From positions 253,711 through 317,710 of the forward strand of contig NW_005201912.1 in assembly GCF_000372725.1 (NCBI RefSeq): 64,000 nt of DNA, in the 5' to 3' direction. The number at the start of each line of letters is the position of its first letter. Position 1 is the first letter of the stretch. The translations under genes were made by a program, and so were the position numbers. Positions 1 to 64,000 of this stretch are shown one piece after another. This stretch comes from Emiliania huxleyi CCMP1516. Taxonomy: Eukaryota. The notes beneath the pieces were generated by a model. That model saw nothing but the letters and a program-made list of their open reading frames with translations. It was not told the DNA's origin and made no database searches.

Positions 1-64
1 CGCGGCACACCGCCCACCGCCCTCTTGCCGCCTCCCTCGAGCCTCGTCGGGACCTCGCCTGCAG

Positions 65-923
65 GTGGAGCAGCAGTTCAAGATGTGGGGCATCCAGCAC
101 CTCTCCGCCTTCTTCGTGCGCGCGGGCTACCGGCAGCTGGTCGACCTGATCCACCTGTCCAAGCAGGACATCATGGCCCTCGGCGTCACAAAGGACGCCG
201 AGGTGCGGCGCGCGGTGCAGCTCGTCGAGCGGCTCAAGCAGGAGCACCGCAAGGAGTCTCTCGAGATGGAGCAGCTGTGAACAGCGTCTCTTCACACCTG
301 CAGCTGTGAACAGGAGCACCGCAAGGAGTCTCTCGAGATGGAGCAGCTGTGAACAGCGTCTCTTCACACCTGCAGCTGTGAACAGGAGCACCGCAAGGAG
401 TCTCTCGAGATGGACGCGCTCTTCGTCGACCCCGACTCTGTCGACGTCAAGACGTGGCTCGAGAAGCGGTCGCTCGGCGAGTTTGCGAAGCTGGTGGCTG
501 TGAACGGCGTCTCTTCACACCTTTAGCTGTGAACAGGTCGCTCGGCGAGTTTGCAAAGCTGTATATCTCCCCATATCTCCCCACATCTCCCCATATCTCC
601 CCAGGTCGCTCGGCGAGTTTGCAAAGCTGTTCGAGCGGCACCGGGTCGACTTCGAGGTGCTCGGCGACCTCACCTACGAGGACCTCAAGGAGATGGGCCT
701 CAACGAGGTCGGGCCGCGCCGCCGCATCCACCGCCAGATCGTGCAGTGGCGCGACGACCGCGAGGCCAAGAAGGCGGACGCCATCCGGTCGCGGATGCAG
801 GTGCAAGAGAACAAGGCCTACCTCGAGAGCCAGCAGCAGAACGTCGACGACCGGCTGCAGCACCTCAAGGCGTCGCTCGGCGAGTCGGGGTACGTCACCG
901 GGTTGCGCCCGTCAAGCGGCTGA
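65..923 (+). CDS. SAM-domain protein, 3' exons (65-241, 386-468, 605-923); 5' part lies outside the window
   Basis: Splicing gives VKTWLEKRSLGEFAKLFERHRVDFEVLGDLTYEDLKEMGLNEVGPRRRIHRQI, a typical SAM domain. It is preceded by a second SAM-like unit (WGIQHLSAFFVRAGYRQLVDLIHLSKQDIMALGV). CAG acceptor at 62-64. Confidence 0.85.
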
Positions 924-1782
924 GGAGCGCGGGCGAGGGGGCGGCGCAGCGCCGCGCTGTGCGTGCGAAGCACAGCGGGGGCCAGCCGTGGGGAGGCGGT
1001 GCCACCGCAGAGGAGGAGAGGGGCAGCCCCTGCCGCTTGCGTGTGGGTGGGCGCTGGGCGAGAGGGGCCCACTACGCACGGCGGGCGAGGTGAGAGTACC
1101 TAGCGGAAGCTGACTGACGAGGCGTAATCACGTGTCGACTGTCGTGTGTGTTCGTCTCTCTTTTTGGGGTGTGTGTGTGTGTTTCGGCGTGTCTGCGCCC
1201 GGCTGTGTGTGAATAGAGTCGCATCGTGGCTCGCCACACGGCTCTTAGCCTCTACGCGAGAAACAACACCATGTACTCTACACCCCGAGCCCAACCCCCG
1301 GCAGCCCCGCACCTCGCCGCGTCCGCACCGTCTCACAGACACCTTACGTTAGTCCCCTTACACACCGAGTCCACCACGCACCAGACTCCAGAGGAGTGTG
1401 TGCAGTGCAGTGCAGACGGGCCAGCCTGCCAAAAAGAATAAAGAAGCTGCTCGCCATTAGATTGCACGTGCGCGACTCAGCGAGCGACGGGGGGGGGAGG
1501 GAGCCGGTATCGACGAAAGGGACCGCTAGCAGGAGACGGTGCCCAGCCCTACAGGTAGTGAACGATCGTCTTACACACATCAACTGCACATGCACATGCG
1601 CGCACTTCCAGTAGCGGCGCAACACGACGCCGAGCAACCGACGTCGGCACATACAGCTATATCATACTGACTAACAGCTAACTACTCAAGTATTGATATT
1701 AAACACGGCCATGCTCATACACCATTTTGGACAGATCTTATGTGGCGAGCACAATCGTCGCGCTCTAACGTAGCAAGGGTGG

Positions 1783-2991
1783 CTAAAGTCCTCGCCGGGC
1801 GGCTCGAAGGGCATCTTCGTGTGCAGCACACGCGCCCGAGCCTGCCTCCGTGGTAGGGGGCGGGGGAGTTGGCTCTCGGCGGTGACGGCGCAGGGTGGCA
1901 TTGTGCTGCAGGCTGAGTTGCCACGCAATTGCGAAGTATTCAGTGTTGTCACGCACGATTGCCACGTGCACCTTCGGAGGGCCTTCCTCAAACGTGTTGA
2001 TGCTCCCTTGCACGCGTGCGAGCACGTCGCGCACGTCGAGGATGTCGTCCTCCACACAGGCATCAGGTTGGGCGTCGCTCGCCATCCAGGGGTGAGACGA
2101 AGACACGCTCTCGTCCACAACAGCTGTCTGCAGGTTAAGCATGTCCTCTTCTGACAGGCCCTGCGAGACGGAGTCGAGGTAGAGCATGCGGCCCACCTGA
2201 TCCAGAAGCGTCGGGTGGAGCAGTCGCGCCTTGACATCTGCCAGGCTGAGGGCGAACGGCTCAGCAGCAGAAGCCAGTAGGCGGGCCGCAGCAGCGGCAG
2301 TGAGTGCACTCCCGTTGGCGCTCGCGGTCGGCTGCATGTCCAAGTGCGCCGCGAAGAGGGTGCGCATCTCGTTGCCTCCCAGCGCGCTCGCAACCTCTTT
2401 TGCAGCCGGGCAGCCGTGCAGGTCGATGAGAACCGAGCGCCCTGTGTAGCCATCGAGGCCGGTTTGTAGCACCTGGCCCGTGGGCAGCACACCGGTGCGG
2501 ATCGAATGCACGCACTCCGCATATGTCAGTGGGTTGGTCACTGACGGCGCCGGCCCGTCGTTGTGTGCCGTGAGAGCCTGCTCAATCGCCATGTCGTCCT
2601 CGGGGCCATATTCCGGACCGTAGAGCAGCTTATTCATCCAATCCATGCGCGCCGCCTTGGAACGATCGCGGCGGATGCAGAACCAGATGTTCTGGCAGAC
2701 AGGCGACGGCTTCTGCGTGGTTCCTGACACGAACATGGAGTGCGGCTTCCAGAACCCTTGGGAGGTGGCGAGGGAGGCGAGCTTGGCGACGGAGAGGTTC
2801 AGAGGTGTGAAGCCTTGATCGTGGTCGAAGTACTCCATCTCGGGCAGCAGGTTCGCGCGCGTCAGCAGGGGCACCTTCCGCTTCTCGCCTGGTCCGGCGT
2901 GCGCCTTTTCGCTAGCTTCCCCACCCTCGTTTTCGTGCGCCGTCGAGCGGTAGTGCTTGAAGGCGGCTTTGAGGTAGTCCGGCGTGAGCAT
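1783..2991 (-). CDS. Hypothetical protein (402-aa intronless ORF), possibly transposon-derived
   Basis: ATG-initiated ORF with normal amino-acid complexity; no motif recognised. Confidence 0.4.
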   Translation of the reverse strand: MLTPDYLKAAFKHYRSTAHENEGGEASEKAHAGPGEKRKVPLLTRANLLPEMEYFDHDQGFTPLNLSVAKLASLATSQGFWKPHSMFVSGTTQKPSPVCQNIWFCIRRDRSKAARMDWMNKLLYGPEYGPEDDMAIEQALTAHNDGPAPSVTNPLTYAECVHSIRTGVLPTGQVLQTGLDGYTGRSVLIDLHGCPAAKEVASALGGNEMRTLFAAHLDMQPTASANGSALTAAAAARLLASAAEPFALSLADVKARLLHPTLLDQVGRMLYLDSVSQGLSEEDMLNLQTAVVDESVSSSHPWMASDAQPDACVEDDILDVRDVLARVQGSINTFEEGPPKVHVAIVRDNTEYFAIAWQLSLQHNATLRRHRREPTPPPPTTEAGSGACAAHEDALRAARRGL

Positions 2992-5116
2992 CTGGCCGAC
3001 CCGCGTGTGGTGACCAACAACAAAAGTTTCGACATGCCTTACTAGATCATTCAGTTGAGTACAAGGATTAGCCCCACCGACGGCCGCTGATCTGCCGCAT
3101 GTTGTTAGTAGCTGAGGACTTGTTGAGTAGCGCGTCTCTGAAGATGTTCATATTGGAACAGTGTGCATACTTCCGTGTCAGTAGATGTGCGTGGTGACTC
3201 GGTTTCCTTGACAAACATTCTTCACTGAAAAGTGTTTTTCTTTCAAAGCCAGTGCGCGCGAGTCCCGTGCCCCGTGTCGTGCAGAACGCCAATGCTCAAA
3301 TTCTTATTCGACGCGAGACGCGGCGCCGGCGCCGACTCGATCGCTCGCGTTTGGTGACCTGCTTTGCCAAACGCACCATCTTTGACAATCACGACGGCAG
3401 CTGTTGTGTCTCAGAGATTGACAGCTGCCGTCGTGGTTGCACTCGCTCGTAGCCCACCTGGCTCGCAGCCGGTCCGCTCGACGCGAATCGCCACGAACGT
3501 CGACTTCGAGGTGCTGCCTAGAGCTATGCGCTGTAGTTGCAGCGCCGCGCGTACCTCTCAGCACCGCGCCAAAGCAGCACACCATCCTCCGCTGGTAGCG
3601 TGCGCGTGGATTGCACAGGCGCACAGCTCTCTCTCAGCCATCGCGAAACGGCTGTGCTTTGACGTTTGAGGTCAGCAAAACGCCACCGAGCGCGGTGCCG
3701 AGCCGTGCTGCTGCTGCCCGCTAGCAGACAGTGCATCAGCGGGGCTGTGGCCTCATTTTGCCAGATTTTAGCGATAGTGCTTGCATATAGTATATGCGAG
3801 CACCTATCTCGCTACCGTTGCGGATTGAGGTCCCGCGCACCTGTTTTTCGGAACCACCACAGCTAGCTGTGGTGGTGGGAGTGGTAGAGGATGCGATAGA
3901 GGATTAGAAGTGTGATGTTACAATGATTGACACATGAATATCAAACATACTAGCAAGCTAACAAGGAAAAAAAAACTGTTCAGTTTTCAAAGGCAGCTAG
4001 CGACTGTGATAAGCCGACTAAGCATGATATATTGAAAATCATTGCAATGAAACATGGTACATGCGATGCTTGATCTTCTTCTTTATACTTTCGTTCAATT
4101 TACTTTAGTTCAGGTTCTCTATTAGCGCGCCTACCGCCCTGGGTGGTGGTGGGCAATTCAGGAAATGATGTCATAATGGTTGGGTAGTAGGGCTAGAGGG
4201 TCGCTCTACACTTAGCCTCTGCAGCGAGCGAGCGCTCAACTTAGCTCCCGCACGGAGCCGGGCTCAGACTTAGACGCTGGAAGGCCGGGGGCCATGAACT
4301 TAGACGACACGAGGCCAACTCCGGGTAAAACCCGGGTATACCTGCAAAAGTCCAGGTTTACCCGAAAAATACCTGGACGCGGTCCCGACTAGCGTATGCC
4401 GCGCACGACGCCATATCGCCGTCTCCCAGGGCCAGTGCGCTACTTGCGGCGCGCAACGCCTGCTCAAGTACGCGCACCCGTACCATGTGCTGCCGCTATG
4501 CGTGCCTTAAGGCGGCTGCGGCGAAGCGGCGGGCGCGGCATGCCGATGGCAGTGCGGACGATGCGGTTGCGATGTGTTCTGCTTCAAGATCGTGGCGGTG
4601 CTTGGCATGCACTTCTGCGATCCCAATCAGCTCATCGCAACGAAGCAGCGCAACAAGCTGGCTGCTGCCAACAAGGCCCTATGCTACCTCACGCGCGGAT
4701 CGTTCAAAGAGGACCAGCATACACAGGCTTCTCTGACATGCGTTTGTTTGAGCTTGAGGCTATTTGTGAGAACTATTTGGCTAGATGTCGCCGAAGTGCG
4801 CTCAAGAAGCAGCAACGAGAATCGGAAGAGGAGGATGCTGAGGCGGCGATTGCTGAGCATGAGGAGGATCGATCGCCCGCCGCGCAGGCGAAGAAAATTT
4901 GGGCGCGAGCGCCGTATATCGCGTGCCATGGCCGACTTAGCCGGTGTAAGAGGCTCCCGCTGATCTTAGACCGCGTAAGCACTCCAGCGTGGCTAGCCAC
5001 ACTTAGACCCGTTAAGCCGCGAGGCTCAGAACTTAGACTACTACTGTCATGGGGGAGTGGCGGCACCTCACTCAGCTTTTGGTCGCCAGTTCGAATCTGC
5101 TCAGAGGAGTCGTCAG

Positions 5117-5203
5117 GAGAGGGTAGCAGAGAGGGTAGCAGAGAGGGTAGCAGAGAGGGTAGCAGAGAGGGTAGCAGAGAGGGTAGCAGAGAGGGTAGCA
5201 GAG
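5117..5203. repeat. 12-bp tandem repeat (GAGAGGGTAGCA) x~7
   Basis: Read directly; lies just upstream of the likely DTW start codon. Confidence 0.95.
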
Positions 5204-5214
5204 CGGACGAGCAC

Positions 5215-6246
5215 ATGGCTGAGTTGCTTGCACCCGAGCCGTCGGCGGAGGCGGCGGGTGGACAGCTGTTCCGCGTCGGCGATATATCCTCTGCGGCTGC
5301 GATCGCCAAGGCGCGGCGGTCCGACTTCCGAGAGGTTTTTGATGAGCGTGACAGGGAGGGTGATGCGCGCCTTGCGAAGCTGAAGCTGGCGCCCCTCGGC
5401 CAAGAGAGTCCTGGCAGGGAGCGATGCTCGGGCTGTGGCGTGATGCGCTCGGCCTTCTGCTCTGAGTGTCTTGCCATGCTGCCCGGGCAGGCCCGGCCGG
5501 AGATAGCGAAGTTGCCTTTCCGCTTCGTGATCATCACACACCCAAAGGAGCCGCGCAGCCGGAGCACGGGTGTGCACGCGGCGGTGCTGGCGGCCGGCTG
5601 CGTCACACTGAGGACGTTCGACAAGGGCGACGAGGCCTGCCTGCCACCGGAGCTCTTCCCAGCGGGAAGAACCTTCCTGCTGTTCCCGTCCGATGACGCT
5701 CTGACAGTGCCGCAGCTTGCGGCGAAGAGGGAACCGGCGGGGACAAAGGCACCGGCGAAGGCGCGGGTGCAGGAGGGCGATGGTGCAGATGAGGATGGAA
5801 ACGCTGGCCGCCTCGTCGTGGTGGTGATTGACTCAACGTGGAGCCAGGCCAGGCAAATCATGGGCCACCCTTGCCTCCAAGCGTTGCCCAGGGTTGCAGT
5901 TGCGAGCCACCGGACGGCATTCTGGCGGAGACAGCATCTAGGGGAGAACTACCTGGCCACTGTGGAGGCTGTCTACTACGTCTGCACCGAGTCCCACGGC
6001 GACGCCTACGATGGCCGCTATGACAACCTCCTCTTCTTCTTTGTCAAGTTCCGCAGCTTGGTACGGCAGCGGATCGGCACTATCCCGTGCCCCACTGAGG
6101 CCAAAGGCAAGGTGTGCACCAAGCTCCAGTGCCAGCACTCGCACTCGCTCTCGCTTGGCGCTGATGATCACGGTCGCAAGCAGCCGGTGCTGCTGGAGAG
6201 CTCTGAGGGGCCGACAGAGACGCTGCCAGTCTCAGGAGCCGAGTGA
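5215..6246 (+). CDS. DTW-domain protein (tRNA-uridine aminocarboxypropyltransferase, DTWD1-like)
   Basis: CxxC..CxxC, HPKE..STG, LLFPS, VVIDSTW, LATVEA and YDNLLFFF motifs. ATG 5215 is preferred to 4396. Confidence 0.85.
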   Translation: MAELLAPEPSAEAAGGQLFRVGDISSAAAIAKARRSDFREVFDERDREGDARLAKLKLAPLGQESPGRERCSGCGVMRSAFCSECLAMLPGQARPEIAKLPFRFVIITHPKEPRSRSTGVHAAVLAAGCVTLRTFDKGDEACLPPELFPAGRTFLLFPSDDALTVPQLAAKREPAGTKAPAKARVQEGDGADEDGNAGRLVVVVIDSTWSQARQIMGHPCLQALPRVAVASHRTAFWRRQHLGENYLATVEAVYYVCTESHGDAYDGRYDNLLFFFVKFRSLVRQRIGTIPCPTEAKGKVCTKLQCQHSHSLSLGADDHGRKQPVLLESSEGPTETLPVSGAE

Positions 6247-6827
6247 GCCATTCGCTGCCCCATAGAGCAGGTCATAAGTCATATATTAGGCGAGATATTA
6301 GGTGTGTGCGGTGACTGGATCCACTGCTGTATTGTGTTAATTTGTGTTATGTGTGTGTTATATTTGTGTAAACATACAGCGCGCAGCACGGTGTGACTCC
6401 TCCCCGGGTCAGTGGTGTCCGGAAACTACCGTACGTGAAACACGCATTGCGGCACTGTGGTATCGGGCGAAAAAAAATTCACGACGAGGTCCCCCGAGAC
6501 GACAGGTCCGACCGCGACGAGGTGTCCAATCAGAGCCTAAGTAGGTAGGGAAAATCCCGGTCATCAGTATCATTAAATGGACTTGGAAACGACCTCGGAG
6601 GCATGCTCGGACGATCAGCGTACAACCGTACAACGCGTGGACTTGCGCCTTGTATTTTGCGGCTAACTTCTATTGTTAGGCCCCCCCCGCGGCCCCGCTT
6701 GCCCCCCTCGCGCAGCCTCGCGGCCTCTTCCCATGTACTCGAGTACTCGTTCTGCATGTCGCGCACCAGAACGACGGGAGGTACTGTACCGATGGCAACT
6801 AGGATGAGGATGTGTCTTGTTCGGGCC

Positions 6828-6828
<1 letters not shown>

Positions 6829-6917
<89 letters not shown>
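6829..6917. repeat. (GT)n microsatellite
   Basis: About 44 GT units read directly. Confidence 0.98.
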
Positions 6918-6918
<1 letters not shown>

Positions 6919-7144
6919 CGCGCGGCTCCTGGGAGACCACAGGGGGGTCGGGGAGAGCGACGCGTGCATAAAGCCGTATACGGCTTTACTTGAAGACGGC
7001 CGCAGACGTGTCAAGGCGGCGGTTTTGCAGGAATGCACCCAGCTCAAAGCTCAATGCACAATGGCAATGGAATGTCGAGCCATACATACCTTTCGCATGA
7101 ACGGCACATGGCGCTTTCCCACGTCCCAAGCGCCGTTCCAACCG

Positions 7145-7825
7145 CTACATATTGCACCTCTCTGCGGCAAAGTATGCCGCATCAAACCGGAAGCGCTCGA
7201 GCTCACAGAGGTGCGGAAGCAATGTCTCCAGCCTGGCCAGCGCCTCGTGCTGCTGCGCCACGATGCTTGGATCCACGACGGGCCCGCGTGGCTTTGCATT
7301 TTGCGCCGACAGTGCGGCGTTCTCGAGCATCCGCCATGTGTCCACCTCGCTCTCGGCGAGAGTTCCCGAGCACCGCGCGCATTCGCATGTGAAGCCCCAG
7401 CGAGAGTGTAGCTCCGACTGGCGCATCTCACGTGCAGCGAAGAGGACGGTGGCGCTGTAGCACAGCACGATCTCCTCCTCTGCTGCCACGTCGCATGCCA
7501 CGATTACGTGGGCAAATTCCTCATTGTCGCACAGACGGATCGACGCGTTCGGCACACACGAGTGGTTAATGAGTGAAATGCGCCGGAAGAGGAGGCAACC
7601 CGCTGGATGCACAAAGTGGTTCTGTGCGATCTGCGACGCGGCCTCGCTACCACAGAGGCCTTCAAGGGCATCGGACGAGCTGGCGAGGTGAGCCAGTTCC
7701 ATACAGCTCGACGCTTGAAGGGGAGCTTCGCTCATGACGCATGTGCCTGCTGTCATTTGTCGAGCTGCGAAAACGCCACGGCCCGCGTTCGCCGTTTGCC
7801 GCACGATGTACGTGCAGTCGCTCAT
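7145..7825 (-). CDS. SET-domain (SMYD-like) lysine methyltransferase
   Basis: GRGVFA, INHSCVPN, EEIVLCY and post-SET WGFTCECARC motifs. Confidence 0.9.
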   Translation of the reverse strand: MSDCTYIVRQTANAGRGVFAARQMTAGTCVMSEAPLQASSCMELAHLASSSDALEGLCGSEAASQIAQNHFVHPAGCLLFRRISLINHSCVPNASIRLCDNEEFAHVIVACDVAAEEEIVLCYSATVLFAAREMRQSELHSRWGFTCECARCSGTLAESEVDTWRMLENAALSAQNAKPRGPVVDPSIVAQQHEALARLETLLPHLCELERFRFDAAYFAAERCNM

Positions 7826-7995
7826 TTCACAACCCCGTCCTCACGATTGTCGGCCGCGCTGTCGCGAACTGCGGCTCTGCAGGCCAAAAGGCCCCTCCCT
7901 CACGATATCGCCGCTGTGCTTGCACTAGCGCATCGCTGGACTCGCTACGGCAGGCGCATTGCTCATCGGTACGAAGGCACACCCAAGTCAGGCGG

Positions 7996-8122
7996 CTTGC
8001 TGATGATTTGCTGATTGATGACTTGCTGATGACTTGCTGATTATTTGCTGTTGCCTTGCTGATGACTTGCTGATGACTTGTGGATGATTTGCTGATGCCT
8101 TGCTGATGACTTGCTGATGACT
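7996..8122. repeat. Degenerate 11-bp tandem repeat (TTGCTGATGAC)n
   Basis: Read directly, upstream of the SET gene. Confidence 0.85.
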
Positions 8123-8542
8123 CGGTGGTGGTGTACTCATGACTTTCTCGTGGCTTGCTTGTGGCTCTGCGCATAGTCCGCTGATGGTTAGCCCGTCGTT
8201 TGCTCACAGCATCCTGATTGCTGAGTGCATCGCGGCTCCCTGATTGCTGATTACATCACGCAGGGGCGTTTCCTCGATAACCCGAATTATCTCCCGCGCT
8301 TTTTCACACCGCCGAACTTCGAGGCCGGGCGGTTTACACGTTAGACAGTCGTGTGTGTACGTGACGGGTGGTGTCGTAGTGTCCGTGTCCACTAGCTCCG
8401 AGTAGAGGGGGCGTTCTGCAGTTAAGGGGAAACCCGGTACACGGAGCCCTCTCGGAGACCCGTGTTTACTTTACAGCCCTTGCCCTGCGAATGCGCACCC
8501 CCCCTAGCTAGGGGTCAGGGCTCTCTAGCCCGTAGCCCGATG

Positions 8543-8628
8543 CCGATCATCCGGCTCGCTGGGTGCGCTTCTCAGCTCCCCGGCCCTGGATGTGAGGTTA
8601 ATGACTGCACTCCAAGTGCTCCAAGTGC
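8543..8628. repeat. Dispersed 86-bp element, copy 1 (ends GCACTCCAAGTGCTCCAAGTGC)
   Basis: Near-identical to 29405-29490; 3' part recurs at 63820-63861. Confidence 0.9.
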
Positions 8629-9003
8629 CGCCACCACACAGGGATTTTAAGGAGAGGAGTGTGATGCGCTAGCCGTCGCCCACCCTGGGGAGTCTGCCTC
8701 TTCGTATCTCTTTTCGCAGTCTCTCGCCGCTTCTCGCTGCAACCTTCATGCCACCTCGCGGCCGTCCCACTCTCGTCGCTCTCTCCCTTGTCACTTCCTT
8801 CCTCCTCTGCCGCGTCGTTCTCTTCTGCCTCGTCCTGCGGCGCCGCCGCCTGCCGGTCCCTTGTTCTCGCGGCTTCTTTCGCCTTTCGGCGCAACTCCGT
8901 CCTCCTCGCGGCGTATCCTGGCCCCTCGAGTCTATCGAGCTCCCCTCGCGCAAGGACCACAGTCAAAGGGGGAAGAAAAACGTAAAAATTCTCTTCCGAC
9001 GGA

Positions 9004-9646
9004 ATGGCAGCTTCGCCTTGCGGCGATCCGTGGAGTCTCCACTCCCTCTCCGTCCTCACCGAGTCCGTTCGCTGCCAGCTGCTCGCGCTCGAGGAGGCTG
9101 CCTTCCCGCCCTGCGAGCGACTCGGCACCGCCGGCCTCGCGGCGTTCGTGCTGCAGCGCACCAATGGGATGGTCGTCGCGGAGGCGCCGTCGCGCCGCGC
9201 CGTCCTAGGATTTTGCCTCTACTCGCGCGCCGCCTCGAGCGCCCTCATCACAAAGGTGGCGGTCGGCGCCGCTTCGCGGGGCAGAGGCGTCGGCTCGGCG
9301 CTGGTGGCTCGCGCGCTGCAGGAGATCGTGACGTCGAGCCGGCGGCCGCCGGGCGAGGTGCTCCTACACGTGGACCCTGAGCGCAAGGGCGCGCTGCGTA
9401 TGTACGAACGGCGCGTTCAGTGCGGTGCCGCGCTGGCGGCGGCGGCGGCGCGCTCCGACCAATCGTGTTGCGCAAAATAGGTTCGGGTTCGAGGCGGCAG
9501 AGCGGCTGCCGGGGTACTACCCGGACGAGCACCCGCCCTACCGCGGCCGCGACGCCCTGCTGATGCGTCTCGACACCGCGACGCTGTCGCGCGCCTCACC
9601 ACCCCGCGGCCGCAGCGCGAGTGGCTCTGCTGCTGGGGGCGGATGA
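9004..9646 (+). CDS. GNAT (RimI-like) N-acetyltransferase; intron 9411-9480 (GC-AG, 70 nt)
   Basis: Acetyl-CoA motif VAVGAASRGRGVGSALV; splicing restores LHVD...ALRMYER|FGFE...GYY. Confidence 0.85.
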
Positions 9647-9877
9647 TCCGACCTCCGCGGCGGGGCTGTGCGTGCGTGTGTGCGTGTGTGCGCGATCGGC
9701 CCTCGCTCCCGCGCGTGGGTAGGTGGTCGACCCACGGGGAGGGGAGATGGGGTTGGTGGCGATGGAGAGGTGATGGTGGAGGGTCAACTCTTTGGCTGGG
9801 CGAGGAAGTGTGGTGACTGTGAACGTTGGTTGTAAATTTATCCGTTGTGCACTCAAAGTACAAAGAGCCGTCTGAGC

Positions 9878-11741
9878 TCACAAAAGTTGTTGCTGCTGAT
9901 TGGTCTGGTGCCCTTTTCGGAGGAGTGTCTGGTGCGCCTCGCTGGCGCCACCACCCGCGTCCGTCCTCGAGCCGTCGCTGTCGTCGTCTGCGCAGTCCTC
10001 TCGCTCGCTGTCCTTGGCGTCGCCGCTGTCGCCGGCCGTGCGCACGCCCCCCTTCGCCGCCGCCGCCGGCCGCACCTCTGGCCGGCGGCTTGCGCGGTAC
10101 CGGAGTCCGATCTGCGCGCCCAGCGCCAGGAAGACGATGCCGATACCGAGCAGCTCCATCGGCACGACCTACCAGGACGGTTCCGAGAAGGTTCCGAGAA
10201 GGTTCAAGAAGCCGATGCCGAGCAGCAGCTCCGTCGGCGCGACCTCGTGGCCGAACTGGACAAAGGAGTTGAAGATGGAGAGCAGCTGGCGCACCTGAGA
10301 ACCAGCCGCCATGGCATCAGTCTGCGGCCTGCCGCCTCTTTGACCCGCCGGAGGGCTGGCCCGCCGTCTGGATGGTTGCGAAGACCAGCGGGCCGTACGT
10401 CTTGATGGTGTGAAAGATGAAGAGCTGACCTGCGGCGGGCCATCGAGGATGAATGGAGAATCGCCACCAGGGGTCTCGACGGTGCGGGGAGGGGAGGCCG
10501 ACGGCTCTCGGCGATCTCGGCGACTCTCGGCTACTCTCGGCGACTCTCGGCGAGTCTCGGCTGGTTGGTGGCCGATGGCGGAGCAGACGGCCATGAGGAA
10601 AATGTGCGGCAGTATGGCGGGGTTCTCGCTGACGAAGCGAGACACGTCCGCGAGCTCCCAAGTGAGGCAGAGGCCGAGGGCGGTGAAGGCGGTCGAGAAG
10701 AGGTTCGTGTACACCATCATCGTGATGGAGCCGACCGAGTACTGCTTGAAGACACGCGACTGGTAGTTTGAGGTGAAGGAGTCGCACACCATGTACGCCG
10801 AGATGAAGCAGACGCCCAGCAGCTCCGTGTCGCGCACGGGTGCCTCGTTGACCTCGTACGTCTTGAAGAGAAAGACGCCTACCCCAATCCCCACCACCCA
10901 TGAATCCTCATGACGACAGTCATGGCCTCGCAAGGCCGGAGGAGAGAGCGCGCCGCTGGTCAGCAGGACGGCGATGGCGTACTCGGCGGCGGGGTAAGTC
11001 TTGCGGGAGACGAAGTAGCCCATCACCATGACCGGCACCATCTTGCACGACTTGGCGAGCACCTACCTTCCGACAGCCTCCCCTCACCTCGGCGCCTCTC
11101 GGCGCCACCTTCCACCGACGAGGTGGCGGGCTGAGGAGAGGAGCAGCCCCCCCTCTGCTGGCGAGAGCAGTGGCCCCAGGTCTAGAGGCGAGCGCCTGCG
11201 TCGGGAAGGAGATGTAGCGCAGCGCCTCGTACTGCGAGACGGACGACAGGATGTTGGAGACCGACGAAAAGGAGAACTGGTACAGCGGCGCGGTGTGGGA
11301 GACGCAGGCGCCCTGCGCGCGCTGGGCCTCGCGGGCGGCGTAGGCGACTAGCAGCGCGAGCGCGCGGTTCGCAAACACGAGGAACTTGGACGAGCGGAAC
11401 AACTCCCCCGTCGCGTACGGCTGCGTCATGATCCGCTCCTGCATGTAGCCCCATAGCACGTAGCTCACGACGATGCCGACGGCGCAAAAGGCGACGTGGA
11501 GCGCCGCCATCACGAAGCTGTCGCCGCTCGGCCGCCCCTTGGCCGACGGCCGCTCGCTCCTCTTCTCCTCCACCGACTTGGCGGGAGGCTCCACGATGAG
11601 TCGGGCGAGCGCCGTCAACACGCCCGGATCGCCGGCCCTGCCCGGCTGCGAGAGGAGCCACTTGGCGAACCCCACAAAGGCGTAGAAGGAGCCGAAGGAG
11701 AGGATGTACGACGCAGTCTCGAGCGGGGCGGAGGCTGGCAT
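9878..11741 (-). CDS. UAA-family (SLC35B, PAPS transporter-like) nucleotide-sugar transporter; introns 11063-11195, 10879-10953, 10430-10572, 10295-10364, 10169-10243
   Basis: WGYMQERIMT, QYEALRYISFPTQ|VLAKSCKMVPVMVMG, DSFTSNYQ and G|QLFIFHTIKTYGPLVFATIQT|VRQLLSI motifs. Confidence 0.9.
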
Positions 11742-13131
11742 TTCGAGCGAGCGGTTGGATGTGACCGCGGCCGCCGCCCGAGCGGGGCGAGTTCTTTTTT
11801 ACCACGTTGCATTGCGTTTTGCCTGTGGCGAGTAGAGACCACGCCTCACTTTTTCACACCGGGGTCCTTTTTGAAAAAGGACCACGCCTCACTTTTTCAC
11901 ACCGGTGCTTTTCGCTGCGCATGCTCGAGCCCCCGGCGAGGGCTTGTGCTGTGAATAGCAGGTGTGGTCTCTACTCGCCAGGTAGTGCTCTCTACTGCCG
12001 CGGCGCCCCTGTCGGTTCGGAGGCGCCCGGCGGCCGCGCGCTTGGTGCCGACGTCGACCGGCTGCTCTTGCGGCGCCGTGGCGTGCTTCGGTCAGTCACG
12101 TCACGCGCGCTGCGAGGTGTCTTTTGGCATGTGAGCGCTTGGCATAGACGCCAGGAAGCTCGCCTTCCTTGCCTGCGGCCGCGGGCGTGCGGGCGGGCAC
12201 GCCAGGCTCGGCGACGCTCCGCGCGGGTCTTCGAGGTTCGAGCTCGCGGCCCGCGACGAGCCAGCATGGCTCGTCGCTCGACGGGAGCCTGCCCAGCATG
12301 CTCTCGGCACTCTGTACAGCCTCGACAAGCTGTCTGGGAAGGCCGACAGGGCCAGGGCGGGCCGTCTCGGGCGCGATGGCGCGCTGACGATACTAGCATG
12401 ACAACGAGCTCTCGATCGGGTCACCGGCAGCGGGCTTGCGTGGCGCGCTGCTCGACGGCAGGCTGCTCTCCAACCTTTCAACAGTGTCTTTTACCTCGCT
12501 CCTCTCGCTGCAACCGCCTGCGGGGGCCGGCGCCGGCCGCCTCGCTTCGCCAGCGCTGCCTTGCCGCGAGGCCTGCTCCGCCTCCGAGGAGCCCAGAGCC
12601 CGTATATACAACTATAATGCGAGCAAGTGCATCTCTCCTTTGTTTGCACTATGACCTGTCCGCTGTCGCTGCTTCCCCGAGTATCGGATGGGCACCTTCA
12701 CGCTTCAGGCCAATGCACGTAGCACGAGGGGGTCTGTCAGTGGAACTTCACAGCTATGCCTTGCTCCTTTAGGTGCTCTTAGTATGTTCTGACTCATCCG
12801 TCCCTGACTGCCTGAGTACACTCCCTTCCTATTGTCTTGTACTCGGCGTCCTGTGGGTGTGTTCACAGTCTTGTGTGAATTTCGGCGTCCGCCGAAGTTC
12901 AAGGTCCGTCGGTCTCTTTTGACCGCGGCGTTAGAGAGAGTCTTTGCTTGTCATGCCTTTTGCCTTCTCTCTGGCGCTCCCGCTCCTGGCCGGTGATTAC
13001 ACCGACAACAGCCGTGAATTCACGCTAAGGCATCCCGCCTTCCCGCCACGTCTCGTTGCGTTCTGCCAGGTCTCTGCCCGCAGTTGCTGCTGCTCACGCT
13101 CTCGCCGCGCGGGAGCTATCAAACGGCCACG

Positions 13132-15170
13132 ATGGCACCACCTGCTCCAGCGCCCTACCGTCTTTCAAGCAAGTGGCTCCTCCTCCTTTCCGCCTGCGTG
13201 CAGAACGCCTCCTGCACGGGCCTCCTCTTTGGCTTCGCAGCGCTGCGGCCTCTGCTCCTCTCGCTCGACGGAAGCTGCGACGAGTCCGTCTCGCGGGCCT
13301 TTACGCTCGCCGTCACCGTCAACATGCTGGCGCCTCTCCTCCTCGCCGGACCGCTGCTCGACGTGTGCGGCCCGCGGGCCTGCTCCTGCGCCTGCACCGG
13401 CCTCGTCGGCGCCGGGTTCCTCCTGTTTGGCCTCTCGCCCTCCTTGCCTGGCGGCGCGGGCGCAGCCTACGTCCTGCCTTCGATGCTGCTAATCGGCGCC
13501 GGCGGGCCCGGCTGCCAGCTGTGCCTCTTCCACACAGCGAACCTGTTTGCGGCGCGCGGCATGGTTATGAACCTCATCACCGCCTCGATCGGCGCCTCCT
13601 TCGTCACGTTTGAGCTTCTGGCGCGGCTCAGCTCACCGGCGGAAGAGGTCTCGCTGCAGCGCGCCTTCCTCGGCTACTCGCTCCTCCCGCTCGCCTGCAC
13701 CTGCGTCAGCGCAGTCACCATGCCCGACTCGCCCTTTGACGCCAGGGTGGCCGACGGCGGCGCCGGCGCCACGGCGAGGCGGTCGCTTGCGTCTCGAGGC
13801 GGCGGAGGCGGTGGCGCAGAGGACAACGAGGTCGCCTCAACTCCGCCGCCCGAGACGCCGGCTCGGCCTTCTCCTCGGTCCTCCGCTCGTCGGGCTTCCG
13901 CCTCTGTGCGCGCCATCTCCCGCGGCGCCGCGCGAAGCCCGACGCCCCGCTCCTCGGGACTTGCTCCTCCCTGACACGTGCCTAGAGCCCGTCTGCAGGC
14001 GCGGCGCGGCCGATGGTCTTCATCCTGCGCAAGAGGTCCTCTCACAGGCCAGCCCTGCGCTCCGGACAGCTGAGCGAGCCGCTCCTCGGCCCGGCCCGTG
14101 CGGCGTGCGATCTCCGCGCAGAGTTGGACACGGACGGCGACGCGGCCACAGGCGGCGGCAAGGTGGGCAATGGCGGCGCGGGATACGGCGGCAAGGTGGG
14201 CGGCGGCAGCGGCGGCGGTGGCGGCAGCAGAGGGTGTGCGCAAGGCGAGCTGATCGGAGCGTCGCTCCGCAGGCAGCTGCTCTCTGCGCCGTTCGCCGAG
14301 GTTTCTGCGTCGTTCGCGACGAGCGCGCTTTTCTACCAAACTTTCCTCGGCAGCTTGGGCGAGCAGGCGCAGGCGACGATCCGGCAGCGGCAGCCGCTGC
14401 TCAGCGACGAGGAGGCGTCCGCACTCGCCGCCTCGTACGTCTCGACCTTCCTCTCCCTTGCCCCCCTCGGTGCGCTGCTCAACGCACCGCTCGGCTACTG
14501 CATCGACAGACTCGGCTTCGAGCCGATGCTCGCGGTCACATTGCTCGCCGGCGCCGGCCACGCGCTCGCCCTGTACTACGGCGCGTTTGCGGCGGGCGCC
14601 GCGGCGTTCCTGCTGCTCACCGCCGCCTCCTTCTCGTACATGTACGCCTTCCTCGCCTTCACGTTTGGCTTCGAGTACTACGGGCTTCTCGCGGGCATCG
14701 CCCAGTCGGTCGCGAGCGCCGCCACTTTTGCGCTTCAGCCGAGGCTCCACGCCGCTGCCGCCGGCCCGGGCGGTTGGCGCCGCGTCCAGCTCGCGCAAGC
14801 CGCGGCGTTTGCGTGCCTCGCCGTCGGCATCGTCGGCGGCCGGCTCCTCTGCCGCAGGGCGGGCGCGGCCGGCAGCCCGCAGGCCACCAGCCGGCGCAGC
14901 GAGGCGCGGCCGGCGGAACGATCGTACTCGGCCGGCGATTTGCATGCCACGCCGAGCAGCTTGCCGTTCAGACGGAGGCCGGACCTCTTCCCTCACGCCG
15001 ACGACATCTTGGTGATGGACGGCGCCCTCGCGCACTACTCGCACGCCGCGTACCGGCTCGAGGCGTCGATCGAGTCGCCCGGCCGCGACGGGCGGCAGGG
15101 GCAGCAGCTCACGCCGAGTAAGTTTGCGTCGCAGCTCGCTGTGGCCGCGGTGGCGCCGCCTCGCCCATAG
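13132..15170 (+). CDS. MFS transporter (SLC43/LAT3-like); intron 13925-13998 (GC-AG, 74 nt)
   Basis: Multiple hydrophobic helices, GLLFGFAAL, GPLLDVCGPR, GYCIDRLG and FGFEYYGLLAG; the intron joins ORFs 13084 and 14013 in frame. Confidence 0.8.
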
Positions 15171-16679
15171 TCTCCACTGTAGTGTTGAGTTGTCACTGTC
15201 GCTCTCCGAAGCTCCGATGTTGCACGTTTGTGCCCCCCATTCCGGGGGCCCAATCCGGATCGGGGTGTAAGTAAGAGTGTATTTATGTATGTAAAAGAGG
15301 GAAGCAGTCGAGACACGAGAGAGGACAGTGCGAAGAAATTTGCCCGGATCGGGACCTCTCTGCCCTACGCGCTCAGGCCCTCAGCGCGGTGATGCACGCA
15401 CAGACTCATCCTCTGCGCCTACGCTGCGCTAAAGATCTCGCCGCACACGGACCCACATCCGCGCGTCCAGTGCCAGCCTCCATCGACGGAGAGCGTGTAG
15501 AGTCTGTAATACAAAACAGGTGGAGGCAGCGTGACGTTTTGATCCAGTATACTCTAAACTATCTCTGAGCGCTGCGCTGAGAGCTGTCACCACTTCACAC
15601 TTCTCGCTCGCGACACCGCTTACTCGGAATAGCCTCCAAAACAGCAGGTGTTTGACGGAATCGTAAATTACTTATTGGCCACCAGGCTAGGCGCGAGCCG
15701 GCACATACACCACGATTACACCACGTGTAGAGTATCGGAAACACATCACGTCCAAAACGCCGATGACACAACTCTGTGGCGCGTGAGCTGCCCGCGACGA
15801 ATGTATTGACTAGCTGGGCGACACTCGCCTGCCGACAGATCCAGCTCACGGCGGTGAAGCGCGCCAGCGTGGCCTCTCAGCTCGCTCATGCCGGCCTCGT
15901 TGCCACGGCGAGAAGCGAGTCGCATGACATCCATAATTGACATTGGCGCGAGGCCGGGCAAGGCCTAGTGGAGCTAGTAGTCGCGCCCAATGTGTGCTCA
16001 TCAGAATGCTGCTTGTACTCATGCGGAGGAGCTGCCCATGCGAACAAAACATCACGAGCGAGGAGGTGCGCTCCGCTCGCGGGCAAGGGCAGAGCCCTCG
16101 CCGCGAGCCATCGAGCACTTCGGACTCGCGGCTATGACGAGTCTGTGGCCATGCTTCGACCGCGCGCCACGATGGATTCGTTCGAGCAAGAGATGCTGAT
16201 CTCCTCTTGGACGAGAGAGTCCGCAAAGAGAGAGCTGCGGCGCGCCAGGGCGCTGTGTCGCGAGGTGCAGACCGAGGCAATGTCGGTCTCCAGAGGCTCG
16301 CCGAAGGTCACAGAGCGAGGCGAGGTAGGCGATAGCAAGTCTGATGTGCCAGACGAGAGCAGGGCAGACGCGGGGACGGGGGAGCAGACGGCAGTGCCAG
16401 ACGAGAGCAGGGCAGACCCGGGGACGGGTGAGCAGACGGCATCGGCCGCCATATAACAATCATCGCGATCTGATGTCCAGAGCAAGGCTGGAACACGACC
16501 CGGACACTAAGATTTTTCTTTTTCAGGTATTTGATAAGCATATTAAAACAACGCTGCATGAAGATATCAGCCGCTCCCGATGATTTGCGCTCTGTCTGAG
16601 TCGAGGTGTGTCCGCTCCGCTCCTCTGTGCTCTGAGCTGAGCAACTGCAGGGAGCCCCCCATCGCCCACCCACCCATAC

Positions 16680-16995
16680 CAAACAACTACGCCTTCGGCA
16701 ACACCGAAGAGAAGGCCCGCCGCCTAAACATGGGCTGCAAGGCGCGCGCGGGCAGCCCGGCCAACCCTTCTCCCACAAGACCGGCCACGGCTACGTCAAG
16801 GCGCATCGCGGTTTCTACCACGACGCGATCTTTGTCAAGCGCAACAACTTCAACCTGCAGCTCCACGAGACGTTCGGCGGCGGCTTCTCGCCCACCGCCG
16901 TTCTCAAGCTGCGCCGCCTCGCGCGCAAAGTCGCGCGCGGCAGCGTTGACCGCACGGCCTACTCGCCCAAGTACTCGCTCTCTTTTATGCTGAGC
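16680..16995 (+). mobile_element. Frameshifted fragment resembling the C-terminal restriction-like endonuclease region of a non-LTR retrotransposon
   Basis: Translates across a frameshift to FGNTEEKARR...GFYHDAIFVKRNNFNLQLHETFGGGFSPTAVLKLRRLARK; ETFGG..A...L..LA resembles CRE/R2-type tails. By-eye call. Confidence 0.45.
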
Positions 16996-17000
16996 CGTGG

Positions 17001-17255
17001 TCTGACAGCCTGACAGCAAACCCCGGACAGCGCCTGACAGTGCCCGACAGCCTGACAGCGCTGACAGCACTTTCTCCGACAGTCTGACAGCACGTCTCTG
17101 ACAGCCTGACAGCAGAGCCTGACATCAGAGGCGTCCCGTCGCTGTCAGGCCCTAACGTGACAGCCTGACAGCTGCCCGACAGCCCGACAGCACACAGCGG
17201 CCTGACAGCAGCGCTGACAGCCCGACAGCCCGACCAGCCCGACAGCAGCACAGAC
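17001..17255. repeat. Array of C(T/C)GACAG heptamers, left
   Basis: More than 20 copies with variable short spacers. Confidence 0.9.
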
Positions 17256-17439
17256 CGTACTCAGGCCGTGCAGCCTCTTTCTTGTGTCCCATGAGGGTAT
17301 AGCAAAACTATTACATGCAAAGACATGTGTATGTGGTCCGCGCCTTCGATTCTGTGGAGTCCGCGCCAACCTCTGTGCACAGTCAGACCGGCTTCTTCAA
17401 GCAGCCGTGCTTGCACTTTCCTCTGGCTGACACCTATGT

Positions 17440-19300
17440 CCAGGGTGGCGCGTTGCTGGAGGAGCCGGGAGAGAAGGAGGATGATCCAAACGGCACACCC
17501 GATGCTGAGCCGGCCGAGCTGACCGCCATGGGCGCACAGGATGCTGCAGATGCCGAGGCCGTGCTGAACCAGCTGATGCGGACGGGGGCCAACGTGGCGC
17601 CTCCAACCGGCGGCGAGGAGGGCAGCAGCGCAGAGTTTTTTGAGGAGATCCGTAAGCTGCTGGCAGATTTCAACGTCTCCATCCAGGAGGAGTCAAAGGA
17701 TCGCAAGCTCCGCTTCCACGTCAAGCGGCTCATCAAGTCCCATCAGCAGCGAGGCGAGGATGTGGATGAGGAGCTCGACTTCTACATGGATGATGATGAC
17801 GGTGACCACGCCCTTGCCGCCTGTCACACACACACATAAGACGTGCATTCTCATCTCTCCCTCTTCTCCTTCTCTCCGCAGTTGCGGTGCTCTTCACCAT
17901 GGAGGACAGCTCCAAGGTCTTTGACATTGGCAACATCGAGCAGGTGGCCGTCGCCGACGGCACGGTAGACGCGCGCCGCTAGGGTGCCCACAGGACCCAA
18001 AAGAAAATAGCTTTCCGACTCAAAAAGGGACGCACGAGGCAAATCTGATGTTGGCCAGTTCCAATAGGAGCGAGGCCTCTTCCGTTGGGGGACCGAGTAC
18101 ATAGGAAACGAGGGTTCCCCGGTTTGTCACGCGCGAGCGCGAGCGTGACACTGCACTTGGCGCCGAGCGCCCGCGGCTCAGACCTTGTGCAGGCCACCCC
18201 TCGGTGGTCACGCCGGTCCGGACCGATGGCGCTCGGTGTGGAGCAAGCAAGACCCCCCCCCCCCCCCCCATCGGCGCGCGCTCGCCATTCCAACGGCCGC
18301 CAGGAGCACCAAGAGGACTCCTCATGGCTGTGACCAAGTGGGCTTCGACCGGCCTCGGCTGGGGGGGCGGGTTGTCCCGGCTGCGGACGCCTTCTGCAGC
18401 CCCCTGGGCCCGTGACAGCACCCCAAAACTGCCCCTCGGCGGCATACAGCACTGCCAGCCAGCCTCTTCCTCCTCCTCAAGGGCTGTACTATGGCCATAT
18501 TGCGCCGCCTCCTACTGGCAGCCGGGCGGGCGCGCGCCGCGCGCGCCTCGGCGCGCGCACGGCTCGCAAAGTTCGAACGAGTACTGCCGCCCGGCCGCCT
18601 CAAGGCTGCCGGGCGGCAGTACTCGCCTCGCAAGGCGCGCATCGGCTGATCTGGCTGCTGCGCCGGCGGCCGCTGCGCTGGCCGCTGCTGCGCCGGCTGG
18701 CGGGCGGTACGGCCGCCGGCGGCCGCTGCACCCGCGCCTTCCCTCGCGGGCGCCGTCGCGCCGCGCGCGCCCAACTCTTCTGGCACACGGCACGCGCGCG
18801 TCACACAGCCGCGGAGAACAGGCGGTGCAGCGCGCGAAGCGCGCGCGATCTCGTACTTTTAAGGCTGGATCCGGCCATTCCAAGGGTATACCTTTGAGAA
18901 TCCCCAGCGTCCCACCCTCCTAGTCACACTCTCAATTTCTCGACTGGCCAACACGAAGTGCTGCGATCGAGGGCGGCCCATTTCTTTTTTCCTTTCTTTT
19001 TTTGGGCCCTGTGGGCACCCTAGCGCCGCGCCGGCAGCTCGAGCGCAGAGTACCTGCGCCAGCTCTCGATGAGTCAGCGCAGCAACGGGGTCTTCATCAA
19101 CGACCCCAAGGGCCTCTTTATCCTCCGGTGGTACCGTGAGGTGAAGGGTGACGGGACCCCCCAGACGGCCCGCGCTACCAGAACAGAGCGTGCAAGTAGT
19201 ACAAGCTGACGAGCGACAACGATGGGGAGGCCTTCCGCTGGACCAGCAACTACCAGATCATCAGCAAGGTGTACCTGAAGAAGCACTCCCCCCTTCCTCT
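17440..19300 (+). pseudogene. Decayed unknown gene interrupted by a TIR element
   Basis: Coding-like frames on both sides of the insertion (VFDIGNIEQVAVADG... / YLRQLSMSQRSNGVFINDPKGLFILRWYREV) join in frame with a TAG at the junction. Confidence 0.5.
17982..19020. mobile_element. Non-autonomous DNA transposon (1,039 bp) with terminal inverted repeats
   Basis: Left end GGGTGCCCACAGGACCCAAAA, right end TTTTGGGCCCTGTGGGCACCC; flanked by TA (or CTAG) duplication; internal hairpin 18579-18626. Confidence 0.85.
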
Positions 19301-19450
19301 CTGCTATTCTCTCAGTGCGGCAGACAAGAAGATGGTGACATCCACCATGAAGAAGATGGTGGGACCGGAGGCAGAGTAGAGACTAGAGTATGTGCAGCAG
19401 AGTCCTGCTGGTCTCCTCTTGATAATGTCATAAGTGTGGCTGGTGTGTGT

Positions 19451-19745
19451 CAGAGCCTGACAGCACCCCGACAGCACCACCTGACAGCACCTGACAGCAA
19501 CAGCCCAACGTCTGACAGCAGCAGCAGCCTGACAGCTCTGACAGCTCCGACAGCGTCTGACAGCAACACCCGACAGCTCCGACAGCACCCGACAGCTACA
19601 GATCCCCTGATGTCAGACACGCACCCGACAGCACCCGACAGCACTGACAGCACCCGACAGCTGGTCTGACAGAGGCACCTGACAGTGCCTGACAGCTGCC
19701 CGACAGCCCGACAGATCACCTGACAGCACCTGACAGCCTGACAGC
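19451..19745. repeat. Array of C(T/C)GACAG heptamers, right
   Basis: Same motif and orientation as 17001-17255. Confidence 0.9.
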
Positions 19746-20318
19746 CAGGGCTCAGCTTTTATGTCCCACCATGCAGAGCGCATCTCTCTCTCTGTTGTGC
19801 GAGGCGTGAACCGCGCCATTCGCTCTCACCTGGCAACCCTGTCTGCACGTCTCGCGCGCGCGTGAACAGGGCAGTGTGTGAGTGTGTGTGCGCGCGCTGC
19901 CCTCGTTCACTTAACCCGCCCCAACCCGCCCTTTGGCGCCAAGTGTTCTAGCGCTCCCCTAGAGTGCCCAGGACCACCCTAGGGAGTATGAGGGTGTTGT
20001 ATTGGCTGCTTGCGCAAATACAGAGAGATATGGGGGCACATGGAGGCCGCCGTCACCAACGGTTAAACACCCCGGGGAGGCCCCAGAGCTAAGCATCCGA
20101 ACGCCTGACCCTCCCCTTAGTCGCAAGATGTGAGTGCACCCTAGGGCATCCAGTACTACTCTAGGGGGCATCAGTGTGTGGAATGTGATGCTGTTGGGTT
20201 CACACAGCAGTAAGGTGGCTCATAGAAGCCACCTGCACCCCGGTCCAAGCGAGCTCCCCGGGAGGCTCTTCACACGACAGCTCTCAACCGGCCCACACAC
20301 GCACACACACACACTCAC

Positions 20319-20641
20319 TCATCCAGAGACTGGAGGGAGCTGGCCATGGCAGTAGCCAACATGGTCCCAGCCTCCCTTGGCCACAGGCCTCCTGCACTTC
20401 TTGCAGAGGTTGACCTTGCACACGACGCAGCCCAACCGTGGCTCCGGGACACGCAGGCCGCTAGGCAGATAGAAGCGTGCGTGCCCCCCCGGCGTCTGCT
20501 GCGACGAGCCCTCCACCTCCTCACAGAGTAGCAGGCAGCCAGCACAGTGGCGACGGCGGTGGCGACAGCGGTGGCGAGGGTGGCGGGGAGGGTGGCGGGG
20601 AGGGTGGCGGGGCGAGAGGCGACAGCGGTGGCGCACCCTCG

Positions 20642-20688
<47 letters not shown>

Positions 20689-21034
20689 ACCTGTGCGCCA
20701 CGGAGAGGGCGGCGGAGGTGAGGGCGTCGGCGGCGGCGGTGGCGGCGGCGGTGGCGACAGCGGTGGCGACAGCGGTGGCGAGGGTGGCGGGGAGGGTGAC
20801 GGGGAGGGTGGCGGGGCGAGAGGCGACAGCGGCGGCGCACCCTCGCCCTCGTCCTCGTCCTCCTCCTCGCCCTCCTCGTCCTCCTCATCTGTGTGCCACG
20901 GAGAGGGCGGCGGAGGTGAGGGCGGCGGCGGCGGCGTCGGTGGCGACGGCGGCGGCGAGGGTGGTGGGGAGGGTAGCGGGGAGGGTGACGGGGAGGGTGG
21001 CGGGGCGAGAGGCGACAGCGGTGGCGCACCCTCG

Positions 21035-21087
<53 letters not shown>

Positions 21088-21229
21088 ACCTGTGTGCCAC
21101 GGAGAGGGCGGCGGAGGTGAGGGCGGCGGCAGCGGTGGCGACGGCGGTGGCGACAGCGGTGGCGAGGGTGGCGGGGAGGGTGGCGGGGAGGGTGGCGGGG
21201 CGAGAGGCGACAGCGGTGGCGCACCCTCG

Positions 21230-21270
<41 letters not shown>

Positions 21271-21631
21271 CTCCTCACCTGTGCGCCACGGAGAGGGCGG
21301 CGGAGGTGAGGGCGTCGGCGGCGGCGGTGGCGGCGGCGGTGGCGACAGCGGTGGCGACAGCGGTGGCGAGGGTGGCGGGGAGGGTGACGGGGAGGGTGGC
21401 GGGTCGAGAGGCGGGGAGGGTGGCGGGGCGGCGAGAGGCGAGAGCGGCGGCGCACCCTCGCCCTCGTCGTCCTCCTCGTCGTCCTCCTCGTCGTCCTCCT
21501 CACCTGTGCGCCACGGAGAGGGCGGCGGAGGTGAGGGCGTCGGCGGCGGCGGTGGCGGCGGCGGTGGCGAAGGTGACGGGGAGGGTGACGGGGAGGGTGG
21601 CGGGGCGAGAGGCGACAGCGGCGGCGCACGT

Positions 21632-21669
<38 letters not shown>

Positions 21670-21811
21670 CTCACCTGTGCGTCACGGAGAGGGCGGCGGG
21701 GGTGAGGGCGGGGGCGGCGGCGGTGGCGACGGCGGTGGCGACAGCGGTGGCGAGGGTGGCAGGAAGGATGACGGGGAGGGTGTCGGGGCGAGAGGCGACA
21801 GCGGCGGCGCA

Positions 21812-21852
<41 letters not shown>

Positions 21853-21994
21853 CTCACCTGTGCGTCACGGAGAGGGCGGCGGGGGTGAGGGCGGGGGCGG
21901 CGGCGGTGGCGACGGCGGTGGCGACAGCGGTGGCGAGGGTGGCAGGAAGGATGACGGGGAGGGTGTCGGGGCGAGAGGCGACAGCGGCGGCGCA

Positions 21995-22035
<41 letters not shown>

Positions 22036-22177
22036 CTCACCTGTGCGTCACGGAGAGGGCGGCGGGGGTGAGGGCGGGGGCGGCGGCGGTGGCGACGGCG
22101 GTGGCGACAGCGGTGGCGAGGGTGGCAGGAAGGATGACGGGGAGGGTGTCGGGGCGAGAGGCGAGAGCGGCGGCGCA

Positions 22178-22212
<35 letters not shown>

Positions 22213-25200
22213 CTCCTCACCTGTGTGCCACGGAGAGGGCGGCGGAGGAGGAGGGGTGATGGGGACAGCGGTGGCGAGGGTGGTGGGGAGGGTGCTGGGG
22301 TGGCGAGAGGCGAGGGTGGCGCACCGTTGTAAACCTTCATGATTTCGTTCTCGTGGTGCCATGAGTGTTGCCCGTCGCTGAAGAGCACGCGGTAACGCGT
22401 GCCCTCGAGCAAGAACGCGACGTCCGTGCAGCGCCCCTTCTCCTCGGGGTAGGCGGCGACCCCGACGAGCCTACCCCGCAGCCAGAGCCCGCAGCCGCCA
22501 GCGTTGCCGCCGCCTCCGTGCCACGACGCCTCGACGAATCCGAGAGACACAGCGGCGCGCCGCTCTCCCCTCGGCAGAGCGTTCCAGGTGTGCGGGACGC
22601 CGTCCCACACGTCGCCGTCCCATGACGCGTCGACGAAACCGAGCAGGGCTGCCTGCACCTGCTCGCGCTTGTCCAGCTGCTCCCAGGGGAGCTCGCACGG
22701 CAGCTGCCCACCGCACCCCCCGGCACTCCTCTCTGCATCGCGCTCCTCCCTCCCTGCCTCCTCTTCCCCCTCCTCCTCTCCGCTCTCCTCCATGACATCA
22801 TCAATCCTGTCCTCCCCCTCTCCCTCGTCGTCTGAGTCTAGCGCAGACGGGATGCGCGGCGGCGGCACCCCAGTCAGCTTGGTGAGCCGTCCAAGCTCGA
22901 GCCTGCCCGGCTGGGCCAGCGTGCCGGCGGCTGCGCGCAGATCTGCACTCGGCCCACCGAACCGGGCGCAGCCTGGCCTAGCCTTAAAGGCGGCCCGCAG
23001 GGCGTCCTCGTCGGCGTAGCCGGCCGGCGCCTCGCCGCCGCGTGCTGTGCCCGGCTCTCGCCAGCCGCCCGGCACGGGGTCCTCCCGCACCTCCGCCTCG
23101 TACGCAGAGTGTGCGGCAGCCCACCGCCGGCAATCGCTGAGGAAGAAGATGACCTCCTTGCTGCTGCGCTGCAGCCTCGGCGCGAGCGCGGCGACGACGA
23201 CGCCTAGCCATGTCGCCCCAGCGAGCGGCCGGTGGTCGCAGAGCGCCGCCAGCGCGACAGTGGCCGCCTCCCAAGTCAGGCCGCTGCTGTCCGCGCCGCC
23301 GCCGCGGCGCTGCCGCCGGACCCGCTGCCCGCCCGTCGGCGCGGCGGCCGCCGCTGCTCCGCCGCCCAGCCTCGAGTTGACGGTCAGCTCGTACGTGGCA
23401 GCGTGCTGCAGCGCCAGCAGCACGCCGCCGCGTTGCTGCTTCGCGGTGGGCGGGACGCGCGGCGGCCACTGGGCTGCGCCCAGCTTGCTGTAGCACTGCG
23501 TAGCCCGCGCCGCGTGCAACAAGTCGACGCCGACGTACGATCTGCCGCTCGGCAGCTCGAGCTTGTGCCGCGCGAGCTCGAGGAGGAGCACCTCGAAAGC
23601 GCGGCCCTCCTTCGCGTTGGTCCCGCCCCAAATGACGAGGGCGACGTCGGCGCAGCCGTTAAGCGCGCTTTCGAGCCACTCGATCGCCCGCGCGCCTACC
23701 GCCGCGAAGCCCTCCGACGCCTCCCGCTGCACGTCGTCGAAGGAGCGCTGGTGGACGGTGAGGCCTTGTGGAGACGAGGGCCGTTGACTGGTTAGGCTTG
23801 ATAGCGGCTTGTGCGAACGGGTGGTGGGGAGGTGGGCGAGGAGGAGGGGCAGAGAGGGTGGGAGAGGGCTAGGAGTGCGCGGGAGAGCGCTGGTAGGGCG
23901 GGCGAGAAGCGGGTCGAGAGAGGAGGTGGGGAGGCGGGAGAGCGGTGGGCGGGAGTGGGGGTGGCGGCGTGGCGGCTCGGGGGTGGCGGCTCGGGGTGGC
24001 AGGCGAGGGAGTGGCAGACGAGCGAGGGCGGGGAGGGAGTGGCTTGTGCGTCGCTAGCTCTCGCCTGCGGGTGGCGACGCCGTCACCTTGACGTACGAGT
24101 GGAACGAGTCGCTGACGCGCCCCTCCTCGTCGACGCGGCCCATGGCGAGGGAGACGGCGAAGGGAGACTTGCCGCCCGTCGACACAACGTCAACGGCGAT
24201 TAGGGCCCGGTGGGACGTCGGCGACCACACCTGCGCCGCCTCCCACTTCAGCTTAGTCGGCACGACGCAGCGAGGCTTGCGCGGCACCGCACCACCGTTC
24301 GGCACTTGCCAGACGGAGTCGACGCGGCCGCCAAGCGCCTAGCATGGAACGGGACACTCGCTGTCTCAGGCGACTGCAGCCGGGCGATTGCAATGCAGGA
24401 ACTACCTGCTCGATCAGCTGCGGGTGCTGCTGTCGAAACTCTTCGACGAGAGCGGAGGCGAGGTTGTCCTCGGGCTCGAAGGAGGAGTCGTAGGTCTCGT
24501 CTGTCGTCGGGTCGGGCTCCCACTCAATCTCGTACTCGAGCTTCCCGCCCCACACCCGCTTGAGCGCCAAGATCCTCCGCACCGCGTAAAGCGGTTCGCT
24601 CTCACTCGCGCTCTCGCCATCATCGGCGTCGCGCGAGCTGCTCGCTCCCGAGGGCGGCGAGAACCTACAGGGGTCGCGGCGCATCATGTGAGAGGAAAGT
24701 CAAGTGTCGCCGCTCTCGCCGCTCTCGCCGCTCGCCCGCCGCCGAAGGCACCCTCGCTCGGCGTCGTCGCGTCGCTCCTGTCGTCGTACATCGCCAAGAA
24801 ACGGTCCTCCTCCTCGCGCTGCTCCTCCTCGGCCTCATTGCGCGAGCGGGCCGTCGCCGCCTTGGCCGCCCGCGCGGGCGGTCGCCCCATCTGCTCCTTC
24901 TCGCTGTCGTAGTCGCCGTCGGAGAGCTCGCAGCGGTCGTACCCCGGCACCTCCCGCCTCTCCACCTCCTGCCCTGGCCGCGACCCGACGCCGCTCCGCG
25001 TGCGCCTCTTGCCCAGCAGCGCCGCGGACGGTGGCGGGTCGTTGCGCCGCCGCCCGCCAGGCGGCGCCGAGCGTGCCCGGCTAGAGGAGCCGCCAACGCC
25101 ACCCGCCGCCACCCTGCGCCTAGCACCGCCACCTGCCTCGGCAGCTGCCGACACCGCCGTCCTCCGCGCCGCGGGTGCCGCCGCGGGTGCCGCCGCAGGA

Positions 25201-25760
25201 GCCGGCTCCCGCGGCGCTGGCGCCGCCGCCTCCGCCTCTCGCCTTGCGTCGGCATCTCCCGCTGCTGTAGAGGTGGCGGCGGCGGCGAGAGAGCGAGTCT
25301 GCCGACGCGGCGGCGCCACCGAATCCCGCTCGGGCACCGACGCGCTGGCCGCTGCCTCCGTCTCTTCGGTGCCGGACCGCCTCGCGGGCTTTGGCCGCCT
25401 CGCGCTGGCTGATCGCCGCACCGCCCCAGCCTGCTGTGCCTGCCTGGCGGCGTCGCGGTGCTCGATCGAGCGGTCCCGCCGCAGCGAGCGGGTCTGCCTC
25501 TGGCACGCGCGGATGAGAGCGTCGGGGCTTTCGGACACGCCGGCAGTGCCAGCGGGGCGCTGACGCGAACGGCTTCGCTGCGCAGGTCTCGAGCCAGCCA
25601 GCGCCGCCTGCTGTCTCCCGCTGTTTGCTCCAGCCGGTCCGTCGCCAGCTGTGTTGCCCTTGCCGCTGGAGGAGCGAAGAGCAGCCCGGCGCCGCAGAGG
25701 CGGCGCCTGCGAGAGCTCCGACGCCTCGGACACGCTGCTATTGCGTGCAGCACGCGACAT
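20319..25760 (-). pseudogene. Degenerate multidomain gene, probably transposon-derived: chromodomain, DEDD-exonuclease-like region, repeat expansion, Cys/His-rich tail
   Basis: Chromodomain YAVRRILALKRVWGGKLEYEIEWE...SSFEPEDNL (~24430-24595); LIAVDVVSTG...DSFHSYV (~24090-24205); tail C..C...CVVCKVNLCKKC...H. Frames are broken. Confidence 0.5.
20547..22325. repeat. About 9 degenerate ~180-200 bp GC-rich tandem units
   Basis: Recurring CACCTGTG(C/T)G(C/T)CACGGAGAGGGCGGC with (TCCTCG)n tracts. Confidence 0.9.
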
Positions 25761-26919
25761 GAAGACCGTCGCTCTCCGGTCTACCTGTCGCACAGCAACT
25801 CGTGGCAACAGCGACAAACGCAGCGGGCGCGATTTCTTTCTTCCGCCGAGAAGGCACACGCTACAAAAACAAAATTCGTAGCCACGAACGCTCAGCACTG
25901 CTCATTCTCTCTTCTCTGGTGGTCTGGCACGACTGGCAGGCAGGGGTCACGCTTGAGGCTTGTGAAGTTTGTGAGGTGAGACCGAAGGTCTCAAGGAGGT
26001 CAGGTGGGGGACGTCCTTTGAGTGCGGGTGAAGAATAGAAGGCTCAGACTCGGCACAAAGCCGCAGACATGGCCGCAACAGTGCGCGCCCGCAGCCGCCA
26101 GGTCGGTCTGGGTGAGCCGAGTGGAGGTCCACGCCAGCGGGCAGACCAGCACAAACCCGAATCCCACCAATCTGGAAGAGTTGGTCTGGTGGCGCCCGTT
26201 ATCGCCCTTGTCGCCGAGGGAGAGCGAGCAGCGCAGCACCACACAACATGCCCGGAATAGGCGTCGACGACACATCAGCAGGCGAGGCGCAAAGAAGAGG
26301 CAGAGCACGCAACACGCTGCAGCTTGGCTGTGGGCGGTCTGGCAGCAACCATCGAGCGAGCCGGCGACAAAGCCAGCGCCCTCTGTACCCAGGGTGTTGT
26401 GCGAGACTCATACGTCGTCGCGGCGAACCGCTGTGCCAAGCACCCACCTTTCCAACCCGCCGCCGACGCTCGCTCGGCTGGGTCATCGGCGAGGAGTGCC
26501 GCCGATGCAAGAGTGGGCGGTCGCAGCAGCTCGTAGCGCTTGCCATGGCTGCCGCACACCCGGGCACAGTCACAGGCCGCGACAGGGACCCTTGGGACGG
26601 GCTGAGTGCACGCTGCGGGCTCGCACAGTGTCGGCGCGAAGCAAATTTTCTCTAAGTGAACCAGGGCTCTAGTGTCCCGTGAACAGTGTTGTGGCGCGTT
26701 TAAATGTATGTAAAATGATGGACCGCGCAAAGATGTGTGTAGAATAAAATGAACTGCACACACACACACGGGGAGGTACCGTTCCTTCAACCACCAGACT
26801 CCAGAGACGTACATGGATGGAGTGTGGTCAGCACTCCGTAACTGGAGGCCACGAGAGACGGCACGTGGGTACTCAGTCCAGAGGTCCAGCTAGCACAGCG
26901 CAATCGACCCGCGGCCGAC

Positions 26920-29290
26920 TCAGTCCGAATCATCGTCGTCGTCGAGCACGACTACCTCGCCCGTCGCAGCGGGCGCCGCAGCCTCGCCGCCCTCAAAGTC
27001 GCTGTCCGCATCGGGCGGCGGCGGGCGGCGGGCTGGCTTGCTGCGAGCCCGCTTGCTCGACGCGCCGGCGGGAGGGCGCGATCGCTTCGTGGTGGGGCTC
27101 GAGGCGCCTCCGCCTGCCCGCGCGAGGCGCGGCAGCTGCGCGGCCGTCGCCGCGTCGAGCTCGAGCGCGGCGGGGAGGGCGGAGAGCGGAGCGGGCTCGG
27201 CGCCGCGGCGCAGCTGCGCGGCGAGGGTGGGCGCGAGCACGAGGTAGGCGTTGATCGAGTAGGCCGAGTACGCAAAGTGGAGGCCGAGCGAGCCGTCGAG
27301 CACGAGCCGCACGACGAGCTTCTCGAGCAGCCAGCGCCGCCACTCCGCGTTCGGCGCCTCACGGAGCTCCTCGAACCGCAGCTTGGCCGCCTCGCCGACC
27401 AGCTTGAGGGCCGTCAGCTTGGCCGGCGCCGCGCCGCCCTCGCCCTCGACGCTGGCGGCACGGTCGTTGAGCTCGCTCACCAGTCGAAGCACCGCGCGCG
27501 CCGCGCCGCCGACGGGCACCGACACGTAGGCCGCTGCTGCAGCCGCGAGACCGACCTCGGCACCGGTGGCGGTGGCGGTGGCGGTGGCGGTGGCGGGATC
27601 GGCGGCGGGATCGGCGGCGGGATCGGCGGCGGGAGAAGCCGCGGCGAGGGCACACACGTCGCAGCACGCGGCGCCGGTCGCGCGGTTCGTCGGGTGCAGC
27701 GGCTGGCCGAAGAGCGACGCGAGGCGCTCCCTGCGGCAGCAGCTCACGTCCTCGCAGTAGAGGCCCGCCGCCGTGAGCTGCGCCTAGCTGGGTTCGGGTA
27801 CTGGGTGGGTATGGGATCCTCGCCTTGTTGAGGGGCCCGCCGCCGTGAGCTGCGCCATGGCGGCGCGGCGGTCCCTCGCCTCTGCCGCCATCGAGGAGAG
27901 GCGGTACAAATCCGCGGGCCGCCACCACGCAATGACGTCCGACGGGCGCCCGTCGCGGCCGGCGCGGCCCGCCTCCTGGTAGTACGCCTCGAGCGACTTC
28001 GAGACGGTGTGGTGCAGCACGAAGCGGACGTCCGGCTTGTCAATCCCGAGCCCGAAGGCCACGGTCGCGACGACCACCTGCAGCGCCCCCTCCTCCCACG
28101 CCCGCTGCACCGCCTGCCGCGCCGCCGCCTCGAGCCCCGCGTGGTACGCCGCCGCCCGCACGCCTCTCTCGCTCAGCCCGCCTACAAGCGGCCTCGGAGA
28201 GGTCTCGGAAAGGTCTCGGAAAGGTCTCGGCACGCCTCTCTCGCTCAGCCCGCCCGCCACCCTCTCGGCGTCGGCGCGCGAGAGCGCGTACACGATGCCG
28301 GGTCGGCCGGCGTGGCGCGCGGTGGCGACGGCGGCCATCTCGTCGAGCTGCTCCGCGGGCGAGCGCTTCTGCCGCACCTCCAGCCGCATATTGGGTCGGT
28401 CGAAGTGGCCGCGGAAGTGGACTGCGCTCGCCGCGAGGCCGAGCGTGGCGGAGACGTCGGACACGACGGCGGCAGACGCGGTGGCGGTCAGCGCGAGGAT
28501 GGGGACGTTTGGGAAGGAGGCGCGGAGCGTGGAGAGGGAGAGGTAGTCGGGTCGGAAGTCGTGCCCCGCCGCGCAGCAGTGCGCCTCGTCGACGACGACG
28601 CGCTGCAGCCTGCCCGCGGCGTAGCACGTCTGCAGCTTTGCGAGCAGCAGCTTGGACTTTGCCACCCTCTCGGGCGTGACGTAGAGGAAGCGCAGCCCCG
28701 AGCCGGCGGCGTCGGCCAGCGCTGCGAGGATGGCGCTGGCCTGAGCCCGCTCGACGGCTCCCTCGGCGAGGAGCTCCGCCCGCAGCGAGAGGCGGCGGAG
28801 CGAGCGCACCTGGTCCTGCATCAGCGAGACGAGAGGCGACACGACGAGGGTGACGCCGGACGGCTCGAGCAGTGGAGGCAGCTGAAAGGTGAGCGACTTG
28901 CCTCCGCCCGTCGGCAGGATGGCAAACACGTCGCGGCCAGCAAGGCACGCGTTCACGACCTCCCTCTGCAGAGGCCGGAAGGAAGTGTGTCCGAAGCGAG
29001 ACTTTAGCAGGCGGGCAACATCGCCGTCCCACGGATGGGCGCCGGCCCAAGAGCCCTCGCCGCTGCCCGAGGCCGACGATGAGGCGGCGGATGAGGTCGA
29101 TGGGGCAGCGGCGGGCGGTGCCGTGGCGGGCGGTGCGGCGGAGGCTGCTGTTGCGAGTGTTGCTTCCCGCTCGGCAAGCTCTTGCGCGAGCGTGGCCTCC
29201 TCGCTGCGCAGCAGCGCCTGCTCTCTGCGATTCGCGGCGAGGCGACGGCGTAGCTCGTCCACGTCGGCCTGGAGCGCGTTCGACGTCGCA
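26920..29290 (-). CDS. RecQ-family DNA helicase (RECQ1-like); introns 28182-28253 and 27784-27855 (GC-AG, 72 nt each); start codon unclear
   Basis: LPTGGGKSL, YVTPER, DEAHC..GHDFRPDY, ALTATA, VATVAFGLGIDKPDVRFV, YYQEAGRAGRDG and Zn-binding YCE..CCRR...CCDVC. Confidence 0.93.
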
Positions 29291-29404
29291 AAGAGAGCTC
29301 TCAACTTGGACGAGTGCCAACACAACAACAACAAAAAGAATTCTTAAGACCAAGCCTCTCTCACAGCACAACAAAAAGAAGGGGCGCGTGCGCTAGGGCT
29401 CTTC

Positions 29405-29490
29405 CCGATCATCCGGCCCGCTGGGTGCGCTTCTTAGCTCCCCGGCCCTGGATGTGAGGCTGATGACTGCACTCCAAGTGCTCCAAGTGC
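29405..29490. repeat. Dispersed 86-bp element, copy 2
   Basis: Near-identical to 8543-8628. Confidence 0.9.
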
Positions 29491-30155
29491 TTCGCAGCCG
29501 AGACGGCTGCCAGCGGGTACCATTTTTTTGATTTTGCCGCGTGCGCGATACAACTGTCAACTCACGTCTGCACTCTAACTTCTGTTGTATGTTGTTGATG
29601 ATGAAGATGTGCATGCTGTGACTCTGGCTGCGCGCACACGTCTGACGACACCGGTTGTCACCGCCATTAAAACTTATAGTTGTGATATGTGATCGTGCGT
29701 GAACGTCGTACCGCGACGCAACTGCGCATGAACTTTCTCCGTGGCGCGTGGCGCCGTGCCCCACGACTCTCCGTGTGTCTCGACGACACGAGCGAACCGC
29801 ACCCGCGTCCCCGCGCCGCGGCGGCGCCGGCGGCGCTGACCGGGCCGTCTCGCGTGTCGCGTCTGCGGTGCGGGGGGCAGGGCGCCTTGGGCGGGGCCCC
29901 GCGCGTCTCACTCAGCACTCGCGCCTCGCAGTCCGCACCCTGTCCCTGAATTTGCCCATCGCATGTGTGTGCCTCGTGGATTGTGGACCCGTGCGCCGAG
30001 CCGCCGAGCTGGAGCTGGTCCACGCCAGCATCCAGCAGCCAGACGGCCGCACTCGCAGCGAAGCGCTCGCGAGCACGACGACTTGCGACAGTGCACTCGC
30101 GACTCGGAGCGACCGGCGAGGCCTTGACGCGAATGGTAGTCACGGCCGTGTGCGC

Positions 30156-30803
30156 TCACCAGAAGTCGGGGAAGCGCGGGTCGTTGTCTTCGTCGGGCGT
30201 GCGCCGCGTCTTCCACTTGAGGCCGTCGGGGCCCTTGAGCGACGACGAGGCGTCGCCCTGCGTGTAGGTGTACTTCGAGTCGTATTGCGGCAGCAGGACG
30301 GCGACGTGGCGGTGGAGGTCGTTCTGGGTTGGGATGAGCTTGATGAAAGCCGCCGGCCCGAGCGACCGCGCCACGCCCGCGACGACCGCCAGCTTCTCCT
30401 GCACTTCGACGTTGGCGTTCTGGGCGACCTTCGCTTTGATCTGGTCGATGTCGTCGGGCATGACGCACACGAGGCGCAGCGCGCTCATCGCGAGACGGCC
30501 GACGTCGATCTTGGCCGTGGACGTCTTGCCCGTCATGATGGCGGCAACTCGGTGCGCGACGGCCTCCTCGCCGGCACCCATCATCATCAGCCACTTGAGC
30601 GCCTCAGTGGCCTCCTTGGGCGAGGCGCCGGCCGCGCCGTTGGGAGCCGCCGTCTTGGCCTGCGAGACACCAGAGGAGCGGGCGCATTGTGGGTGTGCAC
30701 CGCGCGCCGCGCAGTGGCTAGGCTCGGCGCGCGCGCGGGCGCGTCCGAGCACCTTGACGGCCTTGCCCTTGCCCTTGCCCTTGGCGATCGTCTTCGGCGG
30801 CAT
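30156..30803 (-). CDS. Hypothetical protein or gene fragment
   Basis: ORF from MPPKTIAKG with coding-like codon usage; no motif recognised. Confidence 0.35.
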   Translation of the reverse strand: MPPKTIAKGKGKGKAVKVLGRARARAEPSHCAARGAHPQCARSSGVSQAKTAAPNGAAGASPKEATEALKWLMMMGAGEEAVAHRVAAIMTGKTSTAKIDVGRLAMSALRLVCVMPDDIDQIKAKVAQNANVEVQEKLAVVAGVARSLGPAAFIKLIPTQNDLHRHVAVLLPQYDSKYTYTQGDASSSLKGPDGLKWKTRRTPDEDNDPRFPDFW

Positions 30804-32564
30804 CGTTGGCGGCGCGCGTGTCGTCAACGTGAAGCTTGCTGGTGAAAAGAATTTTACACGGGCGTCGCACAACACTGGGCACGGGAGCAGGAGAACTAGG
30901 AGAGCGCAACCAGTAGGAGGCCCGCGCCTGCCCCCGTGCCGCCGGTTGCAACCTGTCCTATACGAGAGAGGAATCCCTGGGACCCTGTCGTGTGGGTGAA
31001 CCCTGCCCAGCCCCCCTCCGTGTCGCGATGCGCTCCCCGCTCCCGTTCCCCTGTGTCCCTGATCGTCCTTACAAGATCCTGCTCGTGCAGGTGGGGACCC
31101 TGTCCTTCTCCCACCCCTTGTTTGGTGTGTCCGTTTTATTTATTTATTTATTTTGGGCACGGGACTGGCCGGATGAAAAGAATCTTAGGGCGAAAGAAGT
31201 TAGACGTCAAGCACTGCGGGAGCTGTCGAGTGCTGAGATGGTTTACGGCTAGGTTCACGGAGGGTACTCCTGCTCGGCTCGGCTCGTACCAGCGCGGGCG
31301 CCCGCGCCGCGCGCTCTGTCCGCTGAACGCTTCCGCACGGCGGACGGCGCACGCGCACCGGCCACACTCGCTAGGCTGACCGTTGAGTGCCCGCGCTGTA
31401 CTTTTTAGAGCGCACCACACAACAGGAGAAAGAACCGGCCCGGCCCGGCCCCCAGCTCTGTGCCAGTGCTCTCCCCGTCGCCACCCTAGCTTATGTGCGC
31501 GACAAGCCGAACCGGACAGACACAAGACAGATGCCCGCATCGCCGCGGGTACGCTGAGAGGAGATACCGCGCCGCACGACCAAACAGACGAGACACAAAG
31601 GCAGCGCATGTGGCGACTGGCATGGCGCTTTTGCTTTTTTTGCGAGACGCACGTTTTCCCCAACTTGGTGGGGTGTGCTGAAAGGCTAAAAGCAATTTAC
31701 AAACATGTTCATGTAGAAACTCTTGCTACTTTCTGGGGGTCTTTGTGGGTGATTTTTTTGGTAAAAAAAAAGCTTAGAACTCAGAACTCATACCATTACA
31801 TGCTAGTACGGTGGGTCCGAGACGATTCGAGACTTGCGAAAGCATCTCGTGTGTGCAGCGCAGCTTTCCCTCCGACTTGCAAAACTCACGGTCCTGTGAC
31901 CCCGTACATCTTCGAGACTGGTTCAGCCCCGCGGTGGACTAGTCACACGCCCGGACAGGCTTACACGCAGCCTGCAACAGACTCATGCAGATTCCTCGAT
32001 CCCACACCCTCCCGCCGCGGCCGACGCCTCCAGCCTCGACAGTAGGCCGGCATCAGCCGCAAGCGTCACTTTCTTAATGGGAGACGCTCAGGCCCCGGGC
32101 GGCGATCCACGGTAGCCGCCCGACCCAGTCGCGCTTAGCTAGCCGCGACCAAACTCGCTGTCCTTCTCGCTGTCGGTCTCGCTCTACGCGCCGATGGCGA
32201 AGCGGGGGCCCTGCTGGCCGGTGAAGACACGGCTGGGGCCGCCGAAGGTCCCATCGCCGTCGATGACCTCGCCGTCGAGCGCTTTACTACACGCACGCTT
32301 GACTGCTTTACTACACACACGCTTTCGTGCCGTGCTCGGCGCAATGGTGGTGGCCTGTTGCCACATGCCCGGCCACTTTGTATGATGTCATGCGATTGTC
32401 CCAGATTGTGGCATTGGGGTGCGCTTCGAGCAGACCAACAAGAATAATGCATTCAAAATACATTGTGTGCCAGTGGCCTGGTGCCACAGCAGTACAGCGC
32501 TGCTGGAGCCTGGCCATATCCAGTAGCTCGCCACAGCCGCCCTCGTATGCCCTCACAATCTGCA

Positions 32565-33404
32565 TCACCGATCGTGCGGCCGCATGTGAAACCACCTGCA
32601 CACGTCAACAGTTTTGGGGCTCACCCGGGCGTCGCACAGAAGCATGATCCACTCGTGGCCTCGATGGCATGCGAAGCATGCGCGTGAACACGCGCGCGCA
32701 TGGTGCACGCACAAAGGCACACTGACGACACGCATGTGTGTAGGGGAGTGCGTGGTATAGGTCGGAGGGGGGGGGTCTGCAACGTGCAGCTGTGCTAAAT
32801 CTTGAGCATGATTATGACACATACGGCCGCACACCCATCCTTTGTCGTCAAAGTCGAAAGTGCTAACCTCCTGATCGGAGGGGCGACGACACCCAATGAA
32901 TGCAGGAGTTATCCAAGCGCGTGCAAAGTCATAGCTTGCAGGCACGGCGCTGCGGAAGTTTGTGAGCAAATCAAACCGGTGGCGCACCACAAAGGCGTGT
33001 CTCACATTGTGCTGCTCCTCGAATGCCACCATCAATCGGAAAGCGCGGCGGACGCCCTCAAACTGCACCAAAAACGTACAGCCACGGGCCGGCATGGTCT
33101 TGCACTTCAGAGATGGAGTGCACTGGAACGGGCCGCTACTGTATATCTCATACGCAGCAGGAGAAAGGGCGCGCAAACCGTCGATCAGAGTGGCCGGGGT
33201 TGGCCCGCTGTGATGCAAGCTGGCAAATACGTTCGTAGGACCAGGTTTGCCGTTGCCGTCCAGGTGCTGGCGCAACTGCCGGGCTGTCACGGTGTTCAGC
33301 AATGGCGCTCCGCCTGAAAGGCAGACCGCAAAGAGGACCGTCGTGGTGAAGCCGCGTGGGACCGGAGGCGTTGCGTTCTCGGCTTGCGCAGCGGGCGCCA
33401 GCAT
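32565..33404 (-). CDS. Hypothetical protein, possibly glycosyltransferase-like; 3' end uncertain
   Basis: AVCLSG...FEEQHNVRHAFVVRHRFDL pattern; weak by-eye resemblance only. Confidence 0.35.
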   Translation of the reverse strand: MLAPAAQAENATPPVPRGFTTTVLFAVCLSGGAPLLNTVTARQLRQHLDGNGKPGPTNVFASLHHSGPTPATLIDGLRALSPAAYEIYSSGPFQCTPSLKCKTMPARGCTFLVQFEGVRRAFRLMVAFEEQHNVRHAFVVRHRFDLLTNFRSAVPASYDFARAWITPAFIGCRRPSDQEVSTFDFDDKGWVCGRMCHNHAQDLAQLHVADPPPPTYTTHSPTHMRVVSVPLCVHHARACSRACFACHRGHEWIMLLCDARVSPKTVDVCRWFHMRPHDR

Positions 33405-33848
33405 CTTAGCGCAGCGCGACTCGCCCAGCGAATCCGCCTCCGCCTCTGTCTCTTACCTTGCAGTGTGATCGTCCGGCGGGCGAAAAAAAGCTCCGGACGG
33501 ACCTAGCGCTATGGTGTCCTCGTTCCCCTCACCCAAGCCCGACTCTGTACAGTAGCATAGCCATCACGTGGGACTCCTGCGACCCGACGTACAAAGTACC
33601 CCGCCCTCGCACTCTCACACACACGTACGCACGCAGGAGCACGCACCGGCCAGACGGCCGCGCATGAGCGATGAGGCTGCGACCCGTGTGCAGGGCACCG
33701 CACCGCACACGACGGGCGGACCACGCACGCAGACCAGAGACCTCACGGGTCACGCACGACTAGTCCTCTCGTTGTGTCACACGTGGGCGTGCGGCTCCGG
33801 GCGGAAGTGCGGCCCCGGAGCGGCTGTGTGCGCCCGCGTCGCACGGTG

Positions 33849-33935
33849 GCGCGGCTCATCAGATCATGCGCGGCTCATCAGATCATGCGCGGCTCATCAG
33901 ATCATGCGCGGCTCATCAGATCATGCGCGGCTCAT
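33849..33935. repeat. 19-bp tandem repeat (GCGGCTCATCAGATCATGC) x~4.5
   Basis: Read directly. Confidence 0.95.
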
Positions 33936-34941
33936 TCTCCTTGCGCGTCTGGCGCGTGGAGGGGCGCGTGGCGCGGCCCATGCCCAGCGAGCCCTTTGCG
34001 CGCCCGTTGCTGTCGCCGAGCGGCTCCGCGGCCCCACCACCCTTGGGGCCCTGCTCCATTCCAACCTCCTGCGCGCCACGAGCGCTCGCGGTCGCCTCCG
34101 CGCCCATCGCACCGGCCGCCGGCGCCTCTGCCGGCGCCTCCGTCGGTGGCGGCGCCTCGGCCTCAAGGCCATACGCGCCGAGCAGCCGGGCGAGGAGCAC
34201 CGGCTTGAGGCCGTCGGTGGGCAGGCCACGCGCCGAGAGCGACGCGCGCAACTCGGCCACCCGCATCGCCTTGACCTCCTTGATGGCCGCGCACGTGGCC
34301 GCCGACGGCGCCGACGGCGCGGTGGCGACTTCCGGCGGCGCGGGCGGCGACGCGCCCGCGTCGCTGTCGGTCTCGGCCATCTCGTCGCGATCTCGCTCCA
34401 TCGACCGCATCCACGCCACCTGACTGAGGACCGTCGTCGGTGGCTTCTTGTTGGTCGGCACCGGCCTGCCACCGTGGCACGCTCGAGACACCGAAAGCAG
34501 TGAGCAGCGGCGGCAGCAGCAGCGGCTGCAGTGCCACAGCAGCGGCAGCGGCTGTGCCGCAGCAGCAGCAGCGGCGGTGCCACAGTAGCAGCAGCGGCGG
34601 CGCCGCAGCAGCAGTAGCGGCTCGGCCGTGCGGGCCGGTGGGCCACGTACGCGGCCTTGCCCTTGACGAGGAACTTGGCGGTCTCGGGCGGCGGGCCGTC
34701 GGGCGGCGGTACGAACGGTTGGTATCTCAGGTCCACCGGCGCGGCCGTTGGCGCGGCCGCAGATCCACTCGGGCTGCTCCACGCGTGCGGCGCGGTGCTC
34801 CTCCGCCACGCGCAGCGCGGCGGCGCTCAAGAGGGGCGCCTGCTCGTCGATGAAGCTTGAAGGCGACGAGCAGGAGCTGAGCTCTGGCGAGAGGCCCGAG
34901 AGGCGGGCGCCGATGCGGTGGGAGGCCACATACACAGACAT
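33916..34941 (-). CDS. SAP-domain-containing protein or fragment; structure uncertain
   Basis: VKAMRVAELRASLSARGLPTDGLKPVLLARL matches the SAP consensus (~34185-34280). Confidence 0.55.
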   Translation of the reverse strand: MSVYVASHRIGARLSGLSPELSSCSSPSSFIDEQAPLLSAAALRVAEEHRAARVEQPEWICGRANGRAGGPEIPTVRTAARRPAARDRQVPRQGQGRVRGPPARTAEPLLLLRRRRCCYCGTAAAAAAAQPLPLLWHCSRCCCRRCSLLSVSRACHGGRPVPTNKKPPTTVLSQVAWMRSMERDRDEMAETDSDAGASPPAPPEVATAPSAPSAATCAAIKEVKAMRVAELRASLSARGLPTDGLKPVLLARLLGAYGLEAEAPPPTEAPAEAPAAGAMGAEATASARGAQEVGMEQGPKGGGAAEPLGDSNGRAKGSLGMGRATRPSTRQTRKENEPRMI

Positions 34942-36130
34942 CCTTTCAACTTTTCTTTTTTCTAGAGACGTCAGAGGAAGAAATATTAATCCTCGGGCGG
35001 CGGAGCGGCGCGGCGGCGGGCAGCGCGAGGCGGCGGCGCGGCGAGGCAGCGGGCGGCGCAGGGCGGGGCGGCGCGGCGGCGGGCGGGGCGGAGCGGGGCG
35101 GCGCGGCCATCAGCAGACGCCCGGGCCTTTGGTCCCTGGAGCTCGGCAATGGTCGCGCCGCCCTCGACTCAAAAGGGGCTGCCTTCCACGCGTCGCTGCT
35201 CAGGCCGGGGGAGGGGGGGAGACCTCCTGTTCCTCGCGGAACGGGAGCAAGCCCCTCCTTGCCCGGTCTGCGAAGCAGGGCGGTGGTCGTGCCATCTTGG
35301 CTTCACAACGAGCACGCCGCAACCGTCGCCGGCGCGCGACACGTTCCCGTCAGCAGGACTGTCCTGGTCGAGAGTGTGTGCCGCCAAGGCGGGACCACTC
35401 GGGGACAGTGCCGACGGGACGCGGCTCGAAGGGCGTGGCTCCGCAGCGCGGCTGGCACTCGTCGCAGAGGCCTCACCTTCGAAAAGTCGGGCATGGCTCC
35501 ACCCGCAACTTTGTCGCTAACACGCGCGCACCGCCGAGCCTGCGGCGGGCGCGCTGCGGCCGCACGTCTACTTCGTCATAGTGCCACGACGTGCGGCCTA
35601 GATTTAGCCCACGCGCCTCTGCTCGCAAACACTCACCCATTTGATTGTCGCTGTCCGTGAGTGCGAGATTAGGGCTAGCCGCAGGCAGCTAGCCCATGAG
35701 GAGGGCGTCCATAGACACCTCACTAGACCCCACATACGGTCTCGTCCGTGCCTCGCAGGCCGGTGAGATTGCTAGAGGTGGAGCAAGCTGCTCTAGCCTC
35801 ACATGTCACTTCATGTCGTCTGTTGTTTGTTGTGCTCTTGTTTGTTTCTCTTGGCACCTTGGAGTGCTGGGGGGGGCGACAGGGAGGATATGGCCTTGAG
35901 TTATGTGTACGCCAACTCAGGGTGTGTGGCAGCCAGCTGGCTGTGTGTCTTGTGAGCCTTTTGTGTCTGTGTGTCGCTCGTGCGTGTCGTCATCATCTGT
36001 CCAGCGTCCACCCATACCGCGTTGGTGTCCAGTCCGAGCCTGGCTGTTCTTCACCTTTCTACCTACCTACCTACTCAGAGGGCGAAAAAAAGGAACACAG
36101 AAATTACTTCTCTACAATCACCTCTGGCTA

Positions 36131-39100
36131 CTAACCGGCGGAGAAGAGGCTGCTGGCGGAGTTGACGTGTTGCTGCTGGTACGACGCGGGCATGAAGATG
36201 TCGAACTTGCCGCTCGCGCGGCGGCCGTGCTTCGCGGAGACGGCGGCGTCCTCCGGGTCGCCGAGGATGAAGCCCTGCTCCTCGAAGCAGCGCGCCGCCT
36301 CGGCGAAGGCGTCGTGGATCGAGGCGGGCGGCCCGCCCGCCAGCTCGATCTCGGCCATCTCGCCGAGCTTGCCGTAGAAGCCGCGGCAAAAGGCGATGGC
36401 GGCCTTGTCCTCGAGCAGCGAGTCCCAGCCGATGACGTACAGGTGCGGCATCTCGCGGTGGATCAGCTCGCCGAGCGGGCGCAGCGTGTGGCAGCCGTGC
36501 AGCAGCACCGCCTGCAGGTCGGGGCAGTCCTCCCGCAGCAGCCGGATGAGCTCGTCGGGAGGGACCGGCTGCAGCGTGCCCCCGCGCTCAAAGGCGAGCG
36601 CGCCGGCGTAGGCGCCGGCGCGGACCGCGTTGCCGTGGCCGGAGAACTGGATCACGCGCGGCGACAGCTCGCGCGCCACGTGCGCCACGTCGTCGGGGAA
36701 GGTGGCGGCGGGCCGGATCTCGCGCTGCATGTGCGGGATCGCCTCGCAGCACTCCTGGTAATAATAATAATAATAATATAATAATAATAATAAGAAGAAG
36801 AAGAAGAAGAAGAAGCACTCCTGGATCTCGTTCATCAGCTGCAGCTGCGTGATGGTGCGGCCGGAGCGGGTGCGGCGCGGCGACGAGAAGAGGGCGAGCA
36901 GCATCACGTGCTTGGACTTCTCCGTGTCGAGCGCGCCGCGGAAGATCTTCTTCTTCATCAGCTCCTTGACCGGCTCGCGCGTGGGCGGCGCGCGGCCGAG
37001 CATGTGCTCGGTGATGAGCTTGCCCATACTCGCGTCGGGCCACTCAGTGCGCGTCAAGCGCGACGCCACCACCTCGTAGAAGCGGTCGGCCGACCAGCGC
37101 TCGTCCTGCGCGTCGGTCGAGACGGGCCCGTCCGCGCCGTCGCCCGCGCCGTCGCTCCAGTCGCCGAGGAGCTGCCGCCCGTTGCAGAGCTCGTACAGCA
37201 CCAGCCCGAGCGACCACACGTCCGCCGACGCGCGCACGACCAGCCGGCCGGCGGCGGCGGAGACAGAGCCCGACGCGCGGCCGGGGACGGAGCGCCGCGC
37301 CGAAAAGCCGGAGGCGCACGCGGAGGAGCCCGCGCTGCAGCCGCCGTTCGCGCTGGAGTCGCGGCCGGAGCCGCAGCTAGACGCCAAGGGCGAATGGTCG
37401 TCCGACGTGGCGGCATCGGCGAGGTTCTCGTCGAGCGGCGACGCCGACGGGTCCGATTTGACGAGGCTCTGCAGCTGCAGCCGGCCCGAGCCGACCGAGC
37501 TGGCGGCGGGGAGGGAGACGGCGGGCAGGTTCTCGGCGGCGAGGAGCCGCGAAAAGCTCCTCGTCCTCGTCACCACCAGCTGCTCCCTCGCCACCAGCTG
37601 CTCCTCGTCCTCGTCCTCGTGGCGGTCGCCGCTGCTCGCGTTGGCCGCCGCCGCCAGCGCCGCCGCCCTCCTCACCGACAGAATCTCTGGCGGCGCGTAC
37701 TGCGGCGTGCAGGCGTACCGGTCGGCGTGGCGCGCCTCCCCCTCCTCGAGCACGGCCTAACGGGACGCGTCGTGGACGTGTCAGGGACATGCCGCCCGAG
37801 AGGCGGGGGGGACCCTGCCGGCGGGCGGCGGTTGCGTCGTAGTCGATCAGCTTCCAGTCGCCGCCGAAGCGCAGAAAGTGCGCCGGCTTGAGGTCGTTGT
37901 GCACGAGCCCCTTGTCGTGCAGCTTGTCGGCGCACTGCAGCAGCCGCAGCGCCACCGCGCGAGTCGCGATCGTTGAGAGGCCCGACGCGATCCCGCGGTA
38001 TGGGCTCGCCGCCGCCCTCGCGCGCGAGAAGGTGGCGAGGTCCGAATACTGGTGGTCCGCAAACTCGATCACGAGGATGGTGCGGTCGCCCTCGACGAAG
38101 GCGTCGTACAGCACTGGCGCCGTCTCCCCGCCGAGCAACCGCAGCACGGACGCCTCCCGCTTTGCGGCGGCGCGGCGGGAGGCGCCGTCGTACACCTTGA
38201 GGCAAACCTCGCGGTGCGAGATCGAGTCCTGCGCGTAGAAGACCGCCGCCTGCACCTGTTGAGTGCAGGACGGGAGAGCTGTGCGCCGGCGGCCGTTTCC
38301 TCGCGCACGAGCACGAGGCAGCCGCCAGCACCTGCCCCGAGACCGTGTACCGCCCCGCCTGCAGCGTGGCCGGCATCGACCCGCCAGAGGTGCGGAAGCG
38401 GCCGCTCAGCGTCAGCCGCCCACTCATCGACGGCCCGAGACGGCCGCGGACGGCGTCGAGCATCTCGGCGAGCTCCTCCTCCCACGCGTCGTCGAGCGCC
38501 GCCGCCGCCTCGAGCGGCGTGATGCCCTTCGCGTCGTGCGCCGAGCGGCCGTCGATCATGAGGTGCCTAACCTCGGGTCGTCTCGGGTCATCTCGGGTGG
38601 TCTCGGCCAGCCTCGGCCGGCGACCGATCATGAGGTGCGTGTCGCGCAGCAGCAGCTCCGTCATCTTGCGGTGCGTCCCGCGCACCGCAAGATGCATCGC
38701 CGACTCTCCCGTGGTGCGGAGCCGCTGCTCGATGTGCGTGCGGCCCAAATTGCCACTCAGCAGCGGCGGGTTGCCGCCCGCACGGCGCAGCAGCGGAAGC
38801 GCGACAGCCTGAGCGCCGACAGCCGCTGCAGCGAGCAGCAAGTTGCAGCCGTCATTCGCGACATAGTCGAGCAGCACGCGCAAAAACTGCGCCGCCCTGC
38901 TGCCGCCGCCGGAGCCGCCGCCGCCATCGCCATCGGCGCCGGCGTCGCTCCGCAAGGAGGAGGCGCCCCCAAAGCCCGCCGCGTCGCTCGCCAAGGCAGC
39001 GTCGCCGTTCTGAGAACGCGGCGGCGGGTGCGCGCTCGCGGATCGGCTAGCGCCTATGCGGACAGTTCCGCGAAAGCTCCGGGGAGGCAACGTGCGGCGG

Positions 39101-42100
39101 CGGTGCGCTCGCGGGTCGGCTCGCGCCGTGCGTCGGTGGCTCGTCGAGGAGCGGGCAGAGGAGGGACAGGACGAGCTCGCGAGAGGACTCGACGTACCTG
39201 ACCCGTCCAATCAGCTCGCTGGCTGATCGAGTCGTGAGGACGAGAGGCCCGGGTGAGCGGCACCCTGCCACGCCGCGGAACTCGCCGTCGCCGTCGTCGG
39301 CCGAGGTGCGGAGCAGGATGAGGCAGACCTGCGCCGCCGCAGCCAACGGGTCCTCCTCGAGGGGAGAGCCGAGCAGCCACGCGCCTAGTGGAGTCACTAG
39401 TGGAGTCAGCCGTCGTCCGAAGAGTAGCCCCGTCGAGCGGGCTGTGTGATCTCGAGTGATCTCGGGTGTGATCTCGAGTGTGATCTCGAGTGCGATCTCG
39501 TGTGATCTCGAGTGTGATCTCGAGTGTGATCTCGAGTGTGATCTCGAGTGTGATCTCGAGTGTGATCTCGAGTGTGATCTCGAGTGTGATCTCGAGTGTG
39601 ATCTCGAGTGTGATCTCGAGTGATCTCGAGTGTGATCTCGAGTGTGATCTCGAGTGTGATCTCGAGTGTGATCTCGAGTGTGATGGTCTCGAGTGAGCAG
39701 CCACGCGCCGGCGTCGAAGGAGCCGGCCACGCCCACGCCGAGCGAGGAGGAGCTGCTCGCGCTCCTCTGCAGCGGCGGCGCCGACGCCAGCTCGGGCGCC
39801 ATCCTAGCCGATGCGTGCGCCTCGGCGCTGTTTCGCGCCCGCGTGGCATCGGCGTCCGCGCTGGAGGCAGCGCTCGTGCGAGGCACGCTCTCCTGCCTGC
39901 CCGAGAGAGTGGACTGGCGCCGGTAGGAGGGCGGCGCCTCGTCGTGCGGCGCGAGGTCGCCGCCAAAGAAGAGGATCGCCTTTAATAATATAATAATATA
40001 ATAATAATAATATAATAAATATTAACTATTAAAGAAGAGGATCGCCTCTTCGCTCGGCGGCGCGTCCGCCTCGCGCGAAGGGCGCCTGTTCACAGCGTCT
40101 GGCCGCGCTCTCCCCGCCTGTGCCTTTCCCCTCCCCTCCCGCCTTTTGCGGCGAACGCCTGTCGAGCGGCGGTGCCGCCCTCCGGCTGCTCCTCGCCGCC
40201 GCCCGCAGCATGTCGCCCCCAAACGAGAGCCGCGGCGACGACGGCCCCCGACTGCCGCCGCCCAACACCGGACCGCTGCTGCTGCTGCGCGTCGGTAGGC
40301 GGACGGGCGGCGCGTTGCCCAACCGCTCGTCGAGGGAGAGCTTGTCATCGAGGCTCGGCGAGCCGCACTGGTCGCCGCCCGCGCCGCCCTCCCCGACGCC
40401 GCCCTCTCCGACGCTGCCCTCCCCGACGCCGCCCTCTCCGACGCTGCCTGTACAGCGCCCAAGGGAGGAGCCACGGGAGGAGCGGCGGGGGACCGACTCG
40501 GTGCGGCTAGAAATGCTTCCCGAAGCGCCGCACGTGAACCGCCGCGGGAAGCGCATCGCGGGCAGCCCGTCGTCGCACTCCTCCGTCGCGGCGAGAACAA
40601 TCCGCGCGCAGACGAGGAGGCGGAGCAGCGCCTTGAACCGCGGCGCCTGCGACCCGCCCACGTGCCGCTGCGCTCGCGCCTGCTCGCGGCTCACCGTGAG
40701 GCGGAGGCACTCGTGCGCCCGCTGGATGGGCGACCAGCCAAAGGCGTCGGCCTCGACGATCTGCTGCCGAAAGGCAGCCAACCCGTGTGCCTCCCTCGCC
40801 CCTGCCCGCCGCCGGGCCGGGGAGAGGGCGTGGCTGCCTATCGGCGCGGGCTTGAGACACGAGACGACGGCGCTGAGCGAGGCGGCGAGGGCGGCCTTGT
40901 GCAGCGCGTTCTGCCCGAGGTACCGCTCGGGCGAGAGGAAGTGGGCGAGCTGGTGCAGCGAGGAGTCGCCGCAAAGCTCCGCAGGCGCCGCGGCCCTCCT
41001 TTGGGAAGAAGCGAGGGGCCCCTCCGCCACCGCCCTTCGCGGGCCCGGGTCGCTGCTGCCGCCGGGCGATGCAGGGACGGCCGGCGCGGCGGGCCCTTGC
41101 TTGGCCGAGGAGAGGACGCCATGGCGGCGCGGGTGGCTGATGGGCTCGGCGAGGGCGCCGGCGGCGGCGAGGGAGGGGATCTCCGCGTCGAGGAAGGCGG
41201 TGACCTCTTGCAGGTCGGGCATCGAGTCGACGGCGCCGGGCCTTGAGTTGGAGATGGAGCCGCCCGCGTAGGCCCACGTGAGGGCCTGGGCGGGCGAGAG
41301 GTGGCGGCAGCGCGCAGCGACGTACGAGGCGAAGAAGGCGTCCGCGGCGCCGAACGGGTCGACGACCTTCTCGCCGGGCTTGCGCGGCAGGAAGAGCTGG
41401 AGCCGCTCCTCGGTCGGCTCGGCGAAGGCGGGCGGGAGGTCGTCCTCCTCCTCCTCGCCCTCGTCCTCCCCGCGGGGCTGCAGCTGCAACTGCCGCAGCC
41501 GCACCCGCGTCGGCGACGAGGGGACGGACCCTCTGGTGAGGTGAGACAGCGCGAGCGCCCTCGAGGCCGGCGGCTCGCCCCCCCCCTCCCCCCCGCCCCC
41601 CCCCCCGCCCCCCCTCCCCTCCTCGCTGCCCCCACCTCCGCCCCCGCCATCCCCGAGCGCGGCCTCACCGCCCCGGCACGCCGCGCCGCAGCATGGCGCC
41701 GGGGGTGCGGTGGCGGTCCACACCCTCTCGCTCCCCTCCTCCTCGTCCACCGCCCGGAGCGTCGCGACGAGCGACGGGCGGCGCTCCGGCGGAGCGGAGC
41801 GGGCCAAAGGGGCGGACGGGGTGGGGTCGGTGGAGGCGGGGGGATCGGAGGCGGCGGCGGCGGCGGAAGCGGCGAGAGCGGGAAGAGCGGGAGCCGGAGA
41901 GTCGTCCCGCCGCAGGCTGTCGGAGGCGGCGACGGCGGCGACGGCAGAAACGGGGACGGCAGAAACGGCGGCGTCAGCGGCGGCGTCAGCGGCGGCGTCA
42001 GCGGCGGCGGCGGCGGCAGCAGATGATGCGGCGGCGGAGGCGGCGGCGGGTGGGGAGGTTCTCGACCGGCTCCTTCGCCCCGCCTCGCGTCGCAAGCGGC

Positions 42101-44445
42101 CGGCGATGCTGCCGGCGGTCGCCTAGTGGGGCGGACCCTCAGCCCGACTCAATTCATCGACTAGGCGCCCGGCGGGTGGCGCTGGCCGGCGCAGGCCTGG
42201 GCGGTAGGCGAGATATGGGGAGATGTGGGGAGATATGGGGAGATATGGGGAGATATCTATAGCAGGCCTGGGCGGTAGGCGAGAGGCGCTGCTGCGCGAG
42301 GACGCACCCGATGCGCGTGTTGACGAGGACAGTGGAGAGGTTGGGCCAGCGCAGCAGGAGCGAGTCGGCGGCGAGGCCCGCCTGAGAAGGGGTGGGAGAG
42401 CGCCGCACACAGAAGAGGCTGAAGAGGCGGAGGCCGGCGAGGCGCTGCCTCGTCGAGGGTGGCGAGGAGGGGCGAACCTCGGGTCATCTCGGGTCATCTC
42501 GGGTCATCTCGGGTCATCTCGGGTCATCTCGGGTCATCTCGGGTCATCTCGGGTCATCTCGGGTCATCTCGCCTCGTCGAGGGTGGCGAGGCCGCTCGAG
42601 CCCCACGAGAGCAGCCGCGGCGCCTCGCTCTCGCCCACGAAGAGGACGTCGACATGCCCCACCAGCTCACGCACCTCGGAGAGCCGCGAGTCGTTGAGCG
42701 GCGACGCGCGCAGGCAGACGTGCACTCCGGCGGCATGCGCCTCGTCCGCCGCAACAACCATCGGCTCGAGAGGCAGCTCCAGCTGCAGCAGCAGCGCGCT
42801 GTGGGCGGCCTCCTTGCCGGCCAGCCGCGCCCAGCGCTGCGACGCGGTCGGGCGGTACAAGCGGCGCAGCTCGGCCATCTCGCGCTCTCCGACGAGGTTG
42901 TTCGCGCCATCGCACGCGACCGACACCTTCAGTCGAGGACCCGAGCTGACCCGAGCTGACCCGAGATTGTCCGAGATCGCACGTCGCCGACACCTTCTCG
43001 CGCCCGCCCTCGCGCCCCTCGGCGCCGTAGATTTGGACGGCGACGCCGGTGACGGCGGTGGGGTCGCGGGTGACGCCGCGCGTCGACAGGAGGGAGGGGG
43101 CCAGAGTGACCTGGGTGGAACGCTCGAGCGCCCCGAGCAGCGCCGTGCCTAGCTCATGATCGGAGTGGGAATAGGAGCAGGAACCATGGCAAATTAGTGG
43201 CCTACGCAGCAGCGCGGTGCCCAAGTCGTCGCTGCCGACGCGCCCGACGAGGGACGTTGTGACTCCTGTTCAAAGTGTCTGGCGTGTGCGGCCTGCTTTT
43301 CTTCGGTTGAGGCCCGATGTGGGAGGTTGCGATGCCGAGGCGGGCGAGCGCGACGGCCTGGTTGGCGCCCTTGCCTCCGGGCACCTACGCAGTTATACGC
43401 ACTGATGGATAATACTTGCACAGGCCTGGTCCGCGCCCTTGCCTGCCGGCACCGAGTCGAAGACGCCGATGGTGTTGTTCGACTCGAAGAGGCCGACCTC
43501 TGTCTCTGCGCGCAGGTCCATGTTGATCGAGCCAAAGACAATGCAGCGGCCGAAAGTCTTCTGACTGCCGGATGGGTCCAGCCGCAAGCCGCACTTCCTC
43601 CGCACCTGCAAAGCGCGATGCCGAGTCCGGGACATGTCCTGGACAGGTCCCGCCGCGAGCCTCGCCCCGCACCCGGAAGCCCCGGTAGACGCGCTGCAGG
43701 CGGCATGCGGCGGCGTGCGCGGCGTTGCGAGCGGTGGCGAGCTGCTCGCGCCTAGAGCGGGCGAGGGGTCCGAGAAGGCTCCCAGAAGGCTCCACGGCAG
43801 GTGCACGTGCGGTGGCAGCTGCTCGCGCCCGTCGCGCAGGTCGCGGCCGAGCGCCTGCGGGAGATGTCCATGCGCGTGTGAGGCGGGACGCGTCCGAGGA
43901 CGTGTCCGAAGCACGTGTCCGCCCGCCTGGAGGACATCCCCTCCCTCCGTCGCCAGCGCCGCGTACAGCAGCGCGCGCACGAAGGCGAGCTCGTTGGTCG
44001 ACTGCTCGACCCGCGCGGCGTTCGCGTCCAGCACCGCCCGCAGCTTTGCCGCCGAGCCGGGAGCCTCGGCCAGCTTCGCCTCCAGCTCGGCCTGCTTGGA
44101 GCGCTCGGCGCCGGCCGCCTCGACCACCTTGACGAGTGCGGGCAGCGCGTGGGAGTGCTCGAGCGCCATGGCCCACGCGGCGAGGCGGGCCGCCTGCTCC
44201 TCGCGCGGCAGCTCGCTCAGCCCCGACGGCGCGAGATCGCTCGGCCCCGCGTCGGACCAGCTGGCTCTGCGCTCTGCGATGTTCGGCCGCGCCGCCGCCG
44301 CCGCGCCGAACTCAGAATGCGTCTGGCTGAGCCGGCGCACCCGCTGAGGGCTCGCCTGCACGACGGTGTCGAGCTCGACCAGCCGCTGCTGGATCGACTG
44401 CTCGGTCATCATGTCTGAGTCCTCAGAGCTGACAGAGACGTCCAT
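36131..44445 (-). CDS. Giant multidomain protein (~2,200 aa): IQ motif, ribokinase/PfkB domain, ankyrin repeats, protein kinase, C-terminal CHAT (caspase-like) domain; ~18 introns
   Basis: Frame stays open with introns 43855-43926, 43752-43828, 43606-43672, 43385-43452, 43266-43335, 43149-43220, 42927-42993, 42382-42572, 42123-42267, 40086-40158, 39980-40045, 39385-39708, ~39198-39263, 39054-39126, 38567-38638, 38256-38331, 37757-37829, 36755-36820. Motifs: LQRVYRGFRVR; GSINMD, PGGKGANQAVALARLGVTTSLVGRVGSDDLG, VVDPFGAADAF; GQNALHKAA, GESAMHLAV, GITPLEAA; HNDLKP, KLIDYD, TPQYAPPE, DVWSLG; IQFSGHG, VLLHGC. Confidence 0.8.
39445..39695. repeat. Intronic 12-bp tandem repeat (GTGTGATCTCGA)n
   Basis: About 20 units inside intron 39385-39708. 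Confidence 0.95.
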
Positions 44446-44536
44446 AGTCGCGCAGGCGTGGGGCCGCCTGCCGGCGCGCCGCCAGCAGACCGGCAGCAGA
44501 TCGGGACGCGAAATCGGGGCGCGGAGAGTCGCGCTG

Positions 44537-44756
44537 GGTTCCGGCTCCTAGCCGGATAGGGGGTCTGCGAGCTGGCCCCTCCCAGATAGGTAGGTAGGTT
44601 GGTCTTGTTTCGCCCAAAAGGGCCCTGCAATAGGTAGGTACCCCCTATTTTCATCTTTTTTCGCTTCGCTGCGCGGCCTGGGGATAGGTAGGTAGGTAGG
44701 GCGTTTTGGCGCGAGTCAGTCCCAACAGACCCCCTATCCGGCTAGGAGCCGGAACC
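44537..44756. mobile_element. MITE (220 bp) with perfect 31-bp TIRs and CTG target duplication
   Basis: GGTTCCGGCTCCTAGCCGGATAGGGGGTCTG (44537-44567) is the reverse complement of 44726-44756; CTG on both flanks. Confidence 0.9.
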
Positions 44757-45278
44757 CTGATGCCTTTGCTCCCCAGTCTGCAGCGTTCACAAGCCTTGTT
44801 GTTGAGAAGAAAATACCTCCGATGGCGCTGTGCGCTGGTCTGTGAGAGGTTGAGGTGCGAGCCCTGGAGGCCCTGGGGATGGGGGGGGACTACCCGCGGG
44901 CTTCACAGCTCCTGCGAGCTGTGTTGACGTCGCCAAAAAGAATTTATTTTCTTTTGTTTTGTAAATTTGGTGTAGCGCGGGCCCTCTCTCTCGGCGAGCC
45001 GGCACCTCCCCCGCCCGCTCTGCGGCTCTGCGGCCTCCAGCTCCACCCCCGGATTCGCCCTTCACTGCGTCCGACTTGATGCTGCACCCAAGTGCTTCGA
45101 CCAAGTGCTCCGAGTTCCCTCAACAACCCAAAGAAACAAAAAATCAGCCGCGAGAGCGTGTCAGTCACTCGATTGAGCACTTTGGCGCGCGGCTCGCGGC
45201 TCGCGGCTCGCGCCTCGTTCTCAGTCGCTTCAAGTCTCGCGTCATCGCCGGACCTTCGCGTAGTCGCCGGCTCCTGTG

Positions 45279-48200
45279 ATGCACCGTGGTTACACTCGGT
45301 GCGCAGGCGCGGGCGCAAAGTCCAGCTGCACTGCACCTCGCACCTCACAAGTGGCAGTGCACGCCTCGCCTTCTCCGCATCGACCCTGGCTGCTACTCAT
45401 CTTGCTCCTGTCTGCTCCGTCCGCCGCCTCGGAACCCACGTGCCGTCGTCCCAGCACGGCGAGGGGTGGCCTCGCTTATGGGTACGTCTTCAATCAGCCA
45501 GGTGACGCCGAGGCGGATCTCACCGTCGCAAACTTTGATGCCTCAGCCTTTGCCAGTACGATCAGCTGCCTCCCTGGCCTCAATCAGACGGGGCCAATCA
45601 CTGCAGAGGTCTGTCCCTTCGACTGCGCGGGTATTTGCAACGGAGGGCCTGGATGCCAGGACGCCTGCGCCCAGACGGTCGGGGATGATGCCCTTGACTA
45701 TACCCTGACGGGGTGCGAGGCGCTCGAGGTCGCAGCATTCCCGCCATGTTGCGACTGCTGGCGCGGCTGCGGCGGCTGCGGCTCCGATGAGTGCTGGGGG
45801 CGCAATTCTACCATCTGGGATAACACGATCGGAGCCTTCAACACCTTTGGCCACTGTGACTGCGACAATGACCTCATCCGGACAGACACTGCTTGGAAGC
45901 AATGTACCAGGAACATTCCCGGCTATGGTGGGGGTCAGCTCTGCGTGTTGCCGCCCCGCGACTCTCTTCCCTCGCCGCCGCCGCCATCACCGCCACCGCC
46001 GCCGCCGCCACCGCCGCCGCCACCGCTGCCGCCCTACCCGCCCGACAATGCACCTACACCGCCGCCGCCATCGCCGCCGTCCCCCTGCGTCCACGACGAC
46101 AGCAAGTGCTCCGACGATGGCGACAACTGCTACGCCGATGGCCAGTCTGAGGCTCAGACCTGCAGCGACGGCTACACCGCCAGCCCTCACCCCGACGAGC
46201 CTCGGAACAACGGCCGCTACACGTGCTACCCGCCTCACTGCCGCTGCGACGCGTCCAAGTGCTCGAGCGAAGGCGACGATTGCTGGGCGGTCGGCTTGCT
46301 AGACGGTGAGGCGCAGACGTGCCGCGACGGCTACTTGCCGATCGCGTTCAGTGACTGGCAGTACACCTGCTGCTTCGACTTTGACCAGCCGCCGTCGCTG
46401 CCGCCGCTGCCGCCGGTCCCGCCCTACCCGCCAGCCCAGGTCCCCGCTCCGCCGCCGCCGTCGCCCCCGTCCCCCTGCGTCCACGACGACAGCAAGTGCA
46501 ACGACTGCTACGCCGATGGCCAATCCGAGCCTCAGACCTGCAGCGACGGCTACACCGCCAGCCCTCACCCCGAGGACCCTCACAGCGAATGGCGATACAC
46601 GTGCTACCCGCCTCACTGCCGTTGCGACGCGTCCAAGTGCTCGAGCGTAATGGGCTGCTACGCGGACCCAAGCTACGAGGCAAGGACGTGCCGCGACGGC
46701 TACTTGCCGATCGCGACCAATGAATGGGAGCAGTACACCTGCTGCTTCAACTTCGACCAGCCGCCGTCGCTGCCGCCGGTCCCGCCCTACCCGCCAGCCC
46801 TGGCCCCCGCTCCGCCGCCGCTGTCGCCGCCGTCCCCCTGCGTCCACGACGACAGCAAGTGCTCCGACGATGGCAACAACTGCGAGGCCGATGGCCAGTC
46901 TGAGGCTCAGTCCTGTAGCGACGGCTACACCGCCAGCCCTCACCCCGACGAGCCTCGGAACAACGGCCGCTACACGTGCTACCCGCCTCACTGCCGCTGC
47001 GACGCCTCCAAGTGCTCGAGCGCCGGCGGCGACTGCTACGCAGACGGCACGCCAGACGGTGAGGCGCAAACGTGCGACGACGGCTACTTGGTCGTCCCTG
47101 TCAATGACGGGCAGTACACGTGCTGCTTCGACTTCGACCAGCCGCCGTCGCTGCCGCCGCTGCCGCCATTCCCGCCAGCCCTGGCCCCCGCTCCGCCGCC
47201 GCCGTCGCCACCGTCCCCCTGCGTCCACGACGACAGCAAGTGCTCGAGCGATGGCAACGACTGCTACGCCGATGGCCAGTCCGAGGCTCAGTCCTGCAGC
47301 GACGGCTACACCGCCAGCCCTCACCCCGACGAGCCTCACAACGAATGGCACTACACGTGCTACCCGCCTCACTGCCGCTGCGACGCCTCCAAGTGCTCGA
47401 GCGATGGCGACGATTGTTTTGCCTACCCAGGCTACGAGGCTCAGACGTGCGACGACGGCTACTTGGTCGTCCCTGTCGATAACTTCCTTTACTCGTGCTG
47501 CTTCAACTTCGACCAGCCGCCGTCGCTGCCGCCGCTCCCACCCTACCCGTCCCAACCGCCGTCGCCACCGTCGCAGCCGCCATACCCTCCAGGTGCGGCT
47601 CCGGCACCGCCGCCGCCGCCCTCGTTCTCACAGATCTCGGCGGGCGAGGAGCACACGTGCGCCGTGTTGGACGGCGTGGGACACGTCGAGTGCTGGGGCC
47701 AGGATGAGGATGGCCAGAGCACGCCGCCTCCTGGCGTGGCCTACTCACAGGTCTCGGCGGGCGACTCGCACACCTGCGCGTTGAGGTCGGAGAATGGCTA
47801 CGCGGAGTGTTGGGGCTCGGACGACAACGGCAAGAGCACGCCGCCGTCCGACGTGTCCTACTCGCATATCGCGGCGGGCGATGATCTCACCTGCGCTCTG
47901 AGGTCTGACAACGGGCACGCTGAATGCTGGGGAGATTTCGATGATGAGTACGTTCCACCGCCCGGCGTGGCCTACTTGCACATCTCGGCGGGCGGGGACC
48001 ACATCTGCGTCATCCGGTCGAACGACTCGCGCGCTGAGTGCTGGGGTTTCGAGGATGGCCAGAGCACGCCGCCTCCTGGCGTGGCCTACTCACAGGTCTC
48101 GGCGGGGGGCGAGCACACCTGCGCGTTGAGGTCGGAGAATGGCTACGCGGAGTGTTGGGGCTCGGACGACAACGACAAGAGCACACCGCCGTCCGACGTG

Positions 48201-51200
48201 TCCTACTCGCACATCTCAGCGGGCGAGGACCACACCTGCGCTCTGAGGTCTGACAACGGGCACGCTGAATGCTGGGGGTCGGATGAGGACGGAGAGAGCT
48301 CCCCACCGCCAGGCGTGGCCTACAATCAAATCGCTGCGGGGGGCGAGCACACCTGCGCGCTAAGGGACAATGGGCAGATCGAGTGCTGGGGCAGTGACGA
48401 GGAGGGGATTGTCCCATGGTGGTCGATCGACTGCTCCGCTGAGATTCGTTTCGGCTTCTGCCAGACGGAGTGCGCCATCTTTGCCTACTGCGAGGATGAG
48501 GAGACAGAGGATGAGAACTGCAAAAGGGAGCCTGCGGCCTGCGGCTCCAAGTGCGCTAGATTCTTGCGCTGTCCTCCAGCGCCGCCCGCTCCACCTTCTT
48601 CGGCGCCGTACTACTCTGCCATCGAGTACCTCTCCAGCGACTGCTCTGGAGCACTCTGGCGGGTATGGTCGGTCCCGTCCGTCGCGACCAGCGCGGAGGA
48701 ATCGAACGCCTCTTGCCTGCCTGCCTCCACGCCTGGGGGGGCCTCCTCTTCTAACGTGTGGTGTGACTTTACCGGTCCGCAGCCCAAGTTGCAGGGCACG
48801 TCCTTCATGCCGCCTCTCCCTCCTAATTCGTCCGCGACATGCGACGAGGCGAGCTGGCCTGACAAGGACGGCGGCTGTGGCGAGTGCAAGGTCTTCGTAG
48901 GACTCGGCAACTTCGAGTCCTACGGCAGCTGTGGCGGCTACTGCGCCTCGATTGGCCGCTCTTGCACGGGTGCGTGGGAGGGGAGTGACGATAGCTGCGC
49001 GATCAAGTATGAGACAACGTGCGATCACTCCATCGACTTAAGCGACGACGACGGCGACGACGAAGGCGCCACAGCAATCTGCGAGTGTGCAGCGCTCTAC
49101 TCCAACAACTGCAGCACGACTGGAGGGGGCTTCGGGAGTGACGGGAATGGCATCGTTGCTAACGGCTCGACCTGCGTTGACTACGGCAACGGCTACTCGG
49201 GTCTGTTCCTGTGCGTGGATGTCCCCTCACCTCCGTCGCCACCGCCTCCGTCGCCGCCGCCACCGTCGCCGCCGCCACCGTCGCCGCCGCCACCGTCGCC
49301 GCCGCCACCGTCGCCGCCGCCACCGTCGCCGCCGCCACCGTCGCCGCCGCCACCATCACTGCCGTCACCCTCGCCGCGGCCTCCCTCGCCGCCGCTGCAC
49401 CCGCCATCGCTGCCACCGGCTGCGCCGCCCCCGCCGGTCATGCCGCCGCCGCCACCCTTTCTGCCAGGCACTGCGCCCTCGCCTTCGCCTCCCTCGCCGC
49501 CGCCACCCTCGCCCCCGCCTTCGCCACCGTCGCCGCCGTCGCCCCCGCTGGCCATCGTAGTCAGAGCCTCTACGGTTATGAACGTGACGGAGCCAAAGGC
49601 CCTCGGCAACACGACGGTCGAGCAGTTGATGGGCGAAATCGAGTTGGCGCTGAGTCAAATCAACCGTCGGCGCCTGCACGACCAGCGCCGAAGGCTTGGG
49701 GTGGAGAACGTGCGCGTGTGCCAGCAGTCGCGCTATGTACTGGATCCAGATTTTCAGAACCCACTGATCGATCAGTGGGTGACTGTGGTGGACTCCTGGT
49801 ACAGCGAGTGGTGCAAGGACCCTTACCGAGGAGGCGGAGGCACCTGCACCGCCGACGAGGAGGGCGCCGACAGCTTCATGATCACCTGGGGACCTTGCGG
49901 CGATGCGTGCCGCAGCACGGGCTGTGAAGCCATGCCGAACGGTCGACGGTTGGACTCGCCACCTGATCCGTACCTAGAGTCAAGGCCCCTCGTCGTCAGC
50001 ATCAAGATCGAGTACGACAAGGTTGTGGAATACAACCCCGACGACCTTGCCGGCGGCGGCCTGGACGACCAAGCCAACCGGTCGACCGTCGAGGTTGTCA
50101 TCGCCGTCGAGCAAGCGATCGGAGGGCTGTGCCCGCAATGCACCGTGACGTCAGATCCCGATCCTACCATCTTCCCGCCCCGTCCCCCGCCGACGCCACC
50201 GCCGCTGCCGCCACCGACACCGCCGCCCTCGCCGCCGCCGAGCCAGCCTCCACCAAGCCCACCGCCCAGCCCGCCGCCGTCAAAGCTCCCTCTGGTGATT
50301 GGTACGACGGTTCCGGCGAGCGTTGTCGTGCTCCTGGCGATCGCCGCCGCCTACTACCGGCGCCGAGTGCGGAGCAGGATGGTTGCGCCGGTGCGGCGCA
50401 GCACCGCGGTGTTCGAGGAGGCGCCGCAGGAGAAGCGGGTGTGGCGATGGAGCGAAGTGCCGGCGCTCGTCAAGTCGATGTCTGTGAAGCTGCTCAAGGT
50501 CGCGGACGGCGATGCTGTCGACGACGAGCTGCCAAACGGCGGGGACGGAGGCTTGCGTGTCGAGACCAGCCTGCTCCGCGACGCCTTTGAGGCGGCCATG
50601 GACTGCTTCGGCCATCTTGCGTTGGAGGATGTGCGGCTAGAAGTGCGCCGTCAGGCGGCAGCACTGATCCAGAGAGCGTGGCTGCGCAAGGCGGGTGGAC
50701 GGCCGCTCCCAAAGAAGAGGGCGGCGGGCATGGGGGGCTACGGCAAGTTTGGAGGCAACATCAAGCAGATGATCACTGGCGAGCCAAAGCAGGCTGCATT
50801 GGGACTGCACTACCTGCTTGGCGTGAGGGAAGCGGAGACGGCGCCAATGATGGTCGACCCCGTTCAATCTATCCGGGAGGAGTTCCTGCGCCACGGCACC
50901 GCAGACGACCGGTGGTGCCTCGAGTACGTCCTCTCCTCTTCGGCTGGCGCGACGGACCGGGAGTGGCCAAACGGCGCGGGCCGAGAGAGACCGCAGTAAG
51001 CTCGAGTCCATGACGCATCCATGACCATGACATGTCCACGCCACACGCCCCATAGGCAAGATGGACGAGGGGCGGAGCGGCGAGAGGTTTGAAGACTTTG
51101 TGAGCCACTCGAGCGCGAGAGAGGCAGGGCTCGATGCAGGCCAACCCCCATCCCTCGCCTATCCCTTGCCCCGCCTCCACCGCCGCCTCATCCGCTCCTA

Positions 51201-51911
51201 GAGAAGCAAGAGCGTGTTCTCACTACGAGCTTAGGCCACGTGCTCGCTCTCCGCTTGTACACGACCAACGCGTACCGCTCCCTCAACGACCCGCTGCGCA
51301 ACAAGGAGCGCGAGGAAGCGCATCCCTTCCCGGTGAGCACACCACGTCTTGAGCTCGTGCACGGAAGCGCCCTTATCAACGCACGTGCTGTGATCAGGTG
51401 ACGATGCTCAAGCTCTCGGACGGCATCAAGAAGCTCCGCGCGGTCGCCGCCGACCTCGCCGGCGGCCACGAGCCGGCCGACCTCTTTCGCGGCGCGCACT
51501 AGAGCCTCCGATTTTTAGCTGAGAGACCGGTCGCGATAAACACTTCGTGGCCGAGGCCGCGCCCTTATCACCCCTCGCGCTGCTGCCGTGGTAGGCATGC
51601 GTGACATGGAGGTGGACGCCGAGTTTGAGCGGCAGGGCGGCTCCGAGCTCGCCTGCATGTCGACGACGACCGATCTGGCGGTGGCGCTCCGCTACTCCGC
51701 CAGCCAGGCGAGCCTGCTGCTAAAGCTGCGCACCTCCTCCTTCATGGACCGCGGCGCCGACATCGCCTTCCTCTCCGCCTTCCCGGGCGAGCGCGAGGTG
51801 CTCTTCCCGCCGCTCACCTACTTGCAGCCGACGGGGCGGAAGGAGGTGCTCGAGTTTGGCGAGGGGGCCAAATGCACCGTCGTCGAGGTGAGCGTGCGAT
51901 TCCCGAGCTGA
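45279..51911 (+). CDS. Type-I membrane receptor-like protein (~2,095 aa) with cytoplasmic ADP-ribosyltransferase; exons 45279-50973, 51056-51139, 51235-51332, 51398-51491, 51595-51911
   Basis: Hydrophobic N-terminal segment WLLLILLLSAPSAAS; 4 Cys-rich repeats; ~7 RCC1/BLIP-II-like repeats (ISAGxxHTCAL...ECWG); SPPPP stalks; TM LPLVIGTTVPASVVVLLAIAAAYY-RRR; IQ-like AAALIQRAWLRK; ART motifs ALRLYT..AYRSLN, LFRG, MSTTT, EREVLFPP. Confidence 0.85.
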
Positions 51912-52083
51912 GCCCGGGGGACAGCAACGTAAGTAGGTCTATTGTCCCAGGTTCCGAAGTAATCTGAAATTCATCCAAAACGAAAAGCGAAAAACATGGT
52001 TTAGCGGGATCTGGGAAAAGAAACACGGATCGAGGGGGGCTGCCGCCAGCGGAAGAGTGACTGTGCTAGATAGACAGAGGAGC

Positions 52084-53421
52084 TCAGACGGCTGCACCGA
52101 CCTCCACGCCATGGGCAAGGCGCACGGGGCCAAAGGCCCAGACGTCATTGTCGATGCGCAAGTAGTTGACGGGGTCAAAGAAGTTGAACGTCTCGCGGTC
52201 TCCACCAAAGGTGTAGATGGACGAATCCGACGACGATGACGACACGATCGCGGCGAAGTCGTATTTCACGTCGGCCGATGTGGTGGCGCTCCACGGCCTA
52301 GCCGCGAGGAGGGACCACTTCTCGCCATCGGCCGAGGTCCACATGTCGACGGGGTTGTCTTCCCCGATGCCCGTCTCGTCCGGTCGAAAGCCGCCAAACA
52401 GGACGAACCGATCGGCCAGTGGCAGCACCCAGTGCCCTGGGCGCGACGGCCACGGTGCCTCTGCAGTGACTCGCTCCCACCTAGCGCCGTCGCGCGTGCG
52501 CCACACATCGTTAAAGTACGGGAGCACACCGTCGACATCGGCCAGGAAGCCACACTCGCCGCCGAAGAGAAAGAGAGCGTCGCCCATCACCGCGAGCGCC
52601 GCGCCCGCACGCTTAGCCCACGGCGCGTGCTCGGCCAGCTGCGTCCAGTTCGCCCCGTCCTGAGAGCGCCACACGTCGTTGTGATAGATCCTAGCGCTTG
52701 GCCCTGCCAGGATTGCAGCGTCGTCGTTCACTGAGCCGCCGAGGACAACCAGCGCGCCGTCAAAGGTGATTGCACTCAGGCCCGCGCGACTCGTCCAGCC
52801 AGCATGCTCCGTCTCGCGACGCCAGGCCACGCCATCGTTTGTGCTCCAGACGTCGTTGAAGAAGTCGGACGCAGCGACCATTGCGTCTCCCGCGATGCCA
52901 GGGGGCGGACCGGCGGCGTCTCCAGGCGGACCGCCACCACCTTGCATCCCAGCAGGCGGACCGGCGGCGTCTCCAGGCGGACCGCCACCACCTTGCATCC
53001 CAGCGCCCGGTGCCGCGACGACCTTGTAGTTCTGCCCGCCCATCACGTATGCGCGATCGCCGAGCACAATACACTTGAAGTACGCCCGAGGTGCCCAGTG
53101 CGAGCCGCCATTCTCGGCGATCTGCGTCCAGGTGACGCCGTCATCAGCACTCTCCCAGACGTCGCTCCAGACTTGGCTGTCGCCGGGAATCGGAACCGGC
53201 GTACTTGGAGCGCCTGCCGTTCTTCCTCCCATGAGGACGAACTTCTCATTGATCTCGACAACCTGCAAGCCCGCTCGCCGCGTCCACGGCGCAGCCTTGT
53301 TGACAAGTCTCCACTCGGCCTCGTCGAGAAGGCTCGGCTCAGGCGCCTCGGGAAGGGCGGAGAACGCAGCCACACGAGTCGCAAGCAGGGCCAGCAGCGT
53401 GCCTCGAAAGGGAGCGCGCAT
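52084..53421 (-). CDS. Secreted Kelch-like beta-propeller with Asp-box-like motifs; intronless
   Basis: Signal peptide; repeated PWxxR...hhhGG...NDVW(S/R)SxDGxxW blades. Confidence 0.75.
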   Translation of the reverse strand: MRAPFRGTLLALLATRVAAFSALPEAPEPSLLDEAEWRLVNKAAPWTRRAGLQVVEINEKFVLMGGRTAGAPSTPVPIPGDSQVWSDVWESADDGVTWTQIAENGGSHWAPRAYFKCIVLGDRAYVMGGQNYKVVAAPGAGMQGGGGPPGDAAGPPAGMQGGGGPPGDAAGPPPGIAGDAMVAASDFFNDVWSTNDGVAWRRETEHAGWTSRAGLSAITFDGALVVLGGSVNDDAAILAGPSARIYHNDVWRSQDGANWTQLAEHAPWAKRAGAALAVMGDALFLFGGECGFLADVDGVLPYFNDVWRTRDGARWERVTAEAPWPSRPGHWVLPLADRFVLFGGFRPDETGIGEDNPVDMWTSADGEKWSLLAARPWSATTSADVKYDFAAIVSSSSSDSSIYTFGGDRETFNFFDPVNYLRIDNDVWAFGPVRLAHGVEVGAAV

Positions 53422-53778
53422 TGGCGAGCGCACACACTCGCGGAAGACGGCAATCGGGGCACGCTTGACCTCCGTTTGACCTCGTAGAAACCGAGCTCGT
53501 CTTAGGTTTCCGAGGATATCCTTTGACCGCGTTGGGTAGCGAGGATTGGTGTGACGCGATCCACGCAGGCGTCAGAGAGTTAGGAAAAGGCGACACACAG
53601 TCCGACCAACGACTGGGACACCAACGCGGCATGGGTGGACGCGGGACGGGTGATAAACGACCACCTAAAAAAGAAAAAACCGCGCGCCTCCGGGCGACGG
53701 CACAAGCACCCAAAGCTCGAAACCGAGGCAGCTCGCCGGCACAAGAACCCAAAGCACACACCGAGGCAGAATTCGCTT

Positions 53779-54642
53779 ATGCTGCCATCGCTCGTCGCGG
53801 CTGCCGTCGTGGCCGCCGCCGCCGTAGTGCTGCCTCGCGCCCTGCCACCCTCGCCGCGCGCGAGCATCGCGATGGAGCTGCGCATGCCCGCCGACCTGAC
53901 GACGGTTGACCAGCTGATCCAGCGGACAAAGGACAACCTGCAGGAGGGCCTCGTCGTCGTGCTGCACTTTGACGACCCATACGCAGCACCCAACACGTGG
54001 GACTACTCGTATGCCGCCACGTCCGAGACGTCCAGCGAGCGGCTGCTCGAGATCTCAAACGAGTTTTCGGTGTCGGAGGAGCGGGGAGGGAGGCCGGTCA
54101 TCTTCCTTCAGATCGACCGCACGATGGCCGGGATGGACGTCATCTGCTCCAAGCGGGGCGTCAACGCCTTCCCGACCCTGCAGGTCTGGTCGCGCGGCCA
54201 GGGCGAGGACGTCAAGGTCGGCGAGCTCACGCAGACGCTCCTCGCTCTCGGCGCTGCGTCTCGCTCAACTGCTGCGCGGGCAGAGGGAGGTTACGGGCGG
54301 CCAGCCGGCACCGCACCGGTCGACATGTTTGGCGTGGGCAGCGGAGGCGCGAGGCTGACGCAGGAGGGGATTCGAAGCGCGATGCGCAAGGCGCCGCAGC
54401 AGGGCGGAAGCAGGGGCGGCGGCAGCGCGAGGCAGTCGGTGCCGGGCGGTGAGGAGGAGGAGGAGGAGCTCGCGCCTCCCGCCGCCGCGGCGGCCCTCGA
54501 GGGCGAGCCGGCTGCCGACGACGTCGACGCCCAGCTCGCCGCCCTCGAGGCGCAGATCAGGGGAGTCAGGCGGGAGGCGCAGCTGGACGCCCTCTTCGCG
54601 GAGCCGAACTGGGACGACGACGACCTGCCGCCTCCGATATGA
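53779..54642 (+). CDS. Thioredoxin-like fold protein without CxxC, probably with a signal/transit peptide
   Basis: VVVLHF...IFLQID...GVNAFPTLQVWSRG; hydrophobic N-terminus. Confidence 0.55.
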   Translation: MLPSLVAAAVVAAAAVVLPRALPPSPRASIAMELRMPADLTTVDQLIQRTKDNLQEGLVVVLHFDDPYAAPNTWDYSYAATSETSSERLLEISNEFSVSEERGGRPVIFLQIDRTMAGMDVICSKRGVNAFPTLQVWSRGQGEDVKVGELTQTLLALGAASRSTAARAEGGYGRPAGTAPVDMFGVGSGGARLTQEGIRSAMRKAPQQGGSRGGGSARQSVPGGEEEEEELAPPAAAAALEGEPAADDVDAQLAALEAQIRGVRREAQLDALFAEPNWDDDDLPPPI

Positions 54643-55093
54643 GATGACTCCGGCGTGTGGGCATTGGGCGGTGGTTGTGTGAGAGTATGTACTAGAGATG
54701 GTGGCGGCTGTCGGTATGTATTTTATCGAGAGAGCGCAGAGAGCAGGTGATGAGAAATTTTTATCAGTCCACTTTGGTCTTTGCACTTAGATCTTATCTT
54801 AGTTAGAGGCGGCGTTTTTCTTCTTGTGTTCTTCTTCGCATGCCGATCGCATCCAAGTTACTAATACTTCCAAGGCGCAGCCGCCTCCATTGCTGTTTGC
54901 TGTTTGCTCTCAGCCGCACGCCGTGTCGGCACCGTCCTAGAGTGCGCCCCGCCAGCCTCCTCACGCGACTCCAATATGGCATTTCTTTTGCGCTTTACCT
55001 TCGCCCAACCCCATAAAAAAGCCATTTCAACAAGTAAAAAGCTCGCCAAACAAAGCGGGTCATTGTCCCCCTGAGGTTGATCGTAAAGGTGCC

Positions 55094-57322
55094 ATGGTTC
55101 GACCGCCGCGCCGCCCGCGGTCGACGGCGTCACAGCAGCCAACGCAGCTGCTGGCGGCGAGCCTGGTTGCCTCTGCGATGGCTGACGACCTATTCTGCGT
55201 CAACGGGCGGCAGCTCCCGCACCTTCTGCTGCTCGGCGGCCAAATGTGCGGCACCACGAGCTTCTCGTTCCAGATGCAAGAGGAGTGGAGGATCAAACCA
55301 TCGTTGACCAGCCACAAGGCGGTGCACTATTTTGATCAGGCGGGCGCCAACTCCATCGAGGAGTACGCTGAGCACTTCCCGGAGTGCGGACCGGATGTCC
55401 TCACCTTTGACGGCACTCCCTATGTGACGTCGTCATTCATTGAGCGCAACGTGCGGCAAATCAAGGAGGCGTACGGGCCGGCGCGGCTCAACAGAACAAC
55501 GTTTGCACTCCTGCTGTGCGACTCCGCGCAACGCGCCCAATCCTACACATACCACATGGGCACGGGTGACTTCCGCAGCGCTGCAGCTGGCGAGCTCGGC
55601 GCAGACCTAGCCTTCACGGGCGGGCTGTACGGCGCGCAGGCCGACCTGATTGCGCGCGAGTTGAGTCAGCTCGCCGTCATTCCGTCGGCCGTCTACTACG
55701 AGAATGCGACGCTCGCCATCGGCGAGCTGCTCGAGCTCGTGAGCAGGCGCTCGGGGCGGCCGCTGCCGCCAAGCGACGCGAGCCAGCATCAGGAGCGGGC
55801 GGCCACGAGAAACACCGCTGAGGGCCACGCCGAGGACGATGCCGCCAAGGCGCACCCGCCGCTGGTTGATGACATCAACCCGAGTGGCATGCCTCGGCTG
55901 GCGGACTTTTTCCGCGCGTCCAACAATCGGATCTACGCTCTTGCCGCCGGTGTCGATCCGCGGGTGACGCTGCTGCCCTCTCGAGACAAGTGGCCGGTGG
56001 GAGTGCCATCGCACTGGCTCGAGACGTCGCCCGTCCTCGCCCCCTACGTCCGGGAGTGGATGCCTCCGCCTCCGCCGCTGCCACCCTCGGCGCCTGACCT
56101 CTTCTGTGTCAACGGGCGGCGGATCCCTCACCTATTGTTGCTCGGGTCTCAAAAGTGCGGCACCACTAGCTTTTCCGACCAGCTCCGCATCGAATGGGCG
56201 ATCAGCTCGGCCACGACGACGACCAAGGAGGTGCACTACTTTGACAAGCAGGACGGGAGCGCCGTCTCGCTCGAAGGCTACGCGGAGAACTTCCCGCCGT
56301 GCGGGCCGGACGTCCTCACCTTCGACGCCACACCCAACTACCTCTCAAATCCCTACAAGATGAACGCGAGCCAGCATCAGGAGCGGGCGGCCACGAGAAA
56401 CACCGCTGAGGGCCACGCCGAGGACGATGCCGCCAAGGCGCACCCGCCGCTGGTTGATGACATCAACCCGAGTGACATGCCTCGGCTGGCGGACTTTTTC
56501 CGCGCGTCCAACAATCGGATCTACGCTCTTGCCGCCGGTGTCGATCCGCGGGTGACGCTGCTGCCCTCTCGAGACAAGTGGCCGGCGGGGGTGCCATCGC
56601 ACTGGCTCGAGACGTCTGAGGTCCTAAGCCCATTCGTCGTATCCATTCCACCTGCCCCTGTGCTTCGCGGCTCGGACGCCACATTCCACCCCGGTCACGA
56701 CTACGAGACGACCTCGGCAGCGGCCGCTGCAATGGCCGCAGCCGAGGCGGCAGAGGCGGAAATAGAGGCGGCAGATTTGGAAGGGAGGGAGGGTGTTCTT
56801 CATGTGGTGCCGACGCCCGCCCACACGACGACTTCGGCCGAGGCCACGGTTAGGGCAGCAGCCATGGCTGTGGAGGCGGAGGTAGAAGCGGCAGCCGCGG
56901 CCGCTGCCGGCGCGGGGGCTGCCCCAGCCGCACGCCCAACGCATGTACACACAACGACATCCGCAGATGCCGCCGCCATGGCGGCGGCAGAGGCGGCAGA
57001 GGCGGCGGCGGCCGCCGCTGCCATCGCAGCCGAGGCAGCGGCCAACGCGGCGGCTGTGGCAAGAAGCAGCCTCGGGATGGCGCAGCCGCTGACATACAGG
57101 GATGCTGCAATCAACCCGTTTGTGCAATGGGCAACTGACCCCGTTGGTGCGGCGCCGGCAATGGAGCTGCCGTCAGAGGAGATGACGGCGACAAACGAGT
57201 CGCAGACGACGACGATTTCCTTCCGGAGGCCTCCGCCTCCCTCGCCGGTGTCGTTATCCTTTCGGCCGCCGTCGCCCGCGCCGTTCCTCGACGCGAACGT
57301 CACCGACGGGGAGAATCCATAG
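55094..57322 (+). CDS. Sulfotransferase-family protein with two tandem domains and an Ala-rich tail; intronless
   Basis: 5'-PSB motifs PHLLLLGGQMCGTTS and PHLLLLGSQKCGTTS; KEVHYFD; FDATPNY. Confidence 0.8.
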   Translation: MVRPPRRPRSTASQQPTQLLAASLVASAMADDLFCVNGRQLPHLLLLGGQMCGTTSFSFQMQEEWRIKPSLTSHKAVHYFDQAGANSIEEYAEHFPECGPDVLTFDGTPYVTSSFIERNVRQIKEAYGPARLNRTTFALLLCDSAQRAQSYTYHMGTGDFRSAAAGELGADLAFTGGLYGAQADLIARELSQLAVIPSAVYYENATLAIGELLELVSRRSGRPLPPSDASQHQERAATRNTAEGHAEDDAAKAHPPLVDDINPSGMPRLADFFRASNNRIYALAAGVDPRVTLLPSRDKWPVGVPSHWLETSPVLAPYVREWMPPPPPLPPSAPDLFCVNGRRIPHLLLLGSQKCGTTSFSDQLRIEWAISSATTTTKEVHYFDKQDGSAVSLEGYAENFPPCGPDVLTFDATPNYLSNPYKMNASQHQERAATRNTAEGHAEDDAAKAHPPLVDDINPSDMPRLADFFRASNNRIYALAAGVDPRVTLLPSRDKWPAGVPSHWLETSEVLSPFVVSIPPAPVLRGSDATFHPGHDYETTSAAAAAMAAAEAAEAEIEAADLEGREGVLHVVPTPAHTTTSAEATVRAAAMAVEAEVEAAAAAAAGAGAAPAARPTHVHTTTSADAAAMAAAEAAEAAAAAAAIAAEAAANAAAVARSSLGMAQPLTYRDAAINPFVQWATDPVGAAPAMELPSEEMTATNESQTTTISFRRPPPPSPVSLSFRPPSPAPFLDANVTDGENP

Positions 57323-57499
57323 GCGTAGAGGGCTAGTTTGAGCGTTTGGGCAGACACTCCGATCTTTGTGAAGCCATAAAGAAAAGTGAGACCATGACGT
57401 TTTTCTTCTTCTTCGCATTGCGATCGCATCCAAGGCGCAGCCGCCTCCATTCGCTCGCAGCCGCACGCCGTGGGCCCGGCCTCGTTAGAGCGCTCCACG

Positions 57500-60349
57500 A
57501 TGATTGCCGCGGCGCCTGAAGGGCGCGGCCGTCATCGTACCGTCGCCACGCTTGCACTCTTTGCGAGCCTCGCCGTCGCGTGCTGGGTCTATGCTCCGCA
57601 GGTCGGGCTGCGTCAGGAGCAGGAGATGTCTTGCCGCGTCGGCTGTAGCCAGAAGGCTCCAAAGACCGAAGCGAGCGAGCTGGCCGAGGCAGTCTCGGAC
57701 ACGGCGAAGGCCATGGCGGGCTACAAAAAGGGCGCTGCAAAGCTCGGTGCAGCGGCGACGCATTCGTTGCAGAAGGACCAGCAGCAGCTGGCAGAGGAGA
57801 TGGCGGACGGAGCGCGAAAGAGCGGCAAGGCCTTTGAGCAGACCTTCAACCTCAACCCGCCGCCGGAGGGCTACGAGGTGGTGACAACCTGCGCGGACGT
57901 GGACGAGGAGGGCCACTGCTGGAAGACGACTGACGAGCTGCAGAAGCCGGTGCGGTTCGAGGACGCTGAGCCGACAGACCTGAACATCAAACTGGGGGAC
58001 AGCTGCACCCAGGAGCTGCTCGACACCTTCTTCGCCAACCAGGTCTCCAAGGTGGTCACCTACGCGATGGCCAACGCCGCGGAGAGCGAGAACGTGCGCT
58101 CGGCAATGCCCGTCGCCTCACTCAGAGGTGCGCGGTGCTGTGGAGAGAGAGAGAGAGAGGGAGAGAGGGAAGAGAGAGACAGCAGCCAGGCCACGACTGG
58201 ACACGCCGGACTGTGACGAGGCCCCGCGGCGGGGAGGACGGCCACACTGGCGCAACGGAGAGACACCGAGGCTCCCTTCTGTGTGACCGCGAGACCAACG
58301 AATTCTCAACCCGCCTCCTCACCCACTCCTCCTCACCCACTCCTCCTCACCCACTCCTCCTCACCCACTCCTCCTCACCCACTCCTCCTCACCAGGCACG
58401 CGCTTCCGCATGACGATGGCGACCACGCGGCAGATCTTCAGCTCGTGGAACCTGACTCTCGTCTCGATCGAGCCGTTCGTGGTCAAGTTCGGAACCTGCT
58501 ATGACAACCTCGAGTGGTGGCAGGCGCAGAACGGAGACAGCGAGGCCCGCCTTCTCGGACCGGCCTCTAGACCCGTCTCTCCCTGACCGTCACAGGCGCA
58601 GGACTGGTACACCAAGGGCTCTCACATGCGCATGCCCGACGGCCTCGAGGTGCAGATCACCGGCATGCGCGCCAAGGTGGCCAGGGAGAATGAGAGAGAG
58701 TCATTGCTGATGGCCATTAGTGATGGCATGCGCGCAAAGGCGAGCGAACTATCAACTCGCAGTCCGCCAGTAGTGGTGCGGATCGAAGGTCGAGTCGTCA
58801 GCTAGCAAGGTGGTGCCGACCGTCCTCTTCGCCCCAGGTGGCGTTCGAGTGGGACCTGGTCCAGGACTATGGCTTGGGCGGCCTCTCTCTCGGCCAGGCG
58901 CCACACGCCGTCGGCAGGGCAATCCTCGGGCGATCTCGGGCGATCTCGGGCGATCTCGGGCGATCTCGCCTAGGCGCCACTCGCCGTCGGCAGGGCGGTC
59001 GTGGGCTTGAACGGTTTCGTCATCCTCGGCGTGGACTTGCACGACCCCGCAAGGGCGGCGATCGACAGCTGCAAGGGCAAGTTCGAGTTTGAGAGCATGG
59101 AGTTTGTGGGCGAGCGGAGAGAGCCCAACGAGCTCCTCTGCGGGGGAGCAATTGCATGGACTCGCCGCGGAGCTCTCCTCTTAGGCGAGCAGCTCAACGA
59201 CAAGTTCTTCGCAAAGCAGATCGAGGTCTTCTTCCCCGAGTTCGCCGCGCAGGTCGCCGACCTGATCTGCTACGGCAACACCAAGAAGCGGCCCACCTCC
59301 GTCGTCGACATCATGGGCGAGATCGAGCCGAGATCGAGCCGAGATCGAGCCGAGATTGGAGTGCTCCGAGTTTGAGCCGAGATGCGCCGTCGCAAGGTCG
59401 GATGCCCGAGCCCGTCCCTCTGAGTGCGTGGCTCGCTCTTAAGGCGGACTCAACGCGGACCTCAAGATCGACAACGAGGAGGGCATCACCTTTGGCTTTG
59501 TCGGCGCGCAGGAGGGGATCAACTACATGGTCTCCAAGGCGCCCAGCAGAGACACCCCGTTTAACCCCCCTCCCCCCCCCCCTTCCCCCCCCCCCTTCCA
59601 CCCCTCCACCCCCCCCTCCCGGCTGTGATGTGCCAGCGACGGTGTCGTGTAGGCGCTCAGCCCGGTCGACTTTTACATGCAGCAGGACGCGATCTGGCAC
59701 AACGACCCCACGACGCGCTGGAAGAAGGCCAAGGAGGACCAGGCGAGAGTGGTCCCCGAGATGCCACCCTGCCCCTCCCTCCCCCGTAAAACCCCCCCCC
59801 TACCTACCCTTCCGCCTCTTCCCCCCCCTTTCCCCTTTCCCCCCTTCCCCCCTTCCCGCTTTCCCCCCTTCCCCCCTTCCCCCGCTCTCCCGGGAACCCC
59901 CTCCACCCGACCCCCCTGCCCCTGCCCCCGCGCGCCAGGCACTCCTCGCCGAGGTCGGAGTCCACAAGACACTCGGCGAAGGGCGCTTCAGCCACATCAC
60001 CCTCCCGCCGTCCGCGCCGCCCTCGCCGCCGCCCTCGCCGCCCGCCCCGCCGGCGAGGGTGCTGCCGTCGTGGCTGCCGCAGAAGCTGCCACTCGACGGG
60101 CTGCAGCTGCCCAGCTTCGGACTCGTGGCCGCCTCGCCCTCTCCGGCGCCCTCGGAAGAGCCCGCCCCCTATTCCTTTTCGGGCTACTCGTACGGCGACA
60201 AGACCGCCTCCGAGCGCGGCATCGGCGACGTCGGCGGCATGGCAGCGGGTGCCACTGGCCAGATGGCGCAACCCCGGCAGGCCACCCGCGCGGCGTGGAT
60301 GTCGCTGTTCCGGCCCCCTGCGAAGGAGGCGGCGGCGGCGGAGCGAGGA

Positions 60350-60425
<76 letters not shown>

Positions 60426-60529
60426 TGAAGCGTTCGCGCGGGTTCATGCCAGCCGTGCTCCCCGGCTGGCAGGACAGCAAGGCGCGCAAGGGCTCAGAGG
60501 TGATCTTCGTCATGAGTGAGGGGCTCTAG
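57500..60529 (+). CDS. Multi-exon hypothetical protein with N-terminal signal/anchor
   Basis: Coding-like blocks separated by repeat-filled introns (e.g. 58898-58973, 59317-59443); exon structure only partly resolved. Confidence 0.6.
60350..60425. repeat. (GGC)n microsatellite, poly-Gly in the last exon
   Basis: About 25 units read directly. Confidence 0.95.
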
Positions 60530-60975
60530 CGAGGTGCAAGCACGATGAGGCATCGTGAGAGCGTGTGAGCGTGTGCGGGCGGTGTATTGGGTTGCGTGTG
60601 TGCGGACGGTTGTGTCTCTGACTCTCTGTCGTGTGTGGTGCAACGTGTGAAACGTGCAACTGCTTGATGTGTGGGCGGTCTCCCTCTCGTGCATGCTCTC
60701 GTGCAAGCGCTGTGATCGGGCGTGGGCGTGGGGGTTGGCGCTGTCCCCTGAGCCCTGTCCCTCGTGTGTGTGGCTGCGCCGTGCGCGCGCGCCGCCATCC
60801 CCGCAGCCCCGCCGACTCTCTCTCCGCCGGCGGGCTGCATCTCTATTTTTTTTCGCTATTTGTGTCCGTGGTGGTGGTCCGACCCCTTCGCGCATGCAGC
60901 CTTAACTAAATCATCCGCGCAAACTACGCTCCAGAGCCACAAGGACGCACGCGCCGCGCGGCTGGGGACACTCGC

Positions 60976-63784
60976 TCAGGAGGCGAGGAAGGCGGCCGAC
61001 GCTGCCGGGAAGGCGCGGAACGCGCTTTGCACCGTGGCGAGGAAAGCGGAGAGGAGGGCGGCGGCGACGAGGAAGACGGCGCCGGGCAGCTTTGCGGGCG
61101 GCTCGATGGAGGCGGCGAAGAGGCGGCCGTACCCGCTAAAGGCGAGGGTGTCGCACAAGTCTTGCAGCGTCTCGAGCGCGCCGAGCAGCGCTCCGCGCTC
61201 TGCCGGCGGCGCCTGCAACGCGCGCGCGCGCGGGGGGGGGGGGGGGGTGAGGCGGGCCAAACACACGGGGGCCGGAGCGTCGGAGGCAGCGGAAGGGGCG
61301 AGGGGGCGGCTGGGAAGGGGGCAATACGACCGCCGTCTGGCGGGCGGGTGGGGGGTGCGGAGTGGAAGTGGAAGTGGCGCCTGCGCGGCGACGAAAGAGA
61401 CGAGGGCGGGGAGGGCGATGCAGCCGAGGGTCATGAAGAGGACGCAGCTGACGAGGGCGGCGGGCGTGCGGGCGAAGGCGATGGCAAGCAGCCCAACCGC
61501 GTAGACGGCGCCGCCCGTCTGCATCGACGTGCGGAGGCCGAGCCGCGGGATGAGAGCGGCGGGCGCGACGCCAATCATGAGCCCGATGAGGACGAGGATC
61601 GGCGCGGAGTCCTGCGGCCCCCACTTGAAGAGGTGGTTGGCGTAGTTTCCGAACTGCGAGTTGATGCACATATTGCCCAGCCAGAGCAGCGCAAACGCGG
61701 CCGCCGAGCGGCGCAGCAGCGGCGTGCTGCAAAAGAGGCGCCGCAGCGCGCCTACAAAGGGGGGGGAGGCTCCGGCTAGCCTCGGGCTGACCGGGTCCGT
61801 GACCAGCGGCCGAGGAGCCGCTGACGCGCGCCGATCGGGTTGGCTGCGCGTAGATCGAGTCGCGTCTTGGTGCGGGCCTGGAGACACGGCTCCCGCGCCT
61901 CAGGGGAAGGCGCCGGGCGGGCGGAGAGGCGGAGAGGCGCATCCGGTGTGCCGGCGCGGGCAGGCTCTCTGGCACCAGCAGCGCGATGACGACGAAGTTG
62001 AGAACGCCTGTTCGCACCTCCGCCGGTGTGAAGAGACGCGCACCGCGCCGCAAGTCGAGGGCGGCGAGGGCGACGAGGCCGGCGGCGGCGGCGGCGTAGA
62101 GCGGCGCGCGCAGGCCGTACTTTGCGTCGAGGATCGCAGAGAGCGGGAAGCCGAGGATGAAGGCGCCTGCAGGACGGGAGGGCACGAGATGCGGGGAGAT
62201 ACGGGGAGATGCGGGGAGATATGGGGAGATATGCCTGCAGCCCGGGGCTCTTGGAAGGCTGCGAGGAGGGTAGGGTTCCGAGGAGGCTAGGGGCGGCGAG
62301 GGGCGGCGGCGAGAGAGGGGCGAGGGGAGAGGTGTGGCGAGGGGAGGCGGCGAGGGAGGCGGCGAGGGAGGCGGCGAGGGAGGCGGCGAAAGGCGGTGTG
62401 GCGGCGGAGGAGGTGGGGCGGGGAGGGAGGCGCCCGCGACAGAGACGCCCTGGAAGATGCCGAGGTTGATGGCGCGCCGCTCGGGTGGGGAGACGTCGGC
62501 GACGTAGGCCTGGCAGACGGGGGCTCACAGTACAGGAGGGCGGGGTGGAGAGGACGGGAGGGAATGGGTGCACGGGCCTGGCAGACGGGGGCTCACAGTA
62601 CAGGAGGGCGGGGTGGAGAGGACGGGAGGGAATGGGTGCACGGGCCTGGCAGACGGGGGCTCACAGTACAGGAGGGCGGGGTGGAGAGGACGGGAGGGAA
62701 TGGGTGCACGGGCCTGGCAGACGGGGCTCATGCAGCTTGTTACTCCATCGACGAGGTCGGCGAGGTAGAAGACGGCGACGCCGCGCGAGGCGGTGGCCTG
62801 CAGCGGAGGGTGGCAGGCGGTGAGGCAGGCGGTGAGGCAGGCGGTGAGGCAGGCGGTGAGGCAGGCGGTGAGGCAGGCGGTGAGGCAGGCGGTGAGGCAG
62901 GCGGTGAGGCAGGCGGTGAGGCAGGCGGTGAGGCAGGCGGTGAGGCAGGCGGTGAGGCGGGCGAGGCAACACGGCGGTGTGGAGGCGTCTCGGCAGCGGC
63001 GCCTGCAGCAGGCAGGTGGTCGCAGAGCCGAGTGCCGACCAGGCCATCAGATACGGGGAGATATGGGGAGATATGGGGAGATATGCCTGCAGCAGGCAGG
63101 TGGTGGCAAAGCCGAGTGCCGACCAGGCCATCAGCGGCTTGCGGCCGACCACGTCGGAGAGGGCGCCGTGGAAGCCGACGAAGAGGAAGGTGATTAGCTT
63201 GTCGAGCGACTGCTCACGGGGCGGGCCGTCAAGGTCCGACCGTCGGAGGGGTGTGACGAGAGCCGCGCCCGCGCTGCCTCGACGTCGCCGCTCAGCACGG
63301 CGGAGGCGGGAGAGACGTCGGGCGAGCCGTCCTCGTTGACCAGCGTCGCAATGACGCGCCCGAGCACCGGGATGCTCAGCCCGAGCGCGAAGAAGGAGAG
63401 CCAGTTCGCCAGCACCGCCCACCAGAAGGACCCGCGCTGTACCGGAAGCGGCGGCGGCAGCGGCGGCGGCGGCGGCGCCGGTGTCACCGCCGATATCTGC
63501 GCGCCCGCCCGAGCGCCCCGCCGGCGCAGCCGATCGAGCACGCCCGCTCCGCCGCCTTCCGAGCGCGCGGCCTTCGACGCGGCCACCTTGGAGGCAGCCA
63601 GCAGCTCAGTGGAGACGGCCGCCGGCGCCGGCCGCACAACCAGCTCCTCCGGCTCGCAATCGCGCTCAGAGCGGCACGACGGTTCGGCGCCGAGACGCGG
63701 CTTGGCCGAAGGGCCGGGCGCGCGAGCGTGCGCCGAGGCCGCGAGGAGGAGCATCGACGCCACGAGCGAAGGCGAGACCCGCAT
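60976..63784 (-). CDS. MFS transporter (TetA/MFSD14-like); introns 63210-63277, 62798-63086, 62510-62713, 62167-62433, 62008-62079, 61878-61951, 61752-61831, 61213-61380
   Basis: Motif A GALSDVVGRKPLM; IDGVTSCMSPVCQ|AYVADVSPPERRAINLGIFQG; LVPESL; ERGALLGA. Confidence 0.88.
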
Positions 63785-63819
63785 TTTTGTAGCCGGCTTC
63801 GCAAAAAAAGAGCGCGGGC

Positions 63820-63861
63820 GGATGTGAGGTTAATTAATGGCACTCCAAGTGCTCCAAGTGC
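63820..63861. repeat. Dispersed element, partial copy 3
   Basis: GGATGTGAGGTTAA..GCACTCCAAGTGCTCCAAGTGC, 36 nt upstream of the MFS ATG. Confidence 0.8.
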
Positions 63862-64000
63862 ATGGAGGTGGCGAGGGCCGAGGAGCTCTACGGGGAGCTG
63901 CGCGAGCGCGCGCCCCAGCACTGCCGCCGTGGCGGCAAGTGGGCGCGCGAGAAGTTCGTGATGGCGGTGCAGGGAGGGAGAGTTCCCGCGCGCGCGAGGG

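What the first reader, a model, noticed from the sequence alone, without database searches (positions are those of the whole stretch)
242..63277. Window-wide intron design: ~70-nt modules made of a duplicated exon end plus simple-repeat filler
Seen: in at least six unrelated genes an intron begins with a ~10-35 nt copy of the start of the next exon (28182-28253, 27784-27855, 38567-38638, 43149-43220, 43385-43452, 39980-40045, 10169-10243, 58898-58973) or ends with a copy of the previous exon's end (42197-42267, 62510-62577, 63003-63086). The rest is a short repeat such as (ATATCTCCCC)n, (CCGAGACCTTT)n, (GAGATGACCC)n or (TTA)n. Most lengths are 66-77 nt, with 72 seen repeatedly. The copies range from perfect to well diverged, like an age series. 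Known: Introner transposons can take a splice site from a short target duplication, but they have TIRs and a shared body; these do not. Inference: an ongoing intron-creating process, e.g. staggered-break repair with repeat fill-in, in which the duplication supplies one splice site and length is tightly constrained. I cannot say whether this has been described before.
Basis: partly seen in the sequence, partly recalled or inferred. Interest (0 to 1): 0.9.

Follow-up and report, generated by a model that had tools for sequence, protein, structure and literature searches.

The report
Repeat-patch insertions that build algal introns
Introns in this marine alga's DNA consist of a copy of about 25 bases of the neighbouring exon plus a short repeat patch, and the same scar surrounds such repeats in other ocean DNA, so a likely still-active insertion process probably both creates and remodels the introns of these algae.

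Summary
Confirmed. All 11 cited units exist, with exon-copy scores of 10-60 against at most 5 in swapped controls. RNA contigs lack 4 of them plus 6 neighbouring units, and all 10 carry an exon copy. One unit (39980-40045) is absent from the DNA of two other samples, so gain (or precise loss) is recent. In marine metagenomes, 132 of 175 (ATATCTCCCC)n arrays sit inside a 12-48-nt target duplication (0 of 179 controls), with microhomology at both junctions, in either orientation. Telomere-repeat arrays do so too (25 of 95 vs 1). Corrections: fillers form shared families; insert length is broad (42-178 nt), so the ~70-nt peak is likely a splicing filter; several units are added to the ends of older introns. 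Best reading: nick-primed insertion templated in trans, likely by a reverse transcriptase, rescued by permissive GC donors; the enzyme is unidentified. Related to Daphnia break-repair introns, Introners and interstitial telomeres; not a tested member of any. Nine paper searches found no description. This scan noted single look-alikes and one haptophyte family on other DNA.

The parts
242..385 (+). Two tandem 72-nt units: 29-nt copy of next exon plus hairpin filler (TCTTCACAC family); GA start after CAG; SAM-domain gene
   Evidence: Pfam SAM; splicing not tested
469..536 (+). 68-nt unit, 25-nt exon copy plus hairpin filler
537..604 (+). 68-nt unit directly abutting 469-536, 26-nt perfect exon copy plus (ATATCTCCCC)n filler
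10169..10243 (-). 75-nt unit in UAA-transporter gene, diverged 5' copy, 11-mer filler
27784..27855 (-). 72-nt RecQ intron, perfect 22-23-nt 5' copy, degenerate filler; in-frame stop if retained
28182..28253 (-). 72-nt RecQ intron, perfect 24-25-nt 5' copy, 11-mer filler; reads through as 24 extra codons if retained
38567..38638 (-). 72-nt unit, 14-nt perfect 5' copy, 10-mer filler
   Evidence: splicing not tested
39054..39126 (-). 73-nt unit with diverged 5' copy
   Evidence: splicing not tested
39980..40045 (-). 66-nt unit, perfect 15-17-nt copy, AT-rich filler; absent from DNA contigs of runs X1 and X3
40086..40158 (-). 73-nt older intron, weak exon copy, ends in the GTGAACAG family motif; present in DNA of X1 and X3, absent from RNA
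42123..42267 (-). Compound 145-nt intron: young 71-nt unit (42197-42267, decamer filler, copy of the exon end) placed at the donor of an older 74-nt unit (42123-42196)
42382..42572 (-). Compound 191-nt intron: 124-nt unit (42449-42572, 10-mer array plus 19-nt exon-end copy) at the donor of an older 67-nt unit
42927..42993 (-). 67-nt intron, diverged 5' copy; skipped exactly by both RNA runs
43149..43220 (-). 72-nt intron, diverged 5' copy; in DNA of X1 and X3, absent from RNA
43266..43335 (-). 70-nt intron, diverged 5' copy
43385..43452 (-). 68-nt intron, ~30-nt diverged 5' copy; in DNA of X1 and X3, absent from RNA
43752..43828 (-). 77-nt unit with 12-13-nt 5' copy
   Evidence: splicing not tested
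58898..58973 (+). 76-nt unit, 23-nt 5' copy, 10-mer filler joined in register with the copy's last bases
   Evidence: splicing not tested
62167..62234 (-). 68-nt decamer unit abutting the acceptor of a longer candidate intron (about 62235-62433); boundaries set by eye
62510..62713 (-). Three tandem copies of a 68-nt unit ending in a copy of the previous exon end
   Evidence: splicing not tested
63003..63086 (-). 84-nt unit, decamer filler plus ~45-50-nt exon-end copy, at the donor of an older ~205-nt candidate intron (62798-63002)
   Evidence: splicing not tested

Best explanation
These units are insertions made of a 12-48-nt duplicate of the target plus a short patch from a few shared repeat families, likely formed when two staggered nicks open the gene and a polymerase, probably a reverse transcriptase of the telomerase or retroelement kind, copies the patch in trans from a short repeat template. 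Steps: (1) nicks about 25 nt apart on opposite strands (inferred from the variable long duplication); (2) a free 3' end pairs over 1-6 nt with the template and is extended, with slippage giving 2-10 units (microhomology shown; enzyme inferred); (3) the new end joins the other side over another microhomology and fill-in duplicates the target (inferred); (4) selection: an insert in an exon survives if the duplicate starts with GC/GT/GA, an AG forms at the patch end (often patch ...YA plus the duplicated G) and the total is at least about 66 nt, or if it is a stop-free multiple of three; inserts in or across an existing intron end survive easily and stack up as compound introns (pattern shown, selection inferred). 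The direct repeat also allows exact loss, so introns would turn over.
For: Duplication is the rule: 132 of 175 decamer arrays and 90 of 107 testable loci, against 0 of 179 swapped-flank controls. Its length varies (12-48 nt, median 25) with no target motif beyond the microhomology. Microhomology of 3 nt or more at 26 of 64 left and 22 of 54 right junctions versus 5.7% expected; the right end is phased (18 of 54 stop after ATATCTC). Both orientations relative to the gene occur (42 vs 28 of 70 called; 63 of 133 not called), so the template is not the local transcript. Patches inside perfect duplications already deviate 6.6% from the consensus at stereotyped positions (39 units), so they arrive heterogeneous. 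The telomere repeat is one of the patches (25 of 95 arrays vs 1 of 95), and the hairpin family has a fixed 3' end at the acceptor and a variable 5' end. The decamer is also in a contig whose nearest named proteins are from Phaeocystis. Filter: of 13 exon-embedded inserts with a splice fit, 11 are 67-109 nt and the two shorter (42, 54) are stop-free multiples of three. Recent: the unit with a perfect copy is absent from two DNA samples, while diverged-copy units in 42927-43452 are present in both.
Against: No enzyme or template RNA was found: no RT YxDD motif in any frame of 60 aa or more in the 122 loci or the window (one non-RT match), and no genome was available. Microhomology at both ends and heterogeneous patches fit DNA-templated end joining equally well. 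AT-rich and degenerate patches (39980, 27784, 43149) do not look like products of one template. Only 26% of telomere-repeat arrays have a duplication, and that count includes overlapping loci and some copies that contain repeat. Presence/absence rests on one unit, with no outgroup, and exact loss between the repeats gives the same picture. The metagenome set was seeded on a 27-nt perfect array and mixes species. Filler motifs are in genes (30 of 31 hits, motifs chosen after seeing them), which a random-nick model does not predict.
Confidence: 0.5

Rival explanations
1. DNA-level repair: a staggered break with 3' overhangs is filled in (tandem duplication) and Pol theta-type end joining copies a patch from existing intronic arrays elsewhere; abundant families feed their own spread. 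No reverse transcriptase is needed.
For: Two-sided microhomology, heterogeneous patches in perfect duplications, nested and back-to-back arrays, a filler-free 30-nt exonic duplication absent from all 4 runs. 3'-overhang breaks give small tandem duplications in mammalian cells (PMC8355091, abstract).
Against: Break-repair insertions usually lack a duplication: 4.6% of rodent and 16% of primate interstitial telomeres have one (PMC2246262 Table 1), and class 2 templated insertions have none (PMC5110952), against 75% here. Patches were not seen to carry unique donor flanks, and one end is phased.
Confidence: 0.3
2. Plain tandem duplication of ~70 nt across a proto-splice site or an existing splice site, followed by in-place replacement of part of one copy by microsatellite growth or gene conversion; the patch is secondary.
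For: Whole-unit tandem copies exist (242-385, 62510-62713); 469-536 and 537-604 have equal length but different patches; the exon-end copy at 42200 differs by 7 nt between alleles.
Against: The 39980 unit is present or absent as a whole. Patches show no remnant of exon sequence, belong to the same families at unrelated loci, and are flanked by perfect duplicates in 52 of 132 cases.
Confidence: 0.13
3. A conventional DNA-transposon Introner family.
For: One splice site comes from the duplication, as in Introners (PMC9860276 passages); the hairpin family has a shared body.
Against: Duplication is 12-48 nt and variable, not a fixed 3-9 nt; no terminal inverted repeats; body length varies by whole repeat units.
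Confidence: 0.04
4. Assembly artefact or chance similarity in GC-rich DNA.
For: The window's own reads were not available; contigs break at the arrays.
Against: 0 of 110 and 0 of 179 controls; independent DNA runs carry several units and RNA runs lack them; diverged copies cannot be produced by assembly; 90 independent loci show the same build.
Confidence: 0.03

Closest known systems
Daphnia pulex neointrons from staggered double-strand-break repair (PMC4202315; abstract and sections 19, 33 read)
   Same: Insertion flanked by direct repeats; recent, polymorphic gains; later events added beside or inside the first one.
   Different: Repeats there are 4-17 nt, patches are AT-rich with no source and 90 cases were found; here duplications are 12-48 nt, patches belong to shared families, and 10 of 10 RNA-implied units of one gene region carry the mark.
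Introners / Introner-like elements (PMC9860276 and PMC12130899 passages; bioRxiv 2020.10.14.339549 parts 1-2 of 4)
   Same: Many introns from one process; splice site recruited from the target duplication; thrive where GC/GA donors are tolerated.
   Different: Fixed 3-9-nt duplication and often terminal inverted repeats there; long variable duplication and simple-repeat bodies here. PMC9860276 filtered out low-complexity families, so this class would have been dropped.
Short interstitial telomeric sequences inserted by telomerase (PMC2246262 passages)
   Same: Tandem G-rich repeat inserted at a break with 1-8 nt in register; TTAGGG is one of the patches in the related loci.
   Different: Duplication is rare there (4.6-16%); non-telomeric repeat families dominate here; the inserts become spliced introns.
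Class 1 templated sequence insertions / target-primed reverse transcription in trans (PMC5110952 passages)
   Same: Variable target duplication around a short patch copied from elsewhere.
   Different: No poly(A) tail, no TTTT/A site preference; no RT gene found beside the patches.
Intron gain by tandem duplication of an AG|GT-containing exon segment (Rogers model; recalled, PMC4974935 seen only as a search listing) and fungal stwintrons (PMC8469720 abstract)
   Same: Exon sequence supplies splice sites; introns stacked at a splice site of another intron.
   Different: Foreign patch between the copies; stwintrons lack flanking duplications.

Membership tests
Spliceosomal intron | Removed from mRNA while present in DNA | tested here: met
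   units in 42123-43452 are in DNA contigs (X1, X3) and missing from RNA contigs (X11, X13); different samples, by length arithmetic.
Spliceosomal intron | GY/GA donor, AG acceptor, frame restored | tested here: met
   11 of 11 ends; RecQ restored to 744 aa, ungapped against 10 homologues.
DNA-transposon Introner | Short fixed-length target duplication (3-9 nt) | tested here: not met
   12-48 nt, median 25, in 132 units.
DNA-transposon Introner | Terminal inverted repeats | tested here: not met
   Decamer patches are direct arrays; the hairpin family folds internally and not end to end.
Introner (broad sense) | Family of introns with a shared body in unrelated genes | tested here: met
   Hairpin family in 9 loci and the window, decamer in 122 loci; bodies are short or low-complexity.
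Staggered-break neointron (Daphnia type) | Direct repeat at the two ends and an empty allele in relatives | tested here: met
   39980-40045 absent in X1 and X3 DNA; one case, polarity unrooted.
Telomerase-inserted interstitial repeat | Patch is the telomere repeat | tested here: inconclusive
   True for arrays in 32 of 120 loci; not for the window's cited patches, apart from a degenerate look-alike at 27784 judged by eye.
Telomerase-inserted interstitial repeat | Bases in register with the repeat at the break | tested here: met
   For the decamer, mean 2.2-2.3 nt vs 0.70 expected; not measured for TTAGGG arrays.
Non-LTR (TPRT) insertion | Variable target duplication, preferred 3' end, variable 5' end | tested here: met
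   the end preference is partial (28 of 54 at two phases).
Non-LTR (TPRT) insertion | Partner element encoding RT/endonuclease with the same 3' tail | tested here: inconclusive
   None in 122 short loci or the window; whole genome unavailable.
Recursive (ratchet) splicing at AG|GC | Two-step removal of abutting units | not testable with these tools
   Contigs show only the end product (145 and 191 nt removed).

The most novel reading that the evidence does not exclude
Haptophytes run a telomerase-like intron factory: a reverse transcriptase with several small template RNAs (the telomere repeat, a decamer kept from Phaeocystis-like to coccolithophore-like genomes, and others) patches nicks in transcribed genes with a 25-nt target duplication, and this has produced or overwritten most introns of these bloom-forming algae, with stacked units removed by recursive AG|GC splicing.
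Probability: 0.3. Interest if true: 0.92.

Novelty: new variant of a known kind. Interest (0 to 1): 0.74.

Why it matters
Where new intron sequence comes from is an open question; large surveys found transposon Introners but discarded low-complexity families. Here the parts of each intron can be read off: target, patch family, junction bases and relative age. If general, it would explain the GC-donor majority reported for Emiliania huxleyi (exon sequence in a 65% GC genome becomes the donor), the repeat-rich introns and pervasive interstitial telomere tracts of coccolithophores, and it makes intron birth testable in culturable algae with many sequenced strains.

Tried and rejected
No whole genome is held, so nothing here is genome-wide. 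Viral contigs hold neither the decamer array nor the hairpin body (0 hits). All-against-all BLAST of the 122 loci and the window gave no orthologous pair that could show empty alleles, only overlapping loci and shared repeats. No RT motif next to arrays. The joints table was swamped by GC-rich repeat matches and was not used; only the piece table was. Run X17 (0.00 share) and the other 12 unlaid runs are no evidence. A protein search did not name the species (closest hit 98%, unnamed). A length ruler in the insertion step was rejected: copy and patch lengths are not anticorrelated in the pooled loci (rho -0.10, n=132) and only weakly within each group (-0.20, -0.30); the strong value for 15 window units (-0.92) comes from hand-picked, hand-measured stand-alone introns. 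Targeting of splice junctions was considered and is not needed: inserts that duplicate an existing splice site survive more easily. A nucleosome or helical-turn reading of 72 nt was not tested. Read et al. 2013 is not held. Searches of this scan's notes by sequence and by relatives gave nothing.
Full report
Organism. The window is GC-rich eukaryotic DNA. The nearest named relative of its RecQ exon is from the haptophyte Prymnesium parvum, 64% identical. Cultured and marine runs hold up to 0.77 of the sampled words of 39720-44500. Composition and GC donors fit Emiliania/Gephyrocapsa, for which 56-65% GC and up to 4% GA donors are reported (PMC4028052 passages), but no call named the species; that label is my inference. 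No whole genome is held.

The observation. All 11 cited units are at the stated places with GC/GT...AG ends. Their copy scores are 10-60, against at most 5 in 110 swapped pairs. A scan of repeat pairs 30-300 nt apart found further units. In 5'-copy units the copy starts at the donor and usually shares only the last exon G, so the acceptor is made of the patch's last two bases plus a duplicated G, and the donor is ordinary exon sequence.

Are they introns? Four runs were laid on 39720-44500 (4 of 17 listed). From the piece table (arithmetic), RNA contigs lack 139 nt (66+73; both runs), 336 nt (74+71+67+124; run X11), 67 nt and 210 nt (72+70+68; both runs). DNA contigs of X1 and X3 run through 42544-44500 in two overlapping pieces with one 1-nt gap, so 42927, 43149, 43266 and 43385 are in DNA and out of RNA, though in different samples; 42197 and 42449 are entered from both sides but not bridged. 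For RecQ, removing both 72-nt units gives 744 aa with no gap against 10 homologues at either junction; keeping 27784 gives a stop, keeping 28182 only adds 24 codons.

How general within a gene? The 10 units required by the RNA gaps were not picked for duplication (the split of two compound gaps is mine). All 10 resemble the flanking exon at one end at p of 0.03 or less against G-anchored coding 22-mers, 8 of 10 at 0.017 or less (two tests each). So the mark is on every RNA-implied intron of this region, from perfect to barely visible.

Is it ongoing? DNA contigs of X1 and X3 join 39964 to 40031 with nothing between while keeping the neighbouring intron: the unit with a perfect copy is absent there. 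A 17-nt repeat is shorter than the 31-letter words of such contigs, so collapse is unlikely (my reasoning). This is one case without an outgroup; exact loss between the repeats would look the same, and the RNA gap at this unit proves nothing about splicing.

Beyond the window. Of 179 arrays with flanks, 137 lie in a direct repeat, against 0 of 179 swapped controls. After dropping two overlapping loci and repeat-only copies: 132 of 175 arrays, 90 of 107 loci; duplicate 12-48 nt (median 25, 52 perfect); insert 42-178 nt (median 73; 40 below 66, 38 in 66-77, 54 above). Splice-compatible placements: 72 of 133 with the C-rich strand as sense (27% expected), 49 with the G-rich strand (26% expected), none in 32. 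A codon model (85 of 85 correct on held-out window exons at the margin used) called 42 C-rich-sense and 28 G-rich-sense, leaving 63 uncalled. Among inserts whose removal leaves a good reading frame, 13 have a splice fit: 67, 67, 67, 70, 71, 72, 73, 75, 81, 91, 109, plus 42 and 54, both stop-free multiples of three; four rows have no fit, two of them second-strand calls of listed units. This suggests a broad insert spectrum cut by a minimum intron size near 66 nt.

Junctions and patches. Bases shared by copy and repeat average 2.3 (left, n=64) and 2.2 (right, n=54) against 0.70 for blunt joins; the right end favours two phases (18 and 10 of 54). No target motif appears. Patches within perfect duplicates deviate 6.6% from the consensus (39 units), no less than in imperfect ones (5.5%, 65 units; 104 of 129 passed the single-phase filter), at favoured positions. 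Other families recur across loci and the window. A ~40-nt hairpin body ending GTGAACAG has an exon copy in 8 of 14 cases, seven of them 67-73 nt long and one a mis-called internal repeat. Telomere-repeat arrays occur in 32 of 120 loci; 25 of 95 are in a duplicate versus 1 of 95 controls, a count inflated by overlapping loci and by copies that include repeat. One such locus is closest to Phaeocystis antarctica proteins; these loci use a variant decamer and longer inserts (median 87 vs 68). So the process and the decamer appear in at least two haptophyte lineages (inferred from one protein each).

Stacking. 42197 and 42449 sit at the donor of older units, and RNA removes 145 and 191 nt; 537, 62167 and 63003 look alike but are untested. 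These add no new intron position; they remodel an old one. Whether removal is stepwise is unknown.

Mechanism. Shown: duplication, trans-shared patches, microhomology, both orientations, one empty allele, splicing of several units. Inferred: staggered nicks, the polymerase, and selection as the source of the length peak. I favour a nick-primed RT (0.5) over DNA-templated end joining (0.3) because long duplications are the rule here but rare in known break-repair insertions (PMC2246262, PMC5110952 passages), one end is phased, and the telomere repeat is among the patches. Against it, no RT or template was found.

Literature. Nine searches found no paper describing this intron build in haptophytes; subscription papers are mostly not searched. 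Seen: PMC4202315 (abstract, two sections); bioRxiv 2020.10.14.339549 (parts 1-2 of 4); passages of PMC3488318, PMC12130899, PMC9860276, PMC2246262, PMC5110952, PMC4028052, PMC7486954, PMC11347168, PMC12480563, PMC13518057 and bioRxiv 2024.05.26.595999; abstracts of PMC8355091 and PMC8469720. PMC13518057 reports an intron-rich Calcidiscus genome with pervasive interstitial TTAGGG but no link to intron birth in the passages seen. PMC9860276 removed low-complexity families. I recall that Read et al. 2013 noted 10-11-bp tandem repeats in E. huxleyi introns; it is not held, and it or unseen supplements may mention the duplications. Earlier notes of this scan describe single similar introns in other marine protists and one haptophyte family; they are unchecked and gave leads only.

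Verdict. Real, general in the tested gene region and widespread in related ocean DNA; a new variant of repair- or retro-insertion intron gain, not a member of the transposon Introners. Interest 0.74.

Noticed in passing
window 242-385: Both 72-nt units start with GA after CAG, so they would need GA donors; L095 shows a similar AG|GA placement.
   Followed up: partly
window 40382-40441: In-frame 30-nt exonic tandem duplication without filler; all four laid runs show a 30-nt gap over this piece.
   Followed up: partly
window 42200-42206: Seven bases of the exon-end copy in unit 42197-42267 are missing in DNA of X1 and X3, so copy length differs between alleles (deletion or conversion from the exon).
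   Followed up: no
L014:1026, L023:340, L027:1302, L065, L069, L085, L088, L121 and others: Dispersed element starting CCTAGA(A/T)GCGG, apparently at intron 5' ends, in about 20 loci; hit several times by decamer arrays with a 12-14-nt duplication at the same spot. Possibly a longer Introner-like family.
   Followed up: partly
L019, L040, L043, L048, L067 and 27 more loci: Phaeocystis-like contigs with many intron-sized tracts of degenerate telomere repeat, some back to back in opposite orientation.
   Followed up: partly
window 17002-17250 and 19456-19745: Intergenic degenerate CTGACAGC arrays with no flanking duplication seen; a different repeat class.
   Followed up: no
window 34765-35792: Dispersed repeat about 80% identical to parts of L011 and L069.
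   Followed up: no
window 39385-39700: Long candidate intron filled with a 12-mer array of about 250 nt between short copies of exon sequence; shows that units can grow far beyond 72 nt.
   Followed up: no
window 52084-53421: Intronless 445-aa ORF with lower GC at third positions by eye and a perfect 51-nt in-frame tandem duplication (52904-53004); possibly a recent acquisition.
   Followed up: no
window 20550-22248: 183-nt coding tandem repeat (about 9 copies) in a low-complexity ORF.
   Followed up: no
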